IMG/VR virus record: IMGVR_UViG_3300037470_000764
Span: 1 to 58,165 of that record
Length of the DNA: 58,165 nt
Direction: 5' to 3' (one strand)
DNA from: a virus
Lineage: Duplodnaviria; Caudoviricetes
The notes under the pieces: generated by a model
What the model was told of the DNA's origin: nothing
Databases searched by the model: none
What the model saw: the letters and a program-made list of their open reading frames with translations, nothing else
Translations under genes and position numbers: made by a program
Shown here: positions 1 through 58,165 of the stretch, one piece after another
How the letters are laid out: each line of letters starts with the position of its first letter
How positions within the stretch are numbered: position 1 is the first letter of the stretch

Positions 1-100
1 TCCCGATATACTGAATCCAGTCCGACAGGCCAGGTGGCGCGCGCCACCGCTCAGGATCGGGCCCGCGCCGCCCGATCAATCTCGCCAGTCCGATCTTCAT
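1..100 (-). CDS. 5' part of a hypothetical (probably membrane) protein running off the left edge (MKIGLARLIGRRG...)
   Basis: ATG at 100 preceded by GGAG, open to position 1. Lies downstream of the late promoter/leader at 269-321. Confidence 0.5.
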   Translation of the reverse strand, partial: MKIGLARLIGRRGPDPERWRAPPGLSDWIQYIG

Positions 101-268
101 GTCTTGCTCCAAACCCGCCCCCGCGAGAAGGAAGTGCTCAACAGCTGTGGACACCTGGCAGAACCGGGCCCACGGCACAGGAAATGCCGCCGCCGTCCGT
201 CGCCGCGATCGTGTCGTCGATATGTCGGGGTATTGCCACGCGCATGGACGGCTCCTGATGGAAGGGCC

Positions 269-321
269 GCGCTCCTGCGCTGTGCGATTCGGAAATTACC
301 ACAGGCCCGGTGAGGGCTCAA
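269..321 (-). promoter_or_regulatory. Putative late promoter with GCGCAGGAGCGC leader hairpin (probably heads the lysis operon)
   Basis: TTGAGC (321-316)-N17-TAATTT (298-293), then CCGAATCG and GCGCAGGAGCGC (280-269) on the minus strand. Confidence 0.6.
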
Positions 322-368
322 GGAACCGATATATATTTGATAAATAGAGGCTATTTAGCCGCTGCGAA

Positions 369-3300
369 TCAGTTGGCCGGCATGATCTCGCGTATCGTGG
401 CGCGTTCCCGTGCGGATTTGCCCGGTCCGCGGATATCTTTCATCCTCGAGCGCCCCAGCTTCTCACGGGTAACGTGCTGTTTCAGGGTGGCGTTGCTGAT
501 ATTGACCCGGAGATAGGCCGGTTTTTCGGCATTCCAGGCCTTGATCTCGTCGATGATTTCCTTGCGTTCCTCAGCGTCTCCCCCGGCGATCGCCATGGCG
601 AGGCGCTTGTAGTAATGCGATTGCAGCTCGCGCGCGGCAAAATCGGCGCGGGTCATCATCCAGTCCTGCTCCATGCGCCGCGCCAGGCGGGTGGACTGGA
701 ACCCGAAAGCCCTGAGGGCGACGTCGGATTCGTGCAAATCGTCGGGGTGCATGATCAGGCTCCGGTTGCGCGACCGCAGGCCTTCCGACTTCATCGCGGC
801 GGCTTTCGCCACATTTGCCCCGCCGGCGGATAGTGCAAAGCGCGAAAGCTCGGCAAGGCCCGTGCCCCAATCGCCGCCGATCATGTGATCGAGAGCCCTG
901 AGACCCGTCGCAAACGTAGAACCCGGGATACCGAGCATATCGAGGAGTTGGGAGGCATTCGCCATGCGCGAGAAACTCGGCCGCGGCGGCTCGGCCGGCA
1001 GTATCTGCCCCATGCCGACGCGTCGCGACATATCCACCCCGGACTGGCGCAGCGCACCGCGCCGGATCGACTCGGCGATCCACGGACCTTGTTCCTCGCC
1101 GAGGAGATCGACCACGGCGGCCTGGATTTCCTTTTCAAGGTCGAGGTCGTGGCGCGCCAGCGCCGCGTGTAGCAGCTCGTACCAGTCCTTGAGGTCGTCA
1201 CCGCCTGGAAGCCCGAAGATGCCGCCGGCGAGGAACAGCATCGTCATGTTCATGGCGAAGGCCTTCTTGCCCTCCGGCCCGTACATCGTCGCCATGCGGT
1301 ACTGCACCTGCAGCGCGTTCGCCATGAAAGACTTGAACTGGTTGATCACCACCCAGCCTCCCCGAAGCGCCGAGGAGCGGTTGCCTTTTCCCATCAGGAA
1401 ATGGGTTTCCCAGATAACGAAGCGCGCGAGGTCGATCGGCCGGTGCTTCCCCTGCGCGTCGGCCATGTTGCGCCAGATATTGGATGTGGCGAAGGCCTTC
1501 TCGGCCCGGGCCATCACTTTCGGATCCGCGCCGAGCTCCAGAACGGCAATCGCGGTCGAGAGCCGGTTGAAGCGCTCCGCCGAGGTGAACATCGTGCCGG
1601 CGGCTTCCATGATCCGTTGCTGCGTCTTGCCGAGACCGCGCAGGAACCTCTTCCGGCCCTGGGCGATGCCCATGGTCTCGAGTGTCACCATCGGCACCAG
1701 CGTGCCTTCGCGCATCAGTGCGTCGATGTCGGCCTGGAGACGCTTCGGCGCTTTTGTGACATCGAAATTCAGGAACTCGGCCCGGCCCTGCGGCCGGAAC
1801 ATGGCCGCGGTCAGCACCCCCGCCTTGCTCAGCACGCCGGCGGCGCGAACCGGGTTTGTCACCATCGTGAGGAAGGGCAGGGTAAAGACCGGCACCTGCG
1901 TCAGGTTGAGGGCAGCGGACGAGACGTTGCCGGCCAGATAGGCAAAGAACATCGCGCCGCGCCACTGGCCGTACTCTTCCTGCGGATTGAAGATGTAGTT
2001 TTTGTATTCCCGGGCGTATTTCCGGAGCATGGGCTTGTCGGTCGCGATGGCGCCGACGGCCTGGTCGATCGGGCCCATGGCGCGGCGTCGCGCGAGATAG
2101 CCGGAAATCCCGACGATGTAGTCGGAGATCGAGCGCGTGAAATCCTGCTCATAGCCGGGGGTGTTGCGGCTTTCGATGAAATGCGATCGGAAACCCTCCG
2201 CGGTCCATGTCGCGCGCACGGCCTGATCATAGCTGTCGATCGTCTCCTGGTCCGCGCCGCCGCGCCGCGCCATGTCGTCCAGCACCGCGAAGTCGATGTC
2301 CTGTATTGAGCTTGTGTCGACCGGCGGCCGGAACTGCGTCTTCTGGACGATGAAGCCTTCGGCGCGCGGGAACTGAGCCTCCAGCCGCTTGCGCAGCGCC
2401 GCCACCTTTTCCCGGTCGCCGATGCCCTTCTCGACCTTGCCAAACCACGCCACGCCGCCCTCGCGCGTCACGGTGATGGAATAATCCCCGTAGCGCGAGA
2501 ACGGCACATAGCCGGCCCGGCGGGCCTTTTCGATCACTTCCACCAGGTCGGCGGCGTTTTCCAGGGCGCCGCGCTCGCTTCGGCTCAGCTCCTCGTTTTC
2601 CGTTTGGGCGAAGTCACGGATGCCTTGCGCCGAGCGGGGGTCGCCGGGCTTGCCGAGCCCGGCCTCGACCAGCACCTGTTGCTTGAACATCAGCAGCGCC
2701 CGATCGAACATGGCGCGCGCCGCCAGATAGCCCTGCCTCTCCGCATCGGTGAGTGTGATGCTCTCGCCCGGCTTGAGCATCGAATATCCGTGCTTGCTGT
2801 CATTTTTGACGGTGATGGTTTCGTCGGCCGCGTAATCCGTACCTTCCAGCCGTCCGATCTCCAGCACCTTGTTGACGTTCTCGCGCTGCTTTTCCGACAG
2901 GGCCATATAGGGTTCGAGCACCGCGCCCAGCATCACCTGTCCCTCGTTGCGAAGCCGCCCGAATTCCGTTGCCCAATGGAAGACCTCGGCAAACTGGTGA
3001 TCCTTCGTGGCGATCTGGTAGGGGTGCAGAAAGGCCCGATGATAGTTCCGGTAATCGCCCGGATCGGGCAGCTTCGGGGCCTTGCGCAGGCCGGCGATCG
3101 CGGCGCGCAGGTTCTTGGGCGCGACAGTCTCCTTGTCCTTGCGCGGCCGGCGCGGCCGCCCCGGCTCGCGCGGCTCGACGATCAGGCTCTCCAGAAGGGC
3201 GGCGTCCTCTTCCTGGGCGCGCGCCTCGGCCAGTTCGGCGATCTTGCGCGTCAGGCGCCGGTGCGAATCCTTGACGGCCTTGGCGAGGTTCGACGGCGTG

Positions 3301-6300
3301 GCGCGGCCTTGCAGTGTCAGGCCCATGAACTCGGCCATCGCCTTGACCCGCGCCGCGCCGTCCTCCGCGCCCTCGATGTTGCCGGACAACGCGGCCCTGT
3401 CGTCCGGGGCGCTGTGGCGCACAAAATCCGATACCGTCGTGCGGGCCCAGGACTCGATCTCGGTCAGCAGCTCGTTCATATACGCATCGAGCGCGTCGGT
3501 GCGTTCGGCGGCATTCGGGATTGAAAATTTCTCGACGATCGCAACGTCGGCTTCATCGAAGACGACATAGTTGAAGGTGCCGTCGCCGTCGCCGCGCGAG
3601 CCGGCATCGAGATACTTCACGCCGGGAATGCCGAGCGATTTCAGGTAGAGGCTGCCGGCCTTCCGGTCCTCTCCATTTGCCAGCGCTGCGTCGAGCGAAT
3701 CCGTAGCAGGATACGCATCGTCATAGGCCATACGGTGGAGCACTTTTCCGACGATTTCGGCGCCTGTCCACTCATCAAAATCGGCGTTCAGTTGTTCCTC
3801 GTAAGTGTCGAGGGTGTCGCTGGCCTCGAGTTGCGACCGCAAGGATTGGAGGGCATCCTTCACCTTCCTGCTCTGCGCCGAAACCGACTTGTCCCAGAGC
3901 AGCCATTCATCCTCGCTCGGCGTCAGGTCAACCTTGAACAGACGTCCGGGCTTGGACAGCTGCACCCGGTCTGCAAGTGTTTCCGCGATTTCGGCCTGAA
4001 CTTCAAACTCGCTTTTTATGTCACTATTGCGGGAGTCGCGTGCGAGCTCACGCTTTTCCCAAGCGTAGTGACGAAGGAGAGCGGGGGGATCGACCGCTTT
4101 TTGGCTGTACAGTTTGAGGTTGGCATCGGTCTGAACTTCTGCGGCGACCCGCCCAAGCGCTGCCCAGCCAATGGAAGCTGCAGCGGGATGTGTGAGACCA
4201 AGGCTGGCAGCAACTTCTCTGTTGCGCGCGGCCTTCGCCGCATCGAACGGTCCACCGAATGCTTCAAACCTGATTCCATCCAGCGTCAGATGCTCCCTCC
4301 CCGCCAACATCTGACGGTAATGCTCGGCCACCTCCTTCTTGCCAGCAAAATAAAGCCCCCAGCCATAGGTCTGGGCGCCTTCACCCGAACCGATCGCCTC
4401 CGTCGTGAAGGCGTCAAAATCGTGGGGCGTGCCGTGGTAGGCGGCCGCGAGTTTTGCCGAAAGAGAGGGCACACCGACGTCCCCGCGGCGCGCGCCGACA
4501 AGGCCCCGATTGATCGCTCGAAACACATCTTCAGCGCTGCGGAACGACGCGCCGGTCAGCGCCCGGCCCAGCGCCCGGAAAAACTCGGCGATCCGTTCGA
4601 AGATGCTTCGCCCGCGGACATCGTCCTGAAATCCGTCATTGGCCCAATCGGCGAACATGTCCGCCACGGCCTCCTCAACCATCTCCTCCTCGGTGAGCCC
4701 CTGCTTTGCGTATCTCTTCCTGATGTCCTCCATCCGGGCCTTGTCGGCCCGCGCCGCCCGCGATAGCGTTTCCCATTCCTGTTTCCGGATGAGGCCCATA
4801 TCCCTGAGGGCGTGCACGATTTCGTGATCGAGGACCCAGCCGCGCGATTCGGCGTTTAGCGCTATCTCGATCAGGCCGCGGACATAGCGTCCCTTCGCAC
4901 CGGTGGCGCGCCCATCGGCCAGCGAGCGAATATCCTCGACCAGGCGCAGGCGCACGCGATCCGAGAGGTTGACCGCGCGAAGGCGGGCCGCGAGGTTCTC
5001 GATCGACATTCCATCCTTGAAGGTGTCCTGCCACTGGACTAGATTGATCCCGCCGGAAGCGCTTTTGGCTGCAGGACGTGGCGAAGCTGCCAGCTTCGCA
5101 GACCCTCCGGGACCCTCGACCCCCGGGCTTCCGGTCCCCATCCATGTCGAGAAGTCATATTGCCAGGTTCCGCCGGGATACCGGTGGATCGAAACGGCGA
5201 GGGTCATTCGGTCGCCGGCGATGTCCACAGGCGCGGCGATGACGATATGATCGAGCTGTTCGGTGCGGTTCCCCGGCTCCTGCTGGACGACCTCGCCCTG
5301 CTCGATGATGGCGCGGATCGCCGGCACGGCTTGGAGCAGGCGATGTCCCTTGCCGCTGGTCGACTTGTTCCGGCCGCCCCGGCTGAACGACACTTCGAGC
5401 CCGTCCCTGGTCGCAACGGATTGGCCGCGCAAATTATCGTCGAACCATTGCTGAGCCGCGCGCCGGAGGGACGGCATGGACTCAGGACCGGCATAGGTGA
5501 AGCCTATCTCCTCGCCGGTGAGCGTGATGACGGGTTCGCCGCCCATCGCAAACATCTCGACGCCCTGTTGGGTCTCGCGCGTTTCGATGGTGGCAAACAG
5601 CTTGTCGAAGGATTCCTTGATGCCGTCGCTGAGCATCTCCTCGGCGGTCGGATAGGCACCTCCTTCTGTGTCGATATTGACGAGATAGTCGTTTGTCGCG
5701 CCTTGGGCGTCGAGCCTGTCGACGATGTAGCGTTCGAAGGCGCGCGCCGCCTTCTCGATGATCTTGCCGAAATAGGGTTTGGAGCGGGCCGCATCGAAGG
5801 CGACGGAACGCTTCGAGAATTTGCCTTGCGCGATCGCCGCGCGCACCGCTCTCCACGCCTCGAAAACCTCCGGGCGCATCTGCTGTTCCCGCACGGCGGT
5901 GGTGCCTTGCGTGATGTAGTCGTCGATGGCCCCCTCGGCGCCTACATTCTGCCGCGCAAAATAATTGTCGGCGGCATGTAGCCACTCATGGGCAAGCGAG
6001 CCGGGGCCGGCGTTCTTGGTGAGGTTGATGACAATCTCGCCTGGTTCGAAGTGCGCCGCCGCGCGCCCTCCCTTGCCGCGCGCGCCGAAGGCGAGACCGA
6101 GCGAGCCGTTGAGCGAAATCGCCCGGCTCGGAATGCCAAGCACGAGTGAAAGGTCCATCAGCGCGTCAAAGGCCTCGTTGAGATCGGCCTGCCGCCGGCC
6201 GCCCTCGACATAATTGCCGAACTGCACCCCGCGAAATCCGAAGGCTTCGGTGAACTGCTCGGGGCTGACATCGCCTTCGCGCATGTCCTCGCCGACACGC

Positions 6301-9300
6301 ACGCGGTTTGCGGCGCGGCGCATGGTGGGGCCTCGCCGGATCCCCGCGATCTGCTCGCGTAGTTCAGCGTCGTTGAAGCTGCCCCATGCGCGGGCATCCA
6401 GGGAGGTCGTGAAGCCGGTCTTCAACCGGATGACGCCTGTGCGGCCCTTGAAGCCGAGAAAGAAGGTCTCGTCGCCCAGGTCGCGATAGACCGAGATTTT
6501 AACACCCGATGCCGATGTTTTCGGCTTCGCTGCATAGGCGCGGTAGCCCGCCGTGATCGCGTTGACGGCGCCACCCATAATGTCATCGAGCGTCGGTCCG
6601 TCAACGGAATCCATGCGGCCCTTCGGGCTGTCGACATAATACCGCTTTACCGGCTTGTCGAAGCGCTGCCCGGCAAAGAGCGAGAAGGTCCCGGAGCGGA
6701 CGCGCCAGCGCGCGGCATAGGGCAGCATCGCCGGCTCCAGCTTCGCAAGGACAGTGCCTGTGTCGATGATGAAGGTCAGGTCCGGCGAGCTCTTGCGGAT
6801 GGCCGCCGCCACCTCCGCCGGCGCGATTTCGCCGGACAGCATGTCGAGCGCGAAGCCGCGAAGCACTTTGACCTTCTCCACCCAGCGTGTGAGTTTCCAG
6901 CCCTTGCGCGGCTTCGGGGGAATTTCATCGCGCATCACCGCCACATAGGCGAGCGCCTCCATGGAGACACCTTCGCCCGCCAGCTTCACATAGTCCGGCT
7001 GCGGAAAAACCTTGCTGAGCGGCTCGGCTGCGATGTCGACATCGGCGCCGAGTGCATCGGCAAGCCGGCGCGACATGTCCTTGCGGGCGCCCTCGATCTT
7101 TTCGCCGAAGTCGGCGATTTTGGCGGTCGGGGGCGCTGCGGCTTCGGATCTGGCGGGAGGTGACTTTTTCTTTTCGGGATTGACGGGGGGTGCATCCGCT
7201 TCCCGCTTCGGGACGGCCGTCTCGTCTTTCTGGGCCTTCCGGTACTGACCCACATGAAACCCGACCGCCTGTGCGCCGCGCTCAAAGGCGTTGCGGCGCG
7301 CGCCCTTGTCGTGCCGCACGTCATAAGGAGGTGCGTCGGTCCCTTCGATTTCGGCGACACGGTTGTCGAAGCCGGCAAGAAACGCCTCCCGCTCCGCCGG
7401 TGTCAGCGGGGACCCGCTCCTGCGGCGGGAGCCATCCGCCGATGACTCGCGTTTCGATCGCAGATAGTCGGCAAGACCGTCGTCGGCGGCGGCCGTGATT
7501 TCGTCTATTTCGGCTCCGGTTTCTTCGGCTTCATCTCCCCTATCTTCCGCAGGTTCGCCGCGTGCCGCTTCAACTTCCGGCGCTGCGGTTCCTTCAGGCG
7601 TGGCTGTCTCTCGGCCCGCTTCTTCAGCGACCGCGCCAGCGCCACCCTCTTCGCCTGAGTCAAACGGGACTTGCCATTCATCGCGTACTCCCTGGTTGGC
7701 GGCGTCTGCCGCTGCATCGGCTTCGGCTTCGATCGCGGCCCGTTCCGCCGCGATAACCACGGCTTCCTCCGGGTCGAGGCCCTTGCGTATCTCCGCCGCC
7801 GCCGCTTCAAGCGTCTCCTCCTCAAGCCACAGACCAAGACGATCGGCGGCCTCGCCCGCGGATTTCAGAGCTTCGGCTTCCGACATGGTTCCGGGTGGCG
7901 CCACTTCCTCGCCGAACAGTTTGACGGCCTCGATGCCGTCCCGCGCACCGGCCGGAATCGGGCGGCCGAACAGTATGGGCGTATCCCTGGTCCACGCCTC
8001 GGGGCGGCCCTCATAGATGCGCCCGTCTGGCTGTATGTGGCCCACGACCTTGCCCGCCGCGTCCGTCACCAGCGGCGTGGGGTAGCCCTCGGCTGAAAGG
8101 TTTTCCAGGTCGGTAAAGCTGGAGCGCGCCTCGGCAGCACCCACCATTTCGGTGTAGCGGCTCAGCGCCTCTTCCATGGACGGGACTTCGATGCGCTGCG
8201 AGCCGAGCTCGACAAAGAGGCCGGCGTCCGAAGGTACCCCAAGGTCCCTTGAGGTACCTTTCAGGGCGCCGCCTGCAGGTTTTGTCGTCTCACCGTCTTT
8301 CAGCCAGGCCTTGAATTCTTCAACGGACATCGGGCGCATGTCGCCCATCCGCTCCGCGCCCCGGCCGTCGCTGAACGCGGCTTCGTAGGTCGCCAGTGCC
8401 GTGGCTTGGTCCGGAAACCCGAGCATGGCTTTGTGCTCGTCGAACGCCTTGCTCTCGGCGTCGACCTGATCAATGACAAAGACGGTTTCGGCTGCGGGTT
8501 CCGGCCCGATATAGACGTCCATCTGCTCGCCATCGGCGCCGGTCGTCCGCTTCACATAGCCGTAATCCGCCGGCATGGTGACGGACCAGGGCGCGCCATC
8601 GGGATCCGTACCGCTGCGTTCCGAGCCCACCGGGTTTTCGATGGTGATGTCGAGACCCTGTACCCGGACATGGCCCTTTTTGTAGTTGCCGGCTTCTTTC
8701 TGCGCCTCGGTCGGCTCTGCGACCTGGGCTCGCGCCGGGTCGAGGTGTTCCGTGGTTGCTGCCTCGACCGGGGCGGTGCGGGTACCATCGCCGACCGGCG
8801 CGACCGCCGCCGCGTCCGCTGCTGGGGCGGCTTCGGGGCGTTCCATCGGAAGCGCATCTTCCGGATAAGTATCTAGGAATGTGGGCTCCGGTTGCTGAGC
8901 CGCGGCGACCACTTCGGCCTGCACGGCGCGCGCGCCGTCGGCCAGCGCCTGCCCGAGCGCGCCGGACGAAAGGGGTTGCACCTCTTCGATTTCGGGAAGC
9001 GGTTGGCGCTCCCGGGGGGCAACGGCGGTGTCGGGCCGGACCTCGGTGGCAAGGTCGACGGCTTCACCGGTCTCGATGGCGGGATCGGCGGCGGTCTCAC
9101 TGGTCGGGACGGCTTCGGGAGCGAGCGCCCGGATAGCTTCCTGCAGCATGGAGGCCTCGGTGAATTCGCTGTTCTCGATGCGCGCGGCCAGTTCCTTCAC
9201 GGCCTCGGCCTGGGCGGGTGTCATGCCGCCGCGCTTCACCTCCTCGGCCGTATTGACCGCGAGTTGCAGGATGCCGCTCTGGACGGCGGCGGCGCCCGGT

Positions 9301-10481
9301 GCGCCCAGCATTTCCAGCGCGACATCGGCGACGTCGAAATCCCCCGTCGCGACGGTTTGGGAGATCATTTCCTCCGCGCCTTCGGAGAGTGTTTGAACCG
9401 TCGGGCCAGCTACCTTTTGAATTGTGAGCCCCACCGTCGATGTCGGTTTAAGCTTCATCATGCCGACGGTCAACCGATCGAGCACCGCACCAACGGCGGC
9501 GTGAGTCAGACCCTTGGTCGCGGCTTCCTTGAGCATCGCGTTGCGCACCGCAGGATCCTGCAGCCAGGCCGCAACGGCATGCGGATCGGACGGGTTGCCG
9601 CCCGCCTTGGCAATTTCCTCGACCGCGTGTTCCTGGACCCAGAGACCGAATTCCAGCGCCACCGAGCCGACAAAACCGCCGCCGACCGCGCCCACGGCGG
9701 AGCCGGGGCCGGGAGCAACGGCAGAGCCGGCGAGACCGCCCACCACCATGCCGGCGATCGGCACTGACGAGGTGCCCATGGCCTGCGCCGCGAATTCGGT
9801 GAAAGCGACGGGATCGCCGATAAATTCGCCCGCGCCGGCGACAATAGTTTTGAACTGTCCCTTGGCGGATTTCAGATATTCGCCGTCGCCCCAGGCCTCC
9901 TGATAGGGCTCGGCAACCTCGCCGATGCGCTTCTGGATGCCCTGCATGGCGGGTGACGCGCGCGGCTTACGCGCCGCGCCTTCAGCTATTTGCTCGGCCA
10001 GGCTTTCCCAGTCACCGGTAATGCCACCCTTGGCCGCCGCCGTGCCGGTCGCAAGGCTTTGGACCGTCAAGTCTACACCCTCGGCAAAACCGGTTCCAAC
10101 AGCACCACTCAGGCGCCGCCGGAGATCTACCAGGTAGGGATGCTCGCCTATCTGTCTGCCGATGCCGACGACGCCGGGGCCTTTCGCGGCCGTTTCAAGG
10201 AGCGCCCGGCCCGCTTCTCCCAAAGCGCGTCCAACGCCCGAACGCTCGCCCCGAACCTCCTCGATCGCTTGCGAGCGGAGCGGCGCGGCGGCGTCCGCCT
10301 CGGCCTGGCTGTCAAACGAGCCGTCCCCGTTCTTGTTCATGGGGTGCGCCGTGTCGATCGGCGCCTGCTCGGCATCGAGAGGTATCCCACCAAAACGGCC
10401 TCTACGAGGCACGGAGGAGCTCGCCGGTGGCTGTGCCGCCGCCGGGGCAGTGTCGAGAGGGATGCCGCCGAAACGCGCCAT
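369..10481 (-). CDS. Giant polyvalent virion/ejected protein (InPase, LPD5/LPD1/LPD3-like, metallopeptidase, ADP-ribosyltransferase-like, PLxRFG-like, LPD38-like)
   Basis: 3370 aa from ATG 10481 (AGGA upstream). Motifs: GNYKKGHV...YGYVKRTTGADGEQMDVYIGP (InPase), IADFGEKIEGARKD, FRGVQFGNYV...SLAHEWLHAAD, VLDHEIVHAL...EEAVADMF (zincin), AYHGTPHDFDAF...GEGAQTYGWGLYFA (ART-like), GYVPFSRYGDY. Confidence 0.85.
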   Translation of the reverse strand: MARFGGIPLDTAPAAAQPPASSSVPRRGRFGGIPLDAEQAPIDTAHPMNKNGDGSFDSQAEADAAAPLRSQAIEEVRGERSGVGRALGEAGRALLETAAKGPGVVGIGRQIGEHPYLVDLRRRLSGAVGTGFAEGVDLTVQSLATGTAAAKGGITGDWESLAEQIAEGAARKPRASPAMQGIQKRIGEVAEPYQEAWGDGEYLKSAKGQFKTIVAGAGEFIGDPVAFTEFAAQAMGTSSVPIAGMVVGGLAGSAVAPGPGSAVGAVGGGFVGSVALEFGLWVQEHAVEEIAKAGGNPSDPHAVAAWLQDPAVRNAMLKEAATKGLTHAAVGAVLDRLTVGMMKLKPTSTVGLTIQKVAGPTVQTLSEGAEEMISQTVATGDFDVADVALEMLGAPGAAAVQSGILQLAVNTAEEVKRGGMTPAQAEAVKELAARIENSEFTEASMLQEAIRALAPEAVPTSETAADPAIETGEAVDLATEVRPDTAVAPRERQPLPEIEEVQPLSSGALGQALADGARAVQAEVVAAAQQPEPTFLDTYPEDALPMERPEAAPAADAAAVAPVGDGTRTAPVEAATTEHLDPARAQVAEPTEAQKEAGNYKKGHVRVQGLDITIENPVGSERSGTDPDGAPWSVTMPADYGYVKRTTGADGEQMDVYIGPEPAAETVFVIDQVDAESKAFDEHKAMLGFPDQATALATYEAAFSDGRGAERMGDMRPMSVEEFKAWLKDGETTKPAGGALKGTSRDLGVPSDAGLFVELGSQRIEVPSMEEALSRYTEMVGAAEARSSFTDLENLSAEGYPTPLVTDAAGKVVGHIQPDGRIYEGRPEAWTRDTPILFGRPIPAGARDGIEAVKLFGEEVAPPGTMSEAEALKSAGEAADRLGLWLEEETLEAAAAEIRKGLDPEEAVVIAAERAAIEAEADAAADAANQGVRDEWQVPFDSGEEGGAGAVAEEAGRETATPEGTAAPEVEAARGEPAEDRGDEAEETGAEIDEITAAADDGLADYLRSKRESSADGSRRRSGSPLTPAEREAFLAGFDNRVAEIEGTDAPPYDVRHDKGARRNAFERGAQAVGFHVGQYRKAQKDETAVPKREADAPPVNPEKKKSPPARSEAAAPPTAKIADFGEKIEGARKDMSRRLADALGADVDIAAEPLSKVFPQPDYVKLAGEGVSMEALAYVAVMRDEIPPKPRKGWKLTRWVEKVKVLRGFALDMLSGEIAPAEVAAAIRKSSPDLTFIIDTGTVLAKLEPAMLPYAARWRVRSGTFSLFAGQRFDKPVKRYYVDSPKGRMDSVDGPTLDDIMGGAVNAITAGYRAYAAKPKTSASGVKISVYRDLGDETFFLGFKGRTGVIRLKTGFTTSLDARAWGSFNDAELREQIAGIRRGPTMRRAANRVRVGEDMREGDVSPEQFTEAFGFRGVQFGNYVEGGRRQADLNEAFDALMDLSLVLGIPSRAISLNGSLGLAFGARGKGGRAAAHFEPGEIVINLTKNAGPGSLAHEWLHAADNYFARQNVGAEGAIDDYITQGTTAVREQQMRPEVFEAWRAVRAAIAQGKFSKRSVAFDAARSKPYFGKIIEKAARAFERYIVDRLDAQGATNDYLVNIDTEGGAYPTAEEMLSDGIKESFDKLFATIETRETQQGVEMFAMGGEPVITLTGEEIGFTYAGPESMPSLRRAAQQWFDDNLRGQSVATRDGLEVSFSRGGRNKSTSGKGHRLLQAVPAIRAIIEQGEVVQQEPGNRTEQLDHIVIAAPVDIAGDRMTLAVSIHRYPGGTWQYDFSTWMGTGSPGVEGPGGSAKLAASPRPAAKSASGGINLVQWQDTFKDGMSIENLAARLRAVNLSDRVRLRLVEDIRSLADGRATGAKGRYVRGLIEIALNAESRGWVLDHEIVHALRDMGLIRKQEWETLSRAARADKARMEDIRKRYAKQGLTEEEMVEEAVADMFADWANDGFQDDVRGRSIFERIAEFFRALGRALTGASFRSAEDVFRAINRGLVGARRGDVGVPSLSAKLAAAYHGTPHDFDAFTTEAIGSGEGAQTYGWGLYFAGKKEVAEHYRQMLAGREHLTLDGIRFEAFGGPFDAAKAARNREVAASLGLTHPAAASIGWAALGRVAAEVQTDANLKLYSQKAVDPPALLRHYAWEKRELARDSRNSDIKSEFEVQAEIAETLADRVQLSKPGRLFKVDLTPSEDEWLLWDKSVSAQSRKVKDALQSLRSQLEASDTLDTYEEQLNADFDEWTGAEIVGKVLHRMAYDDAYPATDSLDAALANGEDRKAGSLYLKSLGIPGVKYLDAGSRGDGDGTFNYVVFDEADVAIVEKFSIPNAAERTDALDAYMNELLTEIESWARTTVSDFVRHSAPDDRAALSGNIEGAEDGAARVKAMAEFMGLTLQGRATPSNLAKAVKDSHRRLTRKIAELAEARAQEEDAALLESLIVEPREPGRPRRPRKDKETVAPKNLRAAIAGLRKAPKLPDPGDYRNYHRAFLHPYQIATKDHQFAEVFHWATEFGRLRNEGQVMLGAVLEPYMALSEKQRENVNKVLEIGRLEGTDYAADETITVKNDSKHGYSMLKPGESITLTDAERQGYLAARAMFDRALLMFKQQVLVEAGLGKPGDPRSAQGIRDFAQTENEELSRSERGALENAADLVEVIEKARRAGYVPFSRYGDYSITVTREGGVAWFGKVEKGIGDREKVAALRKRLEAQFPRAEGFIVQKTQFRPPVDTSSIQDIDFAVLDDMARRGGADQETIDSYDQAVRATWTAEGFRSHFIESRNTPGYEQDFTRSISDYIVGISGYLARRRAMGPIDQAVGAIATDKPMLRKYAREYKNYIFNPQEEYGQWRGAMFFAYLAGNVSSAALNLTQVPVFTLPFLTMVTNPVRAAGVLSKAGVLTAAMFRPQGRAEFLNFDVTKAPKRLQADIDALMREGTLVPMVTLETMGIAQGRKRFLRGLGKTQQRIMEAAGTMFTSAERFNRLSTAIAVLELGADPKVMARAEKAFATSNIWRNMADAQGKHRPIDLARFVIWETHFLMGKGNRSSALRGGWVVINQFKSFMANALQVQYRMATMYGPEGKKAFAMNMTMLFLAGGIFGLPGGDDLKDWYELLHAALARHDLDLEKEIQAAVVDLLGEEQGPWIAESIRRGALRQSGVDMSRRVGMGQILPAEPPRPSFSRMANASQLLDMLGIPGSTFATGLRALDHMIGGDWGTGLAELSRFALSAGGANVAKAAAMKSEGLRSRNRSLIMHPDDLHESDVALRAFGFQSTRLARRMEQDWMMTRADFAARELQSHYYKRLAMAIAGGDAEERKEIIDEIKAWNAEKPAYLRVNISNATLKQHVTREKLGRSRMKDIRGPGKSARERATIREIMPAN

Positions 10482-10497
10482 GAAGCCAATCCTGGGG

Positions 10498-10794
10498 TTA
10501 CTTGCGCCGTTTGGCCCTGAAATCGGAGAAACCGCCGCCAAGGCTTTCGATCATGTGGGTCTGCGGCCCGGGCCTTGCGCCACCCGGCTTGCCGCCGCCA
10601 TGCGGCTGCTGCTTCGGCCGGTTTGCCATCGCCTCGGCGAGCGCCGGCGGCATGTTGGGCCCCAGCGCCTTTGTCAGCATGTGACCCTTTTTCGCCGGCC
10701 GTTGCGGCCGCTGTGCGCCGAGCCGCTCCATCATCTGGCCGGGAGCCCCCATCACGCCGGTTGTGAACCTTTGTCCGCCCATTTTGCTTGCCAT
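10498..10794 (-). CDS. Small hypothetical protein in the ejection-protein cluster
   Basis: 98-aa ORF tightly packed between co-oriented genes, M/G/P/K-rich. Confidence 0.6.
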   Translation of the reverse strand: MASKMGGQRFTTGVMGAPGQMMERLGAQRPQRPAKKGHMLTKALGPNMPPALAEAMANRPKQQPHGGGKPGGARPGPQTHMIESLGGGFSDFRAKRRK

Positions 10795-10795
10795 G

Positions 10796-11407
10796 TCAGA
10801 ACACCTTTTTCAGCAGCGCGCCGGCGACACCGCCACTCTTCAGCGAGTCCCAGGCGCTCTCCCATGTGTCGCCATCGAAAAGGTCGAGAGGTGACGAAAA
10901 GTTCCCCGCGATATTCACACCCTCTCCGAGCCCCGGAAGGATCTTGTTGCCTTGTTCTCGCAGATGGTCCTTGTCGGCGTAAAGCGACTGGCCCTTGAGC
11001 GCCGTCTCAAGGGGAAAGCTGTCGTTTTCCCGCCGGCCCTCATGGGCGGCGTTGGCCTCGTTGCCGACCACCGCGGCGGCAAGCCAGGTATAGGGGTTGG
11101 ACAAAAGACCGGAGGCCCATCCCCCGACGCCACTGCCGCTGCTTGCGCCGCCCGCGCCGGCGCTTCCACCGCTACCGCTGCCCATCAGATTGCTGAACAT
11201 GCCCACCGGCGGCATGCCGCCGCCTTGCTGCTGGCCGGTCTGCGCCGAACGCCGGGCCGCGGCCTGCTGTTCCTCGAGACGGCGGGCCTCTTCTTCCCGT
11301 CGTGCCTCTTCCTCGCGCAAGCGCTCGCTGGTTTCGTCGAAGAACGACCCCGCTACACCGGGGGAGTAGCTGCGCACCGGAACGGGGCTGCCGCCGAAGC
11401 GCGCCAT
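10796..11407 (-). CDS. Putative internal virion/DNA-ejection protein
   Basis: Coiled coil, G/S-rich linker and amphipathic segment (WASGLLSNPYTWLAAAVVG). N-terminal MARFGG is shared with the giant protein. Confidence 0.65.
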   Translation of the reverse strand: MARFGGSPVPVRSYSPGVAGSFFDETSERLREEEARREEEARRLEEQQAAARRSAQTGQQQGGGMPPVGMFSNLMGSGSGGSAGAGGASSGSGVGGWASGLLSNPYTWLAAAVVGNEANAAHEGRRENDSFPLETALKGQSLYADKDHLREQGNKILPGLGEGVNIAGNFSSPLDLFDGDTWESAWDSLKSGGVAGALLKKVF

Positions 11408-11410
11408 CGC

Positions 11411-12601
11411 TCAAGGCTTCCGCATCAGGGTCTGGTCGTCCGGGTCGAAGAAGATGGCGCCGGACGGTATTTTCGCATACTCCTCGTCCGTGGTCGGACG
11501 GTAGGGATTTGCTTCCGTGCCCGTATCGGCCGCCTCGACGCCGGGCGCCACGGGACGGGGCCGCGGCACGCCGTCATTGTCATCGGCGGCATCATCGGCC
11601 TCGTCTTCCGCCGCGATCAGCGTGTCGACCAGCTCGGTCGCCTCGCTAACGATTTCATCCTGGGGACGGTCGCCCGTCATCGGATTTGATTTTGTCGCCT
11701 TCACGAGGTCGATGATCATCTTCGCGCGCGCATTGGGATTGTCGCGCGCCTGACGGATCGTCCGATGCGCCTCGACCTTGTCTTTCGCGGTGGCGGTGCG
11801 GCCTTCGGACTCGGCGATGTTATTGGCCAGCCATTCAGCGGCCTTCACCTCGGCCGGCATCTGACCAACCGAGCCCTCCTTCAGCTTGAGGGTGTGTTTC
11901 AGGCTTTCAAGGGAGCGGTCATGCCCGGCCTTGATGCCCTCTTTCCGCCCGAATGTCTCGACCTCGAGATCGGCTTTGTCGCGCGCCTGTTTGGCCGCGA
12001 GCCGCGATTCGTAAGCCGCCTCCGGATTGAAAAGCTGCGTCAGGCCTTGTTCCACATTGTCGCGCGTGACGTCCCAGACAAGCTCCGCGCCGTCGCCGTC
12101 CCTCAACTTGACGCGGAACCCCGAGCCGTCCGGAAGCGCTTCGCGCCCCGCGAGGGAATAGGAATGGTCGAGATAGCCTTTGACCTTGCCTGCCTCGACC
12201 GCGTTGTCGATCGCGCCGACTAGATCGCCGGCCTGTGCTTTAAGGAGGGCGGAGCCGAACATGCGGCTGCCCTTTCGCGCGGCCTCGCTCTCGTACCAGT
12301 CGGTCCAGTCCTTCGCGCCCTTGTAGTCGCCCTGGCCGATCAGCAGGGCGGCGCGCTCCGGGCCCTTGTAGCGCACCAGAAAATCCGCGACATCGCCCGG
12401 CTTCTGTTCGCCCGACGCGACTTTCTGATCGAACTCGGCGCGGGCCGATGTGTCGAACTCGTCCAGCTCTTTCTGCTGCCCGCGCACCCGGTCGCGCTGC
12501 TCACGCTCATATTTCTTCTCGTCCATCATCACGCCGAACGAGCGGCCGCGCTGCAACCCCTCCATGAAGGCGCCGACGCCGATTCCTACCCCGAGACCCA
12601 T
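11411..12601 (-). CDS. Putative internal virion/DNA-ejection protein
   Basis: N-terminal MGLGVGIGVGAFMEG, helical body and C-terminal YAKIPSGAIFFDPD...RKP. Start overlaps the upstream stop (TGATG). Confidence 0.7.
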   Translation of the reverse strand: MGLGVGIGVGAFMEGLQRGRSFGVMMDEKKYEREQRDRVRGQQKELDEFDTSARAEFDQKVASGEQKPGDVADFLVRYKGPERAALLIGQGDYKGAKDWTDWYESEAARKGSRMFGSALLKAQAGDLVGAIDNAVEAGKVKGYLDHSYSLAGREALPDGSGFRVKLRDGDGAELVWDVTRDNVEQGLTQLFNPEAAYESRLAAKQARDKADLEVETFGRKEGIKAGHDRSLESLKHTLKLKEGSVGQMPAEVKAAEWLANNIAESEGRTATAKDKVEAHRTIRQARDNPNARAKMIIDLVKATKSNPMTGDRPQDEIVSEATELVDTLIAAEDEADDAADDNDGVPRPRPVAPGVEAADTGTEANPYRPTTDEEYAKIPSGAIFFDPDDQTLMRKP

Positions 12602-13707
12602 CAGGCGGCCTCCTTCATTTCGACGGCTTTGGCGATGCGGCTCACCTTGCGATCGAGATCCTTGAGCGCGCCCATCGTCACGCCGATCGCGTCCTGGGCC
12701 GCAATCGTCTTGCCATCACCCTTGCCGGTCGATTTCTTGAAGTCCTGGGCATAGGTGCCGATATGCCGGCCCGCGTCGGCGACGCCGGGCGCGTAATTCC
12801 ATTCCTCGACGCGCATGTCCTTGACCGCCTCGAGCGCCGCGCCTTCCTTCAGCTTTTTCTTGTCGGTCTTGATGTTCTCGTCCGAGCCCCAGATCATGCC
12901 GGCCGCCGTGCCGAGACCGCTGGCGATGCCACCGATCGCCGAGCCCTGCGCCTGGTTTTCCGCCGCCCAGGAGTTGAGCTGGCTGTTGTAAAGCTGGTTG
13001 AGGGTCGAAGCCTGACCGCCATAGCCCGCCATGGCGCCCTGATAACCCTGACCCATGACGCCGGTCGAATTGATGAACTGCTGGTTCGCCGCGCCGGCGT
13101 TGCCAGCGGCCGAGTTGCCCGCGCTCAAACCCACGCTCGCGGCCTGGGCCGACTGCGACGGCAGGCCCCGGCCGAGATTGGCGACGTCGGCGGTAAGGGC
13201 CAGGCCTTTGTCTCGAACATTGTTGCGCGCCAGGTTCGCAGCGCCCGCCGAATTGAGGGCGGTGCCGAGCTCGCCGGCACGGTCGATACCCCGATAGCGG
13301 CCCGAATCGGGGTTGATCCCGACGGCCATCATCCGTCGCTGTGCCGCCTCGCGCTCCGCGGCCGAGGCCATCTGCACGTCGCCGCGCGCCTCCGCCGCCG
13401 CCGCCGCCTGACGTTCCGGCGTGGCATAGGACGTTGCGTCCTCAATGAACTTGTCCTCGATCGGTTTGAAGACGGTTTCGTAGCGCTCACGATCGTCCCG
13501 CGACCAGCCTGCCTGCTCGCCGGCAATGCCGATCTGCTGTTCTGTGATCTGTTTGGTGAGGGCGTCGAGTTCGGCCTGGCGCGAGGTCGATACCGCGAAG
13601 GATTCCTCGGCGAATTTGAGCCACTGCTCTCCCGTTTCCGCCTGTTTCAAGGCGGCTTTGCCGATATTGGGATCGGCGGAAGGAGCGGAACCGGAGGATT
13701 TGCCCAT
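12601..13707 (-). CDS. Virion protein with C-terminal peptidase S74-like (autocleaving chaperone) domain
   Basis: Start MGKSSGSAPSADP at 13707, A/G/Q-rich body, C-terminal GSDENIKTD...WNY...HIGTYAQDF. Confidence 0.8.
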   Translation of the reverse strand: MGKSSGSAPSADPNIGKAALKQAETGEQWLKFAEESFAVSTSRQAELDALTKQITEQQIGIAGEQAGWSRDDRERYETVFKPIEDKFIEDATSYATPERQAAAAAEARGDVQMASAAEREAAQRRMMAVGINPDSGRYRGIDRAGELGTALNSAGAANLARNNVRDKGLALTADVANLGRGLPSQSAQAASVGLSAGNSAAGNAGAANQQFINSTGVMGQGYQGAMAGYGGQASTLNQLYNSQLNSWAAENQAQGSAIGGIASGLGTAAGMIWGSDENIKTDKKKLKEGAALEAVKDMRVEEWNYAPGVADAGRHIGTYAQDFKKSTGKGDGKTIAAQDAIGVTMGALKDLDRKVSRIAKAVEMKEAA

Positions 13708-13733
13708 GGCGCAACTGTCCTTTCTAGCGGACA

Positions 13734-13787
13734 GCGCTCCTGCGCCGGTCGACAGCATCGTTATAAGGTTATTCGGCCCCTTTGAAA
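13734..13787 (-). promoter_or_regulatory. Putative late promoter with GCGCAGGAGCGC leader hairpin (ejection-protein operon)
   Basis: TTTCAA (13787-13782)-N16-TATAAC (13765-13760). GCGCAGGAGCGC at 13745-13734, 26 nt before ATG 13707. Confidence 0.6.
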
Positions 13788-13810
13788 AGGGCGCGCGCGG
13801 TGCCTAGATT
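13782..13810 (+). promoter_or_regulatory. Putative sigma70 promoter of the small moron gene
   Basis: TTGAAA-N17-TAGATT, back-to-back with the late promoter. Confidence 0.5.
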
Positions 13811-13865
13811 TGATGTGGATGGATTTTGGGACGAGTGACAGCAACGGTCCCCGGCTGGAGGGTTG

Positions 13866-14015
13866 ATGAGCGACTCGCAGTTCATGATAATTTGCTATTT
13901 GGCATTCGTGGTGGCGGCGATTGTGCTGGGTGTTTTTGCCGGCTCTTTCGAGGTGGGCGGCGCCTTTGAGGCGGGAAGTCCCAGCCTCCCGCCCTGTCCG
14001 GGTTGCCGCGGCTAA
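13866..14015 (+). CDS. 49-aa membrane microprotein (moron) with C-terminal CxxC; not in the ORF track
   Basis: GGAGG RBS, then MSDSQFMIICYLAFVVAAIVLGVFAGSFEVGGAFEAGSPSLPPCPGCRG*. Has its own promoter and a downstream hairpin. Confidence 0.65.
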   Translation: MSDSQFMIICYLAFVVAAIVLGVFAGSFEVGGAFEAGSPSLPPCPGCRG

Positions 14016-14020
14016 CACCA

Positions 14021-14045
14021 GGGACGGGGCCTCGTCCCCCTTTAT
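14021..14045 (+). terminator. Possible intrinsic terminator between convergent genes
   Basis: GGGACG-N6-CGTCCC followed by CCTTTAT. Confidence 0.4.
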
Positions 14046-14527
14046 CCTGCCGGCGGCAGGGCTTGGGGGCGGGCTGAACTGGCCGAAGCGTCGAGCCGCC
14101 GGAAGGTCTGGGGAATCCAGCGGCACTCCCGCCTGAGCATCCGCATCACGATATTGGCTTCGCCGTCGTGGCCGTCCTCCTCGAGGCGACCGAGCTGGCG
14201 CCAGCCGAGATGCGTGTTGAGCCGCAACGCTTCCGCGTTGTTTTCCGACACGAGCGTGGTGATGCCGGGGAAATTGCAGGTGATGAAGGGATAGGCAAAG
14301 CCTGCGGTCAGAAACTCGCGCGTCATCCATTTTTTCGAGCCATCCGAGACGAGGTGGACCAGACATCCTGTGGTGCTGAACGTGTCGTAGACCGCGACCG
14401 CCCTGATGATGCCATCCCGCTCCACGCCGATGGTGACCGCATCGCGGCGGAATTTGGCGCGGTCGAGATGTTCCTCCGCCCACCTGATCAGGGTCTTGCC
14501 GCCATCGGCGATGACACGAGCTGTCAT
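14042..14527 (-). CDS. GNAT-family acetyltransferase
   Basis: GFAYPF...ITTLVSENNAEALRLNTHLGWRQLGRL matches the GNAT motif B pattern. ATGA overlap with the upstream gene. Confidence 0.8.
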   Translation of the reverse strand: MTARVIADGGKTLIRWAEEHLDRAKFRRDAVTIGVERDGIIRAVAVYDTFSTTGCLVHLVSDGSKKWMTREFLTAGFAYPFITCNFPGITTLVSENNAEALRLNTHLGWRQLGRLEEDGHDGEANIVMRMLRRECRWIPQTFRRLDASASSARPQALPPAG

Positions 14528-14823
14528 AGCGTCAGCTTTTTCTGCAGCGCATCGTGAATCTCCCGCACCCGGTTCCACAGTTCCTCGACATCGGCGAGGA
14601 GGGCATCGAACTCCGCCGCCGTGGGTGCGGCACCCGCCGCCTTGACGGCGCTCATCTTCTCGCGCATGCGCAGGACGGAACCGAGATCGTCAATGCGGAC
14701 GGCCTGCTGGCGTTTGTTGGCGCGCACGCGCGAGCCGTCGAGGGTTTCGAGCTTCTCGCGAAGACCATCCTCGCTCGCGATCCCGGCGCGTCGCGCGCCA
14801 GTTTGGGCTTCCGGCCGTCTCAT
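14524..14823 (-). CDS. Hypothetical virion-operon protein
   Basis: 99 aa with PTAAEFDALLADV motif, coupled to both neighbours. Confidence 0.7.
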   Translation of the reverse strand: MRRPEAQTGARRAGIASEDGLREKLETLDGSRVRANKRQQAVRIDDLGSVLRMREKMSAVKAAGAAPTAAEFDALLADVEELWNRVREIHDALQKKLTL

Positions 14824-16580
14824 GGCACGCGCTTCAGTTCATCGACGGTGCGCGCCATCCTGACCTCGTCGACACGGGCCGTACCATAAACGGCGACTTC
14901 CCATGTCCGCGCCTTGTAGCCACCCGGCAGGCGTTCCGGGCTGTTCGTCTTCGTGACCGTGGCGATCAGCACCTTGTCCGCGAAGACCGAGACCACGACA
15001 GAGGGTTCGATGACAATCATTTCCTGGAGATAATCGCCGTTCAGTTCCACCTCGTTGAGGGCCAGCTCGTTGATAGCCCCTGCGGTTTCGTCGTCCGCGA
15101 TCAGCGCGGCGTTGGCGATCAGGATCGCGGCGTTCTCCTCAGCCGACGCATCGACGTCCTCCTGTGTCACCTCGGCATCGGCGTCGATGCGCAGCGCCCC
15201 GAAGTTTTCGGCATAGGGGAGAACGAATTCCTTGCTTTTCCAGTACTGGTTGAGCCGCGCAGCGCCCCTGGTGTCGTACTGATAGATCGAGCGCGTTCCC
15301 TCTTCGACATAGTACAGGTTCCCGGTTTCTACCTGGTGAAACGCGGCGATGCCGCGCGGCGCGGCTCTGACGAGGAACGACTGGCTGCTGATGTCGATCA
15401 GCATCATGCCGTCGAGCACCTCGGCGGCCAGGCCCGTCGCGGTGTAAAAAGCGACGTATCGCCCCGACATTTGAGCCCCGACCATGCTGGCGGGATTGAG
15501 GTCGAGCCATTTTCGCCGTGTGAAGATATTGACGGTCGCAATCGCGGTTGCGCCGGTTGGTGTGACCGTCACCAGACCCTCATGCGAGGGGTAGGCCAGC
15601 ATGTATCCGAGATCGACAACACCGCGCGCATTGATGCAAGGCAGGTTGTCGTCGAGCCGCTCGCCCTGCATGGATTCAGGCATGGCGCCGGAGAACACAT
15701 GGGGATGCGCCTCGGTCAGGACGACGAGGGTTGAGCCCAGCGCGCCCAGTGCGACGATCGGCGCGTTCGCGGCTTGTGTGTATTTTTCCGGCCAGGCATG
15801 GGGATGGTAGGGCTCACAGAAGTATATGTCCTTGCCGACAAAGCCGGCCATCATACCGTTCGGCATCTGGACAAGGCCCGCGAGCGTGTCGGGCGGCGCG
15901 TTCCAGTCCGTCGAGGGCAACAGCTCGCCGAACTGCTCGGGCGGGATGTCGTCCGTGAAATCCGCCGTGGTCGCGGCCCGTTCCGCGATCAGATAGAGCC
16001 CGGTGCCGATTTGCCCGGTCTGCGAGCGGTAAATGCGCTGTGTCGCGATGGCGCGGCCCGAGGGAATGGCGGAAAAACCCGACAGCACAACATCGTCGCC
16101 GGGCTGGAATTCCACCACGGCGCTGGCCGGTGACGGCTCGCTCTCTTCGCCGAGCGAAGTGACCCAGGTATAGACATAAATGCGGTCCGTCACGTCACCC
16201 GATCCGGCGCCGTCCGGCGTGCCTGTCAGGGCGCTCGGCGGCCTCGGTACGGCAAGGTCATAGACATCCTCGCCCACGCGCAGCTTGGGTACGCCGTCGC
16301 CGGTGTAGTAGAGCCGGTCGGTGGCAACAGATCCGGGCACGGCATGGACGGCGGTCTCCCAGGAGAGCCAGTCCTCGCCATAGAGATAGATTGTCTTGGG
16401 GGCGCCCTCGTATTCGTCCGTGATGTCGTGGATCAGGACCGAGCGGCGGATCGGCGTCAGGGCCCCGTCATCGAGCCGCGTGTTAACCGCGGATTGCGCG
16501 GCCATTTCGGGCATCAGGCGGGGGATAACCCGCGGCTGCTCGCCGATAAAGCCTGTCAGTTTGATCAGCGGTCCGGGCAT
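14820..16580 (-). CDS. Tail tubular/nozzle (stabilisation) protein
   Basis: Start MPGPLIKLTGFIGEQPR. YVYTWVT...GEESEPS, RIYRS and FCEPYHPHAWP motifs are typical of podovirus tail proteins. Confidence 0.75.
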   Translation of the reverse strand: MPGPLIKLTGFIGEQPRVIPRLMPEMAAQSAVNTRLDDGALTPIRRSVLIHDITDEYEGAPKTIYLYGEDWLSWETAVHAVPGSVATDRLYYTGDGVPKLRVGEDVYDLAVPRPPSALTGTPDGAGSGDVTDRIYVYTWVTSLGEESEPSPASAVVEFQPGDDVVLSGFSAIPSGRAIATQRIYRSQTGQIGTGLYLIAERAATTADFTDDIPPEQFGELLPSTDWNAPPDTLAGLVQMPNGMMAGFVGKDIYFCEPYHPHAWPEKYTQAANAPIVALGALGSTLVVLTEAHPHVFSGAMPESMQGERLDDNLPCINARGVVDLGYMLAYPSHEGLVTVTPTGATAIATVNIFTRRKWLDLNPASMVGAQMSGRYVAFYTATGLAAEVLDGMMLIDISSQSFLVRAAPRGIAAFHQVETGNLYYVEEGTRSIYQYDTRGAARLNQYWKSKEFVLPYAENFGALRIDADAEVTQEDVDASAEENAAILIANAALIADDETAGAINELALNEVELNGDYLQEMIVIEPSVVVSVFADKVLIATVTKTNSPERLPGGYKARTWEVAVYGTARVDEVRMARTVDELKRVP

Positions 16581-16600
16581 GGCAATGAGGTGCTTTCGCG

Positions 16601-16609
16601 TGCTAGATT
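16601..16609 (+). promoter_or_regulatory. Extended -10 promoter candidate for the TylF moron
   Basis: TGcTAGATT, the same -10 hexamer as the 13805 moron promoter. Confidence 0.4.
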
Positions 16610-16635
16610 GAGCTTTGGAAGCTGGGACAATCCGA

Positions 16636-17406
16636 ATGTTGAGAACGATCGAGCGGCGTCTTCGGCCGTACTTCAGGGCGGTTTTTCCGCGCGCCGCGAG
16701 TCGGCGAAAATCGTTCGACTTCTTCGCCGACGGCATGGGAACGAAGGGAAAGATACTTGCTCCCTTGCTCGATGCGGCGTTCGTGGATGCGTATCAGTTT
16801 GCCCATGACGGCAATGTCGATGCGTGGCGCGGCAAGGTGCCCAACATTCGCTGGCGCGGCCTTACATGCTGCTGGGCAGCGCGGCATGCGCTCGCGCTCG
16901 AGGGCGACTTCGTTGAGTGTGGGGTCAACACCGGCATATTGTCGATGACCGTCTGCCATTACCTCGGCTTTGAGAATCTTGACCGGCGGTTTTTTCTCTA
17001 CGACACATTCGACGGCATTCCGGTGGGCGCTCTTTCTGGCGCGGAAAAGGCAATGGCCGAAAGCATCAATGACCGGCTCTATTTCGATTGTTTCGAGATC
17101 GCCGCCGCGAACTTCGCCCGCTATCCCAATGTGAAGCTCGTGCGTGGTCTTCTTCCCGGCACGCTCGCCGAGGAATGCCCCGACCGCATCGCCTACCTCT
17201 CGATCGATATGAACAGCGAGACATTCGAGCGCCAGACCATAGACGCGCTGTGGTCGCGTCTGGTCCCGGGCGCGGCGGTCATTATCGACGATTACGGCTT
17301 TGCGGGCCATGAAGCCCAGCACAGGATGTGGAACGCCTTCGCCGCCGAGAAAGGCACGGCCATTCTCCCTGTGCCGACAGGCCAGGGCGTGCTGCTCAAG
17401 TGTTGA
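16636..17406 (+). CDS. TylF/MycF/NovP-family SAM-dependent O-methyltransferase (moron)
   Basis: GDFVECGV, LYDTFDGIP, LVRG...TL, IAYLSIDMN and GAAVIIDDYG motifs. Opposite strand inside the tail module. Confidence 0.88.
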   Translation: MLRTIERRLRPYFRAVFPRAASRRKSFDFFADGMGTKGKILAPLLDAAFVDAYQFAHDGNVDAWRGKVPNIRWRGLTCCWAARHALALEGDFVECGVNTGILSMTVCHYLGFENLDRRFFLYDTFDGIPVGALSGAEKAMAESINDRLYFDCFEIAAANFARYPNVKLVRGLLPGTLAEECPDRIAYLSIDMNSETFERQTIDALWSRLVPGAAVIIDDYGFAGHEAQHRMWNAFAAEKGTAILPVPTGQGVLLKC

Positions 17407-17429
17407 GGCCTCCTGTCGATCCATGACGG

Positions 17430-17717
17430 TTATCCATGGCCCAACTGCTTTATGCGGATGGCTTCGGTGACGCGCCCGAAACCATTGGCGACCTCGTTAC
17501 GGTTCGACTCGACGGCCGCCTGCACGCCGTTTGCAATCTCGACCTGGGCGGCGATCGATTTCATCATCACCGAGAAAGCACAGTTGAAGACCTTCTCTTC
17601 CCCCGTCTGAATGTTGCGCCAGACAACACCGGTTTCCTCCCATGCCGGACAAAAGCGCTTCGCCTTCGGATCGGAAGTGCGTGGGCATTCGCCGTTGATG
17701 AGCGCGCATTTACCCAT
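17430..17717 (-). CDS. Cys-containing hypothetical protein downstream of the tail fibre (possible fibre chaperone)
   Basis: MGKCALINGECP...CPAW...CA, C-terminal AAVESNRNE. Confidence 0.7.
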   Translation of the reverse strand: MGKCALINGECPRTSDPKAKRFCPAWEETGVVWRNIQTGEEKVFNCAFSVMMKSIAAQVEIANGVQAAVESNRNEVANGFGRVTEAIRIKQLGHG

Positions 17718-17721
17718 TGCG

Positions 17722-18915
17722 TCAGTCCTTTGTGCATTTGATGCAGGAGAGGTTCGAAGGCCGCCATGCGCCGCTGCTCGAAATCGCCGGGCCGGTGTGG
17801 GCATGACTGTTGCCGCTGCCTGACGACGAAGTGGTCTTGGTGCCGTCTGTCGTGGTGCCGCGCGCCACATGGCTGCCGGTGCCGAGCGTACCGCCGCCGA
17901 CGGTGATTGTGTGATTGTGTGACGGAATCTGCGCCAGCGTCAGGGCTGTCGATCCGGTGTTGCCGTTTGTCAGCCCCGAGATCGTCCAGCTCCCGGCAGT
18001 CGCGCCGCCGGTGCCGCTCACAACTCGAATGACGCGATCGTCGACATCGGTGTCCTTCGTCCAGCCGAGCGGTGCCGATGCCTGAGGAAACAGAAGTTTC
18101 GTCCCGGCCGGGAAGGCCTGCACCGCGCCGGCTTTTGTGAGAGGGACTTCTACATCGACACCGTCCCTGTAGAAAAGTTCGGATTTAGAGGAGACAGCTT
18201 TGGTGAAGAGCACACCGGACGCCGCCACATATGCGGGCGAGTCGGCTTGCTCCTTCAGCCGCAAGCTGTTGCTGAACAGGCTGGCGGCGAGATCGGCCGC
18301 GAGCGCCGGCCCGAGTGCTTTGACATCGACCCCGTCCGAGACGAGAGCCTGGATGTAGCCCTGCGGCACCACAACGCCCACGGATGACACGTCGCTGGTC
18401 TCGACCGTGACCGAGAAAGTCCCGGCCGTACCGTTTTCCACGATGATGAATGCTGGGCTTTCCGGCAGGATATAGGCGATGTCGGCCGTCACTGTGCCGC
18501 TGAGCTTGTGCAGCAGATTGGCCGCTTCATCGGCCGTGAGTGTCACGTCGACGCCGCCCGCGACATCCTTCTCCAGCGCCGCGCCGGTCACGCCGGCAAG
18601 GCGCTCGTCTTCGGTGGTAAGGCCGTCGATCACCGCATTGGTAACCCGCACCTCGACCCGCGCGCCGGCATCGAAGGCAAGGGCGGTCGTCCCTTCCTGT
18701 CCGCGCACAACGGTGAGGGTAAGCCCCGAGCGCGCCGTGCAGCGCATTATCTCGCGGTTTGCGTTGCTGTCGACCACGGTGACGGGATGCCAGTCGCCGG
18801 CGCCGAGCGTCGGAAACTTGCTTTCGTCGCCGGTCGTGATTGCGAGCGTCGTCTGGCTATCCGTGATGCTCGACGAAAGCAGGCTTGAGGCGTTGTTTGC
18901 GAGTTTCAGACCCAT
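17722..18915 (-). CDS. Tail fibre protein
   Basis: N-terminal KLANNASSLL...EIMRCTARSGLTLTVVRGQEGT anchor, collar-like FPAGTKLLFPQASAPLGWTK, fibre-tip LTLAQIPSHNH and HAH motifs. Confidence 0.85.
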   Translation of the reverse strand: MGLKLANNASSLLSSSITDSQTTLAITTGDESKFPTLGAGDWHPVTVVDSNANREIMRCTARSGLTLTVVRGQEGTTALAFDAGARVEVRVTNAVIDGLTTEDERLAGVTGAALEKDVAGGVDVTLTADEAANLLHKLSGTVTADIAYILPESPAFIIVENGTAGTFSVTVETSDVSSVGVVVPQGYIQALVSDGVDVKALGPALAADLAASLFSNSLRLKEQADSPAYVAASGVLFTKAVSSKSELFYRDGVDVEVPLTKAGAVQAFPAGTKLLFPQASAPLGWTKDTDVDDRVIRVVSGTGGATAGSWTISGLTNGNTGSTALTLAQIPSHNHTITVGGGTLGTGSHVARGTTTDGTKTTSSSGSGNSHAHTGPAISSSGAWRPSNLSCIKCTKD

Positions 18916-18926
18916 AGCCAACCCCT

Positions 18927-19550
18927 CTAGATGAAATGAGAGCGGGAGCGAAGGCGTCCGCCTTGCTGCCCTTTCGCGGATTCGTATGCGAGGGTGTCGA
19001 GCCAGCCTTCAAACGTCTTCGTGAAAGCCCCGCCGGCTTGCGGATTGGCGTAGGTCGTGTTGGTCGACATCAGCAGCTTGCCGGCCGCACCCTTACCGAT
19101 GCGCTCGCCATGCATGTCGATCAGAAAATCCGGCAGCGTCGTGGCGGTCTCGGCCGGGCGGAGGATCAGCCGGGCCTTGAGCGTGCCGGCTACCCGCGGG
19201 TAGAGCTTGATGATATTCGGATGGATCTGCGTGATGTAGTTTGCCGAACCCTCGGTTTCGTCGAAGGACCAGCCCGGATATTCGGTATCGAGCCATTCCG
19301 CCGTCTTCGGCTTCAGTTCGGTCGTGTCGATCTGGGCGGCCCGAATTTCGTAGATCAGGGCATCCGATGAGACGGGGGCGAGGACTTCGTCCTCGGATAC
19401 TGTCACCGTGACCTCGATATTCTCCTTCCAGAGGCGGGTGCGCTCACAAAATTCGTTTGCCGCACCGCGCAAAGCCCGTATCGCGCGCGGCTCGGGGCAG
19501 GCCGGTGCCTCGGTCATGACATGGTGAAGCAGGAGGTCGATGTCCTTCAT
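18927..19550 (-). CDS. Head-tail adaptor / tail tubular protein A-like
   Basis: PACPEP...ALRGAANEFCERTRLW motif and position. Confidence 0.7.
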   Translation of the reverse strand: MKDIDLLLHHVMTEAPACPEPRAIRALRGAANEFCERTRLWKENIEVTVTVSEDEVLAPVSSDALIYEIRAAQIDTTELKPKTAEWLDTEYPGWSFDETEGSANYITQIHPNIIKLYPRVAGTLKARLILRPAETATTLPDFLIDMHGERIGKGAAGKLLMSTNTTYANPQAGGAFTKTFEGWLDTLAYESAKGQQGGRLRSRSHFI

Positions 19551-20257
19551 CAGCCCCTCGCTGCCTGGTTGGAGGGCGACGAGCGCGCGTCGGTCTGTAG
19601 CTTGATCCCGACGGCGCTGGCGAACTGGCCGTAATGCGCCGCCGCCCGGCCCGGCATGGCGCCGTCATCGTCCTTCGACTGAGCGCGATAGCAGACATAA
19701 TCGACCAGAGCGACGTCATAGAGGGGCAGGAGGCCGACGTCGCCGCTATAGGAGCCAAGCGCGTTGACGTCGCCCGTCGCCGCAACCGCTGTCGGGATGG
19801 TTGCCATCACCACCTCGACAAGGCCGGTCCCATCATTGCCGGGATAGACATAGTAGATCGACGGATCGTCGTCGGAGAAGACGAACTGCCGCACTTCCTT
19901 TTTGAATGGGACCTGGTCTGAATCGTGCCAGTAGGGCTGCTCGGCATCGAGCGTTTCGCGCGCAGTCGGGGCGATGATGCGCCCCCCGACAGGCGGGCCG
20001 TCGCTCTTGAGATTACGCACCACGCGCAGCAGACGGACCGGCTTGGGTGAAGGGGCTTCGAGGATCGGCAGGGTTTGCAGCGTGCCGAGCCCAAGCGAGA
20101 CGGCGCGCGTTTCGGACGATGCGTCGGGTTTGGCGAGACATATCGCCCCCACACCCTCATTGAGCCAGCCGACAAGCTCGGGCAGCGTCCAGCGAACATA
20201 TTCCTCGTCGAGCAACAATATGCTCGCGCGGGTGAGAATGACACTGGCAACGGTCAT
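19550..20257 (-). CDS. Head-tail adaptor (DUF6682-like) virion protein
   Basis: LLDEEYVRWTLPELVGWLNEG...YYVYPG...ALVDYVCYRAQSKD. Confidence 0.75.
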   Translation of the reverse strand: MTVASVILTRASILLLDEEYVRWTLPELVGWLNEGVGAICLAKPDASSETRAVSLGLGTLQTLPILEAPSPKPVRLLRVVRNLKSDGPPVGGRIIAPTARETLDAEQPYWHDSDQVPFKKEVRQFVFSDDDPSIYYVYPGNDGTGLVEVVMATIPTAVAATGDVNALGSYSGDVGLLPLYDVALVDYVCYRAQSKDDDGAMPGRAAAHYGQFASAVGIKLQTDARSSPSNQAARG

Positions 20258-20269
20258 GGTGTCGGGGCC

Positions 20270-20704
20270 CTAGTCCGCGTCGAGCGCGGCGTTGTAAAGC
20301 ACGAGAAGTTTCTTGCGGCCCGTATTGGGGTGGGGTGCGTCGCCCGTCTTTTCTTCGATCGCGGCGCGCAGCTGCTCGTTGCTGAGATCGTTCGGATTGG
20401 CCGGCGTTTCCTCGTCGCCGGGCGTGTCTTCCAGCGGTTCCCCGGCCGGCGCGGTTGCTTCCGCGGCGCCTTCGTGGTGGTCGTCCGGGCGCTGGTCGTC
20501 TTCGCCTGTGGGTTCCGGTGTGGGCTGCGGCGGCGCGGCCGGCTCGACCTTCCGGTAATGAGCCGTAACCGAGAGGAAACACTCGGCATGAACCAGGTTG
20601 GTGACGTTCGCGACGGCGCGGCCGTGTTTGTCGAACTGAAACGAATAGGGCTGGCCGCCGACCGATTCGGTGACGGCGCCGGCGAGACACTGGATGATGG
20701 GCAT
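20270..20704 (-). CDS. Hypothetical virion-associated protein with small C-terminal helical domain
   Basis: Acidic/Pro linker, then LSNEQLRAAIEEKTGDAPHPNTGRKKL. GAGGA upstream. Confidence 0.7.
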   Translation of the reverse strand: MPIIQCLAGAVTESVGGQPYSFQFDKHGRAVANVTNLVHAECFLSVTAHYRKVEPAAPPQPTPEPTGEDDQRPDDHHEGAAEATAPAGEPLEDTPGDEETPANPNDLSNEQLRAAIEEKTGDAPHPNTGRKKLLVLYNAALDAD

Positions 20705-20729
20705 GAGCTCGATCCTCGTTGCTGTTGCC

Positions 20730-20778
20730 GAAAAAAACGCGGGGCAGTGCCGGCCCTTAAGCCGGGCAGCGCCCCGCG
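20730..20778 (-). terminator. Intrinsic terminator after the capsid/decoration genes
   Basis: CGCGGGGC...GCCCCGCG stem followed by T7 on the minus strand. Confidence 0.75.
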
Positions 20779-20822
20779 CCTAACCGCCGAAGCGGTCCCC
20801 CGTCGCGTCGCGAACCTGTCCC

Positions 20823-21290
20823 CTAGCCCGCTGCTGTGTAGAACACTCTGAGACCGATGACCCCCGCGGCGGCAGTCGCCGCGTCGGTTACGATTGTGAC
20901 ACCGATCGAGCGATCGTTGGTCGTCGCGGCAATACGGAACGCCGTGGCCAGCGTCGGCCGCGCCACGCCGCCTGCCTGCGCCGTGGTGATGCCGTCGAAG
21001 AGTTCGTCGCCATTGGTCCGGTCCTGCGCCGTATCGCCCCAGTTGCCGGACATGACCCCGACATCGAGCACGATGGCGGGTGTGCCGGTATCGAGGTCGT
21101 CGACATCGAGAATGGCATCGACCAGCACGCAGCCATTGGGCAACGGCACGAGCTCGATGATGTCGCCCTCGACAATATCGGCCGGGACGGTGAAGGTCTC
21201 CCGGAAGGACACGACCTCGCCGGCCTGCAGCGGGTTCGGGATCGGCTTGCGGCCTTTGGCGGCTTCGCTTTGATGGATCGTCATATTCAC
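20823..21290 (-). CDS. Capsid decoration/minor capsid protein
   Basis: Immediately after the MCP. Beta-rich GDIIELVPLP...DDLDTG...LDVG pattern. Confidence 0.7.
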   Translation of the reverse strand: MNMTIHQSEAAKGRKPIPNPLQAGEVVSFRETFTVPADIVEGDIIELVPLPNGCVLVDAILDVDDLDTGTPAIVLDVGVMSGNWGDTAQDRTNGDELFDGITTAQAGGVARPTLATAFRIAATTNDRSIGVTIVTDAATAAAGVIGLRVFYTAAG

Positions 21291-21322
21291 TTTCCCTTGT
21301 TAAGGGTGAGAGGGGGCCGCTA

Positions 21323-22426
21323 TCAGGCCGCGTTCGGATCCTTGGCGTAGGTGTCGAGCGCGAGGACGCCGAAGTCCTTGTCGTCGAAGCGCGCCTTCTT
21401 GACGCCGAGGATCGTGCCGCCGGCCACCAGCGGCATGTTGCCGTGATCGGTCATTTCCTCGGTCCAGGCAAAGCGCAAACCCCCCTTCGAGCCATAGGCC
21501 ACGACGCCGGCCTGACGGCCGAGGAGCAGTGCCCGCGCGGCGGGGAGATCGACGCTCGAGCCATAATCCGAGAAACGGATCACGCTCTCGTGGCTCTGGA
21601 GGACGACGTTCTTGATCATCCCCATATTGCCCTTGAAGATCGGGTTGTTGCGCCCCTCGGCGGCGGCCGCCGCTTTCTGGAAATCGACCCAGGCCGAGCT
21701 CGAAGCGGTGCGCATCGAATGTTCCTGGAACGGCGACATGACGACGACGTAATGCGCTTCGCCGTTCACCATCACGGGCAGCATGTTGGCCGTGGTCGGA
21801 TCGGTGCTGCGCATCGTGCGCGCCTTGACTTCGGCCTTTTCGATCAGGGCGACCGACATGATGTCGGACGTCGTGACGTTGGCCTTCGCCGTCGCCGTGC
21901 CGCCGTAAAGCAGATGGCCGGTGTCGGGTGCCTGGATGGCGTTGGTCGCGTGACCCGCCCAGGTGAGGCTTTCGGTGAAGTCCTCATTGATGCCGCGCGC
22001 ACCGGAGAGGTAGATGAAGATCATCTCGTCGATGAATTTTGACCAGTAGTCGGAAAGGCGGTTCTTGCCGACCACGCGCATATTGTGGACGGTGCGCTTG
22101 CGCGTCATCTTGCCGCCGACCGAAACGCCGTGGCGCATCTGGTCTATCTTCACGTCGTCGGTGAAGAAGCGGAGGTTTTCCTCCTTGCCTTCCAGCTTGT
22201 TGTCGCCATAGGTCGGCGGGTTGCGCAGCTGGACGGAGAGGTCGTAGGAGATCGTGTCGCCGGCGGCCGACTCGAGATCGGTCAGGCGCTGGATCGGCGC
22301 ATTGTCATTCGTGCCGATGAACTTGCGTTCCCAGTACGATTTCTTGACGGTGTCGATGAAGAGAGCGCCGGACCACTTCTTTGCGGCCTTGGGGTCGCCG
22401 AAAGGGATAACTGTTTGACCAGCCAT
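21323..22426 (-). CDS. Major capsid protein (N4-gp56/DUF4043 family)
   Basis: LESAAGDTISYDLSVQL, LEGKEENL, IDQMRHGV, RNNPIFKG and KKARFDDKDFGV motifs. Confidence 0.92.
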   Translation of the reverse strand: MAGQTVIPFGDPKAAKKWSGALFIDTVKKSYWERKFIGTNDNAPIQRLTDLESAAGDTISYDLSVQLRNPPTYGDNKLEGKEENLRFFTDDVKIDQMRHGVSVGGKMTRKRTVHNMRVVGKNRLSDYWSKFIDEMIFIYLSGARGINEDFTESLTWAGHATNAIQAPDTGHLLYGGTATAKANVTTSDIMSVALIEKAEVKARTMRSTDPTTANMLPVMVNGEAHYVVVMSPFQEHSMRTASSSAWVDFQKAAAAAEGRNNPIFKGNMGMIKNVVLQSHESVIRFSDYGSSVDLPAARALLLGRQAGVVAYGSKGGLRFAWTEEMTDHGNMPLVAGGTILGVKKARFDDKDFGVLALDTYAKDPNAA

Positions 22427-22459
22427 GAGCGTCACCTGTTCCAAGAGTTAGGATTGGTG

Positions 22460-22510
22460 GCGCTCCTGCGCTTCGAATCGGAATGTAGCGCAAACCGATT
22501 CGCCCGGCAA
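22460..22510 (-). promoter_or_regulatory. Capsid promoter with inverted repeat and GCGCAGGAGCGC leader hairpin
   Basis: TTGCCG (22510-22505)-N17-TACATT (22487-22482). CGAATCGG/CCGATTCG inverted repeat (22474-22502). GCGCAGGAGCGC at 22471-22460. Confidence 0.7.
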
Positions 22511-22514
22511 GCCG

Positions 22515-22766
22515 TTAAGCCGGAACGGGTGTGCCCGAGAGGCCCCAGGAGACGCGCTGGGGTGGGACGGGGTCGGGCGTGCGGGGGCCTGCGGGACGCC
22601 GGGTTTCGCGTCCGGCGGGCGGCTCGCCTGGTTTCAGGGTGCGTATCGGATAGGCCTCCGACTCGATATTGAGCTGGACAGACTGCCCCCGGCGCTCGCC
22701 GACATGAATTGTCGTCGATGCGCCGATCTGCAGTGTCTGTCCAACCTTGACGACGATACGCAGCAT
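22515..22766 (-). CDS. CsrA/RsmA-like RNA-binding translational regulator
   Basis: MLRIVVKVGQTLQIGASTTIHVGERRGQSVQLNIES follows the CsrA pattern (ML.L.RR.GE.I.IG..I.V.V....G..VR.GI.A). Confidence 0.7.
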   Translation of the reverse strand: MLRIVVKVGQTLQIGASTTIHVGERRGQSVQLNIESEAYPIRTLKPGEPPAGRETRRPAGPRTPDPVPPQRVSWGLSGTPVPA

Positions 22767-22775
22767 GTCAGGCCC

Positions 22776-23762
22776 TTAGTCCGGCGACTGGTAATAGCGG
22801 TCGCGTTGCTCGTCGGTGAGTTTCGCAAGTGCGTCTTCGAATTCGACGCCGGTCAGGCGGCTGATCGCGGCAAATTCGCCGCCATCGGTCGCCTCGTTCA
22901 TGTCGGCGGCGGGGAGTTTGCCTATATTGGGCGGCGGCGCGGGGCGCTTTGGCGGAACCGTCGCCGCGGGTTTGGTCTCAGGCTTTGGCGCGGCTTCCTT
23001 TTTGGGCACCGCCCCGCCCGCGATTTTGCGGACGTCCTTCATGACGACGTGATGGGCGAGCTCCAGCACGGCCGGGTCGAACGGGTTGTATTTGCCTTCC
23101 GCCTGAATCTTGTGGACCTGCGCGTCGAGGGCGGCATAGAGCGGCGAGCCCTTTTCATACTCCGGGTGCTTGTCCCAGAACGCCGGCATGGTCTGGCTTT
23201 GATATTCTTCCAGCGCGGTGGCTGTGATCCGTTTTGCTTCGCGCAAATCGTCGCGGCGATCCTGCAGCGGCGCCTTGGCCTTGTTGTAATCGGCCCGTTC
23301 CATCTCGCCTTCGTCGAATTTCTTGTCGAGGGCGGCTATCTCGTCGTCGATGCCGGTGATTTCCTTGTCGGCATAGGCCGGCGCGATGTAGTTGGCGATC
23401 GGCTTTGTCGGCTTGAAGACCGGCTCGTCTTCCTCGCCCGTTTCCGCGTCTGCGCCTGCTTCCGCGTCTGCGTCCGCAGCGGCTTCCACTTCCTCCTCTT
23501 CTTCTGTGTCAGCTTCGGCATCGGGCTTCGGCGGCGGGTCTTTCGGATCCTTTTTCGCCTTCGGGGGGTTCACTTCCGCCGCTTCCGCCACCTCTTCTCC
23601 GGCCGCGCCGGCTGCCGCCTCGTCTTCCTCGGGCGCGTCTTCACCGGCGGCATCGAGTTCGTCGGCATCGTCGATCATCGACGTGTCTTCGAGCCCCTCA
23701 CGCTCTTCGTCGGTCAGGAGTTCCAGTTCGGGCTCGGTAAATCCGTGTTTCGGTTTGGCCAT
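22776..23762 (-). CDS. Scaffold protein
   Basis: Very acidic N-terminal half, helical middle, C-terminal PPNIGKLPAAD...FEDALAKLT. Lies between portal and MCP. Confidence 0.75.
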   Translation of the reverse strand: MAKPKHGFTEPELELLTDEEREGLEDTSMIDDADELDAAGEDAPEEDEAAAGAAGEEVAEAAEVNPPKAKKDPKDPPPKPDAEADTEEEEEVEAAADADAEAGADAETGEEDEPVFKPTKPIANYIAPAYADKEITGIDDEIAALDKKFDEGEMERADYNKAKAPLQDRRDDLREAKRITATALEEYQSQTMPAFWDKHPEYEKGSPLYAALDAQVHKIQAEGKYNPFDPAVLELAHHVVMKDVRKIAGGAVPKKEAAPKPETKPAATVPPKRPAPPPNIGKLPAADMNEATDGGEFAAISRLTGVEFEDALAKLTDEQRDRYYQSPD

Positions 23763-23788
23763 CTCGGGTTCCTCTTTCGATCAACGCA

Positions 23789-26056
23789 TCAGCCGGCGAG
23801 GCCGGGTGCGTAGGGTGGGGCTTGGGGACTGCTCTGCTGTGCCGCCTGTTGCGCCGCGGCTTCCCGCTCAGCCAGCTGCTCAGCCAGGGCTTGCTGCTCG
23901 GCCGCGGCACGGGCGGCCTCTTCCTTCTCGGTCCGGCCTTCAAAACCGACCTCACGCATGAGCCGGTCGGATACGGGGACAATGGCCGGCGCGACGGCGA
24001 TGTCGGCCGCGACGTCGATCGCGCCGCGTTTCGGACCGCCAAGGGCCTGCATGTTGGTTTTGACCGCCGTGGCTTCTGCCTGTACGGCCTGCGCTTCGGC
24101 CCGCATCGCCTCGCCGACGACCTTGCGCAGATTGGCCATGAACAGCGCTTCGTTCATCTGGTCCTGCTTCTGCGCCGCCGCGGCGCGCGCCATATCCTCC
24201 TCCGACGGTTCTTCCTGGTCCGGATCGCTCTGGCCGGTGATGGCGCGAATACGCCGGACCAGCTCTTCGCGCATCGGCAGATCCATGCTCTCGACGGCGA
24301 TGTCGAGCATGACGAGGGCAACTTCGGGTGGAAGACCTTTCATCACCTCGAGGAGTTGTTCGGCCGCGGCCTGGCGCACCGAGGCGCGCCACTCGCCCTC
24401 GGAGAGCACGAAATCCGCCTTGGACCGCGTGATGTCGTTCTCCGGCAAGCCGTCATTGATGTCGACGAATTCCGGGTTGCCGCGGATATTGGTGATGCGG
24501 AACTGCTTTTTCTCCGACATGAACTGTTCGATCAGCGAGAGTTTCTTCTCGCCGCTGATCAGGTAGGCAAGCCTCAGATTGTCGAAGAGCCCGGCCGTTG
24601 CCATGGAGCCCTGCGTCTGCCGACGTTCGATGGCGATGCCTGACGTCGCATTGGTCTTTCGGCCCATATTCTCGTCGGTCACGCCGCTCTGCGTCTGGAT
24701 CATCTGGATCGAGCGCGCCATCATGTCCATATGGGCTTGCTCGAGGCCCCGATCTACATTGAGCGTCAGTTCCTTGCCCTGGTTCTTGACGATGACGGCG
24801 TCGGGACGGGCATTCTCTTCGATGAACGCGTCGAGATCGTCGACCGCGCCCTTGTCCATGATCACCTTGTTGGTCGAGATGATGTGCAGCGCCTTGGAGG
24901 CGCGCTTGTTGATGTCCTCCTGGATGTCGCGCAAGCGCCGGATCACGCCGTAGGGCATGCCGTCGCGGTCGCGCCGGTAGCACCAGATCGGGGTGAAGGG
25001 GAAACGGTTGTGGCGATAGGGGCTTTCGGAATGCCACAACAGGCCGACACTCGTCATGATGCAAACGTGAACGCGCATCACGAGTCGGTCGACCAGCTCG
25101 GACTCGCCGCTTTCGACCGCCTCGATATGGCCCGGCGAGTGCGGGTCGTAAATCTCGCGGTCGAACTGGCCGCCCTTGAGGCTCTGCTTTGTCGCGGGCT
25201 TGCGGTACCAGGCTTCGATGACCCGGACGCGCTCGCGCTGGTAGCCATATTCGTTGTGAGAACGGGAGGACCAGGCACCCATGGAATGCTCGGCCTCGGC
25301 CGCGTCCATCGGCTCGTCGCCCTCCTCGTCGATCATGTAAGCGCCGGCCGCGTCGTCGACGCTGCGCTCAAGCACACCCTTACGCTTCGGGAACACGGCC
25401 TGGAGAATGTCGAGGTCGATCCATTTGGTGCGATAGATGTAGCGGCCGTCCTTGAGGTCGGGCTCCTTTGCGGTCGAGTCCCAGAGCATGTTCCGCCACG
25501 ACTCGGCGCGGGCATAAATCGGCTCGTCGTCATCCTCGTCCTGAATGCCGTCCTCGAGCCAGCCGATACCGCCTTTGGCCGCTTCCGCGAACGCGGCGGA
25601 GACGGTGAACTGGGAATGGTTGCAATCCTCGAGATATTTGAGGAGGGCTTTCTTCTTCTCCGCCGGCTTCGGCATGTCCTTGCGGCGCGGCAGGACGTTG
25701 TAGTCCGCACGGCCGCGCTTCTCCGTGCCGGTGATCCAGTCGATCGTGGAAGAGATCACGTTGTAGACCAGCGGCACCTGGCCGCGATCGCGCAGCACCT
25801 GCGCGTCTTCCTCCCGCCACTGGATGTTGTCGTAGAAGTCGAAATCCACCGCCATTTCAAGGCGATTGTCGTGCTGCCGGTCAAGCTCATGCGTGTAGAG
25901 ACCCATCAGCCTTGTATGGACCAGGCCCATCTCCGGGGAATCGAGCTCGTCCGGTTTTGTGACGACGGGTTTTGCGCCCTTCGGGTCGCCCGGGATCGGC
26001 GACTTGTAGGGTTTTTTGCGCACCGAGCCTTCGGTCTTGTCGTTGACGTCAAACAT
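23789..26056 (-). CDS. Portal protein (P22-like podovirus type)
   Basis: DFDFYDNIQW...RGQVPLVYN, SPYRHNRFPFTPIW, PYGVIRRLRDIQEDINKR and NATSGIAIERRQ motifs. Confidence 0.92.
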   Translation of the reverse strand: MFDVNDKTEGSVRKKPYKSPIPGDPKGAKPVVTKPDELDSPEMGLVHTRLMGLYTHELDRQHDNRLEMAVDFDFYDNIQWREEDAQVLRDRGQVPLVYNVISSTIDWITGTEKRGRADYNVLPRRKDMPKPAEKKKALLKYLEDCNHSQFTVSAAFAEAAKGGIGWLEDGIQDEDDDEPIYARAESWRNMLWDSTAKEPDLKDGRYIYRTKWIDLDILQAVFPKRKGVLERSVDDAAGAYMIDEEGDEPMDAAEAEHSMGAWSSRSHNEYGYQRERVRVIEAWYRKPATKQSLKGGQFDREIYDPHSPGHIEAVESGESELVDRLVMRVHVCIMTSVGLLWHSESPYRHNRFPFTPIWCYRRDRDGMPYGVIRRLRDIQEDINKRASKALHIISTNKVIMDKGAVDDLDAFIEENARPDAVIVKNQGKELTLNVDRGLEQAHMDMMARSIQMIQTQSGVTDENMGRKTNATSGIAIERRQTQGSMATAGLFDNLRLAYLISGEKKLSLIEQFMSEKKQFRITNIRGNPEFVDINDGLPENDITRSKADFVLSEGEWRASVRQAAAEQLLEVMKGLPPEVALVMLDIAVESMDLPMREELVRRIRAITGQSDPDQEEPSEEDMARAAAAQKQDQMNEALFMANLRKVVGEAMRAEAQAVQAEATAVKTNMQALGGPKRGAIDVAADIAVAPAIVPVSDRLMREVGFEGRTEKEEAARAAAEQQALAEQLAEREAAAQQAAQQSSPQAPPYAPGLAG

Positions 26057-26480
26057 CCTCGGTGACCTCCGTCTCGATGCGCTGACCGGTCTCGTTGTTC
26101 GTCACCACCATGTCGGCCGTGACGACGGTTTCGAAGCGGGGGCGGGGGGGGATGCTCAGCACGTCGCCGATGTGGTTGCGCACCACATCAAGGATCTTGA
26201 AGGCGTTCTTTTTGGTCGGCGAGAGGCGGAGATAATCGAGGAAGCCGGCGACGATCTCGCCGCACTTCACCTCGTCGCCCACCTCTTCGGTCCAGACCCA
26301 GATATTGTCCATGGTTACGATGCAGGGGATGCAATGTTCGGAGCGCTCATCGCCGACACGGATCAGCACGAGGCAGGGCCGGTAGCCATCATTCGTCTTG
26401 AGCCATGTGCCAAAAGCCATGATGGAGCCGTGGCGCTTGACAAAATGGACCTTGGAAAGATTGAGGACATGGTCTGTCAT
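26049..26480 (-). CDS. Hypothetical protein between terminase and portal
   Basis: Start MTDHVLNL overlaps the terL stop (ATGA), and its own stop overlaps the portal start. Confidence 0.75.
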   Translation of the reverse strand: MTDHVLNLSKVHFVKRHGSIMAFGTWLKTNDGYRPCLVLIRVGDERSEHCIPCIVTMDNIWVWTEEVGDEVKCGEIVAGFLDYLRLSPTKKNAFKILDVVRNHIGDVLSIPPRPRFETVVTADMVVTNNETGQRIETEVTEDV

Positions 26481-28054
26481 GCGGCCATCCCTCCCCGATT
26501 GCGGCGTTTCGGGATCTGCCCGGCGCGGATCGTCAGCAGGTTCTTGCCCCATTGCGAGCGCTGCCGGATGGCATCGGCCGCGTGCTGATTGCCGTTTTTG
26601 GCCGGCACCGAGGTCCAGACCCCGTGGCGGACGTTGAATTCCTTGGCGTAGTGCTCAAGGTGTTTTATGCCGGTGGCGCATTTCTCGGCGTCGAACCAGT
26701 AGGTGTTGAAATCGTCCTTCATCACCCGGATCGCGGTCAGCAGTTCATTGGTCTTGTCGACGATTTCGATCGGTCCGAGCCCGAGATCGGTGAGAATGTC
26801 TTCGACGGTCTTGGATTGATCGGCGCCGGGGAAGCGCCGGGCCCCGTCATGCGGCAGGAAGTGCGTGCCGAAGACATAGGGCTTCGCCTTCACCTCGCGC
26901 ACGATATGGCTATAGGTCTCGCCGCTCGCCTCGAGATAGTCGATGAAGCGCTCCTGGGCGCCGACAAGCTGATGAAACCAGACTGCGACGTCGTCCGTGC
27001 CGCCATGGTGGAGGTCCCACCAGGTATAGACCGGCTCGGAGGGGTCGTAAGGCACGATGGTGATGCGGTTCTGCCGCCGCGCGAGAGAAATCTCGTTCAC
27101 CAGCCACTTTCCGTCCGCTGCGACCTCGAAGGCCTCGTCGAGTGTCGTCGGGAATTGCGATTTCATCGACGCCCAGTCGCCGGAAAAGTCGCTGTCGAGC
27201 TTGTTGACGTACCAGGCGCGCCGCGGCAGGGAGATGTCCTGGCCGATGTCGACCTCGGCACGGTCGAAATAGGCGTGCTGCTTCTGCGTGATATGGACGA
27301 GGGCCGGCTCGTCGACCTGGTATTCGTCGGCATCCCACCAGCTCGCGAAATGCAGCCGGTAATCCATCGGGGTGAGGCGCTTGCCGGCGTCCTTGTGGGC
27401 CTTCGCCGTCATCACTTTGTCGAAAAAATCGCCGTCATTGCCCTCGGCGGTCGACTCGATGACGATGATGCCGTGGAGGTCGACGGAGGGCAGCGAGCCG
27501 TCGCGGATTTCCTTGGCCTTGGCCGGCGACTTCGCGCAAATCTTGCCATATTCCGAGACATGCAGATATTGCAGCGTGCGCGAGCGCGTCGAGGTCGCGA
27601 CGATCAGGAAGGAGCCGTTGCGCCACTTCAATTCGGTGACGTTGTCGGTCTCCAGCGGGTTCATGGCGCGGATCGACGCCGGCAGGCGCTCCCAGGCGAA
27701 TTTGATCTTGTCGTCGCGGATACCTTTGGCAAGGTCGTCGGTCTCGGCGATGATGGCGGCGCCGATGTTGTCGACGAAGAGGCAGGCGTCGAGGATCATC
27801 AGCTGGACGACGGTCGAGAAGCCGCGCTGCCGGGCTTTCGGAATCACGTTGCGATTCCATATTTTGTGGAGGAAGCGCTCCTGCTCCGGCCACGGATTGA
27901 AGCGGACCGTGTCGCCGTCCTTGTTCCGAATGAAATAGATGTTTCGAAGCCGCCAATGCGGATCCTTCAGCAGCTCGACGATCTCGTCGTGACTGAGATT
28001 GTCGAGAAGGGGATCGACCGCGACGTCGTCGGGGCGGGGCGCGATGGCGTTCAT
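26477..28054 (-). CDS. terL: Terminase large subunit
   Basis: KARQRGFST Walker A, LHVSEYG Walker B, ESTA motif III, YTWWD, FLPHD and HAADAIR nuclease motifs. Confidence 0.95.
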   Translation of the reverse strand: MNAIAPRPDDVAVDPLLDNLSHDEIVELLKDPHWRLRNIYFIRNKDGDTVRFNPWPEQERFLHKIWNRNVIPKARQRGFSTVVQLMILDACLFVDNIGAAIIAETDDLAKGIRDDKIKFAWERLPASIRAMNPLETDNVTELKWRNGSFLIVATSTRSRTLQYLHVSEYGKICAKSPAKAKEIRDGSLPSVDLHGIIVIESTAEGNDGDFFDKVMTAKAHKDAGKRLTPMDYRLHFASWWDADEYQVDEPALVHITQKQHAYFDRAEVDIGQDISLPRRAWYVNKLDSDFSGDWASMKSQFPTTLDEAFEVAADGKWLVNEISLARRQNRITIVPYDPSEPVYTWWDLHHGGTDDVAVWFHQLVGAQERFIDYLEASGETYSHIVREVKAKPYVFGTHFLPHDGARRFPGADQSKTVEDILTDLGLGPIEIVDKTNELLTAIRVMKDDFNTYWFDAEKCATGIKHLEHYAKEFNVRHGVWTSVPAKNGNQHAADAIRQRSQWGKNLLTIRAGQIPKRRNRGGMAA

Positions 28055-28755
28055 GGCGCCCCCTCGTCATCGGCGCGCGGCCGGATCGACTGACCGCGAA
28101 TTTCGGCCAGCGCCCGCACCAGCGGGTCGCCCTCCGGTGTCTCGTTGGAGACGCGCTCCTTGAAGGCCTGCACATCGACATGCTTGCCGATGAGTTCGAT
28201 GCGGCTCTTGCGGTCCGAGGACCTGATCTTGTGCGTCCGCCCCGATGCGACCTTGTTGCCTTCCTTGTCCTCCTCATAGAGGACTTCGGTCTCCAGCCCG
28301 ACCACGAGGCCTGTGCGCCAGACCTTGGGCCACTCCCGGATAGGCCTGAGAACATCGTTTTCGTCATAGATGTCGGCAAGGTCCGCGTCTGCTTCCTGCA
28401 CCAGGCGCTGCAGCACCCAGTTCGCGTCGATCCGGGTCTCCTCGAGGCGCTTCTTCAACGCCTCCTGGATAGCGGCCTGGATTTCAGGTTTATTCAGCAA
28501 CTCGTGACCGATCGAATAGGCGGTCTTTTGGCTATAGCCGGCGGCTTTCGCCGCGCGTGTCGCGTTGAAGTCCTTGATGTATTCGAGCACGAAAAGCTGC
28601 TGCTTGGCATTGAGAGTGGCGGGCTTCTTTTGCACCGCCTTGGCGACCTTCATCGCTGGCTTCGTCGCTGATTTGCTTTTGGCGCGCGGCGAAGCCGGTC
28701 CCGCCTTGCTGGCGTTCCTTTTGGCATGTGTCTTTTTCTTCTTTGCCACGGCCAT
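28051..28755 (-). CDS. terS: Terminase small subunit
   Basis: LNAKQQLFVLEYIKDFNATRAAKAAGYSQKTAYSIGHELL (Terminase_2-like), C-terminal IELIGKHVDVQAF. Confidence 0.93.
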   Translation of the reverse strand: MAVAKKKKTHAKRNASKAGPASPRAKSKSATKPAMKVAKAVQKKPATLNAKQQLFVLEYIKDFNATRAAKAAGYSQKTAYSIGHELLNKPEIQAAIQEALKKRLEETRIDANWVLQRLVQEADADLADIYDENDVLRPIREWPKVWRTGLVVGLETEVLYEEDKEGNKVASGRTHKIRSSDRKSRIELIGKHVDVQAFKERVSNETPEGDPLVRALAEIRGQSIRPRADDEGAP

Positions 28756-28782
28756 GTCCGGGATCACCTAAAAGCCAATGCG

Positions 28783-29193
28783 CTAGCCGAGACCAACCTT
28801 TTTCACGACGAGCCCGAGCCCGAACAAAACGCCAGCCTGATTTGTGAGAGCGCCGATATTTGACTGGATGGAAACCTGCATCACGGCACAGGCGGCTTTT
28901 GCCTGTCCCATGCTCGGGAGCATGACGTCGTTCCATTCCTCGCCCCACTCGCCCTCGATTTCCGGCAGCGTTCCTCCCGCGAGAGGCATGGCGCCGAATA
29001 TCACCCCAAGCTCTTCCGAGATTTCGGTGGCGTGTCCGAAGTAGTGCGTGGCGGGAGCCTGCGCGGTCGGCGCCGCACCCATTGAGAAAGTGTTGGGCCC
29101 GAGGCCAAGCGCGAAGCCGACGAGATTGGCAACATCGCGGAACGCCGCTGGCACGATGTAAAAACCGGAACGGGCTAAAACTTCTTGCGGCAT
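28783..29193 (-). CDS. Hypothetical protein
   Basis: GAGG RBS before MPQEVL. LGPNTFS...PATHY motif. Tightly linked to the upstream gene. Confidence 0.6.
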   Translation of the reverse strand: MPQEVLARSGFYIVPAAFRDVANLVGFALGLGPNTFSMGAAPTAQAPATHYFGHATEISEELGVIFGAMPLAGGTLPEIEGEWGEEWNDVMLPSMGQAKAACAVMQVSIQSNIGALTNQAGVLFGLGLVVKKVGLG

Positions 29194-29203
29194 TTTAATA
29201 TCC

Positions 29204-30403
29204 TCACAATCCATAGGCTGCAGGAAGCGCAGCCATCACTTGGTCGCTTGGCACATAGTTCACGACCGGAAACACTTCGACACCCGCAGCGGCGAGATTG
29301 ACCGGCGTCCCGTTCGCATTCAGCCCGAATTGAAGCAAAGGAATAGTCGTGTTGACCGCCCCGGCCTGCGCGCCGCGATAGGCGATAACACCGTTGATCC
29401 ACAGCGTCACATCGCCGCCCACTCCTTCCCATGTCAGGAAAGCGAGAAGACGCTGGCCGCGCTTGTCGCCTATTGAGGCAATCGTCGTGAAGCCTTCTTC
29501 GCCGACAGCGCCGCAGACTTCGCCATCGGCATTGAGCCCGACAAAACAGCGTCCGTCGCTCGCCGGTTGCGAGCCGAAGACGACGCAATCTTCATTGGTC
29601 ACCGTGCCGACGAAACCGATGCCGCCAACAAGGGTCGGGTTGAGAGTTGTCGGCAGCCTGTCGTCGCTGCCGTCGCCGACAAGGCGCGGAGGGTCTTCTT
29701 GGTAGGAAGGTTGCGCTCCGGCCGTGGCTTGGCGGGCGGGGAATGAAGGAATTTCTTTGGCAGAGAAATTGTCAAAGAGGGCCGTGTCTCCAGGTGCGCT
29801 ACCGGCATACCTCAATGTGATAATCGTCGCCGCGCCGAGGGCATCGAAAATACGCCGAAAAGTGCCGGGAACCACTAAGGTGTTTAGCGAGAAGCTTGTG
29901 ATCTGCGTTCCGTCAATCGAAGTCCCAATGCGATACGAGAGCGATCCAGACGGGAGTACCCCGGCGAGATCGTAGAAATGCTCGATTACCTTGTTGGCAG
30001 CAGTCGGTAAGCTTGAAGACCCGACAGCAATGTTCGACGCATCACCACCCCCAACAATGTTGAGCCTTTCATCGTTGGCATTAATGACGCCGGTTCCGGT
30101 TGATGTGTCGGTATAGCCGGTCAATCCGGCGGCAAGATCACCATTCACAAATAGCTGAGGCTGCGCCGACATCACCTGTGTAAGTGTCTGGCCCGCCCAG
30201 CGCTCAACCGAGAGCGCGAGCCCGACGAATTGCCCCGCCGCCGTTACTGGCAGGCTCCCGAAGGAGTTTTGAGACAGCGCATCAATCTGCGCTGTCCAGT
30301 AAGCGCCTTCTGTGCCTAGAGGGTAGAGCAGAGCGATGGGGTCAACGGATCCGCCGCCGAGATTCCTGGCTAACCCCAACCCCATATGCGCGAGCCCACG
30401 CAT
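29204..30403 (-). CDS. Putative virion-exposed beta-sandwich/lectin-like (head fibre or appendage) protein
   Basis: MGLGL...DPIALL...GSLPVTAAGQFVG N-terminus, beta-rich insert, RQATAGAQP...DGSDD motif and LamG-like C-terminus. Less GC-skewed codons. Confidence 0.55.
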   Translation of the reverse strand: MRGLAHMGLGLARNLGGGSVDPIALLYPLGTEGAYWTAQIDALSQNSFGSLPVTAAGQFVGLALSVERWAGQTLTQVMSAQPQLFVNGDLAAGLTGYTDTSTGTGVINANDERLNIVGGGDASNIAVGSSSLPTAANKVIEHFYDLAGVLPSGSLSYRIGTSIDGTQITSFSLNTLVVPGTFRRIFDALGAATIITLRYAGSAPGDTALFDNFSAKEIPSFPARQATAGAQPSYQEDPPRLVGDGSDDRLPTTLNPTLVGGIGFVGTVTNEDCVVFGSQPASDGRCFVGLNADGEVCGAVGEEGFTTIASIGDKRGQRLLAFLTWEGVGGDVTLWINGVIAYRGAQAGAVNTTIPLLQFGLNANGTPVNLAAAGVEVFPVVNYVPSDQVMAALPAAYGL

Positions 30404-30406
30404 CTT

Positions 30407-30724
30407 TTATTCCGGATCGGGTGCGTCGGCCGCGATGACGGCGATCTTGTCGCCGCGCGTCACTTCGAAATCGCGATAGGTCTTCGCGAAGACGTCGCGG
30501 GAGGCGTTCGTGGCTTCCGGCGCGACGCCGAATTCGATGCAACAGTCGAGATCGGATGAGACAATCACGAAGCGTGTTGCCGTGTTGAACGCCGCGCTTG
30601 CCGCTGAGGTCTGATCGATCGCGACCACCTGGACGGCGATGCAGTCGGTCGGCGGGATCGGCATGGTGACGCCGTGCATATCCTGTGGAAGCCGCGCGTA
30701 CTCCTCGATTTTCAGTTTTGCCAT
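30407..30724 (-). CDS. Small beta-rich virion-associated protein
   Basis: GGAGG RBS. SAAFNTATRFV...FGVAPEA...GDKIAVI pattern. Confidence 0.7.
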   Translation of the reverse strand: MAKLKIEEYARLPQDMHGVTMPIPPTDCIAVQVVAIDQTSAASAAFNTATRFVIVSSDLDCCIEFGVAPEATNASRDVFAKTYRDFEVTRGDKIAVIAADAPDPE

Positions 30725-30739
30725 CCCGGCCTCCGTTGT

Positions 30740-31183
30740 TCAGTCAAACGCGATCAGGAGCCCTGATGCGACGCAGCCGATAGCGGACAGCACCAGCAAA
30801 AGGGCAATCAGTCTCAACAGCGCGGCCAGCATCCACATGCGGCCGGATCTGGTGTGGAGCGCGTCGATGCCGTCCCCCGCCGCGGCACCGCGCGAGATCA
30901 GCACCACATGGGCTTCGCGCGAGGCGATCCGGGCCGCTTGCTCGGCCTGCATCGCCATGAACGCAAAAACCCCCGCCAGCAGCGGCAGGGTCAGGCCGGC
31001 GGCGAAGGCGTAGTTCGGCGCTAGGATGAACAACATCAGGTTGACGAGTGTGGTGAGCACGATGGTCGTGAGCGCGAAATTCACGGCGCGGCCGGAGGCG
31101 GCGAGAATGCCGGCATCCCGCGGATGGATGCCGCTGTTCCATTCCGCCAGATAGGTCAGCCTTGCGTCCTGATCGGGGGTCAT
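30740..31183 (-). CDS. Multi-pass membrane protein
   Basis: GGAG RBS before MTPDQD, three hydrophobic segments. Confidence 0.7.
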   Translation of the reverse strand: MTPDQDARLTYLAEWNSGIHPRDAGILAASGRAVNFALTTIVLTTLVNLMLFILAPNYAFAAGLTLPLLAGVFAFMAMQAEQAARIASREAHVVLISRGAAAGDGIDALHTRSGRMWMLAALLRLIALLLVLSAIGCVASGLLIAFD

Positions 31184-31210
31184 TGCGTCTCCGCCTTGGT
31201 CCGCGAAAGT

Positions 31211-31259
31211 CCGGGCGCCGGTTCGAGGGAGGAGGGCAGGGAGGGGTCCCGGCGCCCGG
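31211..31259 (-). ncRNA. Candidate structured RNA hairpin with CCUCCUCCC (anti-SD, cuckoo-like) loop
   Basis: 11-bp perfect stem CCGGGCGCCGG/CCGGCGCCCGG, with CCTCCTCCC in the loop (31235-31227). Confidence 0.4.
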
Positions 31260-31306
31260 GGGCTTTTGCGTTGCGCCGGCGTCATTCCACCGGGCTAGAG
31301 GACCCG

Positions 31307-31353
31307 ACCCTATGGCCCGTGCGAATCGGTGGTCAAGAGAACAGGAAGGGTAC
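31307..31353 (-). promoter_or_regulatory. Putative leftward promoter with adjacent alphaproteobacterial SOS-box-like site
   Basis: GTAC-N7-GTTC (31353-31339) lies 2 nt upstream of TTGACC-N18-TAGGGT. Confidence 0.4.
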
Positions 31354-31459
31354 GGATTTGTAGCCTTCCTCCTGGCGGGGTCCGTGATTGGGCCGGGTTT
31401 TTCAAAGCCCAATGATTTGAACGGCTTAGCAGAACAGCATTGTAAATGCTGCATCGTTT

Positions 31460-31475
31460 TGTTTCACGGGAAACA
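31460..31475. promoter_or_regulatory. parS: parS-like centromere site
   Basis: TGTTTCACGGGAAACA is a 15/16 match to the universal chromosomal parS consensus TGTTTCACGTGAAACA. Intergenic. Confidence 0.7.
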
Positions 31476-31515
31476 TTCCGGAGGCGGTTTTTTTAACCAA
31501 AAGACATGTATCGAC

Positions 31516-31545
31516 TTGAAGCAATGTCTACGTTTTGTTACCTTC
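31516..31545 (+). promoter_or_regulatory. Early promoter overlapped by operator copy A
   Basis: TTGAAG-N17-TACCTT containing GTCTACGTTTTGTTACCTTC (31526-31545). Confidence 0.75.
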
Positions 31546-31590
31546 GCGTGACATCGGAGAATCACTCCGCAAGTTGAAGGGCCTGGAACC

Positions 31591-31878
31591 ATGACCACCT
31601 GCAAATGCCAGAACTGCGACTGGGAAGGGGACGATCTCGATCTCCGGCCCGTGAAAAGGTTTCACGAACGGGTGACACCCGGCGAGACACAGCCGATGGG
31701 CGAATGCCCGCTTTGCGGCAGCCTCGCCCACCTCTCGCCGGTGCCTGAAGATCCGCGCGTGACGCGCGCCATGGGCGGCATTGGCTCCAGCACGGGTGGC
31801 AATGCGCGTCTCGTCGACGGCGAACGCCGCGACCTCAACCGCAGCGAGGCGCAGTACCGCGCCGAGAGGGGGCTGTGA
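31591..31878 (+). CDS. Zn-ribbon early protein
   Basis: CQNC...CPLCG. First gene after the promoter. Confidence 0.75.
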   Translation: MTTCKCQNCDWEGDDLDLRPVKRFHERVTPGETQPMGECPLCGSLAHLSPVPEDPRVTRAMGGIGSSTGGNARLVDGERRDLNRSEAQYRAERGL

Positions 31879-32276
31879 TGCCGAAGTTTTATGTGACGCT
31901 TGCCGCGCCCGCGACCATCCGCCTGACCGTCGAAGTCGAAGCGACAAACAGTGTTGCGGCGGTCGACCAGGTTGAACGGTTGGAGGCGCGGGATGCCCTC
32001 GAAGCAACGCGCCTTGTCGACACACTGATCCAGCCGAGCAACGAGGCGCTTGCCGGCTATGACGATGTGCTTGGCGATCGCGGTTGGCGCTATCGGGCGG
32101 CGGGAGTGGAACTCTCCAGCGAGGGATTCAGTGCTGAACGGTCTGAGCGCTTCGGACTGAGGGCGCTCGACGACCTGTGCAAGCTGCGCGACGAAATCGC
32201 GACGAAGGGCCCGAGCGGACAGCTGGATCGTCTCGATGCGGCTATCGACTATTTTGCTGCAAGGGAAGGTTCATGA
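31878..32276 (+). CDS. Hypothetical early protein
   Basis: Coupled ORF with N-terminal TVEVEATN motif. Confidence 0.7.
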   Translation: MPKFYVTLAAPATIRLTVEVEATNSVAAVDQVERLEARDALEATRLVDTLIQPSNEALAGYDDVLGDRGWRYRAAGVELSSEGFSAERSERFGLRALDDLCKLRDEIATKGPSGQLDRLDAAIDYFAAREGS

Positions 32277-32425
32277 CCCGCTTCCTCGCCATAGCCGTCT
32301 TGCTCGCAGGATGCACCGCGCATGTGGGTGAGCCCTATTACCCCGGCGACGATATGTCGGTCCATGAAGGCGCGCTTGAGGGATGGAAAGCGCCGGTCGC
32401 CCTTGTCACAAACGGAGGTGCATGA
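32273..32425 (+). CDS. 50-aa lipoprotein
   Basis: MTRFLAIAVLLAGC lipobox, ATGA overlaps at both ends. Confidence 0.7.
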   Translation: MTRFLAIAVLLAGCTAHVGEPYYPGDDMSVHEGALEGWKAPVALVTNGGA

Positions 32426-32745
32426 TGGCCCATCGCATTGCCCGCCCGCGCGCCGATCGCAACCCCGCCGTCGGATTCCTGCTCGCCGCCGAGGGCTTCA
32501 CGATGCGCGGTGCTTCGGCGCGCGCGGAACATGTCCGCGCTCTCGGCATCGCCGTCAACGAGGCGCGCCGCCTCGACGCCGACGCCGCGGTCGGCGTGGT
32601 GATCGAGGCGGCCGACCTGATCGTGCGCTACGGACCTTCCGAGACCCGCATCGCGGCGCTCGAGGAAGCGCTTGACCGTCAGCGCGCGGATTACCGGGAG
32701 CGTGAAGCGTCCCGCTACTACTGGAACCGGGCGGCCTTCGCATGA
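32422..32745 (+). CDS. Hypothetical early protein
   Basis: GGAGG RBS, coupled ORF. Confidence 0.65.
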   Translation: MMAHRIARPRADRNPAVGFLLAAEGFTMRGASARAEHVRALGIAVNEARRLDADAAVGVVIEAADLIVRYGPSETRIAALEEALDRQRADYREREASRYYWNRAAFA

Positions 32746-32900
32746 CGCGGGAGCAAGGCCCGGCGCGGCCGGATGTCGTGGATTGCCCGGAATGCGGCGA
32801 ACCGCATATCGGCACCGGCGGCGACGTCAAAACCTGCGGCAAATGTGGACACAGTTGGCAACCCTCGGCGCGCCCCGCGCGCCGGGTGGCGGCCGGTTGA
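32742..32900 (+). CDS. 52-aa Zn-ribbon protein; not in the ORF track
   Basis: MTREQGPARPDVVDCPECGEPHIGTGGDVKTCGKCGHSW..., ATGA overlap. Confidence 0.65.
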   Translation: MTREQGPARPDVVDCPECGEPHIGTGGDVKTCGKCGHSWQPSARPARRVAAG

Positions 32901-32910
32901 GGAAAAACCT

Positions 32911-33117
32911 ATGGAAACTCTGACGATCGAGATTATGCGCGACGGCAAATTCGTGTCGCTGGTCGATATGGAAACGCGCGTCATCGAACTGGCAATGGGC
33001 ATCGCGAAAGGCAACGTCTCAGCCGCAGCGCGGATGCTCGGCATGGGCCGCTCAACACTTTACCGGCGTCTCGACAAGACCCGGTCTCAGGAGGGAGGGG
33101 AAAATGCTGCCGCTTAG
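32911..33117 (+). CDS. Stand-alone Fis/NtrC-type HTH (HTH_8) protein
   Basis: SLVDMETRVIELAMGIAKGNVSAAARMLGMGRSTLYRRL, GAGG RBS. Confidence 0.85.
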   Translation: METLTIEIMRDGKFVSLVDMETRVIELAMGIAKGNVSAAARMLGMGRSTLYRRLDKTRSQEGGENAAA

Positions 33118-33268
33118 GATCAGGAAGCGCATCGCGCGCCGGGAAGCACGCCGCCTGACAAAAGATCAGGGAAGCTGGCTTCAAGACATCGTGTCCGGTG
33201 TTGTCGTGATTTTTTGCATCGGCGTGTTTCTTTTCTGGCTAGAGTATTTGCTGGGCGGCGCTGCTTAG
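33104..33268 (+). CDS. 54-aa single-pass membrane protein; not in the ORF track
   Basis: GGAGG RBS, basic N-terminus, then IVSGVVVIFCIGVFLFWLEYLL. Confidence 0.6.
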   Translation: MLPLRIRKRIARREARRLTKDQGSWLQDIVSGVVVIFCIGVFLFWLEYLLGGAA

Positions 33269-33289
33269 TCGAGCGGTGAAACCGATAGG

Positions 33290-33328
33290 ATCAGGCGCGG
33301 GCCGCGGTGGACCGCCGCCTGATTTTTT
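33290..33328 (+). terminator. Intrinsic terminator of the early operon
   Basis: ATCAGGCG...CGCCTGAT followed by a T run. Confidence 0.6.
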
Positions 33329-33337
33329 GGAGGCCAT

Positions 33338-33604
33338 ATGAAGGCGGAAGCGGTTGAACCAACTCCGGCATCCGGCGATGCCGCGTTGGCCGGCGAAGAA
33401 GCACATGCGCGCGCATGCGAGTTGGAGCCCGGACCGGAGCGGTCCCGGTTGATCGGTTTGAGTGAGGGGCTGGCAGGCGAGCCGCCCGCCGTGATCACCG
33501 AACTGATTGCCGAGGAAGCCGACCCGAAATGCCGGGAAGCGCTCCTGCGCGGCTACACTGAGGGCCGCATGCGGCCTATCTTGACTTCGCCGCCACGAGA
33601 ATGA
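33338..33604 (+). CDS. Hypothetical protein
   Basis: GGAGG RBS, convergent with the initiator gene. Confidence 0.55.
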   Translation: MKAEAVEPTPASGDAALAGEEAHARACELEPGPERSRLIGLSEGLAGEPPAVITELIAEEADPKCREALLRGYTEGRMRPILTSPPRE

Positions 33605-34367
33605 TGCGTTCCTTCGCTCCGTGTTTCGCGGCCAGGCTATTCAGCCGATCGAGATAGTTGCTGGCGATCCAGTTGCGGATAAACATGGTCGGCGCGGTCA
33701 GCTGCATCGGCAGACCCTGGCTTGCCTTCACGTCTCGAAACCACGCGTTGAAGGCAGGCTCTCCGATCTCGGCACTCATGGTTTTGAGCGCCGCCCGGAG
33801 CGGGCCTTCATCGGGCCCGCCCGGAGGGGCGCTAGACGGATAATGATGGATAGACGTATTAGGTGAAGTGGGCTTCAGTATTTTACTGAAATGGGCTTCA
33901 CCATCCGTGTCGCAAATTTCACCATCCGCAAGGTCTGGTGATGGTGAAATTATTTCACCACCAGCGGTGCCCCCGGATACTGAAATAATTTCACCATCTG
34001 GCAAATCGTCGCCCTCGGCTTCGCATTCGCCCGGCGCGGCGCCGTTCCTGATCTGTTTTCCCCTGTCGCGGGCCTTCGCGACACGCGCCGGAACCTCCTT
34101 GCCGAAGTCGCCGACCTTGACCCAGTAGAGGTTCATGTTGTCCTTGCCGCCGCGCGTATAGGCCTCGATCTCCTCCATGGACTCCAGGCTCAGAAGCACG
34201 TTGTAGACCTGGCGGACGGTCAGCCTTGTCTGCCGGGCCAGCGACGAGACCGCGATATAGCCGGCGCCGTCATGGCTGGCGACGTCGGCGATCGCCAGCA
34301 ACACCAGCAAAGCCCCGCCTTTGGCCTTGCTATGCTTCCAGACCGCCGATGAAACGTAGACGCTCAT
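33576..34367 (-). CDS. Replication initiator (N-terminal HTH, C-terminal DnaA domain-I-like)
   Basis: ALLVLLAIADVA...VSSLARQTRLTVRQV HTH. IGEPAFNAWF...LTAPTMFIRNWIASNYLDRL resembles DnaA_N. Confidence 0.85.
   Translation of the reverse strand: MSVYVSSAVWKHSKAKGGALLVLLAIADVASHDGAGYIAVSSLARQTRLTVRQVYNVLLSLESMEEIEAYTRGGKDNMNLYWVKVGDFGKEVPARVAKARDRGKQIRNGAAPGECEAEGDDLPDGEIISVSGGTAGGEIISPSPDLADGEICDTDGEAHFSKILKPTSPNTSIHHYPSSAPPGGPDEGPLRAALKTMSAEIGEPAFNAWFRDVKASQGLPMQLTAPTMFIRNWIASNYLDRLNSLAAKHGAKERIILVAAKSR
33862..33998. repeat. Iterons / replication origin inside the initiator gene
   Basis: Palindromic TGAA-N5/6-TTCA units at 33864, 33887, 33945 and 33981 (three followed by CCA), a partial copy near 33913, and an AT-rich spacer. 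Confidence 0.75.
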
Positions 34368-34374
34368 GACCCCC

Positions 34375-36294
34375 TCAATCCGCTGCTGTGGCCAGCGCCG
34401 GCCGGACGTTGGCGCGTGCTATCAACTCGACCATGCGAGGCGGCACGCTGTTGCCGACCAGGCTGTATTTCTGGGTCTTTGTCAGGCGGCGGACCTTGCC
34501 GCCGACCTCGATTTCGTCGGGCAGCGCGCCTTTCGGGAAACCATGCGCCGCCGCACCCTCTTCCGGGGTGAACATCCGCATGCAGATGTCGGACAGCACC
34601 ATCTCCTCGCCCATGGCTTTCACGGTGACGAGGCCGTGCCGCGCCTTACCGGTCGTCGCGCCGAGCGGGTCGCGGATTTCCTGATCCTGCCCGCCGGTCG
34701 AGTAGTAATGCTGCATGAACGCATAGACGAGGCCCGCATGCCGCCCGCCCGCCATCAGCGCCGGAACGGGTTCCTCGATCTCGCGCCCGGCCTTCGACGT
34801 GCCGCGCAGCTCGGTCAGATGGACCGCGACCACACCCTGGTGAGAGCCGGTCTGCAGCGTCGTTGAGAGCGGGTCATGCAGCGAGCGGCCGGGATTGTCT
34901 TCCATGCGCGGGCCGGCGTTGTTCTGTGCCATGAACGCGGCCACGACCCCGACTTTGCCGCCACCGGCGACCTGCGTCCCGAGCGGCTCGCCGATGTCGA
35001 GTGCGCGCGGGGCCTGGCCTTCGCGTTCGCCATAGCCTGTCTGTATCAACGTGCCGGTCACGAGCCCCAGAGGCACGGCGCCGCCGGGGCGCTTGCGGAA
35101 CGAGTTGGAGGTGAAGGTCGGCGCCGGATCCTCGATGTCGACCCCGGATGCGCCGGGGCGGAACTTCGTCACATGCGCGACGACGAGCTGGTTCTGGTCC
35201 TTCCGGCTCGCCGTGAATGTGTGTGCCGGGTCCGCCGCGTCCCTGACCGAACCGCCGTGCTGCGCGGCGCCGATGACGGGAACGACGAGAGCCTTCTCGC
35301 CGCGATGCGCACCGGTGACTGTTTTAAGAGGTTCGGCAATGTCTTCGACACCGCGATCTCCCGCATGGGTCAGGCTGACGATGTAGGGTTTCGGATTCCG
35401 CACCACATGCTTGTCGACGCCATGCGCGATGCGCCTCTCGGTGGCGGGCACCAGCGGGCGCTTGATGCCGAGCACCTTCGCCTCTTCCTTCGTCAGAAAT
35501 ATCGAATAGCAGGGCAGCGACCAGTCGACGATGGTGTGCGCGCCGATCCACGGCTTGAGCCGCAGCGCCTTCGCTTTTTTGCGCGGGGCGTGGCTGCGCT
35601 CGGGCCAGACGATCGGGCCGCCGTCGCGGCGCATGACGCCGAACATGCGCTTGCGGATCGTCGGAATGCCGAAGTCGGCGCAGATGCGCGGCTCGAAAGA
35701 CATGCTGTAGCCGAGCTCGCTCATGCCGCGCAGGAAGCGCCGCCAGGTCTTGCCCTTGCGTTTCCGGCAGGGAACGAGGTGCTGCTCGCGCACCGGGACG
35801 CGCTCGCCCTTGGCGGCGACCGTGCCATCAAGCTTCATCACCCGGCCCGTATCGGGGCAGCGCTTGGCGACCAGCGGCCCCCATGTCGCGATCTCGGGCA
35901 CATTCTCGAAGCCGATGGTTTCGGGCTCGACCGTGCCGGCCCAGCGCTTGACGATCCAGGTCAGCGAGCGGCGCCGCGGGCTGACGGGCTTCGAACCCTT
36001 CGCCGAACTGAAATGCGTGCAATCGGGCGAAGCCCACAGGATCCGCACCGGCCGTCCGCCGGTCGCCTCGCGCGGATCGACTTCGAAGACGTCCGACAAC
36101 AAATGTTTGGTGTGCGGGTGGCGCTTGCTGTGAACCGCCACCGCGATCTCGTCGTGATTGATCGCCAGATGCACCGGAAAGCCCGCCGCCTCGAGGCCGT
36201 CACAGGCGCCGCCCATGCCGGCGAATAGAACGACGGTGATGCGGCCGTCGAGCGGCCATGCCGCGCCGCGGTCGAGATGGGATTTAGGTTTCAT
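34375..36294 (-). CDS. DNA cytosine-5 methyltransferase (long phage type with repeated variable region)
   Basis: LFAGMGG (I), WASPDCTHFS (IV), ENVPE (VI), PTIRKR (VIII), GNSVPP (X). Confidence 0.95.
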   Translation of the reverse strand: MKPKSHLDRGAAWPLDGRITVVLFAGMGGACDGLEAAGFPVHLAINHDEIAVAVHSKRHPHTKHLLSDVFEVDPREATGGRPVRILWASPDCTHFSSAKGSKPVSPRRRSLTWIVKRWAGTVEPETIGFENVPEIATWGPLVAKRCPDTGRVMKLDGTVAAKGERVPVREQHLVPCRKRKGKTWRRFLRGMSELGYSMSFEPRICADFGIPTIRKRMFGVMRRDGGPIVWPERSHAPRKKAKALRLKPWIGAHTIVDWSLPCYSIFLTKEEAKVLGIKRPLVPATERRIAHGVDKHVVRNPKPYIVSLTHAGDRGVEDIAEPLKTVTGAHRGEKALVVPVIGAAQHGGSVRDAADPAHTFTASRKDQNQLVVAHVTKFRPGASGVDIEDPAPTFTSNSFRKRPGGAVPLGLVTGTLIQTGYGEREGQAPRALDIGEPLGTQVAGGGKVGVVAAFMAQNNAGPRMEDNPGRSLHDPLSTTLQTGSHQGVVAVHLTELRGTSKAGREIEEPVPALMAGGRHAGLVYAFMQHYYSTGGQDQEIRDPLGATTGKARHGLVTVKAMGEEMVLSDICMRMFTPEEGAAAHGFPKGALPDEIEVGGKVRRLTKTQKYSLVGNSVPPRMVELIARANVRPALATAAD

Positions 36295-36341
36295 CGGTCC
36301 CCCGTTGAGAATAGTGCGGTGTCGACCGCGACCTCCGTCAT
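36291..36341 (-). CDS. 16-aa coupling peptide between the two methyltransferases
   Basis: MTEVAVDTALFSTGDR*, with ATGA overlaps to both neighbours. Confidence 0.4.
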   Translation of the reverse strand: MTEVAVDTALFSTGDR

Positions 36342-36934
36342 GCCGCCACCGCCGGCCGGAACTTGTCGGTTTCCATGCCCCATGCCACCCATCCCTTGCG
36401 GCGCTGGCGGGCGAAGAGATCGATGCGCGAGACATTGCCGCAGAGCCGCTCGAGCATCGGATAGGTGCTGTCGGGTTTGCGGCTGTGCTCGCGCAACTGC
36501 CCTTCGATCAGGTTGCGTTCGGAACGGCTGTGGATCGGCGGCGCCCCGATCGTGCCGACCAGAAATGCCTCGCAGCTCGCGCGGAATATGTAGCCGGTGC
36601 CGAAAGCGGCTTTGCCGTTAACGGTGGATTTCGGCCAGGCGCCGCCGGACTTGTAGGTGAAGCCCCAGGCCGCCATCACCTCCATGGCGTCGGTAAGCAT
36701 CGGAAACGTCGCCCACATGAACAGCAGGCAGTCGCGGGCCGCCAGAAGCCCGACGGGCAGCGCCATGATGTCGGCGGTCGGCATGCAGTCGTAATGCGCG
36801 ACCGGGTTTTTGGCTTCGCCCTTCTCCGACCAGTTTTTGAACAGCCAGGGTGCGTCGGCATGGATCAGGCGGAAGCCGCCCGAGGGACGAAGCCGTTTGA
36901 AATCGTCCGCGGTGCCGGCGTTCATTTCGATCAT
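36338..36934 (-). CDS. MT-A70 family adenine methyltransferase
   Basis: IHADAPW, HYDCM, LFMWAT, AWGFTYKS, REHSRKP, DLFARQ and WG motifs. GGAGG RBS. Confidence 0.92.
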   Translation of the reverse strand: MIEMNAGTADDFKRLRPSGGFRLIHADAPWLFKNWSEKGEAKNPVAHYDCMPTADIMALPVGLLAARDCLLFMWATFPMLTDAMEVMAAWGFTYKSGGAWPKSTVNGKAAFGTGYIFRASCEAFLVGTIGAPPIHSRSERNLIEGQLREHSRKPDSTYPMLERLCGNVSRIDLFARQRRKGWVAWGMETDKFRPAVAA

Positions 36935-36944
36935 GTCCCTCCAC

Positions 36945-37078
36945 ACGCAAAACGAAAGGGGCGGGCTTTTGCGTCGAACACGAGGCAGACCCCGGGGGGA
37001 CAGGTGGGGTGTGTTCGTCGCGCGCGGCCTGGGGTTAAGGCCTGCCCGCCTTGCGCGGGCCCGCGGGGGGCGGGCCCA
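36945..37078 (-). other. Structured intergenic leader (four consecutive hairpins)
   Basis: Stems GGGCCCGC/GCGGGCCC, GGCCT/AGGCC, CGAACAC/GTGTTCG and ACGCAAAA/TTTTGCGT. Confidence 0.45.
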
Positions 37079-37085
37079 TCTGAAT

Positions 37086-37400
37086 TCATGCTCGGGCTGG
37101 CGCCCGCCGGGCTTTCGGCTCAAGCAGCCGGGGCGGAACCGCGATACCGCGATCGACCGCCACCGCACAGACCGCCGCCCGCCAGCCGCCCGGAATGTCG
37201 CGGCGCTTCCAGACCGACACGGTTTTACGTCGGGGCGCCGCCGCGCCATGGCGCTTTTTGAGTTCGGCGCTGAGCGCTGCCGCGCCACCAAGGGCTTCGA
37301 TGAAATCGGCGTCCGTCATGAGCGCGGGCTTGCGCCGCCCGGTGCTCCGGCCGGGGAGATCGTCGCGCCGCGCGCGTTTACCATTATTCATGTTTTTCAT
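37086..37400 (-). CDS. Cro-like HTH regulator
   Basis: DFIEALGGAAALSAEL...TVSVWKRRDIPGGW. Divergent from the repressor. Start at 37400 or 37319. Confidence 0.8.
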   Translation of the reverse strand: MKNMNNGKRARRDDLPGRSTGRRKPALMTDADFIEALGGAAALSAELKKRHGAAAPRRKTVSVWKRRDIPGGWRAAVCAVAVDRGIAVPPRLLEPKARRAPARA

Positions 37401-37407
37401 GGCGCCG

Positions 37408-37437
37408 GAAGGTAACAAAACGTAGACCTTCTGTCAA
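37408..37437 (-). promoter_or_regulatory. cro promoter overlapped by operator copy B
   Basis: TTGACA-N17-TACCTT on the minus strand. GAAGGTAACAAAACGTAGAC at 37408-37427. Confidence 0.8.
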
Positions 37438-37476
37438 AACGACCGAAAATCGCTATTCTTGGAGCCTTGGGAATTC

Positions 37477-37776
37477 ATGGAGTGGGTGACGTCGATGGGA
37501 GCAAAGGTCAGGGTGCCGCGCGAAACGCTGCGCGAGTTCGGCATTCGATTGAAGCAGGCGCGGGTGGCGGCAGGATTCAGAACAACCGCCGACCTGGCTT
37601 TGTTGCTCGACCTCGAAGCAAAAACCTACAGGCGATATGAACGCGGCGAGGTTTTTCCCGACATCGTTGCACTTATCAAGATACTCGAGCTGACCGGCTA
37701 TTCGCTCGACTGGCTGATCGCCGGCTATGGGCCGGGCCCGTCGCGGCTTCGATTGCCGAGCGGAAATTCATCCTGA
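37477..37776 (+). CDS. XRE-family HTH repressor (no S24 peptidase domain)
   Basis: FGIRLKQARVAAG...YRRYERGEVFP...SLDWLIAG. Start uncertain (37459/37477/37495). Confidence 0.85.
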   Translation: MEWVTSMGAKVRVPRETLREFGIRLKQARVAAGFRTTADLALLLDLEAKTYRRYERGEVFPDIVALIKILELTGYSLDWLIAGYGPGPSRLRLPSGNSS

Positions 37777-37804
37777 ACGAAACGCTTTACCGCGAATTTC
37801 AAAA

Positions 37805-37832
37805 GCGCCGATTCCAGACCGGTGCCTTTTTT
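37805..37832 (+). terminator. Terminator after the repressor
   Basis: GCGCCG/CGGTGC stem followed by a T run. Confidence 0.5.
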
Positions 37833-37833
37833 G

Positions 37834-37862
37834 TTGACGGCGAAGGTAACAAAACGTAGACA
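37834..37862 (+). promoter_or_regulatory. Rightward promoter overlapped by operator copy C
   Basis: TTGACG-N17-TAGACA containing GAAGGTAACAAAACGTAGAC (37842-37861). Confidence 0.75.
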
Positions 37863-37889
37863 TTCGGTATCCCGGATTTGGAGGGCCGA

Positions 37890-38249
37890 ATGGAAGCGAT
37901 CGCCGAGTGGCTGAGCATCATGGCCGTGCTGATGGTGTGGGCGGGCGGGTTTGCACTCGCCGGCATGGTGTTCGGTGTGGGCTTCGCGGCGGGCGGCGCG
38001 CTGGTGGACTGGCTGCATGACCGCGTCGTCCGTCCGGACCTCAATCCGGACCCCGGCACTTCGGACGCTGTCCGCAAGGATTTCTGGTTCGACGACGAGG
38101 GTTGCCGGGAAGCCATCGCGCGGATCAAAAGCTACAGAAGTCCTTCCCCCATTTACGCCTCGCCGCCGCTGACACACTACACCGTGCCGCGCGCGCCCTC
38201 GGCGGATGACGAAGAGTCCCGCTACTTTCCGGGGGGCCTGCGCTGGTGA
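37890..38249 (+). CDS. Membrane protein
   Basis: GGAGG RBS, long N-terminal hydrophobic segment. Confidence 0.7.
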   Translation: MEAIAEWLSIMAVLMVWAGGFALAGMVFGVGFAAGGALVDWLHDRVVRPDLNPDPGTSDAVRKDFWFDDEGCREAIARIKSYRSPSPIYASPPLTHYTVPRAPSADDEESRYFPGGLRW

Positions 38250-38704
38250 TGTTCAGGATAGCCCCCCAAACCCCGATCGCGCCCAAGGGCAAACGCCGCC
38301 GCGCGCGCGTGATACCCGAGGCGCCGGGCCAGCGCGCGCCGCGCCGCCACGACCGCCGGCATCTGGGCTTTGTCGCGCAGCTTCCCTGCCTGGTTTCCGG
38401 CACCCCGGGCCCCAGCGAATGCGCGCATATCCGCTTCGGCGATGCGGTGCACGGCAAGCCCGCGACCGGCATGCAGGAAAAGCCCGGCGACATGTGGGTG
38501 GTGCCGCTCTGCGCCGAACTGCACCGCCTCAACGACGATGCCCAGCACAATTTCAACGAGCGCGCGTGGTGGCAGGGGCATGGCATCGACCCGCTCACCG
38601 TCGCCAGCGAGCTCTATGCCTGTTCCGGCAATCTCTCCGCCATGGAGGACGTCATCGCGCGTCATGCGCCGTTGATCCGCGCGAAGGAGGACGGCTCATG
38701 CTGA
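38246..38704 (+). CDS. DUF968-like (HNH/Ref-related) nuclease-fold protein
   Basis: HLGFVAQLPCLVSG...CAHIR...KPGDMWVVPLC..LH...QH...ERAWW. Confidence 0.8.
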   Translation: MMFRIAPQTPIAPKGKRRRARVIPEAPGQRAPRRHDRRHLGFVAQLPCLVSGTPGPSECAHIRFGDAVHGKPATGMQEKPGDMWVVPLCAELHRLNDDAQHNFNERAWWQGHGIDPLTVASELYACSGNLSAMEDVIARHAPLIRAKEDGSC

Positions 38705-39006
38705 TGAACGAGAGTTTCATGTCGTCGACGGATTTCCGGGTCTTGTGCGCGGTGCAGGGCACGGGGGGCGTATCCGATGCCGCCGGCGTCCGCCGGCACC
38801 TGCACACCCCGTCCTACAGCCCGCTTGCGGCTTCCATACCCGCCGCGCTCGGGATGCTCGAAAAGAACGGCTATCTCGAGCGCCGCGGCGAATTCTGGTT
38901 TCTGACGCCGGCCGGGCGCGAGCGCCTGAAACTTCCCCGCATCAAACCAAAGCCGCGCAAGCCGAAGCGTGGCATTCCCCCCAGACCGAAGGAACTCGTC
39001 TTATGA
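38698..39006 (+). CDS. Winged-helix-like protein
   Basis: GGAGG RBS, LGMLEKNGYLE...WFLTPAGRERL. Confidence 0.65.
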   Translation: MLMNESFMSSTDFRVLCAVQGTGGVSDAAGVRRHLHTPSYSPLAASIPAALGMLEKNGYLERRGEFWFLTPAGRERLKLPRIKPKPRKPKRGIPPRPKELVL

Positions 39007-39380
39007 GCGACGACCAGGCCCCTATCCTCAACGCGCCCATCCGGGCGTTCTCGCAACTTCTGTCGATGATCGAGGACGGCAAGCTGCATGGCGACCTGTC
39101 CACCGAGATCGAGGATCTGGTGGCGAAGATGCAGGACGCCTCGGCGGGTGGCCGCGACACCAGCGGCAGGGTGACCATCACCATCGACCTCAAATACGAC
39201 GCCAAGGCGCAGATGTTCGAAATCCTCGGGGATTTCAAGGTCAAGGCGCCGACCGAGAAGCGCGGCAAATCGGTCTTCTGGGCCACGCCCGACAACAAGC
39301 TCACCCGCTTCAATCCGCGCCAGCAGGACATGTTCCTGCGCGATGCCAACAACGGCAAGGCCGACCCGCGTTCGGCCTGA
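39003..39380 (+). CDS. Partner protein upstream of DUF2303 (YfdP-like)
   Basis: SGRVTITIDL...VFWATPDNKLTRFNPRQQDMF motif and synteny. Confidence 0.75.
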   Translation: MSDDQAPILNAPIRAFSQLLSMIEDGKLHGDLSTEIEDLVAKMQDASAGGRDTSGRVTITIDLKYDAKAQMFEILGDFKVKAPTEKRGKSVFWATPDNKLTRFNPRQQDMFLRDANNGKADPRSA

Positions 39381-39419
39381 CGCCGCCACAACGTTCAAAC
39401 CCAACCGGAGGCACTGAAA

Positions 39420-40358
39420 ATGAGTGAAGAACAGAAGAATATCGCCGAGACGGTCAGGAACCTGGTCCTCGAGCTCGGCGAGGTCGAACACGTCAACTTC
39501 GCGTCGGACAACCAGACCCCAGACTTAATCGTCATCCCCGCCGGCAAGAGCGTTCACAATCTCGAACAATACATCGCGCCGCTGCTGCCTCGTCCGCGGC
39601 GTCTCAGGGGCATGTCGGCGCATATGACGCTCGAAAGCCTCATCGGCGTCACCAACCGCTTCAAGGACGAAAATTCGGTCCTCTACGCCAGCGGCGACAT
39701 GAAGAACCCCTCGCTTCTGACTGTCTTCAACTACAACGAGGCGCGGCAGGACACGGACGGTGTCGTAAACGATGGCGCTGGCCCCCGCCATGGCGACCAC
39801 CGGGCACACTACAAGTTTCCGCTCTCGAACGAGTGGGAGGAGTGGCGCTTGCAGAACGGCAAGGTTCTCGGCCAGCAGGAATTCGCGGAATTCATCGAGA
39901 ACCGCATTGTTGACGTGCTGCCCCCCGTCGACGCGGGGCACTCCTCCTATGAGAAGGTCCGCGATGTCCTGTCGAAGATCGGCGGCACGATCGCCGATCC
40001 CGCGAAGCTGATGGAGTTGTCGCGCGGGCTTGCGGTCCATGTCGACGAGGTCGTCAAGAACGTCGTCAACATCGCCAGCGGCGAAGCCCAGGTGCAGTTC
40101 GAGACGGCTCATCACGACGGACAGGGCAAGCCGTTGACGGTGCCGTCCATGTTCCTGATCGGCATTCCGGTTTTCCAGAACGGGCCTGCCTATCTGATCG
40201 CGGTCCGGCTTCGCTATCGCCGCGCCGGCGGGGTCATCAAATGGTTCTACGAAATGTTCCAGGCCGAGCGGGCATTCGAGGATGCCTATAACGAGGCTTG
40301 TTCGCGCGCCGCGGCCGAGACGGGATTGCCGCTGTTCTTCGGTTCGCCGGAGTCATGA
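39420..40358 (+). CDS. DUF2303 (YfdQ-like) protein
   Basis: HGDHRAHY.FPLS.EW..W, QQEFAEFIEN, FLIGIPVF and VRLRYR motifs. Confidence 0.85.
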   Translation: MSEEQKNIAETVRNLVLELGEVEHVNFASDNQTPDLIVIPAGKSVHNLEQYIAPLLPRPRRLRGMSAHMTLESLIGVTNRFKDENSVLYASGDMKNPSLLTVFNYNEARQDTDGVVNDGAGPRHGDHRAHYKFPLSNEWEEWRLQNGKVLGQQEFAEFIENRIVDVLPPVDAGHSSYEKVRDVLSKIGGTIADPAKLMELSRGLAVHVDEVVKNVVNIASGEAQVQFETAHHDGQGKPLTVPSMFLIGIPVFQNGPAYLIAVRLRYRRAGGVIKWFYEMFQAERAFEDAYNEACSRAAAETGLPLFFGSPES

Positions 40359-40609
40359 TCGCACAGGCAGGCATAGCCGTATTCGGCGTCATCGCGATAT
40401 GGCTGACACAGTCGCCGATCGTTGAACGTCAGCGCTATGCCTGCCTGTTCGGACTCGCCGCACAACCCTTCTGGTTCTGGTCCGCGATCGAGGCCGGCCA
40501 GTGGGGAGTCTTCGCCCTCTGCTGGCTCTATCTGGCCGCCTGGGGCCGGGGGTTTGTCGAGCATTGGTCGGCGCCTCTCTATGCGCGGTTGAAGGAACGT
40601 CGGCCGTGA
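40355..40609 (+). CDS. Small multi-pass membrane protein
   Basis: FGLAAQPFWFWSAIEAGQWGVF, coupled ORF. Confidence 0.75.
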   Translation: MIAQAGIAVFGVIAIWLTQSPIVERQRYACLFGLAAQPFWFWSAIEAGQWGVFALCWLYLAAWGRGFVEHWSAPLYARLKERRP

Positions 40610-40797
40610 CGGCGAAAATAATGGACGACCGCTGCACGATCTGTGGCGCACCCGGGCCCTTTGGCTTCGCATGGGGCGGATTTCTGATGCGTACCTGCTT
40701 GGAACATCGCGGGATCGGAGACACCCGCCTCGAGGAAGTGAAACAGGGGAAGGCGCCGCCGCCGAATGCCGATCCCAGGCAAGGAGCATTGCTGTGA
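40606..40797 (+). CDS. Small Zn-binding protein
   Basis: CTICGAPGPFGF...CLEH, GTGA overlaps. Confidence 0.65.
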   Translation: MTAKIMDDRCTICGAPGPFGFAWGGFLMRTCLEHRGIGDTRLEEVKQGKAPPPNADPRQGALL

Positions 40798-41336
40798 ACA
40801 CGGAACGCCAAACCCAACAAGCGGAGAGAGCCATGTCCCCCGATAAGATATTTCTGAACGTCAACGGCAGGTCGATGTCGCTGGCCAAGCTCGTCAAAAA
40901 CCCGGCAATCGCGACCGTCGTGAGGGTCCTCAACTGCGCGGGCCTCTCCGCGCTGCCCGATCTGCCGAACGCGACCGTCGTGTGGGTCGACAACTGCGCG
41001 GGCCTCTCCGCGCTGCCCGATCTGCCGAACGCGACCGACGTGTGGGTCCTCAACTGCGCGGGCCTCTCCGCGCTGCCCGATCTGCCGAACGCGACCGTCG
41101 TGTGGGTCCTCAACTGCGCGGGCCTCTCCGCGCTTTATGCAGGCAAGGACTCGCGAAACTACCAGTTCTACGCGGTAAAAATCCGTGGGCTCTGGCGCGT
41201 GGTCGCCGGCTGCAGAAACCTTTCTTTCGATGATGCGCGTGCGCATTGGGGGCCGGGTGGGGTGAGCAATCGCCCCGACTGCCTGGCGCTGGTCGAAAAG
41301 CTGGCGGTGGCTGTCAGCGAGAGTGAGGCGGCATGA
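40794..41336 (+). CDS. Leucine-rich-repeat protein with C-terminal AGCR...AHW cap domain
   Basis: AGGAG RBS and GTG start. 20-aa repeats ATxVxVxNCAGLSALPDLPN. Confidence 0.8.
   Translation: MNTERQTQQAERAMSPDKIFLNVNGRSMSLAKLVKNPAIATVVRVLNCAGLSALPDLPNATVVWVDNCAGLSALPDLPNATDVWVLNCAGLSALPDLPNATVVWVLNCAGLSALYAGKDSRNYQFYAVKIRGLWRVVAGCRNLSFDDARAHWGPGGVSNRPDCLALVEKLAVAVSESEAA
40910..41134 (+). repeat. 60-bp in-frame tandem repeat, ~3.7 copies
   Basis: Near-identical units differing at only three codons. Confidence 0.95.
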
Positions 41337-41851
41337 GTACCGAACGTCACTACTGGCCCGCCGATTATGCCGATGAGGTGATGCCGGCGCCGGAGGTGAG
41401 CCCTTCGGCCTGGATACGCCGGTGCGATGGCGACAAGTGGATCGTCGAAGAGGCGGAAGTCGAGAAAGAAGCGTCCGGCCTCTGGCACATCGAAGTCGCC
41501 GCCGGCGACATCGTCGATTTCATCTCCTGCGTTCGGCTCGGCTCGGTAGAGGTCCGGATTGACGGCGAAAAACAATGGACCGTCCTCGATCGCGTCCCCG
41601 AAGCCGTCGTTCCGGGCGGCCACCTCGTCTTCTCATGGGGTGTCGAGTTCATTTCCGCTGACATCGACGAGTTGATGGGTGCGTTCTTCGAAGACGGGGT
41701 TAGCTGGAAAGCCGGCGAGGTCATGCTGATCGACGTGGCGGACTGGAGCGAGAAAGAGCAGTGGCGGCTGGTTGTCGAGGTTGGCGAGGACGAGGCCCAA
41801 CATGGCGCGTTCGAACGTGTCGCCACCGTCGAGGGGAGCGGCACGGCATGA
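41333..41851 (+). CDS. Hypothetical acidic protein
   Basis: Coupled ORF, GAGG RBS. Confidence 0.7.
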   Translation: MSTERHYWPADYADEVMPAPEVSPSAWIRRCDGDKWIVEEAEVEKEASGLWHIEVAAGDIVDFISCVRLGSVEVRIDGEKQWTVLDRVPEAVVPGGHLVFSWGVEFISADIDELMGAFFEDGVSWKAGEVMLIDVADWSEKEQWRLVVEVGEDEAQHGAFERVATVEGSGTA

Positions 41852-42210
41852 AAACGCCCGTCTTGATGGTGACGAATGCGGGGCTAGGCGAAACACCGCC
41901 CTGTCCCGAAGCGAAGTTTCATCGCGGCGACGTTGTGGTCGTCACGGGTCCGCATAGCTCCATCGACTGGCCTTGTGCGGTAACTGTTCTGCAAGCCATC
42001 CCGCCGGGCTTCGCTCCCGAATATGCGATTGCCGACATGCTGGGCGAAGCCCGGCCGCTGATGATTTCAAAACCGTCGCACAGCGTCACCTACATCGTCT
42101 ATTGCGACAGCGGGAAATGGGGCGTCATTCCTGAAAAGCGCCTTCGAGAAACCGGTCTGCCACCTGTCGAAATCGGCGACATCAGCCGGGGAGCTATAGT
42201 CGATGCTTGA
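41848..42210 (+). CDS. Hypothetical protein (possible SH3/KOW-like fold)
   Basis: KFHRGDVVVV...TYIV pattern, ATGA overlap. Confidence 0.65.
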   Translation: MKTPVLMVTNAGLGETPPCPEAKFHRGDVVVVTGPHSSIDWPCAVTVLQAIPPGFAPEYAIADMLGEARPLMISKPSHSVTYIVYCDSGKWGVIPEKRLRETGLPPVEIGDISRGAIVDA

Positions 42211-43372
42211 CCACGCGCGCCCCAAAGGCCACGGCACCGCTATCGAATGGACACATTGCCCGGGCTTCAAGGGCGAGACATGGAATCCTGTGACCGGGTG
42301 CCGTCCGTGCTCGGAGGGATGCGACAACTGTTACGCGGCCACCCTCGCCGGGACGCGGCTGAAAAAACTGCCCTCGCGTCAAGGACTCACGAAGCAGAAT
42401 GCCTCCGGGGAGCATATTTTCAACGGCAAGGTTCGCTTCAACGTCGAATGGCTGTTGCAGCCGCTTCGCTGGCGCAAACCGCGTTGCGTCTTCGTCGTCG
42501 CGCATGGAGACCTGTTCTACGAAGCGGTTGAGGAGGAGATCGTCGACACGGCGTATGCCGTGATGGCGCTGACCGCGCGGCATTTCTACCTCGTGCTCAC
42601 CAAACGCTCGAAGCGCCTTCGGGCCTATTCCAATGACCCCGATACGCCGGGCCGCATCGTTTCGGTGCTGAACGACAAGGGCCCTGGCTGGGGCCTGACG
42701 GACGAGGAAATCGCGGCGGCGTGTCATCGGGTCTACAATTGCTGGCCGCTTTCCAATGTGGGCGCCGGTATCAGCGTGGAAAATCAGGCCCGAGCCGAGG
42801 AACGCATTCCCGACATTCTCGAAACCAGCGCGGCGATGCGCTGGGTCTCCTTCGAACCGCTGATCGGGCGCGTAGACATTGCCAACATCGTGGTCAGGGA
42901 TGAAGCGGGTGAGAAACTTGCCTTCTATGACCTGACGGCGCATGGCGGTCCCGGCCTGTTCGCGATCAAGGGAGACTACGGCCGAAGGCTGCGCGATGTC
43001 CCTCAACTCGACTGGGCGGTGCCCGGCGGCGAAAGCGACTCGCTCCGCGGTGTTGTCGAGGGCAGGGGCGCACGGCCGCCGCATCCCGACTGGTTCCGCG
43101 ATCTGCTCAGCCAATGCAGCAAGGCCGGCATTGGCTATTTCTTCAAGCAATGGGGGGTGTGGCTGCCCTACGAGAACGCCATCGACGTTGAGGGCGCCAA
43201 TGTGCTGACCGGGGAGATACGCGGCTTCGGCCCCCACGATCCCGGTGGAAACCCGCAAATGCTGCGCGTCGGCAAGAAACTCGCCGGCGCGATGCTCGAC
43301 GGCTCTCTCCACCGCTCCTGGCCCCAACTCATGATCGACCACGGGAGGGCCCATGCCGTCTCCCGAGGATGA
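42203..43372 (+). CDS. DUF5131 / phage Gp37-Gp68 family protein (radical-SAM-like)
   Basis: TAIEWT, TWNPVTGCRPCSEGCDNCYA, GDLF, LTKRSKR, GISVENQ, SFEPLIG, GGES and FFKQWG motifs. Confidence 0.93.
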   Translation: MLDHARPKGHGTAIEWTHCPGFKGETWNPVTGCRPCSEGCDNCYAATLAGTRLKKLPSRQGLTKQNASGEHIFNGKVRFNVEWLLQPLRWRKPRCVFVVAHGDLFYEAVEEEIVDTAYAVMALTARHFYLVLTKRSKRLRAYSNDPDTPGRIVSVLNDKGPGWGLTDEEIAAACHRVYNCWPLSNVGAGISVENQARAEERIPDILETSAAMRWVSFEPLIGRVDIANIVVRDEAGEKLAFYDLTAHGGPGLFAIKGDYGRRLRDVPQLDWAVPGGESDSLRGVVEGRGARPPHPDWFRDLLSQCSKAGIGYFFKQWGVWLPYENAIDVEGANVLTGEIRGFGPHDPGGNPQMLRVGKKLAGAMLDGSLHRSWPQLMIDHGRAHAVSRG

Positions 43373-43601
43373 CGAGGATTACAAGTTGGTCGACGGCATC
43401 AGGATTGCCTCGGCGCTCAGCATCTATATCTGCCCGGAGCATGGCTCGGTCTATGTGCGTCTCCATGACGAGAAGAACGAGATATTCGCGGCCAGCATCG
43501 TCGAGGCAAGTGTGGTGCATCCCTTTCTCGCCCAGGCGGTCGAGAGGATCGCCGACTATCTGAAATCCGACAATATCGGCAAACCGCAGGGATCAGCATG
43601 A
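43353..43601 (+). CDS. Hypothetical protein
   Basis: GGAGG RBS, coupled to the peptidase gene. Confidence 0.7.
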   Translation: MPSPEDDEDYKLVDGIRIASALSIYICPEHGSVYVRLHDEKNEIFAASIVEASVVHPFLAQAVERIADYLKSDNIGKPQGSA

Positions 43602-44050
43602 CGACAATCGCATACAGGGACAATCTTATGGCGGCGGACTCCGCGGGCTGGGCCAGCGGTTTTTGCTATGGGCCGGTCGAGAAACTGATGAGGGCATCGG
43701 ACGGTACGCTCTTCGGTGTCGCCGGCGACGCGGCCCAATGTGCGGCCTTTCTCAAATGGGTGAAGGAAGGACGTGACCGTGGCGAATTCATGCCAGCGCC
43801 TCGATTGAAAGGCGACGACACGAGTTCCATCGTCGTGATGATCGTCGTGCCCGATGTCGATTTCATTGAGTTGCTGAGCGCGACGGGATCGGAGCGTATC
43901 CATATGCCCTATTTCGCGCTTGGTGCAGGCGCACAATGCGCGATGGGTGCGCTGCATGCTGGCGCCAGCGCCGTAGAGGCGATCGATGCGGCAATCGCTC
44001 ACGGCGACGGTGCGATCGGCCCGGTGCAAAGCATTTGTCACCTGGAATGA
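43598..44050 (+). CDS. HslV/proteasome-beta-like Ntn threonine peptidase
   Basis: MTTIAY...AADS...EKL...GVAGD...FALGAGAQCAMGAL...AVEAI. Confidence 0.85.
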   Translation: MTTIAYRDNLMAADSAGWASGFCYGPVEKLMRASDGTLFGVAGDAAQCAAFLKWVKEGRDRGEFMPAPRLKGDDTSSIVVMIVVPDVDFIELLSATGSERIHMPYFALGAGAQCAMGALHAGASAVEAIDAAIAHGDGAIGPVQSICHLE

Positions 44051-45798
44051 AAGGCCCAGCCGTGAAGAGCCCCGTTGTGACGGCTGAGAATTTTATTCCC
44101 GAAGCGGTGCTGAAAAAGCATGTCGCGGTCCTCGGCATGACCGGCAGCGGCAAGACGTCGACCGCCAAGCTTCTGGTCGAAACCGTCGTGGAGCAGGGCG
44201 CGCGCGTCTGTGTCCTCGATCCGATCAAATCGGACTGGTGGGGCATGATCTCCAGCGCCGACGGCCGCAAGCCCGGCCTGCCGTTCCACATCCTCGGCGG
44301 GCCTCACGGGCATGTGCCGCTGCACAGCTCGGCCGGCAAGGCGATCGGGGAACTCGTCTCCACGGGTGCCCTGCCGCTCTCGATCGTCGATATGGCCGAT
44401 TTCGAGGCCGGAGGCCTGCAACGCTTCTTCATCGACTTCGCGGACACCCTGCTTCGAAAGGTGCGGGGCGTCGTCTATCTGGTGATGGAAGAGGCCCATG
44501 AGTTCGCGCCCAAGGAACGCTCGGGCATCGGTGCCGAGAACATGGCGATCCATGCTGCTAAAAAACTGGCAACGGCCGGCCGTTCGAAGGGCGTCCGCAT
44601 GATCGTCGCCACGCAGCGCACACAGTCGCTTCACAATGCGCTGCTTGGCAGCTGCCCGACGATGATTGTCCATCAATTGACCGCGCCGGCCGACCAGGAG
44701 CCGGTGCTGAAATTCCTCAAGGCGAACGTCAAGGACAAGAATCAGAGGGTCATGATCGAGGAATCCCTGGCCTCGCTCGATGTGGGCGAGGGCTGGATCT
44801 GTTCGGGCGGTATCCCGGTCGAGCGTGTCCGGTTTCCGCGCATCAAGACCTTCGACAATTCGGCGACGCCGGAAGACGACAGCGAAGCGCGGCAGGTTGT
44901 CTCCGCCGTGGTCGACCAGAAGGGCTTGAGGGCGATCATCGGTGACGCCGTGGCGGAAGCCGAGGCCAACGATCCGTTCACGCTCAAGGCCGAGATCGCG
45001 AAACTGAGACGGGAACTGGCGGCGAAGCCGGGGCAGGCCGCCACCGCCGCGCCGGATACCAAGGCGATAGAGGCGGCCGAACACCGGGCCTATGTGAAAG
45101 GCAAGATCGCGGGCTATTCCGAGGGTGTCAGTCACGGCTGGGTCGAAGCGGCCCGCCAGGTCGAGGACAAGCTGAAAGCCGTCAGTCTCAGCCCGGAGCC
45201 GCCCCGGAACGTTCTCGATCACATGTTGAAGGCACAGGGGGCGAAGATGCCGCCGAAGGAAGTGGGGGCGAAGACAATCGCGGCGGCGCCGGCGTCGCGA
45301 CCCACCGTCAAGCGCGCCTCTTCAGCAGCCGAAGAGGGCGGATGCGAACTGACGCCGGGTGCCAGAAAATTGCTTGACGTGTTTGAGCGGTTCTCACCCC
45401 GCGCTCTTACGCCGAAGCAGGCTGCCCTGGCTGGTAGACTCAGTATTCGGTCAAGCGCGTTTCGGCCGAACCTGAAACAGCTGATTGATAGTGGTGCAAT
45501 TGCCCTACAGGACAGCGGAACCTTCGCCGCCGTCGAGTGTGGTGCTTCCCATGACTTGATGACGCCCGGCGACATACTGAATTTGTGGGTGTCTCGGTTC
45601 AAGCCCGCAACCGCGCGCATGCTTCGCGAGATTGTGGCGAGGGGACCAATGGACAAGGCCACCATCGCCGAGGCCTCGGAAATCAGTCCGACGTCGAGCG
45701 GGCTTGGTTCCGGGCTGCGTGACCTGATGGTCAATGGCTTGGTCGAGCGGGGCCATGATGGAACCTACATCGCAAATGAAATGTTCGAGGAAGGCTGA
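44047..45798 (+). CDS. HerA/FtsK-superfamily (DUF87-like) ATPase with C-terminal winged-helix domains
   Basis: HVAVLGMTGSGKT, VLDP, LVMEEAHEFAP and GRSKG...VATQR motifs, coiled coil, two wHTH-like ends (LKQLIDSGAI; LRDLMVNGLVE). Confidence 0.88.
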   Translation: MKGPAVKSPVVTAENFIPEAVLKKHVAVLGMTGSGKTSTAKLLVETVVEQGARVCVLDPIKSDWWGMISSADGRKPGLPFHILGGPHGHVPLHSSAGKAIGELVSTGALPLSIVDMADFEAGGLQRFFIDFADTLLRKVRGVVYLVMEEAHEFAPKERSGIGAENMAIHAAKKLATAGRSKGVRMIVATQRTQSLHNALLGSCPTMIVHQLTAPADQEPVLKFLKANVKDKNQRVMIEESLASLDVGEGWICSGGIPVERVRFPRIKTFDNSATPEDDSEARQVVSAVVDQKGLRAIIGDAVAEAEANDPFTLKAEIAKLRRELAAKPGQAATAAPDTKAIEAAEHRAYVKGKIAGYSEGVSHGWVEAARQVEDKLKAVSLSPEPPRNVLDHMLKAQGAKMPPKEVGAKTIAAAPASRPTVKRASSAAEEGGCELTPGARKLLDVFERFSPRALTPKQAALAGRLSIRSSAFRPNLKQLIDSGAIALQDSGTFAAVECGASHDLMTPGDILNLWVSRFKPATARMLREIVARGPMDKATIAEASEISPTSSGLGSGLRDLMVNGLVERGHDGTYIANEMFEEG

Positions 45799-46409
45799 TG
45801 AACAGCAACTACGCCATCGGCGCCGCCAAAGCGATCATGGAGGATATGCGGGGGCGCGGAGAGTTCTGCCACATCCTCGCGAAGCAGAAGCCCGACAACA
45901 ACGGTACCTGGGCGACACCGGCTGCACAGATAGCGATGGAGAACCGTATCTGCGACCTGATCGACGCGGCCTTTGAGCCGCGGGTTAAGGAGCTTCTGGT
46001 GGCGAACAACGACGAGGTCGAGAGGCGAAGGCGGGCGGAGCGGGAAGCCCTCAAAGTGCCCAACTACCAAAGTCTGCTCCTTCACCTGGAAAGGATGTTG
46101 GCCCCCAACCATCGACGACGGCCGTTCGATGTCGGCGGCCACCCGATCATCAGAGAAGAGATCGAAGTAGCATTTATCACCAAGCACGAACTGGAGAACC
46201 TCGTTGACGCGCGCGACCTACTGGAACAGTGGCATAGGGCGGAGCCGCAATGGCTTCCGGAAGAGGTAGCGGAGATCATGTCTAGGGCTGGGCGCGAGCG
46301 CATCGTTCGTGACTCCAGGCCCGGCATGAACGTTATAGCGCCCGTTGAAAAGCCCCGGTCCTCTGCGTTGCACCGCATCCGCGACCTGCTGAGAGGGAAA
46401 AGACGATGA
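45798..46409 (+). CDS. Hypothetical protein
   Basis: Coupled ORF with central coiled coil ELLVANNDEVERRRRAE. Confidence 0.7.
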   Translation: MNSNYAIGAAKAIMEDMRGRGEFCHILAKQKPDNNGTWATPAAQIAMENRICDLIDAAFEPRVKELLVANNDEVERRRRAEREALKVPNYQSLLLHLERMLAPNHRRRPFDVGGHPIIREEIEVAFITKHELENLVDARDLLEQWHRAEPQWLPEEVAEIMSRAGRERIVRDSRPGMNVIAPVEKPRSSALHRIRDLLRGKRR

Positions 46410-46807
46410 CGCGCAAAATCCGTGTGCCCGATTCATTCACCGACGACCAGACACGCTTTCTTGAGCAGACCATTAAGATGCTGGATGGAAAGTCCTGCAT
46501 GGGAATGATCGCTGTAGCGGTGCCTGAGGGCATCATGGAAGGGGCCAACGCCGAATTCAGCCTTGTTCATGTCGGCGGGACCATCATGGAAGTTGCCTTC
46601 GCCGCGGAGTGCATCCTTGCCCACCTGCAGGTTTCGACGATGACGGCGGTCAGGGAGAACCCCAACTCTCCCGACATGGAGATACTGGCGCGCATGGTGG
46701 GCCGGTTCAAAAAGGCCCGCGAAGTGCTCGCTATCTTCCCCTCGACGCCCGAAGGACCGAGATTGCCCTTCATCACGCCCGGTGGAAGCAAATGGGGGAG
46801 CGCATGA
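46406..46807 (+). CDS. Hypothetical protein
   Basis: ATGA overlaps. Confidence 0.7.
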   Translation: MTRKIRVPDSFTDDQTRFLEQTIKMLDGKSCMGMIAVAVPEGIMEGANAEFSLVHVGGTIMEVAFAAECILAHLQVSTMTAVRENPNSPDMEILARMVGRFKKAREVLAIFPSTPEGPRLPFITPGGSKWGSA

Positions 46808-46998
46808 GGATGGACGACACCGTCATATCGCGCGCTCATGACTGGGTGCAACGCCTCCCGGTGGCCGACAACATGCTCCTGTGTCAGCGATGCGGGATCG
46901 AATGCTCGATCGCAAACCTTCCGCATTCGGGACCGCGCTGTCTTCCCCACGCTGAAATGAGCACGTCAGGCTTCAAGCATGAGGGCCGTCAGACATGA
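46804..46998 (+). CDS. Small Cys/His protein
   Basis: HDW...CQRCG...C, ATGA overlaps. Confidence 0.6.
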   Translation: MRMDDTVISRAHDWVQRLPVADNMLLCQRCGIECSIANLPHSGPRCLPHAEMSTSGFKHEGRQT

Positions 46999-47396
46999 CC
47001 CAACTCCGCGCACTCTCGATCATGCAGCCCTGGGCCTGGCTGATCGTCAACGGCTATAAAGACATCGAGAACCGGTCCTGGTCGACGGGATTCCGGGGGC
47101 AACTGTTGATCCATGCCGGCAAGAAACTCGACAAATACGCCGCCTATGACGTGCTGAGCGGGGTCCACCCACTCACCCGGAAAAGCTTCCCGTTCCCGGC
47201 GCCGAAGAACGACGATCTTCATCTCGGCGGCATCGTCGGCGAGGCGGAGATCGTCGATTGCGTCGAACAATCCGACAGCGACTGGTTTGTCGGCCGCTAC
47301 GGGCTGGTGATGCTAAATGCTCGGCCGCTGCCGTTTCGCGCCTGCAAGGGCGCGCTGGGGTTTTTCCTGCCGGCGTCAGGGGGGCCGTCACCATGA
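46995..47396 (+). CDS. ASCH domain protein
   Basis: ALSIMQPWAWLIVNGYKDIENRSW...RGQLLIHAG...GGIVG...KGALGF. Confidence 0.92.
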   Translation: MTQLRALSIMQPWAWLIVNGYKDIENRSWSTGFRGQLLIHAGKKLDKYAAYDVLSGVHPLTRKSFPFPAPKNDDLHLGGIVGEAEIVDCVEQSDSDWFVGRYGLVMLNARPLPFRACKGALGFFLPASGGPSP

Positions 47397-47695
47397 GGAT
47401 ACTCGGCGAGCGCATGCCGTGCGTCGTTCCCTTCTGCCGGCGGACGCTGTCTCTCGAAAAGTACCCGAATACCTCGGAGTTTCTTTGCGGAAAACACTAC
47501 CGGCTGGCTCGAAGGACAACCCGCGCGCGATACCGGAAGCTCGAGCGCGCCGCAGGAAAATATCCCCTCACCATCTGGTGCTACAAACCCGGCTCTCCTG
47601 AGAGGCTGGCGGCGGTTAAAGCACATCGCGCCGCCGCGCTGGGCTGGCGCCGGGTAAAAGCAGAGGCCATTGAGGCCGCAGGAGGAATCCGATGA
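47393..47695 (+). CDS. Basic Cys/His hypothetical protein
   Basis: CVVPFCRRT...LCGKHY, ATGA overlap. Confidence 0.7.
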   Translation: MRILGERMPCVVPFCRRTLSLEKYPNTSEFLCGKHYRLARRTTRARYRKLERAAGKYPLTIWCYKPGSPERLAAVKAHRAAALGWRRVKAEAIEAAGGIR

Positions 47696-47919
47696 GCCAC
47701 AAATGCCACTGGCCAACCTGCGATCGCGACGTGCCGCCGAAGATGTGGGGGTGCCGCGCGCACTGGTTCAAGCTGCCGAAGAACCTGCGCGACTGGATAT
47801 GGCGAACCTATGTGCCAGGCCAGGAGAAGACGAAGACACCATCACCTGAATATCTGGAAGCCGCGACCGAGGCGCAGAAGTGGATAGCGGCCGAGATCAA
47901 GGAAGGACGCGCGACATGA
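47692..47919 (+). CDS. Small Zn-binding phage protein
   Basis: HKCHWPTC...MWGCRAHWFKLP, AGGAGG RBS. Confidence 0.75.
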   Translation: MSHKCHWPTCDRDVPPKMWGCRAHWFKLPKNLRDWIWRTYVPGQEKTKTPSPEYLEAATEAQKWIAAEIKEGRAT

Positions 47920-48194
47920 GCATAATCGGCAAGGAAGAGAAGGCCCAGCGCGAGATGAACAAGCGCGCGCCCGATGTCGATCCGGGCGCCGTGTCCGACA
48001 AACCTGACCGGCCGTATGCGGTGAACATACTCGCTGACGATCCACTGCGCATCGTGCCCGTTCATGGAGGCTGGTGCATCTACATAGGCGACCGACCCCC
48101 CGAGTGTATGGAGGGAACGCCCCTCGTCTTCACGGACGCGGCGAAGATGTCGGAATTCATTTTGGGCTGGGCGCTGTCTGCCCGGGTGTCCTGA
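47916..48194 (+). CDS. Hypothetical protein
   Basis: ATGA overlap, AAGGA RBS. Confidence 0.65.
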   Translation: MSIIGKEEKAQREMNKRAPDVDPGAVSDKPDRPYAVNILADDPLRIVPVHGGWCIYIGDRPPECMEGTPLVFTDAAKMSEFILGWALSARVS

Positions 48195-48195
48195 G

Positions 48196-48744
48196 ATGCC
48201 CCGTGATCACACCACCCGCACCGAGCCGGTCAAAGGACGCGGCCGTTGCCCGAAATGCGCCAGCCGCAGTGTCAGGCGCATCCATCAGAATATCGACGGC
48301 GTGTTCTACGGCCGCACCATTGAGGTTTGCCTCAACTGCGAAGCGCTGTGGGAACCAATGCCCGACGGCGGCGATCATGCCGACAGCGACGGCAGCCCGT
48401 TTCCCTTTCCCGAGCCTTGCGATAATTGCGCGTTCCGTCCGGGATCGCCGGAGCAGAAGGATGCCGTCAAGTGGAAGGAAATGATTGACCAGCTCGCGGC
48501 CGGCGGACAGTTCTACTGCCACAAGGGCGTACCGATTGACCCCGGTTCGGAGGATGGCTTCGCCTATCCGAAGAAACGCGATGCGAAGGCAAGCGCCCTC
48601 GCCGGTGAGACCGTCATGGTCCACGACAAACGCAAGCTCCGGCTGTGCCGCGGCTACCTCAACATGATGTCTCGCATCTGGGCGAAGGAGTTTGGTTCCG
48701 AGATCGCGGCGGAGATCGGCACCGAGGTACAGGAGGGACAATGA
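48196..48744 (+). CDS. Multi-Zn-finger protein
   Basis: CPKC, CLNC, PCDNCAFRPGS, FYCHKG and LCRGY motifs. Confidence 0.75.
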   Translation: MPRDHTTRTEPVKGRGRCPKCASRSVRRIHQNIDGVFYGRTIEVCLNCEALWEPMPDGGDHADSDGSPFPFPEPCDNCAFRPGSPEQKDAVKWKEMIDQLAAGGQFYCHKGVPIDPGSEDGFAYPKKRDAKASALAGETVMVHDKRKLRLCRGYLNMMSRIWAKEFGSEIAAEIGTEVQEGQ

Positions 48745-49445
48745 CCACACCCACCGCAGAGCAGATAGAAGCCATCAGGAAAGATGCAGAGTCGGCGGTT
48801 GGGATATCCGGCGGCGACAAGGGCTTCGCCAAGATCACGCCAAAACAGGTTCTTGCCATTCTCTCCGCACTCGCAGCAGCAGAGAGGCGAGCGGGTGAGG
48901 CGGAGGACGCAATGGTGAAGGCCATAACGGAAGCCGAGGGCTGGCAGACCGAGCGCAACGAAGCGCGTCAGAAGGCCGACGCCGAAATGCTGCGAGTCAA
49001 GGCTTGCGAGCATATCGCGCTTGGGGATGAGGGATGGGAATCGCTCCGGAATGAATGCCCCAGTACCGCCGCTGTTGCCGCGCTGAGAGACGCGCTCAAA
49101 GAGGCGGAGAAGGAGAAGGCCCGCATCAACGGCCTGTATCAATGCGCGCTTGCCGCGATCAACGAAAGCCGCGATATCCGATGGAATGCCGAAGCCGAAC
49201 GCGACACTCTCCGCGCTCGGGTGGAGAGGCTGGAGGGGGAACTGGAAGGCTTGCGGCACTTCTTCGAAAGCGTCCGCGCGGCACAGGACGAGGCCGTTCG
49301 GGTCGAACTCTACGGGAAAATTCTGGACAGGATCAACGCCATCCTCCCGTGCGAAACAAAGGGACCTGAGGACTTAGAGCCGGGATGCTGCCGGACATGC
49401 CGCGCCCGAGCCGCACTCACCAAGAAGGAGCCGAGTGATGGCTGA
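48741..49445 (+). CDS. Coiled-coil (Ead/Ea22-like) protein
   Basis: TPKQVLAIL...AAAERR, long coiled coils, C-terminal ARAALT. Confidence 0.7.
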   Translation: MTTPTAEQIEAIRKDAESAVGISGGDKGFAKITPKQVLAILSALAAAERRAGEAEDAMVKAITEAEGWQTERNEARQKADAEMLRVKACEHIALGDEGWESLRNECPSTAAVAALRDALKEAEKEKARINGLYQCALAAINESRDIRWNAEAERDTLRARVERLEGELEGLRHFFESVRAAQDEAVRVELYGKILDRINAILPCETKGPEDLEPGCCRTCRARAALTKKEPSDG

Positions 49446-49647
49446 ACGTCTCCGTCGTTACGGGTCGCACCCGATATGTCCGCGCTGTGGATGGGATCAG
49501 TTTGACGACTGGTGGCACGTTCTCAAGGTCAAGTTTCTCGGAGCCACACCGCACGGGCATCTGAATTGTGATTGCGGGCGGTTCCGGATCGACGGTCAGC
49601 CCGGCAACATCATTTCATCCTGCTACGGAGTCGAACGTCATGCTTGA
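49438..49647 (+). CDS. Small Zn-ribbon protein
   Basis: AAGGAG RBS, CPRCG...CDCG. Confidence 0.65.
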   Translation: MAERLRRYGSHPICPRCGWDQFDDWWHVLKVKFLGATPHGHLNCDCGRFRIDGQPGNIISSCYGVERHA

Positions 49648-49969
49648 CATGGTACTTGTTCCACGCGAAGCCGCGCGAGACATGCTGCAAGCGGCCCACG
49701 ACGCGCAGATTTTCATCAACATGACCGACGCCGGGTGGGCACAGGCATACGAAGCCATGATCGCCGCCGCCCCTGCATCTGGAAAGGTGACAGGGGAGCA
49801 GGTGGAGAAGATGGCGGAAGCGATGTTTGAATCGCTTGAGGGCGATGTTCACAACACAAAGTGGGCCTTTATGAAAGGTCCGGTGAATGTCGATGCTGAG
49901 ACCAAGGAGCGGTATCGCAAGATGGTTCGCGCCGCTCTCGCTTCCATAGGGCTGGGGGTGGAGGAATAG
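49640..49969 (+). CDS. Hypothetical protein
   Basis: VLVPREA...YEAMIAAAP motif, common in phage accessory genes. Confidence 0.7.
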   Translation: MLDMVLVPREAARDMLQAAHDAQIFINMTDAGWAQAYEAMIAAAPASGKVTGEQVEKMAEAMFESLEGDVHNTKWAFMKGPVNVDAETKERYRKMVRAALASIGLGVEE

Positions 49970-49970
49970 G

Positions 49971-50312
49971 ATGGGAAAGCGGAACCTCGTCCTGTCTGCC
50001 GAAAGCATTGCGGCAAAGATCGCCGCCACGGTGCGCCACCTTCGCAATGAGCGTTGCCTAAGCCTTGACGGTCTTGCTACGCGCGCCGGGCTCACGAAAA
50101 GCCATATCTGGGAGCTTGAGCAAGGCCGGTCGAAGAACCCGACGATTGCAACGTGTGTTGCGCTGGCTCGCGCGCTCGGCATTTCGCTTGAATATCTGAT
50201 CGGGCTCGACTCGACAACGCCCGCCCTGCACCCGGACGCCATGCGGATAGCCTGCGAGATCGACACGCTGCTTCGTCGGAAGCCCCGCGCCACCCCCGAA
50301 GGGAAGGACTGA
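49971..50312 (+). CDS. XRE-family HTH regulator
   Basis: VRHLRNERCLSLDGLATRAGLTKSHIWELEQGRSKNPT. Confidence 0.9.
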   Translation: MGKRNLVLSAESIAAKIAATVRHLRNERCLSLDGLATRAGLTKSHIWELEQGRSKNPTIATCVALARALGISLEYLIGLDSTTPALHPDAMRIACEIDTLLRRKPRATPEGKD

Positions 50313-50568
50313 GGGAATGCCCACCACGCGCGAACCGCTCCGCATTCGCCTTACGCTGGATGATGGTCTGGCTTCGTATCTTCGCGCACTGTGCAAAAGC
50401 GACATGGCGATTTTCGGCAATGAGCGCGAGACGATCATCTTTGCTGTGCGGGAGTTTCTCTTGAGCAAGATGACGAAGGGCAATGCCTTTCGCGAGAGCA
50501 TTATCGACAATCTGCCAGACGATCTGCAAGCGCACTGGCGCGCCACCCCCGGAAAGGACTGAGGGAAT
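50286..50568 (+). repeat. Direct repeat (~30 bp) at two consecutive gene ends
   Basis: CGCGCCACCCCCG...AAGGACTGAGGGAAT at 50286-50318 and 50539-50568. Confidence 0.8.
50317..50562 (+). CDS. Small ribbon-helix-helix-like protein
   Basis: LRIRLTLDDGLASYLRAL...ETIIFAVREFL. Confidence 0.6.
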   Translation: MPTTREPLRIRLTLDDGLASYLRALCKSDMAIFGNERETIIFAVREFLLSKMTKGNAFRESIIDNLPDDLQAHWRATPGKD

Positions 50569-50572
50569 AGCA

Positions 50573-50803
50573 ATGATCATCGCGCTGAGAACTTTGTCCG
50601 TCGTGTTCCTGCTGGCTGGCCTTGCCTTCGGCGCTCACAGTGTTCGCTTCAATGACAGCTTTCTAATCGCGCTGCTCGCCTATGCGTTTGGCTTCGCCGC
50701 TCTTCTCGTCTGGCCTTGGGGTTATAAGGCTGGCGACAAATTCAAGCGCAGCACCGCCGCAGATACGGCGCGGATGTTTAAGAAATTCAGGGAGACGCTG
50801 TAG
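50573..50803 (+). CDS. Two-TM membrane protein
   Basis: Two hydrophobic segments and a basic tail. Confidence 0.65.
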   Translation: MIIALRTLSVVFLLAGLAFGAHSVRFNDSFLIALLAYAFGFAALLVWPWGYKAGDKFKRSTAADTARMFKKFRETL

Positions 50804-50805
50804 TC

Positions 50806-51078
50806 ATGGCTGCCCCCCGCGCTCACCAGTTCTCGCTTTTTACACCCGGCGGCGCTCCGTTCAGCTTAGAGACCGCCGAGAAGGAGTTGCGCGGGCGCGT
50901 TCTCGATGAGTTTGCCGCTATATGGGGTTCATCGGAATGCGAAGGGCCTTGCCCCGACTGTGGCGCCCCCACCATTTCCGTTATCGCTCACCCTGAGGCT
51001 GCTCTCTGCCGCTGCCCTTGCGGCTGGTTCGATCAGGTTTCGATGGAGGAACTGGCGGCGGAGGACGATGATGCCTGA
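50806..51078 (+). CDS. Zn-ribbon protein
   Basis: CPDCG...CRCPCGW. Confidence 0.6.
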   Translation: MAAPRAHQFSLFTPGGAPFSLETAEKELRGRVLDEFAAIWGSSECEGPCPDCGAPTISVIAHPEAALCRCPCGWFDQVSMEELAAEDDDA

Positions 51079-51517
51079 CGATCCCAAGATCGTAGCCCTG
51101 CACCCCGAGCGGCTGGCGGCCGAGTTGGACCCCGCCGAATTCCTGACGGAGCGCGAGGCCTACAAGGAATTCGCCAAATTCCTGAGCGACCGCGAGCTGC
51201 TGCTGGCCCGGAATGCCGGCGCCATCGGCTACGTCTTGAAGGGCCGAAGCCCGCGCTATGCCCGCCGCGAGGTCTGGCGCTACATCCTCTGCGGCTATAA
51301 CATGGCCGCGGGACAGGACGGGGAAACCGCATGCAGCACGACGGAAAATTCCGCCTCGGGCGATACTGGCTCGACCGCATCGAGACGAGCCCGAACTGGT
51401 ACCGATTCTGGTATGACGCCGGCGCTCGAAAGGTCCGCCTCCGCAGTCTTGGGACGCCAGACGAGGAAGAAGCAAAAATCGCCCTCGCCGCGATCGCGCT
51501 CCGCGAAGGTGACATAG
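51068..51517 (+). CDS. Excisionase-like HTH protein with tail overlapping int
   Basis: FLTEREA...AIGYV...SPRY...VWRYI, MerR/Xis-like. Directly upstream of and overlapping the integrase. Confidence 0.6.
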   Translation: MMPDDPKIVALHPERLAAELDPAEFLTEREAYKEFAKFLSDRELLLARNAGAIGYVLKGRSPRYARREVWRYILCGYNMAAGQDGETACSTTENSASGDTGSTASRRARTGTDSGMTPALERSASAVLGRQTRKKQKSPSPRSRSAKVT

Positions 51518-52671
51518 AGGCCGACCCGCGCGAGGGCGGCAACCCCTCCGATGTCAGGCTCATCACGGTCTTCGACCACTACTGGACAAACCATTCCGAC
51601 AGGAAGCCTCGTGGCGGCGATGCGCGCTATGCCTGCGAAGCCCTGCTGGACTATATGGACGACGCGCTGCAGCGGCCGGCGCGCGTCTCCGACCTCACCC
51701 GGGCCCGGCAGCGCGCCTTCATGATTCATTCCAGCCAGAAGCGCGGCCATGCCGTGGCGACGATTTCGCGCAATCTCTCGATCGTCAACGCGGCGCTCAA
51801 TTTCGCGGTGCAGGAGCAGATCGTCACCGACGCCAATGGCGAGGAGCAGGAGATCAAGCTCCTGAAATTCGCGCCGAAGCTCTACTACGCCGACACCTAT
51901 ATCTCGGAGGTGACAGGGGCGCCGATGCCGCGGCCGCGCAACACCGCGCCGGCGCTCGAGGATCTGGCCGCGTTCATCGAAGACATCCCCAAGGGCAAGG
52001 ACCGGCTCTTCCGCTACGTGGTGCTGGCGCTCAACACTTGGGGCCGGCCAGGCGCTATCGTCGAGCTCGGGCCCGCCATGGTCGACCACCGGCATGGGCT
52101 CCTCGACATGAACCCCGAAGGCCGGCGTCAGACGAAGAAGCGCCGGCCGGTCGTCGCCATCTCGAAGAACCTCGCGGGCTGGATCGAGCACTGGGCGCGC
52201 GTCGACCCGGCAGGCGCGGAGCGCTGGATCACGCATGCCGACGCGCCGGTCAAGGACATCAAGGTCGTCTGGCGCGGCCACCGCGATCAGCGGGACGAGG
52301 ACGGCGCGCGGCTCTACGCCGAGACCATCACGCGCTACGCGCTTCGTCACATGATGGCGACGGCGGCGAAGAACGCGAAGCGGCCGCGGGTGCCGAAAGA
52401 GCAGCGCGACGTGATGATGGGGCATGCCGATCCCGACCGCCGCGTGGCCGATGGTTACGGCGTTTACGAGCCGGGCTTCCTGCGCGAGGCGGTGCAGGTG
52501 ACGGACCAGGTGATGACGCGGCTGAACGACGCGATCCGCGCCCGCGCCAAAGCCGAAGGGCGCCATCCGAAGCGGCTTCTGGTTGCACCAAAGTTGCACC
52601 AAAGCGCGAAGCGCGATGCAGATGCACTGGAAAACAAAAAAGCCGGCAAGCACTTGAAGCTCATCGGCTAA
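51331..52671 (+). CDS. int: Tyrosine integrase
   Basis: LALNTWGRP (R), TKKRR (K), YALRH, MMGH and C-terminal Tyr. Adjacent attP. Confidence 0.92.
   Translation: MQHDGKFRLGRYWLDRIETSPNWYRFWYDAGARKVRLRSLGTPDEEEAKIALAAIALREGDIEADPREGGNPSDVRLITVFDHYWTNHSDRKPRGGDARYACEALLDYMDDALQRPARVSDLTRARQRAFMIHSSQKRGHAVATISRNLSIVNAALNFAVQEQIVTDANGEEQEIKLLKFAPKLYYADTYISEVTGAPMPRPRNTAPALEDLAAFIEDIPKGKDRLFRYVVLALNTWGRPGAIVELGPAMVDHRHGLLDMNPEGRRQTKKRRPVVAISKNLAGWIEHWARVDPAGAERWITHADAPVKDIKVVWRGHRDQRDEDGARLYAETITRYALRHMMATAAKNAKRPRVPKEQRDVMMGHADPDRRVADGYGVYEPGFLREAVQVTDQVMTRLNDAIRARAKAEGRHPKRLLVAPKLHQSAKRDADALENKKAGKHLKLIG
52583..52604 (+). repeat. Integrase arm-type sites, left pair
   Basis: TTGCACCAAAG x2 in tandem, inside the 3' end of int. 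Confidence 0.8.
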
Positions 52672-52684
52672 TTCGTTTTCGCAT

Positions 52685-52734
52685 TGGTCGGAGTGGCAGG
52701 ATTCGAACCTGCGACCCCCTCGTCCCGAACGAGG
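52685..52734 (-). other. attP: attP core = 3' part of tRNA-Pro(CGG)
   Basis: CCTCG-TTCGGGA-CGAGG anticodon arm, T arm, acceptor 3' strand and CCA. The 5' half is absent. Confidence 0.9.
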
Positions 52735-52796
52735 GGACGGCGTCCCGATCCTGAGCATTTCCGCGTGGAAATGCCGGGAAGAACAGGGCGTTCGAT

Positions 52797-52826
52797 GGGA
52801 ACAAGGCGGGGACAACGGGGGAACAA
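52797..52826 (+). repeat. 11-bp-period repeats (candidate Xis/RDF sites)
   Basis: GGG(A/G)ACAA at 52797, 52808 and 52819. Confidence 0.55.
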
Positions 52827-52834
52827 GTGGACAT

Positions 52835-52856
52835 TTGCACCAAAGTTGCACCAAAG
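52835..52856 (+). repeat. Integrase arm-type sites, right pair
   Basis: TTGCACCAAAG x2, identical to the left pair. Confidence 0.8.
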
Positions 52857-52940
52857 TCCCCGCGCCGCCGCAAGATCACAAAACCGGACCCATTGAATGC
52901 GAGGGCTTGCAAAAAAGCGCGCTCGCATCGCTATAGTCGG

Positions 52941-52976
52941 TTGACAGACGACGCCGCAAGGTAACAAAATGTGGAC
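52941..52976 (+). promoter_or_regulatory. tRNA promoter overlapped by operator copy D
   Basis: TTGACA at 52941. AAGGTAACAAAATGTGGAC (52958-52976) has two mismatches to the operator. Confidence 0.65.
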
Positions 52977-52982
52977 ATCGTT

Positions 52983-53057
52983 TGTGGGGTGGAGCAGCGG
53001 TAGCTCGACGGTCTCATAAGCCGTAGGTCGGCAGTTCGAATCTGTCCCCCGCAACCA
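52983..53057 (+). tRNA. tRNA-Met(CAT), initiator-like
   Basis: Full cloverleaf: TGTGGGG/CCCCGCA acceptor, GAGC/GCTC D stem, ACGGT-CTCATAA-GCCGT, GGCAG-TTCGAAT-CTGTC, encoded CCA. Confidence 0.92.
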
Positions 53058-53085
53058 TCAATGCGCAGGCCTCAAGGGAAGCACG

Positions 53086-53379
53086 ATGATCAACTTTCTC
53101 AACGACCACATTTCACCGGAAATCCGGTCGCGGTGGAACATCGGCGCCCAGGACGAGGACTCCGAGACGGGAGCTGTCACGATCGAGGGAAACAGCGACG
53201 GGCGCGCCCTCCTGGCCGTGCTGACGGTTGAGGGTGTGGCGGCCCTTTCCTCACCTGAGGGTGTCGACGCGCTGGTCGATACGGCCATGCGGAGCGCCCT
53301 CGCCACGTCGAAATCCATCGTTCCGGAAGTGGCTGAGGATGACGCGCCCGAGATCGCCGCCGAGTCGGATGAGGGCTAA
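53086..53379 (+). CDS. Acidic hypothetical protein
   Basis: ORF directly downstream of the tRNA. Confidence 0.65.
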   Translation: MINFLNDHISPEIRSRWNIGAQDEDSETGAVTIEGNSDGRALLAVLTVEGVAALSSPEGVDALVDTAMRSALATSKSIVPEVAEDDAPEIAAESDEG

Positions 53380-53457
53380 GGCCGCGCTGTAAACACCCCC
53401 GGAGAGGCCCGCCGTTCCACGGATGAACTGGGCGGCGGGCCTCACATTGCGGAGGAA

Positions 53458-53733
53458 ATGGCCTTGATCAATAAATGCGACGAATGCGGCGCGGATTTCG
53501 ACGACGCCAAGCGTTTGACGCTCTGTCCGCACGATAGCCTGATGTCCGATGCGGACATGGCGCAGAAGGATGCCGGGCAAGCTCTTATCGGCAAGAAGGT
53601 GCGTTTTGCTCACCAGCCCGAGGGGCCGGCACATGCGGTCCAGTCCGTTGGCTGGAATGGCATGGTCACGCTGGCTGATATGTCGGGCGAATTCGCGCCG
53701 CATATCTTCGTCGTCGGTGAGGCCGGGATATGA
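53458..53733 (+). CDS. Hypothetical protein (Cys cluster plus SH3-like part)
   Basis: GGAGG RBS, CDECG...CPH. Confidence 0.7.
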   Translation: MALINKCDECGADFDDAKRLTLCPHDSLMSDADMAQKDAGQALIGKKVRFAHQPEGPAHAVQSVGWNGMVTLADMSGEFAPHIFVVGEAGI

Positions 53734-53984
53734 GCCTGCACCTGGCAAAGCCGGAGCATGAAGTCGCCTATCAGGATCTGTGCGCCCTCGTGAACAAGCA
53801 CGCCGATAAGCTGACATCTCTCGAGCTGCTGGCGGTAGCGGCCAACATGCTCGGCAAGCTGATTGCCCTCCAGGATATGCGAACCGTCTCCCCGCAAGCG
53901 GCGATGGAGATCGTCAGCCAGAACATTCAGCATGGCAACAAGCAGGTGCTGGAGCAGCTTGAGAAGAGCCTGGGGAGCGGATGA
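53730..53984 (+). CDS. Hypothetical helical protein
   Basis: ELLAVAANMLGKLIALQD...MEIVSQNIQHGN, coupled. Confidence 0.75.
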   Translation: MSLHLAKPEHEVAYQDLCALVNKHADKLTSLELLAVAANMLGKLIALQDMRTVSPQAAMEIVSQNIQHGNKQVLEQLEKSLGSG

Positions 53985-54625
53985 TGGCGAAGCGGCCAAA
54001 CGCCAACGAGGAATTCCCGGTGAAGGAAAATTGCGAGATTTGCCGCGGCAGCGGACTGATACGTGTGCCGATCTTCAAACGATCGGTCGGCCCCCGCGAT
54101 GTACCGGCTTTTGGAGACCGTGACGAAACCTCGCGCTCCTATCCGTGCCCGGAGTGTTCCGGCAGCATCCCACAGGAGAGGCTGGAGGTTGTCCAGTATC
54201 ACGGGATGATGGACATGCGCGATGAACGGCACGGCGACCCGGAATTTATGCGATACGTCGCCAGAAATGCCGCACACAGCTTCGTGGAAAAACTCCTTCA
54301 GGATGGCTTCATACGATATGAAAGTGGGCCCGGCGACGGCCCAGGAGGTATGAGGATACCTATTCGCGCCAGCCTTGGCGTTGTCAGCCCCCGACACGTC
54401 GCCACGCTTGAACAGCGGATATCCGAGCGCCAGGGGGAATTGGCGCGCGAGGTTATCATCGAGGCTGAACGACAGATTGTGATGCGGCCCCCGGCTTACA
54501 CCGGCGCAGAGGGACTTATCTGGAAATTGGGCGCGGTTGAGGCGGTCAAGAACGCGCTGCACGTCGTACTCGAAAAGAGGGCGGCGATGAAGGCGGGCCT
54601 GCCCAAGACGAGGAAGGAGACGTGA
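53981..54625 (+). CDS. Protein with DnaJ-like CxxCxGxG zinc motif
   Basis: CEICRGSG...YPCPEC. Confidence 0.7.
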   Translation: MMAKRPNANEEFPVKENCEICRGSGLIRVPIFKRSVGPRDVPAFGDRDETSRSYPCPECSGSIPQERLEVVQYHGMMDMRDERHGDPEFMRYVARNAAHSFVEKLLQDGFIRYESGPGDGPGGMRIPIRASLGVVSPRHVATLEQRISERQGELAREVIIEAERQIVMRPPAYTGAEGLIWKLGAVEAVKNALHVVLEKRAAMKAGLPKTRKET

Positions 54626-54790
54626 TGTCGGACCTCAAGCGTTACAGACTGGTCCTTGCCGAGCGCATCCTTGAAGGCATGAAGCGCCGGCGAGGAGACG
54701 GAGAACCCGAAGGCGTCCTCGAACGAAATTTAAGAGAGATGGTTGAAAGGGAATCGGCACGGCAGCCACAAGGAACAAAGGAACACGGGC

Positions 54791-55294
54791 ATGAGCGATA
54801 AAACGGTTCTTTTGCATGATCTTCTGGCATCCCCTTCGGTTCTCGGGGACTATCAGCGGAATTTCCTCGCTCAGGTGCTCGCCGCGAGTGACCCGTCCCG
54901 CCCCACCGCAATAACGATCATGAAGTCCCGTAATATGGGCAAGAGCCGCTTCGACGAAATCGCCAAGCGAATATTCGAGGTCGAGCGGGCCGACCAGCTC
55001 TTGCGGATCGAACGTCTGCAAAAGCTGGTCACGTTCCTCTCTGCCCGCGCCAAGGCGGCACACACGCGGCCTGCCTCGCTTCGCGCTCACAGCCTCGTCG
55101 CTGCCGCTTACAGCTTCGGTATTGTGCTGGAGCCGATGAACCTGGGCGGGCTTCCAGTCCAATTTCTGGAGTTGCCGGTGAAGCAGGATGGGCAAATACC
55201 TGCCGATCTGGTTGCCATCTTCGACCGCGACCAGCGGATGATCGGGGCTTTCAACCTTTTCACCCCCGGAAAAAGCCAAGGAAGACGCAGATGA
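54791..55294 (+). CDS. Hypothetical protein
   Basis: AAGGA RBS. Contains KSRNMGKS but no other ATPase motifs. Confidence 0.6.
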   Translation: MSDKTVLLHDLLASPSVLGDYQRNFLAQVLAASDPSRPTAITIMKSRNMGKSRFDEIAKRIFEVERADQLLRIERLQKLVTFLSARAKAAHTRPASLRAHSLVAAAYSFGIVLEPMNLGGLPVQFLELPVKQDGQIPADLVAIFDRDQRMIGAFNLFTPGKSQGRRR

Positions 55295-55518
55295 GCGAGA
55301 ACCTTGAGGACACCATCAAGAGGTGGAAAGTCCGCGATGCCGGGATATTGAGGGCAGCCGAAGAGGCTCAGGTTCAGGCGGACCGCGAGGCCGAAGAGTT
55401 TCACAAACTCTATTCGACGATGCTGATGATGATCTACCTGCCGCGCGGAATCTATCTGCAGCTCGCCGCTCTTGCCGCTGCTGTGGTGCTTGCCACCGTG
55501 GCGCTGCTGACCTCCTGA
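55291..55518 (+). CDS. Small membrane-anchored protein
   Basis: C-terminal hydrophobic helix, ATGA overlap. Confidence 0.6.
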   Translation: MSENLEDTIKRWKVRDAGILRAAEEAQVQADREAEEFHKLYSTMLMMIYLPRGIYLQLAALAAAVVLATVALLTS

Positions 55519-55542
55519 GAGCTCCGGAAAACAAAAAGGAAC

Positions 55543-55926
55543 ATGCAGATGAGTGATAGCAACACGCCGGCGACCACCCTCCAACTGATGGAGCGCATCA
55601 ATCTCAGGCATCGACGGGTGGTGTCTCTGGCGGGGGAGGTAAGCCGCGCTCTCTTGAAGGCGCTGCCGGATCACGTCCCGCGTGATACGCAGAGCATCGT
55701 TTACGGGTGCCTTGAAGAATTGTTTGTAAAGCTTGGTGTCGAGGTTCTTACCGACTTCGACAGGGAACGCCTGGGCTTGCCGCCGCGCGGTCCGGACGGG
55801 TGGACAGCGGAAGAAATCCTCGCGCTCGAAGGCCTGCGTCTTGAAGCGATGACTCGCCCGCTGCAGATGACCATCCCGGCCTCCGAATTGCCGGAGGGGA
55901 TGAGGATCAATCCCTCAAAGTCCTGA
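55543..55926 (+). CDS. Hypothetical protein
   Basis: AAGGA RBS. Last gene of the plus-strand block. Confidence 0.65.
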   Translation: MQMSDSNTPATTLQLMERINLRHRRVVSLAGEVSRALLKALPDHVPRDTQSIVYGCLEELFVKLGVEVLTDFDRERLGLPPRGPDGWTAEEILALEGLRLEAMTRPLQMTIPASELPEGMRINPSKS

Positions 55927-56170
55927 ACGGCATGCCGGCGCCTGGCTGTGCCAGATAGTGCATGGTGCCGTCGCAACCGCGCAGGTGGCACGGATCCTCG
56001 CGATTGACGAGCGAGTAGGCGCCTCCGTGGGCGGCTATCAACAGGTCGAGATCGACCTTGAAACTGTTGTCGCAGCGTGAGCAGTGGGCGAACACGGGCA
56101 CATTCTCGGCCTTCATGCCGCCCACGGTCGTCAGGTGGGACCCCCATATCCTCGTTTTATAGCGGCTCAT
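55907..56170 (-). CDS. Small Zn-finger protein (moron)
   Basis: GAGGAG RBS, CSRC...VDLDLL...SLVNR..PCHLRGC. Confidence 0.75.
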   Translation of the reverse strand: MSRYKTRIWGSHLTTVGGMKAENVPVFAHCSRCDNSFKVDLDLLIAAHGGAYSLVNREDPCHLRGCDGTMHYLAQPGAGMPFRTLRD

Positions 56171-56180
56171 GGCACTCCTC

Positions 56181-56209
56181 GATGTACATCGGTGTACATC
56201 AATGTACAA
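56181..56209 (-). promoter_or_regulatory. Triple TGTACA palindrome array / promoter-operator
   Basis: TGTACA at 56183, 56193 and 56203 (10-bp period). TTGTAC-N17-TACATC on the minus strand. Confidence 0.6.
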
Positions 56210-56243
56210 AAAAGCGCCGCCTCCAGTGAAGGAAGCGGCGCTT
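56208..56243 (-). terminator. Intrinsic terminator of the lysis operon
   Basis: AAGCGCCGC...GCGGCGC stem followed by T6. Confidence 0.8.
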
Positions 56244-56260
56244 CATGCTCCGGTTTGGTG

Positions 56261-56422
56261 TCAGGCCTTCCGGCCGGCCGCGGCGGCATTCAGGTTGAAA
56301 GTGGTCAACGCGGCGTTGGCAGCATTCAGCGCGGCCTGCGCGAACTTCATGGCGTCGTCCGCCTTTTCAGATTCCGCCGCCTTCTTAATAAGGCTCTCGA
56401 CGTGTTTGCACTGTTCAGACAT
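56261..56422 (-). CDS. 53-aa helical protein; not in the ORF track
   Basis: GGAG RBS, MSEQCKHVESLIKKAAESEKADDAMKFAQAALNAANAALTTFNLNAAAAGRKA*. Confidence 0.65.
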   Translation of the reverse strand: MSEQCKHVESLIKKAAESEKADDAMKFAQAALNAANAALTTFNLNAAAAGRKA

Positions 56423-56504
56423 CGGGTTCTATCTCCGATAGATTGGCCAGCACTTGAATATCTTCAGCGGCGTGCCGGCGGGAACCGCCGATGCGGGAAA
56501 ATGC

Positions 56505-56780
56505 TCAGTCCGGCTTCGCCAGCCGCTTGCTGTACCACTCGGCCAGCTCGTTTCGTTCGGCGGCACACCTGTTCAGCGCGCGCACGTCACGCGCCCAGGC
56601 GCTCAGAATTTCCTCGAGCGGCATATCCCGGTTTTGAAGCCGCGCCTCAAGAGGTAGGAGAGATGGGTATGGGGCTATCAGCTCCACCGGCGGGCGGCAA
56701 AGGCTCTCCGGTCCGGCCGGCGTCGAACACCCGTACAGCGCGAAGGCGCATGCCGCAATAATCGCTGTCTTCACGAACAT
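56505..56780 (-). CDS. o-spanin (Rz1-like lipoprotein)
   Basis: Lipobox ALYGC, Pro-rich, CRPPVEL...C. Overlaps the i-spanin in another frame. Confidence 0.8.
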   Translation of the reverse strand: MFVKTAIIAACAFALYGCSTPAGPESLCRPPVELIAPYPSLLPLEARLQNRDMPLEEILSAWARDVRALNRCAAERNELAEWYSKRLAKPD

Positions 56781-57015
56781 ATTCTGTCACCGTCTTGATG
56801 ATTGTTTCGGTTTTTTGGTCTTCCTTGCGGCCGTCGGCGATCCGCTTCGCCGCCGCCGCCACGTCGCCGGCATAAGCTTCCGCCTGCGCCTTCCTGTCGG
56901 CTTCCAGCGCCGCCACGCGCTCGGAATCGTACTTCCAGCCATGGGTCTCCCATCCGGTCCAGAACGAAGCCGCAAGGGCTATAGCGATGCCGATCAGCAC
57001 ATAGGGATTCAACAT
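56647..57015 (-). CDS. i-spanin (Rz-like)
   Basis: N-terminal TM, helical periplasmic part, TIIKTVTEYV...C. Confidence 0.8.
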   Translation of the reverse strand: MLNPYVLIGIAIALAASFWTGWETHGWKYDSERVAALEADRKAQAEAYAGDVAAAAKRIADGRKEDQKTETIIKTVTEYVREDSDYCGMRLRAVRVFDAGRTGEPLPPAGGADSPIPISPTS

Positions 57016-57016
57016 T

Positions 57017-57181
57017 TCACACCCACCCGAATAAGTATGCGACGCCGAGCGCCCACGGCCCGACGACCGCGGAGACCATGCAACCGAACAGGAGCAGCGC
57101 GAGCGCCATCCCGAGATGGTCGCTCAAGCGCGGCCCGTCCGTCCGTGTCGCCAGATGGCACTTGCAAGACTTGACGCTCAT
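57017..57181 (-). CDS. Small membrane protein in the lysis cassette
   Basis: AAGGA RBS before MSVKSCKC, hydrophobic C-terminal half. Confidence 0.55.
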   Translation of the reverse strand: MSVKSCKCHLATRTDGPRLSDHLGMALALLLFGCMVSAVVGPWALGVAYLFGWV

Positions 57182-57182
57182 T

Positions 57183-57725
57183 TCAGTTCCTTTCCGGCCG
57201 CGCGAGCGGCAGTGGCGCGGCCGCCGGAGCACCGGCAGACGGCGTGCCGTCAAGGTTGCGGATGTGGATAAAGGCGCGATCCTCGCGGAGCATCGGCGCT
57301 GTCAGCACGGGATAAGTCTTTTGATACGCCGGCCGGCTCAGCCCGACGGCGAGCGATCCGTCTTTGGGTGATTTCATTTTGGTCTGGCCGCCAAGCAGGC
57401 AGCCTTCGGTGTTGGTGTGATAGTTGCCCCAGTGATAAAGAATCTCGGAGAAGTTCGGCACGGCTTTGAGGCGGATCATGCCGTGATGCACAAGGCCGAC
57501 CTCGGCCATGATCTCGGCCGCTTCCTTGTCGAAGCGCGACGTGCCGACGGGCTTGATCTCGAGCTCGTAGAGGCCGTCCGGGATCCGCGTCGTGCCAGGC
57601 ACCTTCACCGCGCGATAGCGATCCTCGGCGATGTAGCAAAGCCTGTCACCACCATCGAGAAGCTCGCCCCGTGTTGCGAGGCCGTCATGCTCGAGGCGAT
57701 TCAGCGTGAAGGTTACCTCGCTCAT
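57183..57725 (-). CDS. Endolysin, DUF5675 (L,D-transpeptidase-like fold)
   Basis: TRGEL...CYIAED...TRIPDGLY...VPNFSEILYHWGNYHTNTEGCLL. Confidence 0.85.
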   Translation of the reverse strand: MSEVTFTLNRLEHDGLATRGELLDGGDRLCYIAEDRYRAVKVPGTTRIPDGLYELEIKPVGTSRFDKEAAEIMAEVGLVHHGMIRLKAVPNFSEILYHWGNYHTNTEGCLLGGQTKMKSPKDGSLAVGLSRPAYQKTYPVLTAPMLREDRAFIHIRNLDGTPSAGAPAAAPLPLARPERN

Positions 57726-58105
57726 CCCTCGCCCCTTTCATCGACTTCCTCTTTCTTCTTGAACTCCGACAGCTCGAAGCCCATCGCGCGGATGCGCATC
57801 AGCGCGAGTTGCAGGATCAATTCCATGCCGGCGAAGCCGATCAGGTTTGCCACCGCCACCGCCGTCCAGCCGGTCAGGCCGAACTGCTCGACAATGCCAA
57901 GCGCCGCGAAGGTGCAGGAAACGCCCACAACCATGCGAACCTTCCACGCGAGCCCGAACCAACGGTGCTTGCCCGCACCGACATCCAGCGCGTGCTTGGC
58001 CATCGCGCCGGCAAAGACCGCAGCGGCAATGGCAAAGGCAAGCCCGGTCACGACGATCAGAAACGCGCTCCAGACCGCTTCGGCCGCTTTCTCGAACCAT
58101 TCCAT
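57722..58105 (-). CDS. Holin
   Basis: Three TM segments, charged C-terminus, AGGAG RBS, coupled to the endolysin. Confidence 0.75.
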   Translation of the reverse strand: MEWFEKAAEAVWSAFLIVVTGLAFAIAAAVFAGAMAKHALDVGAGKHRWFGLAWKVRMVVGVSCTFAALGIVEQFGLTGWTAVAVANLIGFAGMELILQLALMRIRAMGFELSEFKKKEEVDERGEG

Positions 58106-58120
58106 GAGCCCCCGCTCCTT

Positions 58121-58165
58121 TCACATCAGGCTGATCAGGTACGGCACGCCACCGAGAACCAGCCC
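58121..58165 (-). CDS. 3' end of a hydrophobic protein entering from the right edge (...GLVLGGVPYLISLM*)
   Basis: Open frame ending just before the holin RBS. Confidence 0.45.
   Translation of the reverse strand, partial: GLVLGGVPYLISLM

Follow-up and report, generated by a model that had tools for sequence, protein, structure and literature searches.

Can a podophage control the synthesis of its own late proteins through a CsrA-family protein that it encodes itself? This question is raised by the record IMGVR_UViG_3300037470_000764, a DNA of 58,165 nucleotides from a Bcep22-like podophage (96% complete), called the window below. In the window, a 12-nucleotide element recurs in the leaders of late genes, and one of these leaders adjoins a CsrA-type gene, an arrangement which suggests, at the level of sequence, that the protein may act on late protein synthesis of the phage. 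The gene itself is not new. Bcep22, GP4, and JC1 all carry it under the annotation 'CsrA-like regulator' (Bcep22 gp54, JC1 gp47, and GP4 gp04), at the same place in each phage, between a scaffold-like gene and the capsid gene. The available parts of published reports term the CsrA-like gene of Bcep22-like phages a moron with possible host effects (PMC9144972, PMC10269572, PMC8310193), and the accessible portions of the literature on these phages, which do not include Gill et al. 2011, make no mention of a phage target element for the protein. Within the literature searched, we found no published description of the element in the capsid, giant-protein, tail-fibre-like, or endolysin leaders of relatives, nor of its apparent pairing with the start codon, the covariation of this pairing, or the non-fixed GGA.

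The repeated element and the leaders that carry it

The exact 12-mer GCGCAGGAGCGC matches the window four times, always on the minus strand, compared with 0.09 matches expected (Table 1), and this number is reached by none of 100 dinucleotide shuffles. All four positions agree with those given in an earlier note on this DNA. When one mismatch is allowed, just two extra sites appear, both within the terminase ORF. Copies 1, 2, and 3 are intergenic; a −10-like hexamer precedes them by 12, 14, and 10 nt, and the ATG follows at 23, 26, and 33 nt, respectively. This placement between a hexamer and a start codon is as the earlier note described it, but a consensus sigma-70 scan calls no minus-strand promoter at any of the four sites. 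The sigma70-like −10 boxes that it named show hexamer resemblance only, and the transcription start just before the element is a putative one.

Table 1 Coordinates of the features discussed in the window
Feature	Position	Strand	Description
Leader 1	234-321	−	TTGAGC 321-316, 17 nt, TAATTT 298-293, GAATC 290-286, element, AGGAG 256-252 (second GGA site), ATG 245-243
Element copy 1	269-280	−	MFE −22.4 kcal/mol, z −1.86; past the giant gene, before a short ORF (35 codons) and the probable lysis region
Leader-2 operon	369-13707	−	Tail-fibre-like/giant-protein operon
DarB-like giant protein	369-10481	−	3370 aa; last in leader-2 operon
Three ORFs between giant gene and S74 protein gene	10498-10794, 10796-11407, 11411-12601	−
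Virion protein	12601-13707	−	Peptidase_S74 domain, PHROG 8003; first gene of leader-2 operon
Leader 2	13696-13765	−	TATAAC 13765-13760, element, hairpin holding RBS AAGGA (second GGA site 13722-13718), ATG 13707-13705
Element copy 2	13734-13745	−	MFE −23.2 kcal/mol, z −3.02; leader of the tail-fibre-like/giant-protein operon
Major capsid gene	21323-22426	−	Pfam Phage_capsid_3 at 3.5e-64; phrog_334
Capsid leader	22415-22487	−	TACATT 22487-22482, GATTC 22479-22475, element, inner hairpin, TTGGAAC (second GGA site) upstream of RBS AGGTGA, ATG 22426-22424
Element copy 3	22460-22471	−	MFE −22.9 kcal/mol, z −2.85; capsid leader
CsrA-family gene	22515-22766	−	Divergent, 83 aa, Pro-rich C-terminal tail
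Element copy 4	33539-33550	−	After the replication-initiator stop codon and the GGCCGCATGCGGCC hairpin
DUF5675 ORF	57183-57725	−	Other record end (within 57183-58105)
Membrane-protein-like ORF	57722-58105	−	Other record end (within 57183-58105)

Behind copy 2, where an ejection-protein operon had been claimed, an operon is found that is composed of the Peptidase_S74 virion protein, three further ORFs, and the DarB-like giant protein. Because its upstream neighbour is transcribed divergently, this unit needs a promoter of its own. Late operons are long in this phage, and the giant gene extends over ~10 kb. Copy 1 precedes a 35-codon ORF, followed by an ORF running off the end of the window. A lysis operon behind this copy, as proposed earlier, is plausible rather than shown within the window; the ORFs at the opposite record end are lysis-cassette candidates that leader 1 would reach if the record is circularly permuted, and they match no lysis family. 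Copy 4 is indeed located just past the initiator stop codon, at a distance of 25 nt, yet chance or an antisense occurrence may account for it. It lies antisense within the plus-strand ORF 33338-33604, which has a GGAGG ribosome-binding site, and no minus-strand ORF is found downstream of it.

Relatives possess their own versions of the element, with the core GCGCA-N-GA-N-GYGC. A version is present in every capsid leader examined, namely those of 30 IMG/VR loci, Bcep22, GP4, POI1126, PBC5, Pavtok, Parlo, SJM3, Mwe-JY07, and five genome loci; the compared leaders are homologous, and the counts are not independent events. The looser pattern GCGCAN{2,5}GYGC is too degenerate for these GC-rich genomes. 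In six alphaproteobacterial-type relatives, the element is also located before giant-protein, tail-fibre-like, or endolysin genes; three mutually unrelated endolysin families are represented (GH108, Muramidase, and Amidase_2). Four copies each are found in G003, Atu_ph08, and POI1126, the last with one additional variant, while PBC5 has four leader copies (three of one version and one of another) plus one at the integrase start, and Pavtok has two. In Bcep22, the element is confined to the capsid leader and is absent from the other late intergenic regions, an observation that speaks against the reading favoured below. Copies of the 12- to 13-mer are identical within one genome and different between genomes; in addition, an identical 13-mer is kept across alpha- and gammaproteobacterial phages with capsids ~60% identical. 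The element is invariably oriented like the gene that follows it, and its distance to the ATG is 19–45 nt (16–45 nt with automatic start picks). In alphaproteobacterial-type phages, it follows a −10-like hexamer by 8–15 nt, as judged by eye, and in the betaproteobacterial-type relatives L007 and L011 a strong −10 is ~38 nt away and a further hairpin intervenes. The 5.6-Mb genome of a Hoeflea holds four exact copies of the version found in its prophage, three of them within 30 kb of that prophage and the remaining one on the host chromosome inside coding-looking sequence. By these occurrences, the element appears to be specific to phage.

Competing folds predicted for the leader

The 12-mer had been described as a hairpin with a 4-bp stem. 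This local hairpin can form in 17 of 18 distinct variants, and it is weak (−1.5 to −5.1 kcal/mol). It is not the favoured fold, as the earlier note had taken it to be: in the MFE fold of all three window leaders, the element is paired to the region of the start codon, and copy 3 forms the 5' strand of a predicted helix closing over the capsid start codon, with 14 start-region nucleotides paired with the element region. The MFE folds of 39 distinct leaders were compared: 35 have at least two of the three AUG nucleotides paired, and in 37 at least six start-region nucleotides pair with the element region. The mean z-score against dinucleotide shuffles is −3.16, with 33 of the 39 leaders below −2, and the long-range helix over the start codon has predicted energies of −17 to −32 kcal/mol. 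Compared with 1000 random windows of the same locus, the element/start-region duplex ranks within the best 5% in 23 of the 39 leaders. The element shows no preferential pairing to the start region in the capsid leaders of Pavtok, Parlo, SJM3, and Mwe-JY07.

Both predicted structures show covariation. For the long-range helix, 86.2% of 87 cells are paired in nine divergent capsid leaders, compared with 77.0 ± 2.2% after shuffling (0 of 500 shuffles reach this value), and five of ten pairs change on both sides (reached in 1 of 500 shuffles); slid controls are paired to 21–43%. Column-wise pair counts over 23 leaders show no covariation in the CAUG:CAUG core because its columns are invariant, and the outer codon-2 pairs are mostly unpaired in these counts, which register shifts in the 23-leader alignment made unusable for the inner helix. 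For the local hairpin, the flanking pair occurs as six pair types in the 23 leaders, with a covariation score of 0.197 against 0.116 in shuffles (2 of 500 reach it). The earlier expectation of a covarying stem around a fixed GGA loop is reversed, since the stem GCGC/GYGC is almost invariant and the loop varies. GGA is found in 10 of the 18 distinct variants, and the other eight have UGA or AGA. The absence of GGA, the hallmark of CsrA sites, from these eight speaks against the CsrA-like protein as reader.

The long-range helix and the small hairpin use the same bases. In the predicted folds, the start codon is hidden in a stem, and a candidate activator site is located directly 5' of it and competes with it, as in the Com/mom system of phage Mu. 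The window leaders also have the layout of a CsrA target, taken here as a short hairpin whose loop contains GGA, accompanied 10–60 nt away by another GGA at the RBS: in each of them, an AGGA loop in a GCGC/GCGC stem is followed at ~20 nt by a second GGA at or near the RBS. These properties are in line with the earlier suggestion that the element behaves as an RNA-level signal common to late transcription units.

The CsrA-like protein encoded beside the capsid leader

The CsrA-like gene is located directly upstream of the capsid leader, in agreement with the earlier note. As a single sequence, the window protein matches the Pfam CsrA model (PF02599) with 19 bits (E 1.4e-3), below the cut-off of 27, and the alignment places residues 1-35 on positions 1-35 of the 53 in the model. 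The family of 17 phage sequences gives a clearer picture. Its profile matches RsmE (2jpp) at E 3.9e-11, E. coli CsrA (1y00) at E 8.7e-9, and further CsrA structures, among them those of Y. enterocolitica and E. coli, with values between 4e-9 and 1e-5. Moreover, 16 of the 17 members match PF02599 at E ≤ 0.01, with a best value of 9.7e-13. These sequence comparisons establish the 83-residue ORF as a true but divergent CsrA homologue.

Known CsrA proteins are interlocked homodimers with a five-stranded beta fold. The AF2 monomer model of the window protein is composed of five strands (2-6, 11-14, 18-21, 30-34, and 41-44) without a predicted C-terminal helix, at a mean pLDDT of only 60.2. The predicted complex of two CsrA-like cores scores 0.32, against a mark of 0.42. 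CsrA contacts RNA through L2 and L4 in strand 1 and R44 in strand 5 (E. coli numbering), of which R44 is important. L2 is invariant in alignment A2 of the phage family and nearly so in alignment A1, and the R44 column holds R in the family consensus (P-I-x-R). The window protein reads P-I-R-T, with T aligned to R44 and R one position earlier; the T at this position speaks against a role as reader.

In 25 of the 30 IMG/VR loci, a CsrA-like ORF precedes the capsid gene by at most 2.5 kb, and in Atu_ph08, PBC5, and G004 the CsrA-like gene adjoins a motif-bearing leader despite rearrangement. In the L007-L010 lineage, no CsrA-like ORF is found nearby. The missing CsrA-like ORF of G006, a 24-kb fragment, is uninformative either way, as the portal and scaffold genes are missing as well. 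A search of viral contigs for related loci with the CsrA-like protein alone confirmed none. The co-occurrence of gene and motif anticipated in the earlier note thus holds as adjacency in most relatives and fails in one case, a Chitinimonas prophage in a 4.7-Mb genome: its scaffold and capsid genes are adjacent, no CsrA-family match is found in the genome, and its capsid leader keeps a GCGC-AGAU-GCGC variant hairpin together with the start-codon pairing. Retention of the hairpin without the gene, an outcome that the earlier note had named as refuting and that was seen once, speaks against the reader role. The further expectation of hosts without chromosomal CsrA is borne out for at least one relative, as the Hoeflea host genome has no PF02599 match and so lacks canonical CsrA.

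How the leader may be read

We propose, with a probability of about one half, that the leader has two states and that its reader is the CsrA-like protein of the phage, whose binding would more probably open up translation than prevent it. The 12-mer would be the version in this phage of a conserved 5' leader element on late mRNAs of Bcep22-like podophages, and each late unit (capsid; tail-fibre-like and DarB-like giant protein; lysis region) seems to begin a few bases before it. In one state, the element would form the small hairpin, in which GCGC and GYGC enclose a loop A-N-GA or AGGA. In the other, much more stable state, it would pair with the start codon and the stretch from the RBS to the start codon, shutting the initiation region, so that the two states are predicted to be mutually exclusive. 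The most likely reader is the protein of the CsrA family, whose gene adjoins a leader with the motif. We consider it slightly likelier that the protein captures the emerging 5' element, keeps the start codon open, and licenses late translation than that it represses; in the classical CsrA mode, a dimer would bridge the hairpin and the GGA at the RBS and repress, as on B. subtilis hag. The earlier interpretation, in which the phage protein binds the element to time or ration capsid, ejection, and lysis expression, is in part supported as a whole.

The strongest competitor of this proposal, which we hold to be possible but clearly the less probable, is a real two-state leader that the CsrA-like protein does not read. 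The helix would then act alone, protecting the 5' end, setting low or delayed translation, or giving a short co-transcriptional folding window, or a host factor (RNase, helicase, or ribosome) would open or cut it, and the CsrA-like protein would act on host mRNAs as a moron. The leader of the Chitinimonas prophage, the eight variants lacking GGA, and the single occurrence of the element in Bcep22 fit such a helix, as does the host-directed role assigned to the gene in the available parts of the published reports (PMC9144972, PMC10269572, PMC8310193). Against it, identity of the element within a genome and difference between genomes argue for a sequence-specific, phage-encoded partner, and the 13-mer shared by alpha- and gammaproteobacterial phages, as well as the adjacency of gene and leader that survives rearrangement in Atu_ph08, PBC5, and G004, point the same way. 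Moreover, something would have to open so stable a helix when it covers the start codon of the virion protein made in greatest amount.

A role in transcription, with the element as a DNA operator of a late activator or repressor, a qut-like site of antiterminator loading, or a put-like RNA, would account for the constant orientation, for the short spacing to the −10-like hexamer in alphaproteobacterial-type phages, and for long operons with a 10-kb gene. We regard it as improbable, as a qut- or put-type signal would keep a fixed promoter distance and no relation to the start region: the distance instead changes from ~8–15 to ~38 nt, with a hairpin intervening in L007 and L011, and the element stays complementary to the start region, with covariation, while its distance to the ATG varies. 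The spacing of the two complementary halves is also too variable for a dimeric DNA binder. Least probable of all, and in our view very unlikely, are functionless copies left by a duplicated promoter cassette or arising as chance GC-rich repeats. Copy 4 with no gene downstream, the Hoeflea chromosomal copy in coding-looking sequence, and the similarity among window copies, which reaches merely a few bases beyond the 12-mer, would suit this origin; the shuffles, the retention in non-coding DNA across phage genera, the covariation of both structures, and the presence of the element before non-homologous endolysins speak against it.

Four further candidates were rejected. An RNase III cut would remove the start codon and leave the sequence conservation unexplained; a GCGC methylation site does not fit the second arm GTGC of relatives; GcrA/GANTC control is at odds with GANTC lying beside only two of the three window leaders and being absent from most relatives; and an N4-type hairpin promoter was discarded because the giant protein is DarB-like and not an RNA polymerase.

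The proposed system resembles CsrA/RsmA/RsmE in its homologous protein and in its candidate target, a short 5'-leader hairpin with an A(N)GGA-like loop and, in the window, the second GGA at or near the RBS ~20 nt away. The version of one relative (L027), CAUGGAGUG, resembles the CsrA SELEX consensus. It differs in the divergence of the phage protein (19 bits), its long non-helical tail, the loops without GGA, and candidate targets that are late genes of the phage itself instead of a host regulon. In phage Mu, the gene of the small Com protein lies just upstream of its target; Com attaches to a hairpin located 5' of the stem that hides the start and thereby opens mom translation, as in the activation model proposed here; Com is, however, a zinc-finger protein with a single target, whereas a CsrA-family protein would here have several candidate targets. 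Translation activation by CsrA has a precedent on ymdA. In the CsrA-FliW-Hag system of B. subtilis, CsrA acts at a 5' hairpin site and an RBS site to control translation of a major structural subunit, and this control is tied to assembly; the leader of a major structural subunit likewise has hairpin and RBS candidate sites here, but no FliW-like partner was identified. T4 RegA represses several mRNAs of its own phage at their start regions, and RNA-phage coat protein binds the replicase-operator hairpin that holds the start codon. Both belong to families unrelated to CsrA, and RegA acts on early genes, whereas the candidate targets here are late.

Phage CsrA genes have been catalogued and are so far described, in the available parts of the reports, as morons that may alter the host, and a cis element on the phage's own mRNAs would give such a gene a concrete, testable job. 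If the proposal holds, a widespread podophage group would possess a translational late switch, and a CsrA family member would be at work in hosts without a Csr system. It could also explain how capsid, giant protein, and lysis stay silent in temperate or plasmid-prophage phages despite promoter-like sequences. The leader, which is compact, covarying, and different in each phage, may serve as an orthogonal translational switch. Even without the protein link, the start-locking leader would be an RNA element that is conserved and matches no Rfam family at the gathering threshold in the window, where the Rfam search finds tRNA only; no decoy sRNA was found.

A bolder form of the proposal, which we put forward tentatively and regard as doubtful, makes the CsrA paralogue a dedicated licensing factor of late translation in Bcep22-like phages of alpha-, beta-, and gammaproteobacteria. 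Every late message would be born with its start codon locked by the conserved 5' element, and the CsrA-like protein, made together with the portal and scaffold proteins, would release capsid, injection-protein, and lysis messages in order, possibly sensing capsid assembly through its C-terminal motif, much as the FliW-CsrA pair does with flagellin. This motif, G(I/L)(T/S)G, is conserved in the CsrA-like family, and one peptide of the CsrA-like protein is reported from JC1 virions in the available part of the JC1 report (PMC9144972); both are mere hints of a protein partner.

The late-leader element and the phage that carries it

The 58,165-bp IMG/VR virus record has 63% G+C and an estimated completeness of 96%. 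It encodes a P22-like portal (E 1.9e-181) and a Phage_capsid_3/phrog_334 capsid. The nearest GenBank records by DNA are Bcep22-like podophages of Burkholderia and Ralstonia, and the nearest by protein are Agrobacterium phage Atu_ph08, Sinorhizobium phage PBC5 and Ochrobactrum phage POI1126. On the minus strand, terminase, portal and a 328-aa scaffold-like protein (phrog_8246) are followed by an 83-aa ORF, the capsid gene and other virion genes. Beyond a divergent junction lie a tail-fibre-like virion protein (PHROG 8003, Peptidase_S74), three ORFs and a DarB-like giant protein, whose homologous start in POI1126 carries Hydrolase_2 and Peptidase_M15 domains. The two record ends may cut a single gene of a circularly permuted genome.

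Positions of the element copies and of other features in the window and in two relatives
Feature	Sequence	Position (strand)	Remark
Element copy 1	window	269-280 (-)	leader 1, 35-codon ORF/probable lysis region
Element copy 2	window	13734-13745 (-)	leader 2, tail-fibre-like/giant-protein operon
Element copy 3	window	22460-22471 (-)	leader 3, capsid gene
Element copy 4	window	33539-33550 (-)
CsrA-like gene	window	22515-22766 (-)	directly upstream of capsid leader
GANTC site GAATC	window	290-286 (-)	leader 1
GANTC site GATTC	window	22479-22475 (-)	leader 3
ORF antisense to copy 4	window	33338-33604 (+)	88 aa, GGAGG ribosome-binding site
DarB-like giant protein	window	369-10481 (-)	3370 aa; endolysin-like segment at residues about 556-737 (phrog_938, phrog_10089)
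Left-end ORF	window	1-137 (-)	runs off the record
Right-end ORF	window	58124-58165 (-)	hydrophobic C-terminus enters
27-mer (GAAGGTAACAAAACGTAGAC...), first two of three copies	window	37408-37434, 37842-37868 (+)	434 bp apart, between divergent gene blocks, operator-site-like arrangement
27-mer, third copy	window	52957-52983 (+)	ends exactly at start of tRNA gene
tRNA gene	window	52983-53054
60-nt repeat	window	40910-41134 (+)	three in tandem, 94-96% identity; probably within a plus-strand gene
Element copy	PBC5 (L053)	961-972	annotated integrase start; orf1 ATG at 965
Capsid leader	Chitinimonas sp. contig (L079)	1113-1194	hairpin GCGC-AGAU-GCGC

The earlier note had pointed to an exact 12-mer, GCGCAGGAGCGC, and its four copies, all on the minus strand, are borne out: 0.09 copies are expected, and none of 100 shuffles reaches four. 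For copies 1, 2 and 3, the hexamers TAATTT, TATAAC and TACATT precede the element by 12, 14 and 10 nt, and ATG codons follow it after 23, 26 and 33 nt. The hexamers, which had been read as sigma70-like -10 boxes, are present, but a scan for the sigma-70 consensus finds no minus-strand promoter at the four sites, so promoters here are only suggested. Leader 2 must own one, because the gene upstream is divergently transcribed. GANTC sites separate the hexamer from the element in leaders 1 and 3 and are absent from leader 2; a GcrA-like regulator is reported for Atu_ph08 (PMC6630229).

Downstream of copy 1 come a 35-codon ORF and a second ORF that leaves the window; the opposite end of the record holds a multi-pass membrane-like ORF and a DUF5675 ORF. 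The proposed lysis operon is therefore plausible but, within the window itself, only putative. Copy 4 follows the replication-initiator stop codon and a palindromic hairpin, with no minus-strand gene downstream, and lies antisense within a plus-strand ORF with a good ribosome-binding site. This ORF, for which a family match was sought and none found, converges on the initiator gene and shares 29 nt with the end of that gene.

A version of the element is present in every relative's capsid leader that was read: GCGCAGGATGTGC in Bcep22, GCGCATGACGTGC in POI1126, Pavtok and Mwe-JY07, GCGCATGAGTGC in Atu_ph08 and PBC5, GCGCAAGACGTGC in Parlo and SJM3, and GCGCAGGAGTGC, GCGCATGGAGTGC, GGGCATGGAAGTCC and TCGCAGGAGTGA in further relatives. 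The 39 leaders analysed, which share descent and in which motif boundaries and several start codons were picked by eye, contain 18 distinct strings. The predicted fixed GGA loop does not hold, as GGA occurs in only 10 of these 18 and UGA or AGA in the remainder. In alphaproteobacterial-type phages, the phage's own version is repeated ahead of further late units. Four copies occur in the fragment G003 and in Atu_ph08, four plus a one-base variant in POI1126, two each in Pavtok and the rearranged genome G004, and three in the Hoeflea poritis prophage. PBC5 has four leader copies (three of one version, one of another) and one over the integrase start codon, where the ATG lies inside GCGCATGAGTGC and a bound protein would block translation of the integrase. 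The 5.6-Mb Hoeflea genome contains the exact 13-mer four times: three copies are no more than 30 kb from the prophage, and one is in coding-looking host DNA.

The genes downstream encode capsid, tail-fibre-like protein, giant protein and endolysins. The endolysins come from three unrelated families, namely GH108 (POI1126, Atu_ph08), N-acetylmuramidase (Pavtok) and Amidase_2 (PBC5); therefore the element tracks a functional gene class rather than a single inherited gene. In Bcep22 it is limited to the capsid leader. The late intergenic stretches of Bcep22 share -10-like hexamers (TATAAT, TAGAAT, TACAAT) flanked by GGTGCG/GCACC-type repeats, with TAGAATCG[GA]ACC recurring, which may represent a separate late-promoter signature.

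Folding and covariation of the leaders

The 4-bp hairpin that the earlier note had drawn around a GGA loop is formable in 17/18 variants. It is weak (-1.5 to -5.1 kcal/mol), and the three window leaders fold instead as a helix joining the element to the start-codon region (-22 to -23 kcal/mol). Among the 39 distinct leaders, 35 have at least two of the three AUG bases paired, and 37 have six or more bases of the -12 to +5 region paired with the element region. The mean z against dinucleotide shuffles is -3.16, with 33 leaders below -2. The duplex between element and own start region ranks in the best 5% of 1000 random same-locus windows for 23/39 leaders and in the best 1% for 11/39; the window leaders score 0.026, 0.038 and 0.073. 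By this measure the Pavtok, Parlo, SJM3 and Mwe-JY07 capsid leaders are unremarkable, and for Pavtok and SJM3 the element's 3' part has its partner instead in a segment that precedes the ribosome-binding site.

The long-range helix is the consensus structure of a MAFFT/RNAalifold alignment of nine divergent capsid leaders. Alignment A4 supplied these nine from its 14 members; L007 and L011 were left out because they share the helix of L013, and L020, L024 and Hoeflea because they aligned poorly. The helix pairs 86.2% of 87 cells, compared with 77.0 +/- 2.2 in shuffled alignments (0/500 reach it). Both-side changes occur in 5/10 pairs (1/500 shuffles), and slid controls give 21-43% pairing. These counts somewhat favour the helix, as it was taken from the tested alignment itself. 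The alignment of 23 alpha-type leaders gives the local hairpin as its column-consistent consensus. Next to the invariant core, the flanking pair shows six pair types and is paired in 15/23 leaders, and the covariation score is 0.197, compared with 0.116 +/- 0.027 (2/500 shuffles reach it). Because the tool warns of related sequences, this evidence is moderate. The two structures are mutually exclusive, because they use the same bases.

The CsrA-like protein

As a single sequence, the 83-aa ORF matches Pfam CsrA weakly (19 bits, under the cut-off of 27). A 17-sequence family profile matches solved RsmE and CsrA structures (E 3.9e-11 to about 1e-5), and PF02599 is matched by 16/17 members; the CsrA homology claimed for this gene is therefore established. 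In 25/30 IMG/VR relatives, as well as in GenBank phages, iterative search over fetched loci places a homologue ahead of the capsid gene, at a distance of 2.5 kb or less. The phage group is divergent, with the consensus ML..DLK.GE.V.IGD....TV..KSG....L...AD.S.PI.R. and variable tails. In most members of the protein alignment A1 the C-terminal tail has a G(I/L)(T/S)G motif (WGLSG, RGITGE, TGLTGE, MGLSGE; window residues about 73-78), which canonical CsrA lacks and which may be a site for a protein partner. A low-confidence model of the window protein has no visible C-terminal helix.

The gene itself is already known, being labelled "CsrA-like regulator" in Bcep22, BcepIL02, DC1, GP4, Pavtok, Parlo and SJM3. 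Passages in three papers treat it as a moron with possible effects on the host and record one peptide of the protein in JC1 virions (PMC9144972, PMC10269572, PMC8310193). Chromosomal csrA is absent from Burkholderia and S. meliloti according to PMC7366521. A PF02599 profile search gives no match in the Hoeflea host genome; the same search finds CsrA in the controls E. coli, B. subtilis and T. maritima, and both canonical and phage-type copies in a Methylophilaceae MAG.

A candidate RNA switch and its possible partner

The element lies about 8-15 nt from the promoter-like hexamer in alpha-type phages and about 38 nt away, with a hairpin between, in L007 and L011. Its spacing to the ATG is variable as well (16-45 nt by automatic picks, 19-45 nt after several were corrected), and the complementarity to the start region is kept and covaries nonetheless. 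These features argue for an element acting as RNA, on translation initiation, rather than as a DNA site. Moreover, element copies are identical within a genome and differ between genomes, an entire 13-mer is conserved between phages of different proteobacterial classes, and a CsrA homologue adjoins a motif-bearing leader even in the rearranged genomes Atu_ph08, PBC5 and G004. Together these observations point to a phage-encoded, sequence-specific partner. The CsrA family binds this kind of site.

Because the most abundant virion protein has its start codon covered by a helix of about -20 kcal/mol, which something must open, activation is slightly favoured over the alternative of classical two-site repression by the same protein. 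In the activation model, the CsrA-like protein would hold the 5' element, so that the start region would stay open and translation would be activated. The putative mechanism, which the phage would apply to late genes of its own, joins CsrA-type leader control to a switch that sequesters the start codon. Full-text literature searches returned neither a target element nor a self-directed role for the phage gene, within the text they cover; Gill et al. 2011 or supplementary files may hold an earlier mention.

Four points speak against the protein link: the unconserved GGA, a T in the window protein at the column aligned with CsrA R44, the single copy in Bcep22 and, most seriously, a Chitinimonas prophage. 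The earlier note expected motif and gene to be conserved together and named a motif conserved in relatives without the gene as refuting its idea. The Chitinimonas prophage, whose capsid is 54% identical, retains the hairpin in its capsid leader, with flanks complementary to the start region. Between the end of its 323-aa scaffold-like gene and the capsid ATG lie 82 nt, so that scaffold and capsid are adjacent, and neither the phage profile nor PF02599 finds a CsrA-family match in the 4.7-Mb genome, a single case from a fragmented assembly. This prophage offers a natural test case for the protein link. The L007-L010 lineage is uninformative on gene absence, because the fragment is also without portal and scaffold genes; a closely related leader in a Methylophilaceae MAG has a CsrA-like gene directly upstream.
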